Shown: positions 1 through 64,000 of the stretch, one piece after another
Numbering within the stretch: the first letter of the stretch is position 1
Layout of the letters: each line of letters opens with the position of its first letter
Source of the DNA: Saccostrea cucullata
Taxonomy: Eukaryota
NCBI RefSeq assembly: GCF_032062105.1
Contig: NW_026929709.1
Span: 248,001-312,000, forward strand
Length of the DNA: 64,000 nucleotides
Direction of reading: 5' to 3'
Notes under the pieces: generated by a model
What the model saw: the letters and a program-made list of their open reading frames with translations, nothing else
What the model was told of the DNA's origin: nothing
The model's database searches: none
Position numbers and translations under genes: made by a program

Positions 1-477
1 GCACCATAAGAAATACTAGAGCAGCCTTCATTGTATTTTTTCTATTAAACTCCGACCACAGTGGTGTTGCTTTAAATTGCCGATGTATTTAAGTCTGTTG
101 AGGTGTCACAGATATGATCGTTTAAATATGCATACCCCGCACCAAATGTACAACTTATTGAGTAAATGTAATAACAGTTCACTTTTCGCTCCTTTATTTA
201 GAAACATTTGTGAAGAAATGAGGGTAAATGAATGAGGACTAAACAATTTTAACATGATTAGTTGGTAATTCTTGGGGAGGTCTCTGGAAGCTATGGAAGT
301 CTTATGAGAAAAAAAATCAAGGAGACTTTTCTAATTAACCTGTGCTGATATTAAGTCTCCTCCAAAGAGTGTATGTTAACTCCAAAAATTATTTTTTAAA
401 CTAAGAAAATAATCATTCTGTTTGAAAACTATAATTATAGATAGAAGTTTATACCCACTGTTTTCTTGAATGTATAT

Positions 478-784
478 GGCATGTGCGGATCTAGAGGGGG
501 GGGGGGCGTCAGAGGCGGACTTCTGGAATTTGCAGAGTTATTAAAAGTGACCTTGTAGTACCCCCTAGAAAACGCAGATCCGTGTAAAGTTGGTATGAAA
601 AGTCATATATAGTAATGAAGCCTTAGAAGTCAACGACTACCCTCCATCCTCCACGGCATAAGTTTTTAACGTTTGAGAAAGGAGTTAATTTTATTTTGTC
701 AAGAAATGTTTGGTTGGATTTATATTTTGAGTGGGGTGGACCCAAACCACCCATCTCCTGAAATCAAATTTGGATCCACGCCTG
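478..784. mobile_element. Small degenerate MITE with imperfect TIRs
   Basis: CATGTGCGGATCTAGA plus a G-run at the left end; TTTGGATCCACGCCTG at the right end is an imperfect inverted match. Confidence 0.4.
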
Positions 785-971
785 TACGATGAAGCTAAAC
801 TATTTATAGTGAACGAGAGGGATGTAAGCTCTAAAACGTTATGGTTTGGTAGTATCATCAAAGACTCGCATTTGGTTTAAAGAAAAAAATTATTAAAAAT
901 ATAATTCAAAACTGTGAGTTAAGTAGTAAAATCTATCCATCGTGTCTTTATTTTGTTTCCTGATCAACAAT

Positions 972-3900
972 TCACATTGCACTATTCACAGGAGATGTAA
1001 TATCGTTCTCTGTAGGATTGTTTGAAGTTTCTCCTGAGCCATCTGTATGCCTCTTCTTTTTCTTCTTTTTCTTCTTCTTTTTCTTGTTGTCTGATTCACA
1101 CTTTTTCTCATTTTTCTTTTTTCTTTTCTTTTTCTTTACCTTATATTCATCTTCTGCCGAAATTGGAGCAAGATGACTTCTTGGCGGTTTTGCTAAAGAC
1201 TGATCATTCTGAAGACTTGTTGACTTTTCATTAATCTCAAAAACTCTTTGAGAAGAATGAAGATGGCTCCATGACTGTGTTTTTGATACGTAATCATTCT
1301 GAGGACTTGATGAGCTTTCATTATTTATTTCAACTGTAGATTTGTCTGGTCTTGCCTGTGATACTTTTCTTTCCTATAAATAAGATAATCTCTCAGCAAG
1401 TTCCTGAACACTTCATTAAAGAAGGGAATAATTTTAGATTATCTTCTTGGTGCTAAATCTTTTATAACTTCAGGATTAATCTTACCCCTCCCCCATTCCC
1501 CCGTATACGAGTATTTTTAAAAATTAAAATACAGAGTTAAAAATGTCTTCTCATCGTCTTTATCTAACATTTATGCCCTGTTTCATATGATTTAAATTAT
1601 AGTGATGAAGCATCATTACATCCCAAATCTAGGAAGTATTTTGGTATCTTTCATTTTTGGATCTTGACCTTAAATGGGGCAATAGCGTTGTTATAAAAAT
1701 ATAATCAATATGTATCATAGTGTATTGAAAAACTTGCCTATTCTTGTGCTATTTTCAGTAGATTCAAACGAATTTACATCACGTAAACGTAAAATGATTC
1801 AGACTTGCAAAATATTTAAGTAATCAGAATTCTGAGCAGATATACATACAGGAGCGTTGGAGCAAGGCTTTCTTTTTTTGATCACAACCAGAGCAACAAC
1901 TGCAACCACTAAAGCCACCAGTCCAACAGAAAGCCCAACAATGAGACCGACATCTTCTGTTTCTTCCTGTGGCTTGTTATCTTCAGGATCTAGGTCTGTG
2001 TTGTTTGTAGCTGGAGTTGTCCCAGTTGTTGTCTCTGTGACCACTGTTGTCGTGGTGTCTTCCTCTGTTGTGACTATTACTGTGGTGGGGATACAGGCTG
2101 GATTCTCCTCCGTAGGGGGACAATTCAGGGAAAGTGTATCGCTAGAGTTCACTGTCAAAACATAAGATTGTCAAACTGTAATTCACAAGGGCCGTTCAAA
2201 AAAACCCCGCGCAGTCTGCTATCATTTACTCTAGCAGACGCCATAAAAGTTATAGTAAAATTATAGTTATGAAACTCAATATATTTTAAAGGTTCCAATA
2301 AAGTTTGGGCAACATTTTTGGATACTCAAAAATTTCTCCAAAGATTATCGCTATTTTGATATCGCTGATGGAAAGGTACGGAGCAGGACAAAAAATTGAA
2401 ACAAAAAGATGCGTAATCCAAAATTTTACGCATTTATTTTTCTATAATTTGAGATATTTTTCACAATTTTTTTCAAATATATATTTATTATCTTATCTTT
2501 TTTCATGAATTTAGATTTCTGACATATTATTTGAAGTACTAAAAGAAATATGGTGATTTTTTTCTGCGATGCGATTCTTGTGAAAACAACTGCAAAAATG
2601 ACGATTCCTTAATTGACTGAGCACCACATTTTTGTCAAATTATGTGTAATGCTGGAGAAATCGCCAACAAAGATCCAAAATATGCGCGATAAAACATGTA
2701 GTAAACCAGTGTATTTCCGACATTTGTCTACAAAATTTGTCAAGAAAAGAAATAACAAACTGGAATTTCAGACGGTTAGTCCCTATGCGGGAGGGGACGG
2801 GCAGTTCATCGACAAAAACTTTACATGGACTGTATCCCATTAATACCGGCAGTTTTCGGGTTTAAAACAAAGAAATATGCTATACTTGGTTTCAGCTTGA
2901 CAAGAAATTGTATATGGATGTTTATGTTGAGTAGAAAAGGTACAGGTAACTACAGTGTACATGTTATTTGTACAGAATCGAACACTAGAGGAAACGTTGA
3001 GAAAATAAAATATTACAATTTTTTAAAGATTTAACTGCATCGAGACTTAATTTTATTTCCTGTTAAATCCCTCAAAATTGGTATCAATACGTATATAATA
3101 TGCATATAATTAAAGATGCTTTATATAATGTGCGACATTTTGCCCGATTAACGAGGCTAGGGGGTGGCAGCCATTTTTAGACTATTTCAATCTCCTTTAA
3201 AAGGAGAGCTCCATATAAAGATATACAAAATGATAAAATTTTAAAACTAAAATATATGAATTTTTTCTTTGCCAAATGATAGTTGACAGCTAAATATACC
3301 ATATCTAAAAAAATAAGTTAAATCTGGTGGTTAAATTAAGATTAAATTTTTGACCCGCCAGCCTCCTTAAGTCAAATATTTTTTTCTGTGCAACAAGTCC
3401 GCGTAATTTTTGAAAGGCTCTCGTAAATGTCAAAATAGCCATACATGATGGAATGGTTAATTTACTTTTTAAGAAAAAAGAACGCTGCATCATCGTTACT
3501 AAAAACTAGGTTTTGAAAATGTTTACTGTTTAGATTGTATGACGACTGATTGTTTACAGTTCAACAGATTAGAATTAGTCAGAGTTTGTTACCAGCAGTT
3601 GGCTGTATCCAAAGGAACCCTCCGTCAAAGTTGTAAGAATTGGTAAATTTTACAATAATATGGTTAGAAAGACTTGTGTAAAAGTTTGTATTTTGTGTAA
3701 AATCCGTATTGTGACTGCAGTCAAAATTATTTATCTCTGCATTCTCCGTATCATTAATTGATATTCTCTGTAAACAATGGCTCCCATTAGAAAACAATCT
3801 CAGATCTTTAGCAGTAATCCTTATTTGTCCATCACATTCTGATGTTTCAATGGAACACTCAAGACTTGTTACGGCTGCAGGTATCCCTGGGGAAGATTCG

Positions 3901-6900
3901 TAATCTTGCAACACAACATGAACATCAGTAAGACCCGTCTTAGAAACAGATTCCGAACTTGACAGAGTAAGGAACTGTTCATCTGAAATATAAACGGCTA
4001 TTTTTAACAGTAGTAAATGCATAAGACTTAGTATATAATTTGTGGATCCTTCTCCTCGATTAAGTTTCTTAAAACATAAAATCTTACTACAAAAAAATAT
4101 AGACGTCGCGCACGGTGTTGGTGTCAGTTTCAGTAACGTCAAAATGACGTTATTTTACGTGAAGTTCTAGAAAATTTATTTGACGTGACTTATTTGCTAA
4201 CATTTTTTATGGAGGAAAAATAAAAACCCAGTAATGCGGCCAATTATATAATGCAGGTAATTGAAAACACGTGTCATTAAATTCTCTGCACCCTTTTGCA
4301 TGCATATTGCGGGAGGAAAATATGAGCATGGTTTGCCTCATTTGAAAAAAAAACTTGTTAGAAATAACGAAACTTGTTCAACATCGCATTTTAAATTTTC
4401 ATGATTCTTATTTTATTGAGATAAATTTAAAAAAATTCCATATCAGTAGGGCCCTAGAGCCTGTCCTTTGTTTTCAGTAAATTGTACGATTGAAGATATT
4501 TTGCTGATTTAGCATTGAAATATTTATTTTTGTTCAAAGTCCCATCCCATCTTGTAATGAAAATCTGATACATTTGTACTCACCTGCGACAACCCCTAAC
4601 CCTTATTCAATATTGGACTGGCTATTCAATGTAAACGCGCCATGTACAGAACATTTTATACCAGCACAAAATGGAGTTGACACGCTTTACTGTGAGTTAA
4701 TTCAAATTTAAAAATCATATTCTTGCATAAATTTTGGTTTGTATTTTTTTTTTCTCGTGTCTTAATTCGAACTCTGAATGGTACTTTTGTACAGATTCTG
4801 ACAAGAATTTATAAATACCGATACAGTGTACAAGTATACACTGCACATGTTTTACTTTCATATATAAATGCAACTTTTAAAACTTTAAAATATTTTTCTA
4901 ATTAATCATTATTGGTATGTTTTTCTTTTATCCATATCAGACTTATCAGCAATTAAGAGTAAGTTTTTGGAGAGAGAAAAAAATATTTTGACGCTTTACA
5001 TGACGTTTATGCATTGAACCTAATAAAACGCCAAATTTTTACGTCTGTGACATTTATGTTGACATTTAAATTTTGTTAGGATTTTGTCACCATTCTACTG
5101 AAATTATTTTGGAATATACCAAAAACCTTTTGAAAAGATGCACAATTCATAAAAATCCTTTAATTTTCAATATGTCGATTTTCAATGACCACACATATGA
5201 TCAATTTTACCACATTTATACAATTATAGTAATATTTATTACTTTTGGACAATGTGTGACATTTATGTTGACATTGTAAAAAGTCTATAAAACAAACACT
5301 TCTTCATAGTATCAATTCATTTTCATATCTAGATAAATTTTTGATTTTGCACATTTTGTATTAAACGTTGTTTGGTGCCAAATTATAAAAATGAATTTTT
5401 AAAATGTAGATCATTTCTGGGGTGTAGCATTTAAACGCAACGTTTCTGTCGTCAAATTCACTTGTGACGTATAGCTACATGTAGTACATATATGTAATAC
5501 GGCAATTGTTATTAAAATTTAAGGCACCGCTAGTTAAAATTCTGTCTATAGATCTTTTCCTTAATAACATGGCAACATTTTGTAGAATTTAAAATAATTT
5601 CTAACATCAAATTTTCATCCAGCATTACAAAATTTGCCATTTTACGAATCTTAAAAACTTTGCGACATTGAACCTCCAAACTTTGTGACACACCATTTTA
5701 GTCAATGTCCCCACAATAAATCGGCTTAATATGAGAAACCTAACATACATATCGACACAAAATATCAGTTTAATTTAAAATATAGTTCCTAGCACACAAA
5801 AAGGATAATTGACATGCCATTTCAAAATTGATTTTGCTCATGAAATTATTTTTTTTTAAGTTACCGATGACATTTCTTGTTCCTTCAAAATTTCTTCAGA
5901 TAACGCATATCTACATCGCTGTCTTGCATTTTGAACAACGCTTTCACGGCATTCGGATTGAACAAAATCACAATTGTAAAACTTTACATCAGTTACATCA
6001 TATTTTGAACTTTTCTGCTAAATTTTATGTTTGTATTGTTTGTTTTATGGAAATTATCAACATTTAGTTATTGCGTGTGCGACGCTCCTGTTTCCTGTCT
6101 ACATGCGTTTTTGACGTAATTGATTGAATAGTCGAATTAATATATTTGATAATTGAAATTTTTTTATCAATATTTTTGTTAAAATATATTTAGTATACAA
6201 TTACCGACCGAATGATATATAGTTTTCATATACTGAATTGTTTTAAAATTATGGAAATAGCGCATATGCCGCCGTAATAGTAATCATTGACTTTTTGACA
6301 CCAACACCGTGCGCGACGTCATACTATATTTTTAATTTGAACGACAGTTTTGTCTGAATTTCTGAGGTTACATCGATAAACTTTGATATTTCAATAAAAG
6401 TCGGAAGTACCAGTATGCAATATTTAAAGATCGAATGTGAATGAAAATAGAGTTTGCTTGTCTTAATAAACTGGCCAAATTACACATGAGAGATAAATAA
6501 AACATGAAAACTAGCCTGTCCTATACTGGCCTTGTGACACGTCAAGGCATACTTTAAATCAACTTTTATTCGCGACGACTTTATTTCGAAATTTACCGGG
6601 CATAAACTAGTTCGCTACAATTAATTTTCGTGATGGTCTTTTATGATCTGTTGTTAAATAGAAAGAGAAACTTTAAGGATCGGTTCGCGGCGAGAAATGT
6701 TCACGATGATGAGGCTCTCTCGCGAACTTCGCAAACTTAATTGCAAGCAAATAAAAGATGGGTTACAGTATATATCAAACATGAAAATTAGCCTGTCCTT
6801 CTTTGCCCTTATGACATGTTAAGGCATATACTGAATATGAAAACTAACTTTTCCTTTATTGGCCTTGTGACATGTCAAGGCACATATAAAACATGAAAAC

Positions 6901-7888
6901 TAGCTCCCCTGCCCTCTCTCTCTCTTCAAAACATACATTTCATACATTTTTAAAATATATGTACTCCTACATAGATAAATATGATCTTGACATACCTTTA
7001 TAACACTGGTACTTGAGCTCTAGTACAGTAGTGGTGGAATGATACAGAGTCTGATTACAAAAAACAACTGGACCGGTAGTGGTAGCCTGAACTATAGAGT
7101 GACTTATACACATTTCCCGACCCATACAGTTCTTATGATATACGTAGGTAATCGAATCATTCAGGGTGTTCCGATAAAAGTTAAGACAAGCACTGTCGGT
7201 GTGGTTACAACACATGGACTCCAGCGTAGAGTTAGTACCTTTGACTATGTAATTAGGACAACCCGTTGCCTTAGCAAGAGCCCCAACTTTGACGTGTATT
7301 GGGAACATTTTGTGGTTTGGGGGGCATGATTCGTCCATCACCCACCCTGCTCCATAACATCTGAATGCATAGAGATCAGCTTGTCCTGTTCAAATATAAA
7401 ACCAAATTTCTATCTTAGGCTGTCATACAGGTTATCTCAAATAAAAAGTTTTCTAGCGTATCCTCTATCGGGAAAGATGAAATAATAGGCAATCGAGATT
7501 ATGAGTAATTGTGTCATTCTGCAAAGGATTTCATGAATAATCATCGAAATCTGTATTTTACTTAATTAAATAGCTCTAAAATTTGAATTTTACTAAATTT
7601 CCTTTGCTAGAAGTGATATTTTTGGAGATTTCATATGGCAATCACGTGAACTTACCCCTTAATATCACGAAAAGCAAAATTACACGTGTCTAATTACTGG
7701 TACTTAAGACTATTCCATTATACAAGAGAAGAGCAACAACTTGATAGTAAACTTCACTAAATAATAAATAAATTATAGTTTTGAAAGTATCTTATGTATG
7801 AGAAGTATTTGTAGATATTACATTATGAATACGTACCATAAATGAAATATATGCATTGTAGGATAAATAGAAATCCCGTAAACTGCAT
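972..7888 (-). CDS. Gene A: type I membrane protein (signal peptide, SUEL/Gal-lectin-like domain, CUB-like domain, Thr-rich stalk, TM, Lys-rich tail), about 511 aa, 5 exons
   Basis: Exons 7888-7837 (MQFTGFLFILQCIYFIYG), 7385-6996 (CYGAGW...MCC...CMGREMC...YQCYK), 3982-3593 (LECSIE...DLRL...DGGFLWIQP), 2151-1850 (Thr-rich stalk, TM VGLIVGLSVGLVALVVAVVALVVI, KKRK) and 1373-972 (poly-K, stop TGA). All introns are GT-AG with phases 1,1,1,0, giving 1536 nt of open frame. Confidence 0.85.
2613..2843 (+). pseudogene. Remnant of a mariner transposase N-terminal HTH
   Basis: EHHIFVKLCVMLEKSPTKI resembles the mariner EQRxxIKFxxxxGKSxTE motif, and also EQRAVIKFIVEIGKSPT at about 14300. Confidence 0.5.
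3148..3370. mobile_element. About 220-bp TTAA-flanked MITE (Kolobok/piggyBac-type target), copy 1
   Basis: TTAA-CGAGGCTAG...CCAGCCTCC-TTAA; the interior closely matches 50591-50819. Confidence 0.75.
4102..6320. mobile_element. About 2.2-kb non-autonomous DNA transposon in intron 2 of gene A
   Basis: Perfect 25-bp inverted repeats GACGTCGCGCACGGTGTTGGTGTCA at 4102-4126 and 6296-6320; no transposase ORF inside. Confidence 0.75.
6500..6905. repeat. About 55-60-bp tandem repeat interrupted by a TA-flanked MITE (about 6550-6770)
   Basis: Variants of AAACATGAAAACTAGCCTGTCC...GGCCTTGTGACATGTCAAGGCA at about 6500, 6778, 6836 and 6889; the insert has imperfect TIRs TACTTTAAATCAACTTTTATT / AATAAAAGATGGGTTACAGTA. 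Confidence 0.6.
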
Positions 7889-9716
7889 GTTACGATTCGT
7901 TCGTTTTCGTTTCCAACTACCACATGTTAGCTTCGCACGTTGTTAAGGTCACGTAAGGAATTTAAATCTCACATTGTAGACATTCACAGCAAATAATAGA
8001 TCAATTATACCAGCAGGTTTGCTTATAATTCATCGAACAACTGCATATACACGACCATACAACTCAGACTGCATAAAACATGAACAAGAGAGAGAGAAAG
8101 AGAAAGAAAGACAGAGATTTTTTCTCAGGACACCCCCCTCCCCCAGAATTTTAATTTGGCTTTTTCTGCATTGAAATTGTAGGGAAAATTATATGATTTT
8201 AAAAAATATAATAATTGTTTTTCTTGTAAAATTATATCTAGTAAACGATTTTGAAAATAAAGAATACGATTAAACATGCTGAGAGAGCTTTTTGTAATGA
8301 AACAGCCAGGAACAATTTTTTCAAGACATTTATCTGATAGAATGTCAAGGAAGTGTATTCCTTATACAAAAAAGCAATTCAAATGATCGTTTGTAGTCAA
8401 TTTAAACCTCCGTCGTAAACATTGTCAAGTATGCGTAACCCTATTGCATTCCACTCGGGCTATCAATAACGACCTTATTAGGGACAATGTGAAGGTTTAT
8501 ATATTTTATTTGAGTATTTTTGTGGGTACACTGTACCTTCTTTTGTATGCTGGAAATTTGAGGACACGTTAAATTGCAAACAAATGCCGTAAAAATTATC
8601 AGATTATCTGCAAGAAATCTTTATAAAGGACGCAGACAATTTGAAATTGTAAATACTTTATTTATTTGAATTAACATTCAAAATGTAATTTTTTTTATCA
8701 GAACATTCTTTAAATGTACGTCCTTCTTCAATCTTTCCATTTTATGATGAAAAGAAATCTTAACCTTTACAGCCCCTTCAAATACTCAGTTAATAGCTGA
8801 TGGAATAAAATACATATGTTATAAACACTATTTCTTATCTCAAAAAAAAAACTCTTTAAAATTCAATATGACGAGTAATGCTCTTCTAGAATATAAAACA
8901 TTTGAGATGCTTAATGCAAATACTTTTTGTCATTCTTCTTTCAATTTATCATAAATATTAGCACTATTTTAATACCATTCAGAAAATTGACTGTTCTTGA
9001 GTGGCACATTAAAAAAAAAGATGATTGTAATCCATATTTAATAATATTGATTTAAATATTGTTTAAATCAATATTGAATAAAACAGATCAATTTATTATA
9101 ATAAAATGGCAGTGTTTAATTAAGGCAGAAAAGTTCAGTAAACACTAAAACGAGAATTATCTGTGCCTTCGATTTCAATTTCCTTAACCAGGTTGGTATC
9201 AAAATTGATTGGTATGTGTTTAAACAGCAGCGTCTCGAAGAGATTAATTTATGTGTCATTATTGAAACAGATATAATATAAATTATGAAAATTTCAAAAT
9301 GACAAAAAAGAGAAGGTACTGATTATACAAGAACGATACCGTGTCTTCAGACATGATGGGTGTAACATTTTCTTGTTTGACACAAGGTTGGAGTAATATT
9401 TAAAAACACGAGTATAGACTGAACATTCGTACATACTCTTTTTTATTCCGTAAGTAGGAAAAGCATTTGCGTTGTCAGTATTTGTTTATACTAATGATGA
9501 AAAATTAACCTGCCACACAATTAAATGTATATACCTGAACTTATTTCTCATACAGAGAATAGATTAGAGATGTTTGGCAAATGAAAATATTATCATGTTT
9601 TAATAAGTTCTATAGGATATATCTTATATTATAAATAACGTTTTCAGTGGAAAATTGGGTGTTGGGATATTTATTACATTAAGACTTTTAAAGATAAAAG
9701 AATTTTTTTTACTGAC

Positions 9717-11526
9717 CATTGTGGTATTTTTCTTCGGTTTGATTACAAAACATGTTCAACTTTATCCTGGCATTTGATGAATCTAAATGATAAAGGTAAT
9801 TTACATTATTGCAGAATTGCAGACTTGTAATCAAATGATAAATCTGCAATCTTAATAAAGTGTAATAAAAACAATTTTAAAAAAATACTACTCACAATTA
9901 TATCCGATCCAAAATCTTCCGGATCCATTGAAGTGGATTAGATGTGACACTGTTAAATTTTCTATACCTTGCCATGGATGACGAATCTCACAAATGTTAC
10001 TACATGTATTATTGTCTTCGATTGACATTCGAGAAACATGACCAGAAAATCGGACATCAATTACAGTCAACTGAAGGAGGGGTACGGAATATGTATCAGT
10101 GGAAATTTGGCACCAAATATTCCGAGAAGGCTGAAACTTTTGAAGGAAGTTCTCACTCTGAAGATAAACTCTTTTGAATCCTTGTAAAACAGTGAGATTT
10201 TCAACTTGTGGAATGAAAATTATGTCTTCTATAATAAATTAAAAAAAACCAAATCAAAGGCATTTATATCACAGATATGAAATTACATTTTGCTATTGTG
10301 TTTAAGGATATTTGGTATATTCAACGTATTGAAAAATTGTATATGAACCACAGGCCTTTAGGTCGCTTAGAAATAAAATTGAGGTGTTAAAAAAATAAAG
10401 GTATTGAATTCTTTTCATAGGGTACCTACTTTCGCCAATAAAATTCTTTTCAATTAAACGCTTTACAAATTTACTTTCTATCCATATCTATTCATATATA
10501 AACATGCAATCTTCATTACTACCAAAGTTCATTCCGTAATTCCTTATACTTCTCGAGATATTCTGAAATCAATTCCAAAATTGACCTTAATCATTTTACT
10601 CGACATCAGCTTGGGGCTTTGAAGAGCTACAGTTATTGCTAAGCGGGATCGACGGGACAAATATTCCCCGGAATGAATTTGTTCTAGTTTTATCCATGTA
10701 CATAGGTATCTTACTCAGTAGTTTTTTAGCATGTCAGATTATTTTGGGAAGTTGACTCTCTCACGGTTTGGTCAGTCTAGGGTCTTTTAAATTTTATTTG
10801 TTTTACTTGCTTGTCGTATATATTGAGTGGAGGCCCCCTAACTTTTAATGGTAAATAGAAAATAATCATTCACAGTATTCAAGGCTCTCTTTCTTTCTCC
10901 ATCACCCCTTCTTCTTTGATTAATCTTTTTTTTTGAATGCCTTATCTCTTTCAGAAATAAAATTTTATAACTGGTAATAATACCTTACGTTTTATACAAT
11001 AATATTCAATCCTGACGGTATCATATAACGTCGAGTTCTGTATTGATAAATTATGTTGACATATTCCTATGTTTCCATTGCAATGTTGCATAAAGAGAAG
11101 ATCATGCTGATACGAAATCGACAAAGCATAACCATCGCCGTGGTTTCCCTGGAGACAACTCTGGCCGTACGTTCTGTTAGACAAGACTTTTACAGAGGAA
11201 ACTGCTATGGTGTCATTATGTGGCTCGGTACAATTTAGAACAACTGTTTGTGTGGTTGGCCCATTATTGAAACAAACCATTTTCATATAAGGTATTTCTG
11301 GTAGTTGGTTTTGTAACATCAGATCAACTACAAGTAATCATAAAGAAATAAGAAATTTTATAGAAGCAAGCATAGTAGAACAGTCTTTGTTCAACCAAAA
11401 AACGAGTACACACGAGTTTACTATAATACCTGGACATGTATATTGACAAACATATATTCTAATCATTTTCAATAAATTGTTTCACTCACCAAGTGAATAT
11501 ATTAATATGATGTACCGGATATCCAT
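9717..11526 (-). CDS. Gene B: paralogue with signal, lectin-like, CUB-like and short linker exons; 3' end (TM/tail) not found
   Basis: Exons 11526-11490 (MDIRYIILIYSLG), 11327-10989 (LPEIPY...IAVSSV...HCNG...YYCIK), 10228-9896 (VYLQSENF...WCQI...VIDV...GRFWIGYN) and 9782-9717 (SSNARIKLNMFC...). GT-AG introns, all phase 1. Confidence 0.72.
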
Positions 11527-12182
11527 TCCTCCATTTGCTACAGATTTATTGAAAAAAGTTTATATCTTCAGTGCGCTTAAATCTATAAATCTTTATCAAA
11601 CAGTTTCTGATAAAGGAAGTGTTTGAAATCTTCAAGTTTAAAAAAGATAACGAAGAAATTTCTGTCCTAGGTGTAGATAAATCGATGACCTTTACATATG
11701 AATCGTGTTGCCGCTGGAGATACTTTAAATTCCAGAATTGTTAAACACAATTCATTGAACATATGAAATTTTAGGAAATGTGAAGATGAAAAATGAACCC
11801 GAAAATCACAAAATAAAAACAGCTTTTTCGTAGACAATACAAATACTGAAGTGAATTCCTTTCGTTTTTGGTATAGAGTGAGTACTTGTTTGACAATCTA
11901 TAAACTCTGGATCTTCCTCTCAGTCCTTTTCTTAAATCCACAAGTGTGTCGAATTTCGGAAAGCGTGCGGCCCTTGCAAACAATGAAAAAAGTCTTTTGA
12001 TATCAATAATTATACATGAAGTAAATATTGACCTGGAGCTGCAAGTAAAAAATAATGCAATTGCTGATATCATCAACTTAACATAACCTATTTGATTTGA
12101 ATTAGTAATGTCACGTATATACCTAAGAGGAAAATGATAAATTACGTTTAGCTATTCAAAGAAGTTTGAATAGTTATATCTA

Positions 12183-12576
12183 CGAGTGTTGTCCGTAAAG
12201 TTCGTGGACAGGCTTACATTTAAATGAAAGTTGTGTCATTGATATTTATTGTGACATGACCCGGTGAGTTTTCTTTTGAAGTCAAGCATACTGTAACTGC
12301 GATACAGAACACTTTTTGTGGGCGTTTCTTATGCAAATGAGCAGAAACTGTACTGTATCTGCAAAATATCAACGATACAGTACGGTTTATATTTAGCGAT
12401 GACGGAAAGCTGTATCCATGTACAGACATACCAATCGTTCAATTCGCCATAGAACTGTTAGTATTTACTCAAAAATTGAGGTGAATTAAGAATAAAATTT
12501 TACAACGTAAAGGTATTATTGTCGGATTCAAAAATTTTAGAAAGGAGGGAGTAGGGCAGTTAACAAATTATTACTT

Positions 12577-12618
<42 letters not shown>

Positions 12619-15447
12619 GGAAAATCGTATTCCGTGGGGTTATATTTATAATCAACCAACACCTATGTGCGTCATTTCGTTACTTGTTGACGAATTAAAA
12701 AGCGTATGTATACAAGATTAGGAAAAAAAATTATTTACGAAAGCGAAAAAGAAAAAAAAACTCAAAGGAGGTGGGATGGGGGGCACCAGTGAGTGCTGTA
12801 TTCCCCTTTTTATAGTTACTCTACATTTTAATGAAAACATAATGGTAAAATACCCCCCCCCTTTTCCTTTCATCTGCTTATTTCAATTTGTATATGACGA
12901 CCGGTGGAGGACATTGTCGGACATTTCTCTCAGAATCTACGATCTCCCGAAGCATTTTTGTTTCAAAAATATTCCCACATGATTCTTATATATCAAAATG
13001 TTTTGCATTAAATCGTAGCTTAAACTGAAAAAAAAATGTCAGCAAAAAGTGCATAGAGAAAAAAAAAACCTGCGCAATCAAATCTAAATAAAATTTTTGG
13101 AGAACAAATTAATTTATGCATCCCTTAAATAATTATTTTAAAATGATAGATACCTGCACGTCCATCTCACTCGGCATTTCAGTTGCGAATGCTTAATTAA
13201 AATGGGATACTAAATCAACTTTCTGCAAAATCATCTGATTGGTTGGGAGGTATGTACCCAAATACGCATGTAAATTAGTGAGGTCCTTGGAAAGGTCATG
13301 TCACAAGTCATTTAGAATACTCGTTTCTTACTGTATCAGAGATACAGGGCGGGGCCCGGCTCGAGCTATCGCTCTCGCCTCAAGCCCCGCCCTGTATCTC
13401 TGATACAGTAGGAAACTCGTACTCTAAATAATACTTATTGTAATGTGTTTTGTGGGTTCGACCACGGATGAAGTATTGATAAAAGAATTTTCCTTACGTT
13501 ACTTGACGTATTTATAGCTGATTGGATTAAATATAAAAACAAACACAATCAATAACTAAAAAGTCTGCTATTGAAAGTAATAGCTTGTGTAACCCCGAAA
13601 TGGACAAGACTTTCATTTTTTGTATCACTAAAACAATACCCATTAGCTAAGCTTGGACAACCATCAATTCATATCAGTCCTTTCAGTACTTTGATTTAAA
13701 AATCAAAGTTAAATAATTTTCACGTTTCCCCTGTTGGTATTGACAATTTGAAATTTTTAAATCCAATGAGCACAATTAAAAATACTAATCATTACATAAA
13801 TAAAATTTCATAAAGAATGTTCAAGGAACCAGAGAGAAAACTGGCGGACAAAATTCGTCGTTTTTTGCAGGTTTCCATGGCAACGGTAGCATTTTGAAAC
13901 TGAATGACCACACAACACAACTACAACCAGTGATCCTCCTTTGAGGAAAGTTTCAGGGAGATTGTTTCAGCCATCTACGAGAAACAGCGCGTAGAACAAA
14001 AACATGCGTACAATTGCAATATGTCGCCCGTGCATATGCTTGCACAATAATCATGGATTAATTTCGCTATATATTGCAAAGATTAAAATGGTTAGCCGAA
14101 AAGGTTCCAAATGACGTACTAAAGTGCACTTATTCTTTGAACGATTGTTACGTTATGAGGTTAACAAAAGTTATAACATTAAACTTGCAAAATTTGAATA
14201 TTCAAAGTTTCGAAATGGCTGAGAAACCGAGTTTTGAATTTACTAAGATAGGATCGGCATTCAGTTCCAAAAAGGGATGTTTTCGGAAAATTAAGGTGGA
14301 GCAGAGAGCAGTGATAAAATTCATAGTAGAGATCGGAAAATCACCTACAGTGACCCATAAATACTGTATAAACAGTCTTTAAAACAAAGTAAAGGAAACC
14401 CTTCTTTAATATTTAATGTTTTTCCACCCTCACAATTTTAATGGTTCAAAGTAAAAAAAAAACTGCATTTATTTTCATTTGATATTTACCAATAATCGCA
14501 AAAAAAAAATAGTTATAGGTCGCCATATTATTAATGACGGGAGACATAAATAAACAGAGGTCTAAGTTAACATAAAAAATCTTTAAAATGCATGATTTTG
14601 ATGCTAAGAGTTCCAAGATACTTCTTACTTATAAGATAATTTTGAACTGTGAATACCAGGGAAACTATTTTACATTAAAAGTACAATAAAGAAAATATCT
14701 TAGAAAGAGTAATTATCCTTGTCACAATTTTTTACAGATTGAATAATTGATTAAATGATGACAAAATACATTTTTAAAGTTTTATAACTTAACAATATTT
14801 TTTCATTACAACTATTGAAAAGCATTCATTTAAAAGACTTTTTTTCTATATCCTGTCTTAATCAATTTCTATTGATAATAGTTGTTGCAAAAACCTTATG
14901 ACATCACAGGAGGATGGTAATACCTTAAGTGGTTGATAAAATTTTTGACGCAAGGAAACAGTTTCCAAGATGATGTGCGACGGAAGACATCATTCCGAGA
15001 ATGCAGTGCCATAAAAATGAGCGTGACAGAGCGTGACTCTGTAAACAAAATCAAACAGAAGTTTGATGATTTGCAGGATCTGAGAGAGGAAGTTTTAAAT
15101 TTTACGTATGAAATCTGAGCAGTATGATTGTGCACTTTTTTTATGAGTGGTTAAATCGACATAAAAAAATATTGACTGTAACGTTACCTACCTTAAGAAA
15201 AAAACACGAATTAAGCTTTTGATGTCGGAGAACGTCAAAAATTGTCGTTTTAGTGCTCCGGGTATTAGCTATAGTGTGTGTCCTTTTCGTATATGATAAA
15301 AATATAATATTTGTGCTTTGTTTTTGTTCAAAACTTGCATATTAATAAAATGAGACATGAAATTAATGAAAATAATAGTTTCATATATTTCATTTATGCT
15401 AGTCAGTAATTATCAATGTTGTCCACGAACTTTACGGACAACCATCG
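12183..15447 (+). mobile_element. Degenerate mariner-family element with nested insertions
   Basis: TA-flanked TIRs CGAGTGTTGTCCGTAAAGTTCGTGGACA / TGTCCACGAACTTTACGGACAACCATCG; transposase fragment EQRAVIKFIVEIGKSPT at about 14300. Confidence 0.8.
13311..13428. repeat. Fold-back palindrome
   Basis: TACTGTATCAGAGATACAGGGCGGGGC pairs perfectly with GCCCCGCCCTGTATCTCTGATACAGTA; the arms extend further imperfectly. Confidence 0.85.
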
Positions 15448-15466
15448 TATATTACGTATATATGTA

Positions 15467-16547
15467 CGAGGGTTGTCCGTAAAGGTCGTGGACAACATTG
15501 ATAATTATTGACAAACATTGATAAGATAGATGAAACTATTATATTCATTAAACTAACGTTTCATTTATGCATATGCAAATTTTAAACAAAATCAAAGCAC
15601 AAATGGTTATATTTTATTAGATACAAAAGAGACACACACTCATACCCGGGGCACTAAAAGGAAAATATCCTTGACGTTACCCGACGTCAATTTTAAGCTT
15701 AATACATGTAACTTTTTATGAACACAGTCACCGTTTAACTCAATACATTTCTTATCTCGCTTTAAGCAGATATCAAAAATATGCATAAACTATTCAGATT
15801 TCATATGTAAAATAACATTTTACATCTCCTGTACCCGATCCTGCAAATAGTCAAATCTGTGTCCGCGCGAAAACGACTTTTTTTCATCAAATAAGGCAAA
15901 GTCGCGTTACGAAATTAATTTTTACAGCACTGCAATCTCGGAATGATGGTCTTCCTTCACGCATGTCATCCTGTAAACTTTTCCTTCCGGCCGAAAATTT
16001 TATATTCCACTATAAATACTAAAGAAAAACTTCCTTAACTATATTTTCTCGATTGTTTACAGCATTTTGGGGTCTCTGTTGATGTTTTCTTGACGTCTAC
16101 GCAGAATTTTGTCATTGTTCACTGCTCTGCCTTTTCCGAAAACGACCCTTTTACGAACAATGCTGATCCTGTCTTAATAAATTCTAACCTCGATTTCTCG
16201 GCCATTTCTAAACTCTGAACGTTCAAATTTTGCAGGTTTGAAGATATAACGTTTGTCAACCCTATAATGTAAAAACAATCCGAATTTCAGCAAATTTTAC
16301 GAAAAGCAAATGAAATTCATAAAGTGAAAAAAATATTTTTGATTAAAATTTTGCGGTGCTCCGCGTCACCATCCCATGTTTAATAATAAAGCCATTATTG
16401 TAATAATATATTTGAAATTAAATATAATTTTACATTATTTTACTAATTTACATTACGTTAAGGAACATAAATAAGTTAATAATAAATATCAATGACGCCA
16501 TTTTTGTTAAAATTTGCACTTGTCCACTAACTTTACGGACAATCCTC
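15467..16547 (-). mobile_element. Second copy of the same mariner family, inverted and directly adjacent
   Basis: TIRs CGAGGGTTGTCCGTAAAGGTCGTGGACA / TGTCCACTAACTTTACGGACAATCCTCG; the interior is a diverged reverse complement of about 14160-14340 and 14930-15447. Confidence 0.8.
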
Positions 16548-16890
16548 GTGTTTTGCCTGTTTACAAGTTGATATTTACAACATTTTGAAAACCATAACAC
16601 AAACAAGAGGTCAAAAAATTTAGAATTGTTTTATTTTATAGTCAAATTCGTTGAACGTCGTGGAAGTGCTACGTTATAAGCGAACATCAAACATCACGTG
16701 CACGTTACATTACATACAGTCCAAAGTTCGTACTACTGTAACAGTTATGAAGTATGATAAAATTATAACATTACATGTATATGTATGATACATAACGTAT
16801 TTCTTATTCCATGCATATAAATTATAAAAACTTTATAATTAGATTTGCTCTTTTTTCTCTGTTTTTTCTTTAAAAGCGCCGGTTTTTGGT

Positions 16891-18893
16891 CTATTCGTCT
16901 CTTACAGAGACTGAATATTTAGGAAGACCATTATTCTTCGGGAATGAAGACACGGAAGGGGGCGCACTCTTCTCCGATGGCATCACGGAGAAAATACTTG
17001 GATACAGACCTTTGCCCTCTGGTTCTAAGTCTTGGTCTGTTTCTATCTGCAAAAAAAGAATTTGTGGAAATAATATTGTTCTCACCACTAATTATAGATT
17101 AGACAATATAACTTAAATTAGTCTGGCAACTAAAACTACCTTTTGTTTACTTCTGTGCCTTTTATACAGATACAAAACAGTAAGAAAACAGACCAATATT
17201 CCTCCAAGTACAGCAACCCACCATGGAACTGCGAAGAACAGATTTCACATATTTATCAAAAGATAGTAATTCATATAAAACTTTGTTGCACGTACATTGC
17301 CACTTATATGCTAATGCTTGTACATACAATTATATCAAACTGGCAATATAAGCGTAACAAAGCGCTTGAAATATAAAAGAGGAAGGACTAGCAATCAACT
17401 TCATTGACTTTTCAAAATCAGCTTTTGTCTTGTGAAAGAAAATTTACTTTTTAAACATAGTGGACGTGGCATTAACAAAAATAACCTTGAGTCGACTTTT
17501 GAACCTTCGGACTGGAGGTGGTAGAATTAATCTTGTTTTTATTGCAATCTGCATTCAATGTTCCACAATTCATCGACATTCTGCGGTTTTCAGCTAGGAC
17601 CATTTAAAAGATTAATGAGAAAAATAATGAAAATTTGAGTTTAAAATTCATATTTTTGTGCTTTAATAGCTAAATTATCAACTTACATTTAAATGCGATC
17701 CAAAACACTCCATACCCTTTGAAGTGAACATAAAAATGGTTTGTCAAATTAGCGACCTCCTCAAGCCTGTAAAAATTGGTGTATTTTCCAGGAAATGTAT
17801 ATACATTTGCACAAGATGACTTGTCATAAATAGAGAGTAAATCAGAAACTCCAAGTTGGACATCTATAACAATTAGTCTAACGTAAACACTGTCCGCAAT
17901 CACTTCACACCATACGTCCTCAAAATGCCTGTTTGGGGAGTGGTAATTAAATGACTGAAGATAAACGACGGCAAAATTACTGGCATTATATCTTCTCTGG
18001 CGTAGATTTACTATATTCATTTCTGAAACAAGATTATATAATAGGTTTTTGTTAGCTTTAAGAAAATGTTTCATGCAGAATTTTAAACTATATAATTTCA
18101 TAAAGTAAAATTGATCTGTCCAATGATCTAACAATCATTAAAATGTTAATCTTCAAAAATCTAAAGTGAATAGCCACCTCTGACTACAAAGTTTTAAACG
18201 AGAGACTGTAATTTATACATGTTATATAGAACGGAAACCAATTAGAAGGTGTTCATGTATAAACTCACGCAAAAATCACGAATTTATCACGCAAACCAAT
18301 CGATTGATCACATCATTAAATCGAAAAATAAGACAGTTATTCCTTAAATAAATAATTTAGCATACACTGACGATTCAGTAGGTATGTGTTCCAACAAGCA
18401 CTGCATGAATGAACAAATTTCAATACTTACAGTAATGTCTAACGCATGTTACATTTATACTTTATAAAAAGTTTTACATGTTTGCATTATGAGAGTTACT
18501 TACGCTTGATGCAGTAATACTGAATTTCTGCGAAGTCGACTTCATTTGCAAGGTTAGCTGACGAGCAGTCTTGTGATGTGGACATCCGCTTTATATTATG
18601 AGCGCAAAATTTTAATTGTCCCGTGCACTTTTTCTGCAAGTCGAAAGTCGTCCCTGGATACTTTGTGTTAGGATATGTGACTATACAGTCTCCAATATCA
18701 TTACTCACACAGCACGACCTCTGACCACTGCAGCCGCTACTTGCTTTCTTTGTTATTGTCGTAATAGAGGAAATTGCTATGACATCTTTTTCAAGCTTGA
18801 GGTTACTACAGTTCGGGTAAATAATAGGTTCTGAAGATAAGTAACATATTGTTCTGTTATACAGAGCTTCTGGGAGAGACAAATCAGCCAAAA
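16891..18893 (-). CDS. Gene C: paralogue (lectin-like, CUB-like, short stalk, TM, truncated tail); first exon not located
   Basis: Exons 18893-18504 (LPEALY...IAISSI...SCC...DC...KCTG...YYCIK), 18022-17687 (VYLQSFNY...WCEV...VIDV...GVFWIAFK), 17593-17486 (weak GTTATT donor), 17228-17140 (TM VPWWVAVLGGILVCFLTVLYLY, KRHR) and 17046-16891 (stop TAG). Phases are consistent. Confidence 0.75.
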
Positions 18894-19081
18894 CTGAAAA
18901 ACAATGCAGAAAATGCAAGTTTACTTTACCTACAACATAAAAAATAATATGCCTATTTGAATAAAAATTCCTCTTAAATAAAGATATTACATGTATCTGA
19001 AATTGTACCATTTGGCTTAATATTATATATAGTCTATTTATATTCCCTATATAATCTATAAAAACGCAAACAGTTTAGAAC

Positions 19082-20661
19082 ACTAGAAACGATCTCGTTG
19101 CGAGCAACGAGGTCTTCCGTCCGATTCTGAAATAAAAAACGAAAAATCCAGCCAAAAAAGTTATAAAAAATACGCACACACGGGGGATCGAACCCGGGTC
19201 GACCGCGTGAAAATCAAACGCGCTTTTTGTTATTCCGAACGCGCCATCCATTACGCTATCGAGGCCACTGCTCTAAATGCACTTGTATATACTTGTATAT
19301 ACAGAAAATGTCATAGCATTATGAAAGGCGGGCCACTATTCATAATTTTGCGCCAATCGCCACGAGTAAATTTTCGCGCCTTTCCTTTGGAATGTCTTAT
19401 TAAATAGATGTGCTAGCTTCAATGAAATGACAAAAGACCGTTCTTATCTCCTAAATTTCGAGGTGTAGAAAGTATATTTAACACATCACATATCATGTAA
19501 AGGCAAGTAACACTAAAGCTTTGAAACGGCTATGAATGGTTCACTTTCTTAAATTTCCTGTTTATCACGAAAATGGACTATTCCGAATACCTACACTTTC
19601 ATAAAAAATTTTGAAATGTTTCACCGAAAAAATGACTCGCCCTACGACGGTCAAGGAACAAGATACCATCTATATTCAATAACTTGGAATGAGAAAAAAA
19701 TATTTATATAAAGTCAATTAAATGATCTTTTAAAAATAGTTATCTTATCTTTTAAAAAAAATTCTTTTTGTTGTCTTTTCTTCAGTTTAATATGACACAA
19801 GTGTGCACGGGAAAACAGTGGTCACATCTTATACTTACTATATATATTGTTTCTTGAAAAACCATTGCTTATAACCATGATTAAAGATCTGTTTTTCCTT
19901 GGTGTAAAACAAAACAAAAAACCAGCCAAAACCAATTAAAGAAGGCGTTTAAGAAGACCATGGATTAAAACTTTAGTTTGACAAGAATTGCAACGTAACT
20001 ACGACGTGACAATCCAAGTACTCATTCACATTTCATTGATCCTTATGTTACTTTCGTTCAACCAAACGCTTGGCTGCCTCCGTAAACCCTATTCGCTAAA
20101 TGGCGGAGTCTACGGAGACATCCGCCATTTTGGACCCGCTTCAGATATTCAAATTTTAATATCTCGAGTTTGGATTTATCAATTTAAAACCAAATTATAT
20201 ATTTAGCCTATTTAAAAGGGTGTCTATTAACCTTCCTAAAATAATTCAAAAAATATTGAAAAACAAAAAAGTAACAAAATTCGACTTTTTTAATTCTCAT
20301 CTGGTAACGACCGGAAATAGAAAGACGAACAAAAGATCGCGTCCTGGATAGTACTTATCACGATCTATAATCCCTGAAAGTTTCACAGTGATATCTTTTG
20401 CCGTTCTTGAGATTAACCATGGACAAAATGTCATTTTAAAATCAGAAAATTGTCCGTAACTTGGCACCAGATAGGAATTTCCAAAAAATCTCTCAGATAA
20501 AATAACTTCAGATAATAACACATTTTTCCTGCAAATTTCATGAAAATTTGTCCAGTAGTCTTTGAGAAATCGCGTGCACAAAATTAGATGTACGGAGAAA
20601 TGATAATAAGAAGAAACAGTAGAATCACTATAAGGTCTTCCGTGAAGACGGAAGACCTTAA
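19082..20661. mobile_element. Helentron-type non-autonomous element (HINE-like)
   Basis: One end has the palindrome CTCGTTGCGAGCAACGAG plus GTCTTCCG; the other has the hairpin AAGGTCTTCCGT-GAAG-ACGGAAGACCTT, which carries the same sub-terminal motif. Confidence 0.65.
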
Positions 20662-21231
20662 CTACTTATTCACCGTATTTGGGCCGTATTCACCGGAGAG
20701 TCGGTGCGCCTGCAGCGGCATTATGACGTCACAATCAACTAGCAAAACTCGAAAAGGAAAACACGGAGGTTACATTTTTTTTATGGCAGAAGTTTGTAAA
20801 TGAAAATGGTGTCGTTATGTAGCATTCAGTGCCTTATTTATTCAAAATTGGACCATGTAATAAAAAATGGACTCTTTTGATGTTGAATATGATTTCACCA
20901 GAAAAAATATCAATATTGACACGTGTCAAAGCCGAGATCAATATCAATATTTCTCTGGCGAATAACAAACCATATTGAACATCAACAGAGTCCATAATTG
21001 TATAATATTTGACGAATTGAAGATTGATTTTACTGTACTTTGACAAAAAGGGGCATGTATTTCTTATTCTTTTGTCCCCCGCTGAAAGTTGGGTTCTTAA
21101 TTTCGGTCTGTCTGTCCGACCGTCTAGCTGTCTGACTGTAACACTTTTGTTTCCACCAGAGAGAAAGACAATGAGAGAGATAGCTGCAGCTCTGTGGCGT
21201 TATGGTTTATATATGTTTATCTTTGACCATA

Positions 21232-21657
21232 ACGCTACAGATCCCGTAATGCAAAAAAAAAAAAATGCAATTTATGGCGCAATATTTTTTGCACACTTTT
21301 GGGGAGAATTTCTCCACTTTCCAGCATCGGTCAATTCACTGTCTTTCATTCCCTAATTCTGGGCATATTATTTAACTATAAATCTGTATATTTTATCAAT
21401 CTCCAAACCCTTTCCAATCGTCTCTACAAGTGACTCGCTTTATTAGAATTATTTGTCAAGCGAGTTTATTGCCCGTAGAGAGACAACTATAAATGGCTGG
21501 TAGGTGAATAAACTACACATATTGGCTACAAAATGTGTCTAAATTTAGGTAGTAAAAGGTACTTGATTGACCAGTGCTAGAAAGTAGAGAAATTCTTCCA
21601 AAAAGTGCGCAAAAATATTGCGCCGGAAATTGCACCTTTTGCAGGATCTGCAGCTAA
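21232..21657. mobile_element. MITE with about 100-bp imperfect TIRs
   Basis: GCTACAGATCC...GGCGCAATATTTTTTGCACACTTTT...CGGTCAAT mirrors ATTGACCAG...AAAAGTGCGCAAAAATATTGCGCC...GGATCTGCAGC. Confidence 0.6.
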
Positions 21658-22192
21658 GAGAGACAGACAGACAGACAGATAGACAGACAAACAGATGGTG
21701 TTTGTATATAAACCGTAGAATGAAGTCTTACCTACTGAAAAAGAGAGAAAATAAACCAAAGCCTCCATGTTTTAAGGAAGTATATTAAGCAGTTTCTTCA
21801 TTTTAAAACTCTTAATTTAATCTGAGAACGGAATATTAAGCTGATAATGGACCATTTATCAACCATTCTTTTTTACTTACAGAAGAATTTGATAACGATT
21901 TGAAATGAAGTGAAGTCCTAGATAAGACTTATTTTGTTATTAGACCCATTAGTGTAGTTCAATCAAGTCGTTGATTGTTTAAAATACACCTATGTTAAGC
22001 AGACGCTTTTATACCTTTCTTTGTATTTCATTTGTATTAATTCTGTTATTTTTTTTAAAAATCTATCAGTAATTCATCTACATGTACATGCATAATGGAA
22101 ATTCAAATTCATGCTTTTGTTATGTTTCTTTTCTTCTTAGCTCAAAAGGAAATATCAAATCAACGTAGGAATGTAAAGAATATTGTAAATTG

Positions 22193-22496
22193 NNNNNNNN
22201 NNNNNNNNNNNNNNNNNNNNNNNNNNNNNNNNNNNNNNNNNNNNNNNNNNNNNNNNNNNNNNNNNNNNNNNNNNNNNNNNNNNNNNNNNNNNNNNNNNNN
22301 NNNNNNNNNNNNNNNNNNNNNNNNNNNNNNNNNNNNNNNNNNNNNNNNNNNNNNNNNNNNNNNNNNNNNNNNNNNNNNNNNNNNNNNNNNNNNNNNNNNN
22401 NNNNNNNNNNNNNNNNNNNNNNNNNNNNNNNNNNNNNNNNNNNNNNNNNNNNNNNNNNNNNNNNNNNNNNNNNNNNNNNNNNNNNNNNNNNNNNNN
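22193..22496. other. Assembly gap (304 N)
   Basis: Run of N. Confidence 0.99.
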
Positions 22497-23125
22497 GAAC
22501 CCATCTGTAAAAAAGACCTGGGGACCAGCGCAAAGAATTCTGCTCAGTAAAATCAATGCATTTTCTTTGATCCCAAAATATGTATCTAAATATTTTATCA
22601 AAAATATTGTGCAAATAATTCTTCAAAAAGGGTCTTCATACGAATTTGGACCGCTCCTGACTACTCAATAGTTTGTCCTATACTTCCAAATATATGAAGG
22701 AAAAAAGATGTCAAATTTAAAACGATTTATATTTCCATACTCAACATTTAATTCATTTATTCAATTTTAATGTTATGTTTGTAACATTTAAGGAATGTCA
22801 AATTTGCTTTAAGTGATAAATCATTCACGATAAAAGTTGGTAATCGACAAGTTCTAAACAAAACTGTTATGTTGTGAATCTATACAGCATGGAGATTATT
22901 TATATCATATTTATTCCTTGATCTTTTATAGATTGTATATACATTTTTTTAAAAATCATTTACAAGGTTAAAACCTAGACTGAACTCTACGTCAAGTATT
23001 TTTTCAATTTTGAAAAAAAATCAGACACTTTTGGAATACTGGATTGTTTTGATGTAGCCTTGCTACTCGTCACTGATACTTTTTATTCTTTCCTACTTCA
23101 TTTCATGTAATTGAATTTCAATGAA

Positions 23126-26100
23126 TTAGAAATTATCCTTGTTCGATAGATTGTCATCAGGTACATCAGTTTCTTCTCTGCGTTTTGACTTCTTCTTCTT
23201 CTTCTTCTTCTTCTTTTTACTCTTTTTCTCCGGTATGCTTTCCGTCTCTTGTACACCACTTTCCTCTATTTTCGGAAGGGCATTATTTCGTTTGTCTGGA
23301 ATAAATATATCAATGGTGGTCTGACAGGGAGGAATCAAATGTTTCTCATCTGGTGTGACGAAGAAGGCGTCCTCGGGGGATGTACCTTTCTCTGTGTTTA
23401 CGTCGCTTACCTGTAATAACAAAATAAATAATCTGTAAATAACAAACATAGTAAATGAATAGTAGTTTGTTGAAATTTGTCAAATAAAACAGTCAATATT
23501 AAAGTATCTTTAACATCATCAATATCTGAAAAACAAGTGAGGATTTCAATCCAAAGCGTTTAAATAGAAGTCTATAGCATGTATCATCTGCATGATGTAT
23601 TTGAGGAAAAATCAGACAATGGCACAGTGTGTATTCATTACTCGCTCAATGTTTGCATATTAAATACCAAGTTTAATTTATGTCATAATATAATAGCCAT
23701 AATTCAGAATAGCATCTACCAAATTTATGCCATTGGTTTTACAAAGAAAACAATATGCTTTGAAATAAAGGCTTCTCAGTGTTCTTTTAAACAATTGTTT
23801 TTACATATACAGGGTGTTTCACAATATATGTCACACATCTAAATGGTCATAATCTGAATATCGAGACAGATACCAAAAATACCAAAACACTATAGTTAAG
23901 CATACTGATCTAAAATTATTATATTGCATAGTATCGGGAAAATTATAATAAACCATGAAGTAGCTGATGATATAATCAGTGATGTCATAATTTCAGCTTT
24001 CTCAAAATTGCGTAAAATTTGCAGCAAAAATTTTTTGTAAACTTTTATTATAAGAACCGTTTAAGATTTCTTAAATATTTTACAGGGGGTGATGATAAAA
24101 AATACCTAGACCAGCAATTACTGTCTATTTTTCTTATATTAATAATAATTAGAGGTTTAAATTAAATTATAATGTAAAGATAAAAAACAGCTAAAACCTG
24201 CCTCCTCTTCACCCCACCCCCAAAAAATCAAAAAGAGATAAAAACAATATCAGAGTGAAGTCAATCAATGAGAAAACCTCATGAAAGTCAGATCTGAGTT
24301 TAGGAGATGTGTTGTAACAATGCCAGTAAGTGTATTAGGAGTATTTGAAATCTTAAGTTTGAGTAAAGTGTGTCTGCATACAAGATTTCAACGTTTAAAG
24401 TCAAATGACATAAAAGAGCCAGGGTTAAAGTTTGCAAGATTGAACAAAAGAGCAAAGAAGTACACCAATTAACACATACCGGTAGTTCTGAAACGACACA
24501 TTTATTAAAATGCAACTTTAAATAAAAATGGATTTGCAATTTGGAGGTTCCAAAAGGCCAGATATAAAACAAGAAAAGTCTCAATAATCTTCGAAAACTT
24601 ACAAAACAGTGATCAGAAATTTATAAGCATTAGTCTCTTAAGTTATTCAGGACAATGTTGGGAAAACACTTGGAGAATAACATTTTAGGATTTGTTGCCA
24701 TAGTAACTAGAAGAGAATTTTGAATAGCATCTACCAAAAAATAATTTTGAATATATGCTCATTAAAATGATATATAAAATGTATATGTAGCTTTTGTTGT
24801 CATTTATCAAATCTGTCTTTAGATGTGTGACATATATTGTGAAACACCCTGTATGTATCAATTTGTTTATTGATACATTTTGAAAAAAAGTTCTTATCAG
24901 TACACAATATCTGCTTTTTTTAAACAGTCATGAAATTCTTGTTAGGTATGTAGAAATAAAACATATTCATCTTACTTTTCTTTGACGTTTCTTATATTTG
25001 TACACAATGCCTCCTATCATAATAAGAGCCGGGAATCCGATAATTAAAGCAATCCACCACAAATCTGAAATAAATACAAACCAGGGTTTTAGATAATGAC
25101 CTTGGTTAAATAATGTCGCGTGTATGCTTAAAATATACATTTCGAGTATGTGTACAATTCTGCAGTTCTACAGCACTGTAAAATCCCCTTCTGCTTGGAA
25201 TTCGAAGAATATGACTTTGTGAGACAAAGCTTGTATACAACCAGGGGAAAAATGAGTAACAATACTCGGTCTAATCACTTTTCTTTTTCTGCGAAATGAA
25301 TATCATGAATATGTAAATCTACAGATAAAGAAGTAGATTGAATCCATATAAAAAGAGCCCCTTTAATTTTCATCATTGTAATAAAGTTTTTACCCCTTTT
25401 TTGATTTGTGTTATGGTTATCACAAAGCAAGTTGAAAGATTAGAGTCTAAATTATCATTAATGCATGACATGTATTTTCATTGCAGACTTTTTGAGTTGA
25501 TTAGTTTATTTTACAATTTTGTCCCACTACGACATACTATGGAGTTATTTTATTTGTGTGGTGCAGGGCTCATGGGCATATGGAATTTAACTTGTCCATT
25601 GAGACGAATTTTCTGGGCTGAAAATTCGTGTGTAAGGACCTCCACTTGAACAATGATGAGTTTAAAGTATACAGCTCTAACGAAAAAGATAAAGCTTTAA
25701 GTAGAACAGTATTTAGATTTTTTTCTTTTCTAACAAAGTGGTAAAGTCCTCTAAACATTATTTAACCATTTCTCTAATTGCATTTCGCCGCCTGCATGGC
25801 GCAGTGGTTAGATCATCTGCACTAAAATTACAGAGTAAGGAGTTAATCATAATGTTGGGGGTTCGAGTCCCTCTGTGGGACGTGGGGAGCGGTCCTTCGG
25901 ATGAAACCGAATATCCCGAGGTCCCGATCACAGTTGGTGTTTGTATGAACGAGATCCATTCTTTACTCCTTAATGGTCCTGATTGTCGAGTATAGGACAA
26001 AATGTCCAGCACTGTACTAGTAAATGGTGGCGTCTTAACATGAGTGAAAAATTCTAGAGAGGGACCTTAAACAACAAACAAACAAAATACTTACTATATT

Positions 26101-29100
26101 TCTTACATAAAAGGTTTCGAATTTTTTCATCATAATATATCTTCAAGTTGTATAAAGTTTGAATTAAAATGGAGACGTTATATTGTGAACATCTGATAAA
26201 GAAAAAAACATAAAGAGGGCATCAGACACTCTTTAGGAAGAGACTGAAATGTCTATTAGAAGACATGTGATATTTTTATCACTCTGCTTTTTAACGTCAA
26301 AACAGTTCATATAACTATGAACCATATGATATATATCGTACAGTCCTATAGGAAGCCATTTCAGTTAAATTGAGGAGGGTATCACAATTTAGCAGAAATT
26401 CATAACAAGCAATATTATTTACTAAAGGTCAACTTTCCCCTCGGGGGCAGAACCTAAATACGCTTTTTTCCAATTGTATTGCATTAAAAGGTAATACAAC
26501 CAAATTGTTTTCTGAAATGAAGTATATTGGAAAGTTATTACCTCTTCCCGTGTCCCAAGTTCCTATGAACTAGTGTTAAGAGTTTTTACAGCTATAATAT
26601 ATAAACATTGCATGTAGTTGAGTGTAACATTGAAAATTTTCACCCCAAGAAAACTTTTGTCAACCGAGGCGCAGCCGAGGTTGACAATGGTTTTCTTGGG
26701 GTATTTTATACTGAATGTTTTAAACAAATATATATAACAGTGAAACGTGCGCGCATAAATTCTGCACAGTCGCTATTTTTAGGAATATCACCCGTCGTCA
26801 AGCAATGTTGACTGTTGCTACGCTGAAGAGCGTGGCTTCATTATTCAGCGGGTAATAGTGTTTTTTAATGAATGTTTCTCCACCAATCAGATTCAACTAA
26901 TTTACATGAAAGTATAATATTGTTAAATACAGATCAGAAATAAAGTTGTCGTCTGTAAACTGACTGATTGAGAATTGAAGATGAAGAATCGCAAAGTAAG
27001 GGACTGATCCCTACGTCGCAGGTTCGAATCCCACAGTGAGACGCTTGGTCCTTCAGATGAGACCGTATAAATCGAGGTCCCGGGACTCAGTAGTTGCAGG
27101 CACGAAAAAGATCCCCCACTGTTCTATCACCGTACGTGCTGAGTATATGACAGAATTTTCTGTTCATTATCCTTATCTTTTTAATTACGATAGAAAATCA
27201 ATAGGAAAAAATATGTAAAAAGTGCCGAGACTGTGCAAAGAACTACGACTACGTCCTGGTGTATAAAACCTGTGTGATAGAAGTGCAGAATCGTAAATGT
27301 GAAACAATTGTAAGACGACGAATTATGTGCCTGATATTACGTATACTTACCTAAATTGGATTTTCATAAAATTTGTGATTACATTGCTTGTTTATAAGAT
27401 ACATGAACTGTCATCAGTTAGTGAAGTCTATTTTAAAATTCTTACCTTTTGCAGTGTTATTTGTTGGTGGGGTTTCTGTGCAAGAGGTCTGGCTGCTAGA
27501 ATTGCCAGCTTTTGCAGTGTTATTATTAGTTGTTGAAGTGCCGTTTTCGGTAGTTGTTGTAGTGCTATCTCTGGGAGGGCCTGATCTAGGATTCTTGTAC
27601 GTTGTAGTGCTGTCTTTAGAAAGGGCAGGTCTATTATTCTTGTAGGTTGTATTTGTGCTTCCCGGAGAGGAGCTCGGGCTAGCATTCTTGTTGGTTGTTC
27701 TAGTGCTGTCCGTAGAAGAGCTGAGGCTCTGATTCGTGTTGGTCGTTCTAATGCTACCAGAGGAAATACTCTGACTATGATTCCTGTAGGTTGTTCTAGT
27801 GCTAAACGAGGAATAGCCCAGGCTATGATTTTTGTAATTTTTTGTGCCGTGTGTGGAATAAACCAGACTGTGGTATTTTTTGGTAAATGTAGTGCCTTCT
27901 TTAGAAAAGCTCGTTTTGGGATACTTGTAAACGGTTGTAGTACTCTCTGTTGAAGATCTCGGGTTATGATCTTTGTTTGCTGTTGTAGTACTCTCTGTTG
28001 AAGATCTCGGGTTGTGATCTTTGTTAGCTGTTGTAGTACTCTCTGTGGAAGATCTCGGGTTGTGATCTTTGTTAGCTGTTGTAGTACTCTCTGTGGAAGA
28101 TCTCGGGTTGTGATCCTTGTTAGCTGTTGTAGTACTCTCTGTGGAATACCCCGGACTTTGGTACTTGTAGTTTGCAATAGTGCTGTTTGTGGTAGAATCG
28201 ATTGTCGAGTTATGATCCTTATCAGTTGTTGAAACGGTATTTTTGTTTGGATTCGTAGTTTGTAACTTGCCAGAAGTTATGCCACCTTTTCCTGAACACG
28301 CTTTTTTATTCTCGTTGCTGAATGTGTTTAAGAGGAGTTTAGTTGTGCAGTTCTCATTAATGGTTACTCCACATGTGATTGATATATTCTGATTCGCTGA
28401 AAAGAGATATAATCCAGTAAAAGGGTTTATTTCATTACCTACTTTAATTGACATTTATTAATTAGGATAAGTGAATCTAAATCACAGCTATATCTATTAA
28501 TGAATTAGAATATATAAAATATTGTTTATTTCAAACGGCCTACCAGACCTTTGTGCGTTACCGCGGCGGTTTTGGATTTAATACTTTCTTCTTTTTAGGA
28601 ATAAATCAAAACTGTTTTAGGCAATAGTTTTCCTATGTTAGTTGAAAAATCTAATATAAAAATGTTATATGATATGCTGAATTTGATAGATTTCTTTTTT
28701 ATTCTTTGAAATTCTAGAATCAATTCTAACTTTGACAATGAACTGTTTAATAAGTGATTAACATATTTTTACTGCAAGATAAAATGTAGCTCTATCCTCT
28801 TTATATTACAATTCCACTCTAACTGCATAGCTGTACGAAAAAAGTAAAGCATACAGGCTTTTATAAATTGTAAGGACAAACTATTAATAAATGATTTTTA
28901 ATAAACACAAGTCATTTAATCTGAAAGTTCATAATATTTTTTTACAACTAAAAGGAAGAAAATTAAGCAATTATCTTTACTGTATCATTTATAATAACTC
29001 CCTATAAGTTTATATCTTACACACAAATCCAATCCAGAATCGAGCTGAGGAAAAACTTCCAGTTCTGTAGGAAAGGAAAACCGTATTTGTCAGGTTAAAA

Positions 29101-32100
29101 ATGTTAACTATTTGATATTTGTTGTTGTTTTCGTATGTTATCTTGTATTCTGATTCCTTGCAGCCCTTGGCCTCTTTAAAAACAATGCTGGCATTTTCCG
29201 CTAACTTAATGTCAATAGCTACCACTTGTATAGGAATTGCTGCATCACTGACTTCAATTTGACACCACTCCTCGTCGTTAGAGTAGGTGGTGTCACACGG
29301 ATACCCAGCCGACTGCAGATAAACACTTTGTCTTCCTTTCAAACTTTTATTACTTGATTGCAAAACTGCAATTTTGCTTTCTAAAAAGATATAATATAGT
29401 CCTTTTCATTAACTTTATTAATTTATGAATTCCTGACTAAATATGAATTCCCCAAAATATCATCAATATAATATAATCTAAGAGCACAATCGACTCCCTT
29501 GTCTTCTAACTTTTTATACAACATGTACAAAGAAATAATTTTATCAAATAATGATTAGTAAATTCAATTCTTTCTGAATGTATTGTGGTGATGCATGTTC
29601 ATTGTCATCTTGAGCTGGCATTTTGATAAGGCAGAACTCTATATACCACTCCGGTTTCACAGGTAGGGGACTGATAATTAAAGCTGATGCCGATATTTTA
29701 AAGGTAAATAAAACTTCTGCTATTTACTACCTGGATCGGACATAACTTGAGGGACTTTTATTCTTAAAAATGTCGGTTAAAAAAAATTCTCAAGCGAATA
29801 CTTGTCATTGAATCAAGTATGATTGCTAAAATAAAATGTATTGAAATAAACACGACACCTACTTTTAATGCAGAAGTAATCCACTATCATGTAGTTGTTT
29901 TCTAGGGGATATACGGTATTGTTACATCCGACACGCATCCATGGTGTTCGGACTGGTGACGGACATTTCTGATATCCATTACACACACTTTGAATTTCGT
30001 AAGTTAGTGAATCATTTGTGTTATGGTACGTCGCGTTACAGTCTCTCTCCTGATCCACCGTACAGCATCTCTCGTGATATTCAGAGTTAATTCCTGAGGA
30101 CATAACATCAGAACAGTTCTTGGTTAATGGCTTGGCGGCTGCTATCACTGAAGACACTGCTATTGAACTATCATCACTTGTACAGTTAAATTGGAAGTCA
30201 ACATATTCGTCCGCAACTCCATAGCAAGAGCTCTCATAGAATTTTGGTTCTGGTAAAATATGTGAAGAATATTCTCCAACAGCAGTACTTTCTCCTATTT
30301 AAATAAATGATTTACAATTAACTTGATTCATACAAGTAAATTTTATTAAGAGTGCATTCAAATTAAACGTGTTTCTTGAATAATAATAAAAAAGTGGTAT
30401 AAACAAAAAGCAATATATTTCATTTTTTTAATGCGCAATGAAATGTTAACCAATATTGCAAAACACTTCCTTTAAGTATTATAATCAGTGTCTCTGATTT
30501 CTAAAACTATAGTTACAAGTACTATACTGTATTGTACTGTACAGCTTTTTTTTCAAATTGATTGAGAAACTTGCCGGCGTACTTATTATGAGGACATTGT
30601 AATTTGATTATGTTAACATGCAACATGTTTGTCAACTTCCTTCAAATCAACATGCAACTTATATTTCAACATGCAAGATGTTATAAAATACTGTTGAAAG
30701 TCAAAAACATACATTGCACGTTGACCTAATTAATTTACATGTTGGCATAATTAATTTAATTGTAATGTAAAAAGAATTATCCTTAAGTTTGCATGAATAA
30801 GTTGCATGTCTGCATAACTGTCTTGCATGTCGATAAAAATAAGTCACATGTCTACATAATTACATATCATGTTATATGATTCAGTTGCACGACAAAATAA
30901 TTCTGTTGCTTCTTGGTTTTAAGGCATACTGGTTTAATAGCGATAGTTAGTAAGTTATTAACATTGAAATAAGATTCTTTAACGAGATTAGTAACTTGCA
31001 TGTAGCATAACAATTTTGCATGTTAACATTAATAAGTTGTATGTCTATATTATCCTATTATAATGTAGTGTTAACAAATTGAAGGTATAATTGTGCCACC
31101 ATAGTTTTGTTGTATATTGTATTACTCATATTTCTAACACTTTCCACAAACCCGTTTTGAATAAGAATAATGATTAAATTTTATCTGCCAGGAAGTGTAC
31201 CTTTTCAAACTTGATAAATTGGAACTTAAAGACAATGCATGTACAATTTATAACAAATATAAGTTTTCTTTGAGAAAACAAATACACAATTCTATTATAT
31301 ATGAAGAAAGACTCGGACCTTTTATCTGACATATAATAAGTAACAATAGCTAACTGACTACATTTTGGGCAAAGTAGCTTTACCAAATTATAAAAATAAT
31401 TAAAACAGCTTAAAACATGATATATAAAATACTTTTAATATTTTTTTTAATAACTCATCAAAAACAGTATAAAAAGACCATCAAATTCTGTCGATAACTA
31501 CTAGTATTTACATTGAATATACAAATTTGAACCCCGGTTTGTCGCATAAGGTTTATATTTGAGTTCCATGCATACAGTCCACAACGCTCACACGAGTAAC
31601 TTTGCCCTGCTGTTCAGAGTCCCCCCTTGTGGCCTCAACCTACACCAGGGAGCCATGACTTGAATAATTCATATTCTACACTACCCCAACACGCTTCAAA
31701 ATAAGTTTCGGCTCTCTCGGTCCAATTGTTCTTGAGAATATTTTACGACCCAACCTTATTTTTGCAGTATCTTGATTATCCCGAATGTAAGGTGGTTTGT
31801 CCTGTATTTACATGTAAGAATCCCCTTTACTCAGAGATGAATTGTACCAATTTTGGTGATACCTCACCCATTTTTTCCTGAGAAGATGTTGAAAACGTAA
31901 ACAGTTTACAGACAGACAGATGGACACTAGCTTATAATAGACTATGGGTGAATAGAGAAAAAACTCACTTGAGTTTTGAGCGCAAAAGTAGAAATTTTAA
32001 AGACATTAAAAATATATAAGACAGTCATTAATTTCTTTGAAATCTGAAAGTCCGCACTATTTCCATTTAGTGTGTGCGTTATGGCAACGCACTTTGAGAA

Positions 32101-33484
32101 AAAAAACGCATTTTGAATTTTTTAAAAGTGCATTAAAACTGATACAAAACCAACGCACTTAGAATTTGTTCATAGTACGTTAAATATGGGACAAAATCTA
32201 ATGCATTGATCTACCATCATCGAGAAAAAGACAAGTAGAAGACTCCTCGGGCAACCTCTTTATCTTTCCTGCCAACATGTATGTATTTACGAAATTAGAG
32301 TATATAAATAAAGTAGATGAAGAAATTGAGGTATATTTTCCTGAAGAAAAAAAAAGCATTGGGTTATATTAATGAAGAGTGGATGAGGCACCATATCACT
32401 GATCTAAGCAACAGTCCCCAAAGTAACTGTATTTTGGCCAAAGTAGCTTAGAATACTAAATAGAATACACAATAATAGTATAAAATGTATTGATAATTAT
32501 TTTTCCTCTTTACACTTACCAAATAACTTTTTCAAAGAGCTATCATGTTGTGCGGAAATAAACAATTTTATTTAGGCCTCTCAAATAACGATAAAAAGAT
32601 CCTCCTATTATATATACAGGAAAATTATTTTTATTGTGCGTACAAACTTGGACCCCATTTTGTCGCATTTCTCGTACATGTATCCTTCAGGTCATATTTG
32701 AAAAAAAGTACAAAAAAACTTAATAGGTAAAAAAGGTAGTCCTTGGTGAATTGAATTTTAATATTTAGTTCTTTTAAAATTGAAAGTCCATGTTCATTGT
32801 CATCATACTTACAAAAGGCATTGGAGCCCGGGGATGGTAAAGGAGTCGGTTAAGCCCCCTACCCCACTTTTTTGCAAAAGATATACATAATATACGCATT
32901 TGCAAGAATATTGACCAAACCGTGCATATTTTTCAGAAGTGCATTAATATGGTCGTACTATATAAAAATGCGTTTACTTTCTTCTAAATTTAAGGAACTT
33001 TTAAAAAATTCGAAATGCGTAATTTTTTTAAATTGCTTTATATCAGTTAGATAATAACGTACTTTGAAAATAAATTCTTTTTCTCAAAATGCGTGAACTT
33101 GGTCCCACATATAATGCGATTTGAAGATTTTTTTCAAAGTGCGTTTTTTAGCTAGTGACTTGATTTAATGCACATGTGGATGATACACGACTTTTGGGGA
33201 CTTTTTTTTACTTTAAAAATAGTAGTTTTTTATTTAAGGTAGACATTGTAATTATGACAATATGTTGTTTCGAATATTTTGTTGCAAAAGTGCAAAACAT
33301 AAAAACACATCAAACGTATACAATAGAGAATGCACAATATAAAGCCAATGGCATCTTACATGTACTAAGTCATCTCAAACAGTAAAGGATTCCGTAATTT
33401 TGCAAGATCATAATTAAATCTGATAAAGTTGTTAAATTTTTACATACCTGCAAACCAGTAAATAATTACAAGTAATCCCAACAT
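23126..33484 (-). CDS. Gene D: paralogue with a long mucin-like repeat stalk, about 717 aa, 6 exons
   Basis: Exons 33484-33448 (MLGLLVIIYWFAG), 30294-29863 (LPEPKFY...CYG...IAVSSV...RCC...DC...VCNGYQKC...DYFCIK), 29380-29021 (VYLQSAGYP...WCQI...IDIKL...RFWIGFV), 28396-27446 (S/T-rich 16-aa repeats), 25064-24976 (TM LWWIALIIGFPALIMIGGIVY, KYKKRQRK) and 23410-23126 (poly-K, stop). GT-AG introns, phases 1,1,1,1,0, 2154 nt in total. Confidence 0.85.
23810..24851. mobile_element. Tc1/mariner-type MITE in the last intron of gene D
   Basis: Perfect 33-bp TIRs CAGGGTGTTTCACAATATATGTCACACATCTAA, with TA on both sides. Confidence 0.88.
25787..26087 (+). mobile_element. tRNA-headed SINE, apparently full length
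   Basis: A-box TGGCGCAGTGG, B-box GGTTCGAGTCC, body GGTCCTTCGGATGA...GAGGTCCCG and an (AAAC)n tail. Related copies at about 27015-27150, 55070-55320 and 60310-60360, and a reverse copy at about 44110-44405. Confidence 0.75.
27930..28145 (-). repeat. 48-bp coding tandem repeat (RSSTESTTTANKDHNP), about 4.5 near-identical copies within a longer degenerate array
   Basis: GAAGATCTCGGGTTGTGATCTTTGTTAGCTGTTGTAGTACTCTCTGTG is repeated inside exon 4 of gene D. Confidence 0.92.
31600..31985. repeat. Degenerate Helentron/HINE-like fragment in intron 1 of gene D
   Basis: Ends with GAGAAGATGTTGAAAA...AGTTTACAGACAGACAGATGGAC...CTCACTTGAG, a microsatellite-plus-terminus layout typical of such elements. 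Confidence 0.45.
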
Positions 33485-34087
33485 TGTCAACGTACTTTTC
33501 TCATGGTGGTTTAAAAAAATAAGTGGAGTTAAAACCCTTAAACATATGAGTTTCTGATAAGTACCTTATCTTTCAATGTATTGAATATTTAATCAGCACA
33601 GATATTGATTATTTTTTACTGTTTTTACTGGTTATCAAAAATTCTAACTTTGTTCGACAGGGTGTTAATTGATTCTTAGTATGCTTGTGCATATACTGCT
33701 CAGGCGGATTAAGAAAACGATACATTCCACTTATGTCAAGCTATATGTACATGGATATCCGAGCAAGTTACAGCATTAGATAATTATGATCTTAAACATA
33801 TCTCAATGGCTAAGCCTAGCCTTCAATACTTAAATATAGGTGCAATGAAAGCACAGCTCAATTGTTTTGTTATTTATATATAGTATTATATGATTCTAAC
33901 TGCTATATATTGAAACTTAATATTCCGTACTAAGTGAAATAAAAAAAATTAAGAATATTGCATTTCTAAGTAAATATTTACAACTGTGCTCACTTACATA
34001 ACTCTAAAAAAATGTTGATTGTTTTTCCCATGCTTACGACTAAATGCTAATAAAGCCAAGTGCCTAATATAGATGTCGATCTCCCTC

Positions 34088-34225
34088 GGCCGTGCCCGGG
34101 TAGTCCAGTGGTAGAACTCTCGCTTCTGACCGCTGCAATCCGAGTTCAATAGATCTGATCGACATTAGTTGTTTGTGAGAGGTAGTCGCTTGGACAAGTG
34201 GGTTTTCTACGAGGTTTCTCCCACA
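34088..34225 (+). mobile_element. tRNA-headed SINE fragment of a second family (V-domain-like)
   Basis: TAGTCCAGTGGTAGA (A-box), GAGTTCAAT (B-box-like), then GTGGGTTTTCT...GGTTTCTCCCAC. Confidence 0.5.
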
Positions 34226-34756
34226 GCATGACGTTCACAGAAATAGTATTCACAATCCAGTAAATGGAATTGGACAGCAGACAAAGTCTAAAATTGCCCT
34301 CTCCCTGTGTCCACAGAAATGTCCCCTCGTGCAACATCCGTGCAAAGGACCTCATTTGAGACAAACTTTCGAGCTTAAATGAGGAATACTTAGTATAATA
34401 AACGTGCATTGACACATTTACGTATATTGTAGACATGTATAGAGAAAAAATACATACTCTTTTCCCATATTGCATCTTATATAAGCCGGAGACACCAATA
34501 CATTTATCAGTCAGAGGGCCGAAGGCTCTAGGACTGACATTGATCGAGGGCTGATACACGATGTGATGTAGAAAAGGATATGTTTTATTTTGTTTATTAC
34601 ATACTCAGTATACAATTATAAAATACAGAGCACATCAACTTGAGAAATAAATAATCATGGACGGATTTCTAACATGTACATAGCTTACTGTTTTTGTTGA
34701 TTTATGCTTCTTTTGAGCATTAGTTGGTGATAGAAACTTAATATTACACCTGTAAC

Positions 34757-35965
34757 ATGGCCTCAGACGCCGAAAAAGGGAAAAAGAAGAGTAAGAAGAG
34801 GAAAAAGTTGTCTAACTCTGTGAATTCCGATGTAAGTGACAATGAGGGTAGCTTGGCGCCATTGGTCAGTGATGTCATAAACGAGGTAAACAAAGTACTT
34901 TATGGTGAATCTTTCCAAATACCTATACCTACCTCTGATCAAATACCTATACCTACATCTACACGGACATCTGAATTGCCATCCCCACTGAGTGCTAATC
35001 CACAGAAACATATAGTAACCTTTGTTGATGTACAAGCTAGACTTGTTGTCCTACAGAAAGAGACAGAATCGACAAATCAAAAGCTGGACTTCATCACTAG
35101 AAAATTGTGTAAACTGGATAAGATCGAGTCCAAAATGGGGGAGCTTGAAAAATCTGTCAGAAGTCTGAAGTACCGGGTGGAAGATGTTGAAGAGAAGAAT
35201 GGAGACATTGAGAAATCTGTCAAATTCTTATCCGACAAATTCGACAAATATGAGAGTGACAATTCACATCTTACTACATTGTCGAGTCAGATTCAGACAA
35301 AACTAAGGGACCATGAAAAACATTTACTTGATATGCAGAAATATGTGAAAGATCTTAAACATTCCCAGGATGTTGCATCTGCTGGAGCCAATAAAACACA
35401 AACAGAGTTAAACAGACATGCCAACATGATACAAAACATGGCCCAGAACCTAGATCAAGTGAGAAGGGTCAACAAGCAGACAGATGAGCATATTACTGAC
35501 CTACAATACCGCTCAATGAAGATGAACCTGATATTCGACAATTTGGGGTACGAAAGTAAAGAAGAAGACCTTTACTACAAATTGAAGTGCTTCCTATCCA
35601 ATGAAATGGGTATCCATAGGCATATAGAGTTCATTAACATCCACAGATTTGGGCGTCACCGTCGAGGATATAACAGACCTATTGTAGCAAGGTTCTTATA
35701 TCAAGGTGACCTTGACTTGTGCCTCAAGCAGTCATCACGCCTGCGATCAACTCCATACCGAGTGTATAGGCAATATCCATCAGCCATGGCAGAAAAGAGG
35801 CGTTGTCTAAAGCCGATAATGAACAGACTGTGGGAAGAAGGTGACAGAGTAAAACTGGTGCGTGACAGACTGTATGTTAACGGAGAACTATATGAGGGTG
35901 ACGAGGCCCAGTGGTACGATGAGGAGGAGAACTCCGAACCCGATGTTGAGACCATGGAAAGATAG
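34757..35965 (+). CDS. LINE ORF1 (basic N-terminus, coiled coil, RRM-like and C-terminal domains)
   Basis: 402-aa open ORF with a heptad-rich middle; IHRFG...RPIVARF...QYP...LVRDRLYVNG motifs resemble L1-type ORF1 proteins. Confidence 0.85.
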   Translation: MASDAEKGKKKSKKRKKLSNSVNSDVSDNEGSLAPLVSDVINEVNKVLYGESFQIPIPTSDQIPIPTSTRTSELPSPLSANPQKHIVTFVDVQARLVVLQKETESTNQKLDFITRKLCKLDKIESKMGELEKSVRSLKYRVEDVEEKNGDIEKSVKFLSDKFDKYESDNSHLTTLSSQIQTKLRDHEKHLLDMQKYVKDLKHSQDVASAGANKTQTELNRHANMIQNMAQNLDQVRRVNKQTDEHITDLQYRSMKMNLIFDNLGYESKEEDLYYKLKCFLSNEMGIHRHIEFINIHRFGRHRRGYNRPIVARFLYQGDLDLCLKQSSRLRSTPYRVYRQYPSAMAEKRRCLKPIMNRLWEEGDRVKLVRDRLYVNGELYEGDEAQWYDEEENSEPDVETMER

Positions 35966-38900
35966 GATCTTGCGGTCGCGGGACCGATTTCAAAATGCAA
36001 TGACTTGGACACTATCCGCGGCCTTAATCCGCTCCGGGTACTTTCTTGGAACATTGGCAAAGGACTCAAGAACAAGCAAACAGAAAGTGAATTTATTGAT
36101 ATAGTTAATTCAGCAGATGTGGTTTGTGTTTCTGAAAGTTGGATAACAGAAAATGATTGTAACATAATTTTTGTAGATGGTTATGAATCACTTAAATTTC
36201 CTCGTAAGACTGGTAGAGGAGGTGGTTTAGTTATATTTATTAGAAAAGAAATATTTAAATATGTCTGCTTATTAGAAAATATCTCTGATACTATAGTAGT
36301 GTTAAAACTAAATCATGTTCAGCTCAATGGTAAACCTATATACCTTATTTTCTGTTATTTTCCTCCCCATGGAAGTGTTTTCTATGAGCGAGAGGAAATT
36401 GACTTATTCCAATGCTTATATGATCTTCTTGTTAAATATAGTACTTATGGTCATATATTTATATCGGGTGATTTCAATGCCAGATGCGGAGAAAATGATG
36501 ATTATATCACCAATGATAATATTAATGAAAATATTACAGATACATTACAACCTTTCTACTTATATACTTCTGACATTTGTAACATTGAAAGAAAAACACA
36601 AGATAAATGTATTAACCATTATGGTAGACAATTGTTAACATTATGTAGAAGTGTAGGTTTACGAATAGTTAATGGTAGACATCCCGATGATCTTAGTGGT
36701 AGTGTAACATTTTGCAGTACAAATGGAACAAGTGTTATTGATTACCTTCTATGTGAACAAGATATGATACAGAATATTGAAAAATTCAATGTTGGTACAT
36801 TTAATACTCTCTCTGATCATTCCCCATTACTCTTCCATGTAAAATGTGATAAAAGTAATTTCGGTAACACAAAAGAATGTACAGATATAAGTAGGAATGT
36901 TCGGACTGTAAGTAAAATTGTAAAATGGAACGAAGCGAACTGTACTGAAATTACAAACGCTCTCCAACATAATATGTCAGAGTTGATGAACATTGTTAAT
37001 ACACCTATATGTAATCAGAATGAGGTAAATAGTTGTGTTAAATCCTTTTGTGATGTTATTAACAACATTGTGTTACCTCAGTGTGATAGACGAACTCCCA
37101 GCAGCAATGGAATAAGATATAAGAAAACTGAAGATAAACCATGGTTCAATGATGAGTGTAAATCAAAATATATGGAATATAAGAACGCACTTCATAACTC
37201 TAATAAGTGTAAATCTACAGAAAATCACCAATCTTTGATTCACTATAAAACAATTTATAAAAAGTATGAAGATAAATGTAGGAAGTATTATAAGAGATAT
37301 GAGGGAAATTTATTTGAATATTTAAGGAAGAACAATCCTAAACACTTTTTTAAGCTTTTCTCAAAAGATAAAAAATCATGTACTGATAGGTCAATATCTA
37401 TTGATGAGTTTGTGGAATACTTTCAAAATTTGATGGATGATGATCATAGAAGTTTTGATGAAAGGGATCAACCGTCAAATAATGATATAACAGGGGATGA
37501 TATCGGGGGAAGAAGTATATGGAGCAATTAACAAATTAAAGCGCAATAAGAGTTGTGCAGAAGATTGTATGTTGAATGATTTTTTCATTACATGTAAAAG
37601 CCATATTATACCATGTCTAGTTAAACTTTTTAATTCTATATTTAGTACTGGGTATTTTCCAGAATCGTCGGCTCAAGGTTACATAGTCCCTGTATTCAAA
37701 AAGGGGGACCCCAATGACCCCAATAATTATAGAGGTATCACATTGACTAGCTGCTTAGGTAAACTTTATACATCTGTCTTAAATAGTCGTCTATTAAAAT
37801 GGGATTTGGAAAACTCTATATTATCAGATGATCAGTTTGGTTTTAAACCAGGTTTCTCTACTACTGATGCCATTTTTGTTTTACATACAATGATTACCAG
37901 ACAATTAAGTCGCAGAGGTGGAAGACTATATTGTTGTTTTATATACTATAAAAAAGCATTTGATTTTATAGATAGGAGCAGCCTGTGGGTTAAGTTAATA
38001 AAACAGGGCATTGAAGGAAAACTATTAAAAACAATAAAATCACTATATACCATTGTTAAATCATGTATTAAGTCAAATGGTGTGATGTCTGAATTTTTTG
38101 AAAATAGAGTTGGTCTATTACAGGGTGAGGTGTTATCACCAATATTGTTCTCTCTTTTCGTGAATGATTGTGAATTACATTTTATAAGAAACAACTGTCC
38201 ATCTTTTGAGTTCAATTTACTCAACATGTTCTTGCTTATGTATGCTGATGATATGGTACTAATGGCTGAATCTGCTGATTCACTGCAGAAATTGTTAGAC
38301 TCTTTACTTTTATATAATCAAGAATGGAAGTTGAAACTTAACACTGAAAAAACAAAAATTGTTGTGTTTAGAAATCAAGGAAATGTAAAGATATCTGAAA
38401 AATTTATGTACGAGGATAAAGAACTTGAAATTGTCAATGAATTCAATTACCTAGGTATGCTTTTTAATTATAATGGGAAATTCAATATCACTCAGAAGCA
38501 TGTTGCCGATCAAGGTCGGAAGGCATTTTTTGCAATTAACTCAAGAATGAATAATTATTATCTAAACATAGAAACAAAATGTGCAGATTTTGATACATAT
38601 GTGAAAAGTGTTTTGTCATATGGAGCTGAAATATGGGGTTTCCACAAGGCTAAAGATGTTGGAAAAAATTCATAGTAATTTTTGTAAGAAAGTCTTGGGT
38701 GTGAAATTATGTACTCCAAACAATATGGTATATTATGAATTAGGCAGATTACCTTTGTATCTTTTAAGGAAACTTCAAATTTTGAAATATTGGCTTAAAC
38801 TTAAAAATACAAACAACTGTATATTGAAAGCTTGTTATGAAGAAAGAGTAAGGAATAATGACAAATGGTTTACTGAAATTAAGAATGAATTTGATAAGCT

Positions 38901-39417
38901 TGGTTTAAGATATCTCTTGTTTCAAAACTTTGACACTCGTAGAGAATATGTTATTGTTAAGCAAAGATTCCTTGATGTGTATAGTCAAGAAATCCTTCAT
39001 AGTATTAAGATGTCTACTAAAGGAAAGTTGTATCAACATTTTATAGACCATTTTTGTTTACAGAATTATTTATCAAAACCTATTAAACATGCATACAAAA
39101 AATGTATTACAAGCTTTAGACTGTCTAGTCATAAATTACGGGTAGAAGAAGGTAGATATGTTAATGAAAACAGAATTAACAGAAAATGCTTATTATGTGA
39201 CTTAAATGATGTAGAAGATGAATTCCATTTTATATTGAAATGTCCTATTTATCAAGATCTCAGAATCCAATATATAAAACAGTATTATTTTAAGAAACCT
39301 AGTGTCTTTAAATTAATTCAACTGTTAAGTGTACAAAATGTTAAAGAAATGTCTAAATTGGGAAAATTTTTGTTCATTGCTTTACAACGAAGAAAAGATT
39401 TATTAAACTGTTCATAG
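35966..39417 (+). pseudogene. LINE ORF2 (APE endonuclease-reverse transcriptase), broken by two frameshifts
   Basis: APE motifs SWNI, VSESW, GDFNAR, SVIDY, SDHSP; RT motifs YRGITL, QFGF, QGEVLSP, YADD, YLG; C-terminal CLLC...EDEFHFILKC. Frameshifts at about 37500 and 38662. Motif A reads FIYYKKAFD where FxDxxKAFD is expected. Confidence 0.9.
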
Positions 39418-41051
39418 CTCATGATATGTTATGTAAACATTTATTATACAATTGTAAGATCTGAATATATGTATACCTTGTTTGTAATACAACCATTATG
39501 TACATGTATCTGTCTGATATGCCGTTTGGCATAAGGAAATAAAGAATTGAATTGAATAGCTTACTGTCTTGCACGGTTGGGCATGTTACTACTTCTCTTT
39601 CAAATGTGCTTAATCATGTGTCAATTAGATGCTTCCTACAATCAAAATGTTAATATAAAGAGGATCTGTAAGTTGCCTCATGAATTTCATCGGTTTCATT
39701 TAAGGGGGTTGGTTTCTATTGATTATCAAAAATATTGAGAATTTTTTTTTATCCAAATAAATTATTGGATGAAACACAGTTTTTTTGAATAGTCACATTA
39801 AAAAATTGCGACAACAAAAATAATTTCAAACTACTTGGCATAGTCAATTATTGACCTTTCTGCGCTCATTTTTTTTTTTTTTTTTTTTTTGTATTTTTCT
39901 GGTGGTAGGAATTTGAAAAGCAATAAAATCATATGAAAGTAATGACAATTAATAGTGCTAATTTCAAGCTTAAATTGGGTCATTTTTTATAAGGGACTTT
40001 TATTGTATATTTGCCAAATATGGTGATAGAATTCATGACAGTGAAGTCAATATATAATTTAGGACCGACAAAGAACTTGAGCATTAAGATCGAAGGGCAG
40101 GAGCTACTGTTACATTAAACAAAATTCTCTACAAAATTTAATTACACTCTGTTAGTAATGTAGTGTTTTTTTATTAGCAAGTACTTTGAAACGAATTCAT
40201 TGACAAGGAAGTGGTAATATTTTAAAGCATTATCAGTTCATCACACCACGTGCATAGTTTAATCTTAAACAAAGGTTGCATTTGTACAACGTATTGATTT
40301 TTTAAAAGATTAAATACATTTTTATTAAGAAGATTTTACCCATGCTGAGACAAAGTAGATCAGAAAACGAATCATCGATCTATCGAATAAAGACGTTGAA
40401 TATAAAAGCAACACGAGATGCTGCAAAGATGTTTTATTTTGTTGTATATGCTCACTAAAGTACAAACTAAATTTTGTCATTAGATGATAAAAACAAAATG
40501 GTCGCATGTTAATATGCATTTCTATGCCGAATATTGTCTAAAACATGAAGTCATTGTTTAAATCAAATTGTCAGTGTCTTTTTGAGTTGACATAGAGGAG
40601 TGATTACAATATTTGCAAAGAAGGAAGAGCTTTAAAGGCAAAAATCGGCCGCAACTTAGAAATAAATGAAACATTCTCAAATAATATCTTAGGGTTTGTA
40701 AATTATTAAACAGTTTATATATATTTTCTTGTTTTTTTTTCTTCTGTCATTTAAATTTGGTATTGTTTTCTAAATACATGTAAATGACATGACGTCGTCG
40801 TTATTTTACATATCTTTAACGTCATGGGTTGACGTCACCATAAATCTAGAAATCGCATATTAGCATTGATTTTTATTGGGTAACAAGTACACAACAAAGC
40901 GAAGCATCCCCTCGCAAAATAAAATTCGTCGCAGTATTCAACATCAATTCTGTTTTAAACACAACGACAAACTTACTTGTATTAGTTTGTTTATAATTTT
41001 TTAATAGATGATTTGTAAGATTTGTGCCATTACATTATGTCATTACATTAA

Positions 41052-42239
41052 GGGGGGACCTATGTCCGAAAAGTCTTTGTGTGAAATTTTCAAAACTGAG
41101 ACATTTCTTTTCTGACCACTTGTTCTTAATTTTTAAGTATTTAAAACAATACCTTTATATGCTTATTTTTACACAAAAGCACGTGCAAAAACAGTGTGAA
41201 ATGCTAAAAATAGATTATTTTCAGTCCTTATTGTTCTACCCCAAATATGCGCTAAAAAGAACCAAAAATGTCAAATCATATTCAAAATCAACACTTATTT
41301 AATTTATATGACTTGTATCTTTAAAATGGAGGCAAATTCATTGAAATCCATCTCGCATGAAAAATTATAATGGAGCACAATGTAAGTATTACCCCATTTT
41401 TCTTGTCGTATTTTTTACAATTCCGACATGCAAAACAGGTAATATCTTAAAAAGTCTTTGTGTGAAAATTTTGTAACTCATATTTTTTGAAAGAAATCAT
41501 TCATCTCTTTATTTCAACAAAGAAAAAGGTATACCTTTATGATAAAATAAACGAGAAATATGACGTTTCCTTTTATTTTTGTACTCTTGTGTCATAAATA
41601 TTGACCTTTCTGCACTAAAAAAGGGTAAGTAAGCACTGACAAACACTTAAATATAAAACTATTTTGCAGAAAACGAGTATTTTGTTTTGATTAGAAACAA
41701 TTTAAATAGATATTTTTGTTCTACAATCCATTCATTCTGTTTCTCTCCCCCACTCCCCCCCCCCCATTTCCCCGTCAACAACCAATGCCTGTTAGAACCT
41801 AGGAATGACTTTATATAATAAAATCTACATTTACTATATAAATCAATAAGCAGATATACACTCGTACAAGTACATTTCTTAATTTTTTTCTTAGTTTTCT
41901 CCAGAAAATCGATTAATGGTAATTATAAAATTAAACATATTTCCCTGATTTAAGTCGCTTTCTTTCCTGAATTTTATCTCTTTTTTGCATTTTTTCACAA
42001 CAGAAATTGCTATGAATTATCAACCAAAGGAAAAGAATTTTAATATTAACAAACTCCATAAATCAAATAAAACTGTGATTAATGACGAATAAATTTTCCT
42101 TTTTGTAAATTGTGTACGTAAATGATTTTCAACAATGTCATGCCTCTATCACAGTTGCAAAAGTCAACAGGTAAAAACAAACGTTGCTTTTGTGACGTCA
42201 CATAATGCTGCCTTGACGTAGAACGACATAGGTCCCCCC
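41052..42239. mobile_element. TTAA-flanked non-autonomous DNA transposon (Kolobok-like GG...CC ends)
   Basis: TTAA|GGGGGGACCTATGTC ... GACATAGGTCCCCCC|TTAA, a perfect 15-bp TIR. Confidence 0.85.
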
Positions 42240-42794
42240 TTAAGTCATAAGGCCATTAGTTTGATATTGAAATAGTACACTTCCCCATCACTTCTTTATA
42301 AAGACATTTTCGATTTAATTGACAAAAAATATTTTTTAAAAGTAAATAAAATAAAATGATAAAAAGTTAAATCTTCCAATGGAAAACTTGATATTGCAGG
42401 AACAAATGCGCAATTGTTAGATTGCATTGCAATGTATCTACGATCATAAAACTAATGTCCTAGATAAGGCGAAGTAAGCCTGCGGTAAAGTTACACTGTA
42501 ATGATTTTTTATCGAAGTAAATTTATTTTCATACAGGTTATCTTTGTGATTAAAATAATACCATAGTTGCTAATCTGAACAGAATATTAGTTCCTGAATT
42601 TCGATAACATCTAAAAACTGATACAAACCACAGAGAAGAGACTGAATGTCTGTATGCTCTATTTGAACAATACGCATATGTTATTTTGATTCTTTCATTA
42701 TCATTGTTCTGCTAGAGCAACACTTTACCAGTACTGTTAAAACTATATAATTATTTTCATTTGCTCATGTCTTTCTCTAAGATTAAACCACTAT

Positions 42795-45700
42795 TCTACC
42801 ACGATTATTGCCAAGATCAAAGAAAAGCCGCGGACATTATTCTCCAATAAATCACGAACGTCATAAAAAAAATTATCAGATCAGAAACACGTATCAAACC
42901 TGAACAATTCAAATGCATGTTTGGCTTTAGCATGAAATACCTGTTAACACCACATCGATGTGTCGTCTTTTGCAGTATAAACACTGTAAATTGCATAAAG
43001 TTGCTGATGATTGTCGGTTTTTATAGCTAAGCAGGGCTATTCTACGGACCTCCCTATACATTTAAACACATTATTTTAGTCCCAATAGAGCTGTAAAACA
43101 GGAACATGATTTTGTTATTGTATATTCATTAAAACTAATCAATACATATTACGAACAAATTTTTAATTTAAAAAAGCTATTTTTTTTATGCACCGAAAGC
43201 TCAAATCACACAGGTATGCAAACAATTTTTTCCATCTGGTAGCATAGCGTAATCGAGACATGGTGATCATTCGCTTCTCTATAGAGGAAACGATCAACCG
43301 TACTTAAGCGATTTAAGTAGACATGGAAGAATAGAAATAAAGTCCTTGTTGTCGTGAATGATGCAGGATAACCTCCTCGGTCTCGAAATGTTGATTGAAA
43401 TATAAAAGCCTCGGCTACGCTTCGGCTTTTATCTTTCAAACAACATTCCTCGACCTCGGAGGTTATCTTGCAACGTTCATGAAAACGCGGACTTTATTTC
43501 TTAAATAAGGTAATAGCTTTATATCCCTGGAATAAATCGATTTACTCAGCAAGTGACAAAACTGCATACTTTTTCGCTGCTGTATTGTCTAGTAATACAT
43601 ATAGTGGGGCTGCTAATTATTTTTTACTATTAAACTTTTTCCATTGAATTAATGATCAGGAAAAATTGTAAATATAGGAAATAACTGTCTTTTTTTATTC
43701 TAAGATGATGACCAATCAATTTGCTAGCATTATCACGCAACTAATGTTGCTCTGAGTGATATTTTGAACACATCGAGATATCAAAGTCATTTTAAAGTCC
43801 CTTGAACAACATTGTTTTCCTATATATCTTACCCTGAATGTCTTGGATATCCCGTTTTTCAGCAGTCCCATTAACCTTTCAAGATAACGAGTGTGACTTT
43901 ATTTGATTGATTCAATTAATTTATGATGAATTATAAATATATCAATCATATACTTTTATGTTAATGTATTAACATTTTATATTTTTTAGGCCATATAACA
44001 AATGGTTGCTGAATTCATGAAGACTGGGATGATATAGTACTTTCTACTCTTATGAACCATATCTATGCATCATTTGAAGATCCCTTTCTAAGAAAAAGAA
44101 GAATATGCATATTAAAAGACTCTATAGTTTATTGTTTGTTTGTATGTTGTTTAATGTTCTTGAGAATTTTTTACTCATATGGGGATGCCAACATTTGCCG
44201 GTGGAGATAAAGCTGCATATTTTTGTCCTTTACTTGGCACTCAGGGCTTATTTAGCAATGAGGGATCTTTTTGGTGCTAGCACCTACTGCAACACACGAA
44301 CTGTATATACAGTCTCATCTCTATGTTTGACAGGATTTCAAACCAGCAATTTAACTCAAGGATCAAGGATCAACAGATGCTCTTGCCACTGCGCCACGCT
44401 GGCGACTTCATAGATTATAAAATAATAAGATAAGATTTATAACTTAAAACTGGTGATTTTAATTCAATCACACTATAGAAAATGTTTGGAAAAAGGGGGG
44501 TAATAGCTGATGGCTCTCACTGGTATCGCATGCTTAAGTATATGAATTACATATTTTAATTACACATGTATTTTAATCCAGATCAGTAAAGAAAAAAATA
44601 CTTGAATATTTTTACTATAAATTTTATTATAAGATTGACTATCTTTAAAAAAAATGAAACTTTAATATTTTTGAGTAGGAAGAAAAAAATAATTAGTATG
44701 TACATGTGCACTTAGTTTTGTTTATCAAAAAAAATTCAAAATTTGGAGATCTTGTTAAAGATATCTAAATATTGTTTTATAATTTTTTACTTCAATTTTA
44801 AACAGCGTAATATTTATTAAAACATATGCCCTGTAATATTCAACTTATTTGTTGTTAAACATTCCATTGTCATGTCTACATGTAGTGCTTAGTAAATTTC
44901 TTGTAAATACAAACATGATTGCATGTTGTTTGTTTACTTTGTCTTTTTTTCAATATGAGTCATGATATATAAATGGTGTGCATATCAGTTCGAATTATTT
45001 TTGTTGAATTCATTTAACCAAACAAAAAAAATTGAATATAATTATATAGATATATACCTTCCAGAAATATTTACATGTGCTAGTATCTGCAGATATGTAG
45101 CTTATGTGAAATCAGGTATACTTGAAAATCAATTTACCTGTGTTTATCAAACCGAAATTTAGTTTACACATTCATATACATATGCAGTATTTCATTCTGA
45201 AAATAGACTGTCTGTTGAAATTATACTTTTTCAACATAAACATTGATAAGAAGTGATCTTGATGAAATAAAACATCAAGCTTACAATATTTTTTCTTTTC
45301 CCCCAATTAATCACAATTTAAATGTATATAAATTGATAAAAGAAACTGACTATACCATTAAAAATCTTGAGTTGTCTTTCATTGTTTAAAGAAAATATCT
45401 GCTGCAATGAATGCTCCCTTGGGTTTATGACTCTGAATATTAATAAGTTTAGGAGAAACGAATTAGTTCACCATGTCTCGATTACGCTGTTCCATTTAAC
45501 ACCAGAGAGAAAATTTGTTTGCTTACCTGTGTATGGATTGCAGACGATTTTAGCTTTCGTTGCATTAAAAATAGCCTTTTTGAAATACAAATTTGTTCGT
45601 AATATCTATTGATAAGTTTTAATGAATATACAACAACTAAATCATGTTCCTGTTTTACTGCTCTATTGGGACTAAAATCACGTTGTTTAAATGTGTAGGG

Positions 45701-45947
45701 AGGTCCGTGGAATAGCTCTGCTTAGCTATATAAACCGACATTCATCAGCAACTTAAAGTGTTTATACTGCAAAAGACGACACATTAATGTGGTCTAATCA
45801 AGTATTTCATTCTAGAGCCAAACATGCATTTGAATTGTTCAGGTTTGATACGAGTTTCTGATCTGATAACTTTTTGATGACGTTCGTGATTTATTGGAGA
45901 ATAATGTCCGCGGCATTTCTTTGATCACTGCAATAATCGTGGAAGAA
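42795..45947. repeat. Long inverted repeat: arms about 42795-43282 and 45450-45947, spacer about 2.2 kb
   Basis: For example GCCGCGGACATTATTCTCCAATAAATCACGAACGTCAT (about 42828) has its reverse complement at about 45877-45914; similarity continues over about 490 bp. Confidence 0.85.
43334..43503. repeat. Fold-back palindrome
   Basis: AGAAATAAAGTCC...GATAACCTCC...AAAAGCC, core TCGGCTACGCTTC, then GGCTTTT...GGAGGTTATC...GGACTTTATTTCT. Confidence 0.75.
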
Positions 45948-46559
45948 TGCTATATATAAGTCAAGAATCGAGTTTTTGTTTCATACACATTATTTTCAAA
46001 GTGGTTAAGGCTTTAGATGGTTAAAAAAATGTTCAGGTACTCCTTTTACGCTAAAAGAATTCAAAGTGCGTTGATTTTGTTTCACGTGTAACGTTCCGAT
46101 TCAATTCAATTAAGTCACTCAAAACCATGTAAATGGTACATGAGGTACAAAAACATACATAACACATATACATATAATACAGTGGGTTTAGCAGAAGGTT
46201 TCGAATGGCGTTGATTTTACCCCAGTTTTTATCAGTTTTGAAAAAAAATGTTCAAAGTCCTTAATTGTTTTCAATGTGCGTCGGCACAATGCATTATCAT
46301 TATATTTTGCTTATATTTCGAAGTCATTTATTAAATTCTTGCTCTCATATTTTAGAAATAAACATTTTTTGGTGATTTATTTTTAATCCTATCAAGAATC
46401 GAATCAGATTTTGAGCAGGCAAGAAGAATCGGGGGGGGGGGGGGGGGGAGGGGGTTGTCCCTCCCCTTTTCCCCAGAAATACGTTTTTTGATAGTAATTG
46501 TCATTATAAAGTCAGATCCCCTTCAAACTTTTGGATGCAGTATTGGGAAATAAAAAAAA

Positions 46560-47358
46560 GCATGGACAATGTCATTCTTTTTATAGTGTTGAAGGGGTAC
46601 CTATCTCTTATCCGCAACTCATCATATACCAATGAAAAAACAATTATGATACTTTCAAAGATTCTTAATTACATAATTTCATAATGATATAGTATGCACT
46701 CCTTTTTCACTCTAAGATATGACACTTATTTAGGGTCTCCCAGAGTAAAACATACACTTTGCCAGTTTAATCATAAAAAATTATGATTTGGTATACCTCA
46801 CCTTTTCTTTATACTTAAAAATGTATTTTTTATGCCTTTTTCTTTTAATGTTTTCAGGGCCGTAAGCGTTGTTTATATAATATCCCCCGCACTTGAAAAG
46901 TGATCGGAATGCCTGTCCGTCTGTTAGGCTTTGTGGTACCCATCTCTTATCCGCAACTCCTCGTATACCACTGAATGAAATTTCAAAATACTTGAACAGA
47001 TTCTTCGTTACATATTGCTGTATTGTGCGCCTCCTAATTTACTTTTTGTTTAGAAACATAATTTTTGGTTTCCCGTTATGATAGCAAAACATGGACAATG
47101 CCATTCTTTTTATAGTATTGAAGGGTACCTATCTCATATCCGTAACTCATCATATACCACTGAAAATTTTTTTATGATACTTTCACAGATTCTTAATTAT
47201 GTAATTACATAATAACAAATTATGCACTTCCTTTTTTCACTCTAAGATATGACACTTATTTAGGGGTCTCCCAGAGCAAAATATGGATTTCGCCACTATA
47301 ATCATATGGGTGGCAGGGATATCATTTAGTGAGCCCAGTGTTCACAGTACCTCTAGTT
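46560..47358. repeat. About 200-bp direct duplication (46560-46755 and 47090-47285) inside a HINE-like element
   Basis: CATGGACAATG.CATTCTTTTTATAGT...TAAGATATGACACTTATTTAGGG occurs twice; the terminus AGTACCTCTAGTT recurs at about 52250 and 60549. Confidence 0.65.
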
Positions 47359-47389
47359 TTAATTGAAAGTAAATAAATAATAAAATTAA

Positions 47390-48168
47390 CGAGGCCGAGT
47401 CCAGTTCGAGTGCGCATGACTTTGCGCAGCTTTTTAATTTCATGCAGTCATTTGTGCGACAGTACACCTTCGCCAAATATTTTTATTTTAATACCAAAAT
47501 TAACAGTATCTGTAACCCCTACTGGTCTGAAAATGTGATTTTACGACAATTATTAGGAAACAACGCCGAAATGGCTCTAACAACGTCACCATTTTCGGGT
47601 TTGCAAGCAATGCATGACGCTGAAAATGACGCATGACTCGCTCGTATGGTCAAGACGCCCATGAAAATTATACTAAAAACTGATGACAGAACATCCAAAG
47701 AAACATACTAGCAATCTAAACATTGCAATTTTTTACCGAAAAAACCATATGCGCTGATAATTTATCTGCACTGATATTTATTTATACCGTAATATGGCAA
47801 TTTTAGAGGTATTGGGCTTTGAAAAAATAAACTTCGTAATTAATTCCTAGACCAATCTAGATAGTGAACTTTTTTGAAATTTCAAAATTTAGTGACTTTT
47901 TCTAATAACTTTCATATACTTGGATGAGAAAGAAATCTCCAGGACAGAAATACAAAAAATATGGAAAAAGTGTGATAATTTGGCGCTTTTCCAACAAATT
48001 CCCATAGGGTCCAATAGTAAAATTTGACAACTTTTGAGATGGACCCTAAGATATCGGGATAGTAAACATTTGATTTTTTTAATCTTAAAACAATAAATAT
48101 AACATTAAAAATTAATTATCAAAAAATTATCAAAATCCCTAGGGCAGAAATAATTAGATACGGCCTCG
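47390..48168. mobile_element. TTAA-flanked MITE
   Basis: TTAA|CGAGGCCG ... CGGCCTCG|TTAA. Confidence 0.7.
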
Positions 48169-49211
48169 TTAAAACTAAATTAAATACTAGTATCAAAGTG
48201 TACATAACTTCCTGTCTCAATTTTTTTTTAAAAGCAAGGGGAAAAAAAAAGAAAGATTGAATTTTGTTTTGGTACAGGAGGGTACATGAGGCCTATCTTA
48301 TATAAAAATATAGATTATTTATCTATTTTTTTGTGCTTTTGAAGTAGATAAAGTTATCTCTTAATGTCAGGACAAAAATTGCACTGTCAACTAATTAATT
48401 CTACCAGTAAGGATGTACCTTAACCTAGCCCAGTACTCAATTTGTTTGAAAGAAGATCACTTCTCATTTTCAATGGCATTCAAAGCGGTATAACTCTGAC
48501 ATATAATGAACAGTTCTTCAGGGAATCGAACTGAGGAAATGATATTTTATCGTATTTTTGTGCAATATGCTATTGCAATATATACGTCGTGATATTATAC
48601 AGAAAATGTGAGAAAATATTAACTTCAAATCTGTGTCTAAGCACCTTTAACAAAGGACAGCATTTTAAAAATTCTTCGTGTCTAAGCACCTATAACAAAA
48701 GACTGCATTTTAAAAATTCTTTATTGTTCTCTCTTTTTTATAACTTGGGGAAAAGAAAGAAAAGATAATTTTTGTTTTCTTTTTGAAGGTAGCGGGCTAC
48801 CATTAAAAGCAAGTGAAATTTACCAACCTTTTATCTCTAAACGATATTTTCTTGTAATATGAGAATTTATTTAGATAGAATTATTTGAGATTTATTTAAT
48901 GTAATATTTTATGTGATAATACAATCCTGTGTTTTTCCCCTGTCTGTATGTGTTTGTTGTCGTTGGAGCATTGAGAATTCTTTTGAATAAGTTTGGGTTT
49001 AAAGGGCGTCTGAAATTCTATTCAGTACTGCGCCGTGTTCAAATACAGTGTAATTTAAAACCAGTGTTCAATATTGATAAACCATAACGTAATTTCAATA
49101 GTAGCTTTTTCTAAAGACTTTTAAAACGGTCATCATATCCGATAATGTCAAACATGAGTAATTATGGGGAAAATATTTTTTAAAGAAAAGTAAGCAAGGG
49201 TCGTTGGTTCA

Positions 49212-51787
49212 ATGATTTTCAAGATTACGTTGCTGAAGGTATATGTTTGGATGGTATGTGTACTTCAGTGTTTGTGTAGTGGTAAGTGATATTTATAATT
49301 TATAATTAGTTTACAGTGTAAAATTCAATGAAATAAACATTTGATATACGTCTTTGTTTTTTCCTAACGTATATAGTGACAGATAGAAAGCTCGAGGCCT
49401 GCTATGGCGACGGTTGGAGATTACAGCCCGTGTGTGGCTTTGAAGAAGTCGTTTATCCGTACCAAGTACTACTTGGTGCCAAAGATCCAAACATTTGTCC
49501 CGCAGTTCTGCATAAAAACCAGACAAATTCTACCCTGACCGACCAGTGTTGTCAGATTGATCAGTCAAACACGTGTGGGGGGTTATTAAATGTATCTAAT
49601 TATAGAACGTACAGAGACTATTTTGAGAACTGTATAGGAAGAGTCCAGTGTACATACCTACCAATAGAGCGAACACGGAGCTCAACTTTTTCCAGTACCT
49701 GTGATCCACAGTTCCATGAAAACACAACACTAGTTACAATGATTTATCAGTGTGTTAAAGGTAAGGAACGTCAAATAAAACAATTAGATATCAAAGTTAA
49801 CATTTTGTGTATGTACATGTACGAAGGTCCTAGTCGATAAAGTAAAGAGATAATAGGGGAATTCTTATTACAGATGTAAAAAATATATTTAACACGGAAA
49901 TCATCACAAATCGTACAGATATTCATTTGAAAGGACAGGAATATGGAAACCCGATACTGCAAAGAAACTCAGATTGCGACAGTGTTGATGACGTCATTCA
50001 GTGTTCAGTAGAAGCCCTGAGTTGTGATGACGTGATTGATGTACAGGCGTGGGACTACAGGCTAGAGTGTGGACAGGAGTTGTGGTTCTGTGATTCAAAT
50101 GAGACTGTTAAACTGACGTGTGACAATAACACAGGGATACAGAAAACGGACGTGTATCACAGCTTGTCTAATTACGTCACTGTAACGTTCAAAAACAGTC
50201 TGTCACGTGATGGAGGATATTTCTGGCTCACGTTCAATCCAGGTACAGTTTGTTTTTACATTAATATGTGGAATTTTTAAGATGCAGACAGATCTAGATA
50301 CAATTGACTAAGTTCATCCTACCAACAGATTATGCGTCGACTTTGTGTAAACTTTTGGCTTACTTTTTCAGTTCCCGTAAATTCCACCTTAACAGTCAGC
50401 TGTCCCGTGCGGAAGTCAACCTGTCCCGGATCTTCCGGTTGTCAAGCAGTTCGGAGTCGGTCCTGTCGACCCAGTGACAATGATGATGACAAAACTTTAC
50501 GTACGTTAATTATTGTTGTATAACAGAAGAACACTACAATCAACAAGTGAATTCTTAAATTAAACAGCAGAGACTTTTGTATTAATTATATCAAGGGGAC
50601 TGGGTGGTTGTGCACGTGGCCATTTCCAGACTATTTTGATATCCTTTATAAGAAGAGCTCCATATAAAGATATAACAAAATGATCAAATTTTAAAACTAA
50701 AATTTATGAAATTTTTCTTTGCCAAATGATAGTTGACAGCTTAAGATATCATATCCCAAAATCTAAGTTATATCTGGTGGTTAATAAGAAAATAATTTGA
50801 CGACCCCTAGCCTCCTTAAACTTCATCTGCGAAACATATTTTAGTTCAATTTCCAAGGAATTTTTTTTTTTTTTTATGTTTACGATTTCCTTCTTCCGTG
50901 AAATCTGTAAAAGATGAGTAATGATTATGGAACATATAAATCACTTCTTTTTTAACTCAATTGATCTATGTTTATTTTTATAAAGTACCCCTCCATATTG
51001 ATCTCCCTGGTTCTCTTTCAGTTATAATCGCTGGTGTTGTTGGGTGTGTAATCCTATTGATATTGATTATTCTAATCGTTATAAAGTGGAAACATCGACA
51101 GAAAAAGATTGACCCGGATGTAATTAAGTATTTAATCAAATAAGTAATGATCTCAAAACAAACTCTTATAGAATCATACATATATTAATATTATTTATTG
51201 TACATATAAATTGTTAAATTTCGTATTTTTTGCTGCTAAAAGAACTAGCATTTCATTGGTTTTTTTTCATTGTGTTCAAGATTGAGACAACAAAGAAGAA
51301 TCCGTACGTTGGACAAAATGGGAATGAGTTACAGACTGCCTCTCGTGTATATGTTCCTTTATTTCAATTAATACAACTTCCTATGTCATATTTTTGGAAA
51401 GAATGTGAAATTTTACTTTATAATTCTGAAAACTTAAAAATGAAATAAAGAAACCGTTTTCTTAAACTATAATTACAGAAACGACGTCCAAACAACCGGT
51501 TATCTCCCATTCCACCAACTAACCAACGGATAGAGAGAGAGGGAACCGGGAAACCGAAAAAGGGAAAGAAAAGGAAAAAAGACAAGGGGAAGGATGTGCC
51601 ATCAACACCAAGGGAAGTAACTACAACACCAAAGGGACGGAAAGAAAAGAAAAAGAAGAAAGATAGGGAGCTGAACGGGTCGCTTTCAAGAGAGGCATCT
51701 AAAATGTCAGAAGGAAGGAAAAGCAAGAGGAAGAAAAGAAAGAAACACAAAGATGTCTCCAGGGGCAGTGAATCAAATGGAAACTGA
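49212..51787 (+). CDS. Gene E: inverted paralogue most similar to gene A, about 486 aa, probably 7 exons
   Basis: Exons 49212-49281 (signal MIFKITLLKVYVWMVCVLQCLCS), 49377-49760 (CYGDGW...TNSTL...QCC...CIGRVQC...YQCVK), 49874-50242 (QCSVE...DYRL...YHSLSN...DGGYFWL), 50372-50500, 50986 (or 51022)-51119 (TM VIIAGVVGCVILLILIILIVI), 51281-51346 (less certain) and 51479-51787 (K/R-rich, stop TGA). Confidence 0.82.
50591..50819. mobile_element. TTAA-type MITE, copy 2, in intron 4 of gene E
   Basis: Shares GAGCTCCATATAAAGATA...TCTTTGCCAAATGATAGTTGACAGCT...AGCCTCCTTAA with 3148-3370. Confidence 0.75.

Positions 51788-64000: not shown

What the first reader, a model, noticed from the sequence alone, without database searches (positions are those of the whole stretch)
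972..51787. Five-gene cluster of highly diverged lectin-like/CUB-like/stalk/TM/poly-Lys surface receptors
Seen: the ORF track shows only scattered fragments, but they splice into five genes with one exon plan. That plan is a signal exon, a Cys-rich exon of 339-432 nt ending Y-x-C-x-K, a CUB-like exon of 333-390 nt ending in F/L-W-[IL], a stalk, a TM and a basic tail, with all ectodomain introns in phase 1. The Cys scaffold, exon sizes and phases are kept (exon 1 of B and D both 37 nt; TM exons of C and D both 89 nt) while the residues in between differ strongly. Known: the pattern C...C...I-x-V...C...C-x-G-x2-4-C...Y-x-C resembles SUEL/rhamnose-binding lectin domains (as in latrophilin and EVA-1), and CUB and SUEL domains occur in gamete-recognition and immune proteins. 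Inference: a diversifying family of glycan or cell-recognition receptors (gamete, self/non-self or particle recognition). I cannot place it in any named family.
Basis: partly seen in the sequence, partly recalled or inferred. Interest (0 to 1): 0.8.

Follow-up and report, generated by a model that had tools for sequence, protein, structure and literature searches.

The report
Oyster SUEL-CUB membrane receptor gene cluster
Five neighbouring oyster genes encode membrane proteins of one unnamed, mollusc-wide family, each with a lectin-fold domain that has lost the known sugar-binding residues, a CUB domain, a mucin-like stalk and usually a lysine-rich tail; their function is unknown.

Summary
The window (Saccostrea cucullata, by exact RefSeq protein matches) carries exactly five collinear pairs of paralogous exons. 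An RNA contig and raw reads confirm three gene E junctions to the base. RefSeq models cover genes A and D.

Exon 2 encodes a divergent SUEL/rhamnose-binding-lectin fold: pLDDT 94.6, all top PDB matches are RBL domains, and hhalign against true SUEL repeats gives 95%, E 3e-8. Exon 3 encodes a CUB fold (top 21 matches all CUB, Z 8.8-11.6). Pfam detects neither domain.

The family spans all major bivalve lineages and a gastropod (214 clusters). All named members sampled are "uncharacterized" or misnamed "mucin-like".

Two inferences fail:
- Canonical glycan binding is unlikely. The Glu and Lys needed for sugar binding are absent in 80 of 80 members.
- "Diversifying" is not supported. dN/dS against the S. 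echinata orthologue is 0.23 (SUEL-like) and 0.13 (CUB), and the paralogues are old.

Gene B looks degenerate: 6 of 10 cysteines and a doubtful TM. The N gap is intergenic. Most likely these are adhesion or co-receptor proteins, but function is untested.

The parts
972..7888 (-). Gene A. CDS exons: 7888-7837 (signal, 52 nt, candidate), 7385-6996 (SUEL-like, 390), 3982-3593 (CUB, 390), 2151-1850 (Thr-rich stalk plus TM, 302), 1373-972 (Lys-rich tail with stop, 402).
   Evidence: RefSeq XP_062620327 (P0020) maps at 92-100% identity to exons 2-5. Its tail carries long Lys runs. Splice sites read. The signal exon is from my scan only.
9200..11526 (-). Gene B, a divergent and possibly decaying copy. 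Exons: 11526-11490 (37-nt signal candidate), 11327-10989 (SUEL-like, 339, only 6 of the 10 family cysteines), 10228-9896 (CUB, 333), about 9783-9716 (short stalk exon), and a TM-like candidate from about 9322 that contains Glu and His and has no clean donor. No basic tail found.
   Evidence: B has the weakest profile score of the five (E 1.9e-6) and the longest branch in the tree (1.66).
16891..21768 (-). Gene C. Exons: 21768-21732 (37-nt signal candidate), 18893-18504 (SUEL-like, 390), 18022-17687 (CUB, 336), 17593-17486 (stalk, 108), 17228-17140 (TM, 89), 17046-16891 (tail ORF, 51 codons). A Lys-rich stretch at about 16880-16830 lies in another frame.
   Evidence: All junctions fit AG/GT with phase 1 (ectodomain) and phase 0 (after the TM). 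There is no RNA or RefSeq support in hand.
22193..22496 (.). Assembly gap (N). It is intergenic, between the 3' end of D and the candidate first exon of C.
   Evidence: No family exon lies within 425 nt on the C side or 630 nt on the D side. Continuity was not testable and the gap was not filled.
23126..33484 (-). Gene D. Exons: 33484-33448 (signal, 37), 30294-29863 (SUEL-like, 432), 29380-29021 (CUB, 360), 28396-27446 (Ser/Thr-rich stalk with four 16-residue tandem repeats, 951), 25064-24976 (TM, 89), 23410-23126 (tail with a run of ten Lys, plus stop).
   Evidence: RefSeq XP_062620329 (P0009) maps to exons 1-4. That model reads 10 codons past a consensus AAAG|GTAAGA donor to a stop. The TM and tail exons have matching phases but no RNA evidence.
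49212..51787 (+). Gene E. Exons: 49212-49281 (signal, 70), 49377-49760 (SUEL-like, 384), 49874-50242 (CUB, 369), 50372-50500 (Cys-containing stalk, 129), 51022-51119 (TM, 98), 51479-51787 (Lys/Arg-rich tail plus stop, 309).
   Evidence: Junctions 1-2, 2-3 and 3-4 are confirmed by a 1023-nt RNA contig, and junctions 2-3 and 3-4 also by raw reads. The TM and tail exons, their donor and their acceptor are conserved in the S. echinata orthologue locus L026. No read crosses the TM-tail junction.
50578..50831 (.). Repeat inside intron 4 of gene E. It is not part of the gene product.
   Evidence: Depth is tens to hundreds of times that of the exons, and most reads run on into unrelated sequence. This explains the 0.10 word share of many runs.

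Best explanation
This is a tandem cluster of genes of an unnamed, ancient molluscan family of type I membrane glycoproteins.

Shown:
- Each protein has a signal peptide, then a divergent SUEL/RBL-fold domain with the eight canonical cysteines plus one extra pair, then directly a CUB domain.
- A short Cys-containing linker follows, then a Ser/Thr-rich stalk of very variable length, one TM helix and a basic, often poly-Lys, cytoplasmic tail.
- Each ectodomain module is one phase-1 exon.
- At least gene E is transcribed and spliced.
- Both globular domains are under purifying selection.

Inferred:
- The SUEL-CUB head, held above the glycocalyx by the stalk, binds a ligand. Because the residues required for rhamnose/galactose binding are replaced throughout the family, the ligand is more likely a protein (as for latrophilin RBL with teneurin, or EVA-1 with Slit) or a glycan bound in a non-canonical site. 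A family-specific near-invariant Tyr (next to the first Cys) and Lys (in place of the YGR motif) are candidate residues for such a site.
- The proteins would then act as adhesion molecules or co-receptors, as other single-pass CUB proteins do (neuropilin, Kremen, CDCP1).
- The polybasic tail would attach to acidic inner-leaflet lipids or adaptor proteins.

Gene B appears to be decaying.
For: - Paralogy and exon plan.
- Transcription and splicing of E.
- RefSeq models for A, D and the neighbouring gene F.
- SUEL fold: model pLDDT 94.6. Foldseek top 13 hits are all RBL domains. VIA gives Z 6.2-7.1 for five RBL chains, then other RBL-like folds, then a drop to Z 4.0.
- SUEL homology: the only PDB sequence hits are two RBL domains. 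The family profile hits proteins with Pfam SUEL_Lectin repeats. hhalign gives 95.1%, E 3.3e-8.
- CUB: the top 21 of 48,161 chains are all CUB, Z 8.8-11.6, rmsd 2.1-2.9 A over about 100 residues, then Z 7.3 or less. A 49-sequence profile hits only cubilin, neuropilin-2 and Gpr126 CUB.
- Conserved architecture: 51 of 76 long relatives have the two domains adjacent and 57 have a TM, including a Lottia protein.
- Polybasic tails: 25 of 55.
- Purifying selection: dN/dS 0.23 and 0.13.
- Loss of sugar-binding residues: 0 of 80 have Glu at C1+1 and 0 of 80 have the loop-2 Lys, read against the mutagenesis in PMC2430599.
Against: - No binding, localisation or tissue data exist, so the function is by analogy only.
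- RefSeq models end D inside the stalk and the S. echinata orthologue of E just after the TM. Secreted or tail-less isoforms may therefore be the main products, and no read crosses a TM-tail junction.
- Expression of E is low (depth about 1-8), and the spliced contig differs from the window by about 4%. It may come from another lineage of the species complex.
- Loss of the canonical residues does not exclude glycan binding at another site.
- The CUB model has only moderate confidence (pLDDT 73).
- Signal peptides and TM helices were judged by eye and by simple hydropathy.
Confidence: 0.6

Rival explanations
1. These are canonical membrane-bound lectins, acting as pattern-recognition receptors that bind rhamnose- or galactose-containing glycans on microbes or food particles.
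For: - The domain is homologous to SUEL lectins.
- A bivalve SUEL-type lectin is reported to agglutinate bacteria through LPS (cited in PMC8878817).
- Bivalves expand lectin-like immune genes in tandem arrays (PMC6835236, listed).
Against: - Glu at C1+1 and the loop-2 Lys are absent in 80 of 80 members. Even conservative changes at these sites abolished binding in latrophilin RBL.
- The YGR and DPC/KYL motifs of RBL carbohydrate-recognition domains (PMC3269628) are not kept.
- Pfam SUEL_Lectin does not match at E<=1.
Confidence: 0.15
2. This is a rapidly diversifying recognition system (gamete recognition or self/non-self), with paralogues and alleles driven apart by positive selection.
For: - Paralogues share only 15-36% identity on a fixed Cys scaffold.
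- The genes lie in a tandem cluster, with more copies upstream and on other contigs.
- The window and the RNA contig differ by about 4%, with 13 nonsynonymous changes.
- The stalk evolves faster (dN/dS 0.51).
Against: - dN/dS is 0.23 and 0.13 in the two binding domains between Saccostrea species.
- Synonymous changes outnumber nonsynonymous ones, 17 to 13.
- A, E and F each have separate close relatives in other data sets, and the family is shared by all bivalve lineages. The low identity therefore reflects age, not speed.
Confidence: 0.08
3. They are mainly membrane-tethered or secreted mucins that protect or lubricate epithelia. The SUEL-CUB head would be only a structural cap or a cross-linking module.
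For: - D has a 317-residue Ser/Thr-rich stalk with tandem repeats. Relatives have stalks of several hundred residues, and RefSeq names them mucin-like.
- RefSeq models of D and of the S. echinata orthologue of E stop before the tail.
Against: - The stalks of E, C and F are short (about 40-50 residues).
- The head domains, not the stalk, are the conserved and constrained part.
- TM and tail exons are conserved between species.
Confidence: 0.12
4. Much of the cluster is non-functional: decayed copies or gene-prediction artefacts.
For: - B lacks 4 of the 10 cysteines, has a degenerate TM and no tail.
- C's Lys-rich stretch is out of frame.
- A fragment with stop codons lies just upstream of the window.
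- Only E has RNA evidence here.
Against: - All ten domain exons are open with intact AG/GT sites.
- A, D and F have RefSeq models.
- E is spliced and under purifying selection.
Confidence: 0.05

Closest known systems
EVA-1 (C. elegans) / EVA1C: single-pass membrane proteins with SUEL/RBL domains, Slit co-receptor
   Same: Both are type I membrane proteins with an N-terminal RBL-fold domain that lacks the sugar-binding Glu and/or Lys (PMC2430599). EVA-1-like clusters appear among the structural look-alikes of P0007.
   Different: EVA-1 has two SUEL domains, no CUB, no mucin stalk and a FAM176-type C-terminal region. Here there is one SUEL-like domain, directly followed by CUB, and no Pfam match in the tail.
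Latrophilin (ADGRL) / LAT-1 lectin domain
   Same: These are the best structural matches (Foldseek E 8e-4 to 2e-2, VIA Z 6.5-7.1) and the best PDB sequence hit (8suf_E). In latrophilin this domain binds a protein (teneurin).
   Different: Latrophilins are 7TM adhesion GPCRs with olfactomedin, HRM and GAIN domains, and none of these is present here. The oyster domain is about 30 residues longer and has an extra cysteine pair.
Secreted rhamnose-binding lectins (SUEL, CSL3, SUL-I)
   Same: Same fold and the same eight-cysteine scaffold.
   Different: Those are soluble, often tandem carbohydrate-recognition domains with YGR and DPC/KYL motifs and proven sugar binding. Here the motifs and the key Glu and Lys are missing and the protein is membrane-anchored.
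Single-pass CUB receptors and co-receptors (neuropilin, Kremen, CDCP1, DCBLD, Neto)
   Same: All have a CUB fold close to the membrane-distal end of a type I membrane protein. Kremen, neuropilin and Gpr126 CUBs are top structural matches. CDCP1, DCBLD and Kremen clusters appear as feature look-alikes.
   Different: The partner domains differ (Kringle/WSC, FV/VIII, LCCL, LDLa). None of them combines CUB with a SUEL domain and a mucin stalk.
Lophotrochozoan SUEL-repeat proteins (Lingula XP_013419491, chiton XP_064609902, Lottia XP_009045119)
   Same: They share the subtype with the extra 'CC...C' cysteines and S/N-Y-M in place of KYL. The family profile hits them at E 1e-19 to 1e-7. The Lottia protein also has the SUEL-like, CUB-like and TM order.
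   Different: The Lingula and chiton proteins carry several SUEL repeats that still reach Pfam SUEL_Lectin, and no CUB-like domain was detected with my profile.

Membership tests
SUEL / rhamnose-binding lectin domain (Pfam PF02140, RBL-CRD) | RBL alpha/beta fold | tested here: met
   The AlphaFold model of E exon 2 has pLDDT 94.6. Foldseek ranks 1-13 are all RBL domains at probability 0.97-1.00. VIA gives Z 6.2-7.1 over 86-90 residues for five RBL chains, then drops to Z 4.0 after the RBL-like folds.
SUEL / rhamnose-binding lectin domain (Pfam PF02140, RBL-CRD) | Significant sequence-profile similarity to bona fide SUEL domains | tested here: met
   hhalign of the 80-sequence family alignment against 11 Helobdella SUEL repeats gives Prob 95.1, E 3.3e-8 over 96 columns. 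The family profile hits proteins with Pfam SUEL_Lectin at E 1e-19 and 2e-10.
SUEL / rhamnose-binding lectin domain (Pfam PF02140, RBL-CRD) | Match to the Pfam model above its gathering score | tested here: not met
   None of the five exon peptides hits at E<=1. None of the nine full-length family proteins scanned hits at E<=0.01.
SUEL / rhamnose-binding lectin domain (Pfam PF02140, RBL-CRD) | Eight cysteines in the RBL pattern (C1-C3, C2-C8, C4-C7, C5-C6; PMC3269628) | tested here: inconclusive
   Ten cysteines are at least 90% conserved. Eight of them align with the RBL positions and two are extra. Disulfide pairing could not be read. Gene B keeps only six.
SUEL / rhamnose-binding lectin domain (Pfam PF02140, RBL-CRD) | YGR motif and DPC-x-GT-KYL motif | tested here: not met
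   The YGR position reads x-G/Y-A-K (Lys in 75 of 80). The DPC position reads x-x-C-N/D. KYL is replaced by N/T-Y-M (with the motif definitions).
SUEL / rhamnose-binding lectin domain (Pfam PF02140, RBL-CRD) | Glu at +1 of the first Cys and the loop-2 Lys, both required for sugar binding (PMC2430599) | tested here: not met
   At C1+1: Tyr 67, Phe 7, His 3, Glu 0 of 80. At the Lys position: Asn 45, Thr 18, His 9, Lys 0 of 80.
SUEL / rhamnose-binding lectin domain (Pfam PF02140, RBL-CRD) | Binds L-rhamnose or D-galactosides | not testable with these tools
   Needs recombinant protein.
CUB domain (Pfam PF00431) | CUB beta-sandwich fold | tested here: met
   For the model of D exon 3 (pLDDT 73.3), the top 21 of 48,161 chains are all CUB domains, with Z 8.8-11.6 and rmsd 2.1-2.9 A over 92-105 residues. 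The next hit is at Z 7.3. The Foldseek top hit is spermadhesin CUB, at a weak E of 0.02.
CUB domain (Pfam PF00431) | Sequence-profile similarity to CUB domains | tested here: inconclusive
   The 49-sequence profile hits only cubilin (E 0.0035), neuropilin-2 CUB1 (0.0044, 106 of 122 positions) and Gpr126 CUB (0.17) among 177,635 PDB sequences. The Pfam CUB model does not match at E<=1.
CUB domain (Pfam PF00431) | Four conserved cysteines and, in calcium-binding CUBs, the Tyr/Glu/Asp/Asp/Ser site | not tested
   Two cysteines are conserved (one invariant, one at least 90%) and the others vary between subgroups. The calcium site was not mapped.
EVA-1 / EVA1C family | Two tandem SUEL domains plus a FAM176-type C-terminal region | tested here: not met
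   There is one SUEL-like domain per protein, followed by CUB, and no Pfam family in the tails.
Latrophilin / adhesion GPCR | Olfactomedin, HRM, GAIN/GPS and 7TM domains | tested here: not met
   The proteins have a single TM, and no such Pfam domains were found in the family proteins scanned.
Membrane-tethered mucins | Long Ser/Thr-rich tandem-repeat region plus TM, usually with a SEA domain | tested here: inconclusive
   D and many relatives have long Ser/Thr-rich repeats. E, C and F have stalks of only about 40-50 residues. No SEA domain was found.

The most novel reading that the evidence does not exclude
The family could be a mollusc-wide class of surface receptors in which an RBL fold has given up sugar binding and built a new, family-invariant Tyr/Lys pocket for a different ligand. 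In that reading the conserved NLS-like polybasic tail would be released by proteolysis to signal to the nucleus, or alternative 3' ends would switch between secreted decoy and membrane receptor.
Probability: 0.12. Interest if true: 0.65.

Novelty: new variant of a known kind. Interest (0 to 1): 0.45.

Why it matters
SUEL-type domains in lophotrochozoans have almost no known function (PMC8878817 calls their role "elusive"). This work defines a conserved family with 214 sequence clusters across all major bivalve lineages and at least one gastropod. Domain databases miss it and genome annotation mislabels it as mucins, papilin or bacterial adhesins.

It gives annotators two profiles and a clear architecture. 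It shows that the lectin label would mislead, because the sugar-binding residues are gone. It also offers a compact, spliced, expressed gene (E, 2.6 kb) as an entry point for experiments.

It is a useful family definition, not a new principle.

Tried and rejected
- Pfam on the nine exon ORFs found nothing relevant at E<=1.
- A PDB profile search with the small 10-sequence CUB alignment found nothing. The 49-sequence profile was needed.
- The word-index search with the Cys-domain alignment found one short Logan ORF only, because of its length filter. Its contigs gave no context.
- Foldseek on the CUB model was weak, with a best E of 0.02 and mixed jelly-rolls. The exhaustive aligner settled it.
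- My first acceptor for D exon 2 (30249) was wrong. The RefSeq model and the phase rule give 30294.
- The many 'RNA' runs with a 0.10 word share reflect an intronic repeat at 50578-50831, not expression.
- Three literature searches for SUEL plus CUB in oysters or molluscs found no description of the family.
- The careful tree search did not finish in time, so the quick tree is used and only its well-supported groups are quoted.
- A words search of earlier scan notes returned nothing, and 'SUEL' occurs in no note.
- I handed no joined (spliced) model to any search or fold tool. Domains were searched exon by exon by reference, and full-length context came from database proteins (P0007, P0009, P0020, P0028). 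The only joining was inside one script, to sort the RNA differences of gene E into synonymous and nonsynonymous.

Full report
**What is in the window**

The window is AT-rich eukaryotic DNA (33% GC) from contig C11846 of a 1.17-Gb assembly. The organism is Saccostrea cucullata.
- RefSeq proteins XP_062620327 (P0020) and XP_062620329 (P0009) map to the window in blocks of 92-100% identity.
- XP_062620326 (P0007) matches the neighbouring locus L005 over the whole aligned SUEL-like exon.

tblastn of each candidate exon against the window and profile searches of all six-frame ORFs find exactly five Cys-rich exons and five CUB-like exons. They form adjacent collinear pairs: A-D on the minus strand and E on the plus strand. 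Pairwise identities are 15-36%, with E-values from 1e-5 to 1e-13. This is well beyond chance.

**Exon plan**

I read the splice sites directly.
- Cys-rich exons: 390, 339, 390, 432 and 384 nt for A to E.
- CUB-like exons: 390, 333, 336, 360 and 369 nt for A to E.
- All have AG/GT sites and all are phase 1 on both sides.
- All Cys-rich exons end Y-x-C-x-K, and all CUB-like exons end F/L-W-I/L.
- D's first exon is 37 nt. The TM exons of C and D are both 89 nt.

Three details are weaker than stated:
- In A, the stalk and TM share one exon.
- B's TM-like exon contains charged residues and lacks a clean donor, and I found no basic tail for B.
- C's Lys-rich stretch is out of frame with its tail ORF.

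**The assembly gap**

The gap (22193-22496) touches no model exon. It lies between the stop of D (23126) and the candidate first exon of C (21768-21732). The 'ORFs' across it are runs of X. I could not test continuity, so the adjacency of C and D rests on the scaffold.

**Transcription**

One reads call was allowed, and I spent it on the compact gene E.
- A 1023-nt contig from an RNA run aligns as 49207-49281 | 49377-49760 | 49874-50242 | 50372-50473, with GT..AG introns of 95, 113 and 129 nt. These are exactly the predicted junctions.
- Three raw oligo-dT reads in each of two further runs cross junction 2-3, and one read crosses junction 3-4.
- Depth is low (about 1-8).
- No read crosses the TM-tail junction.
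- The contig differs from the window at about 4% of positions. Of the differences listed, 17 are synonymous and 13 nonsynonymous.
- The strong pile at 50578-50831 is an intronic repeat.

**The 3' ends**

RefSeq ends D ten codons past a consensus AAAG|GTAAGA donor inside the stalk ORF. The S. echinata model of the E orthologue (P0028) ends by read-through just after the TM.

Against that, several features point to a real membrane form with a tail:
- D has a TM exon and a tail exon with matching phases.
- In E, the TM donor, the tail acceptor and a 100-125-residue tail ORF are conserved between the two Saccostrea species.
- A's RefSeq model includes a poly-Lys tail.

The membrane form with a basic tail is therefore likely. 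Shorter isoforms may coexist.

**What the domains are**

Pfam sees nothing in the exons or in nine full-length relatives.

For the Cys-rich domain:
- A 13-sequence profile hit only two PDB sequences, both RBL domains.
- An exhaustive profile search found 214 clusters, among them proteins with 4-11 Pfam SUEL_Lectin repeats.
- With an 80-sequence alignment, AlphaFold gave pLDDT 94.6.
- Foldseek ranks 1-13 are all RBL domains: latrophilin, LAT-1, SUL-I and CSL3.
- The exhaustive aligner gives Z 6.2-7.1 for five RBL chains, then other RBL-like folds, then Z 4.0.
- hhalign against eleven canonical SUEL repeats gives 95.1%, E 3.3e-8.

For the second domain:
- The model is moderate (pLDDT 73).
- The top 21 of 48,161 chains are all CUB domains, at Z 8.8-11.6.
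- A 49-sequence profile hits only cubilin, neuropilin-2 and Gpr126 CUBs.

**Not a canonical lectin**

RBL domains are defined by eight cysteines and by the YGR and DPC/KYL motifs (PMC3269628). In mouse latrophilin-1 RBL, the Glu after the first Cys and the loop-2 Lys are both needed. Even E-to-D or K-to-R changes abolish binding (PMC2430599).

In 80 family members the first position is Tyr, Phe or His and never Glu. The second is Asn, Thr or His and never Lys. The family instead has its own near-invariant Tyr and Lys, plus an extra cysteine pair. It shares that pair with SUEL repeats of a brachiopod and a chiton.

**Distribution and age**

Named relatives come from:
- oysters, scallops and mussels;
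- unionids;
- venerid and mactrid clams;
- Solemya;
- the gastropod Lottia.

All are 'uncharacterized' or named after their low-complexity stalks.

Of 76 long relatives, 51 have the two domains adjacent and 57 have a TM. Of 55 tails, 25 have polybasic windows.

In S. cucullata there are at least 13 SUEL-like and 9 CUB-like exons. These include gene F and a decayed copy just upstream of the window.

In a quick tree, A, E and F each pair with their own relatives from other data sets. B and C form a long-branched pair, and D sits with heterodont sequences. The cluster therefore holds old paralogues.

**Selection**

Against the S. echinata orthologue of E, dN/dS is 0.23 (SUEL-like), 0.13 (CUB) and 0.51 (stalk). 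The binding domains are constrained, not diversifying.

**Conclusion**

This is a real, expressed and conserved but unnamed family of SUEL-fold/CUB/mucin-stalk type I membrane proteins. Its most likely role is adhesion or co-receptor function through a protein or non-canonical ligand. That role is an inference from analogy with EVA-1, latrophilin RBL and single-pass CUB receptors.

Literature searches found no description of it.

Noticed in passing
window 34757-39417 (+): A non-LTR retrotransposon lies between genes D and E. It has an ORF1-like protein, then an APE-type endonuclease (Pfam Exo_endo_phos, E 4e-11) and a reverse transcriptase (RVT_1, E 5e-33). These are split over three overlapping ORFs, so there are at least two frame breaks.
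   Followed up: partly
window 50578-50831: A short repeat in intron 4 of gene E has RNA depth tens to hundreds of times that of the exons. Most reads run on into unrelated sequence, so it is an abundant dispersed element transcribed elsewhere.
   Followed up: no
window 54181-54597 and 57413-57721 (+): Two similar ORFs each end in the start of a rhodopsin-type 7TM domain (Pfam 7tm_1, E 7e-6 and 2e-5). Another note of this scan (s1-701081) reads them as alternative first exons of one GPCR. I did not examine this.
   Followed up: no
window 27446-27414 (gene D) and 51119-51145 (gene E): Public gene models stop by reading through a consensus donor: D ten codons after the stalk, and the S. echinata orthologue of E just after the TM. 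These could be secreted or tail-less isoforms, or annotation errors.
   Followed up: partly
G000:C11846:224686-228048 (L005/L022) and 243688-247316 (L014/L023), upstream of the window: The cluster continues beyond the window. There is an intact sixth gene F (RefSeq XP_062620326). There is also a copy whose SUEL-like exon fragment carries two stop codons.
   Followed up: partly
window 27414-28454 (-): D's stalk exon holds four near-identical 16-residue tandem repeats rich in Ser/Thr. Stalk length varies from about 40 to several hundred residues across the family.
   Followed up: no
proteins P0010, P0032, P0064, P0069 (relatives in other bivalves): Several relatives have clusters of two or three cysteines just inside the membrane, next to basic residues. 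These may be palmitoylation sites.
   Followed up: no
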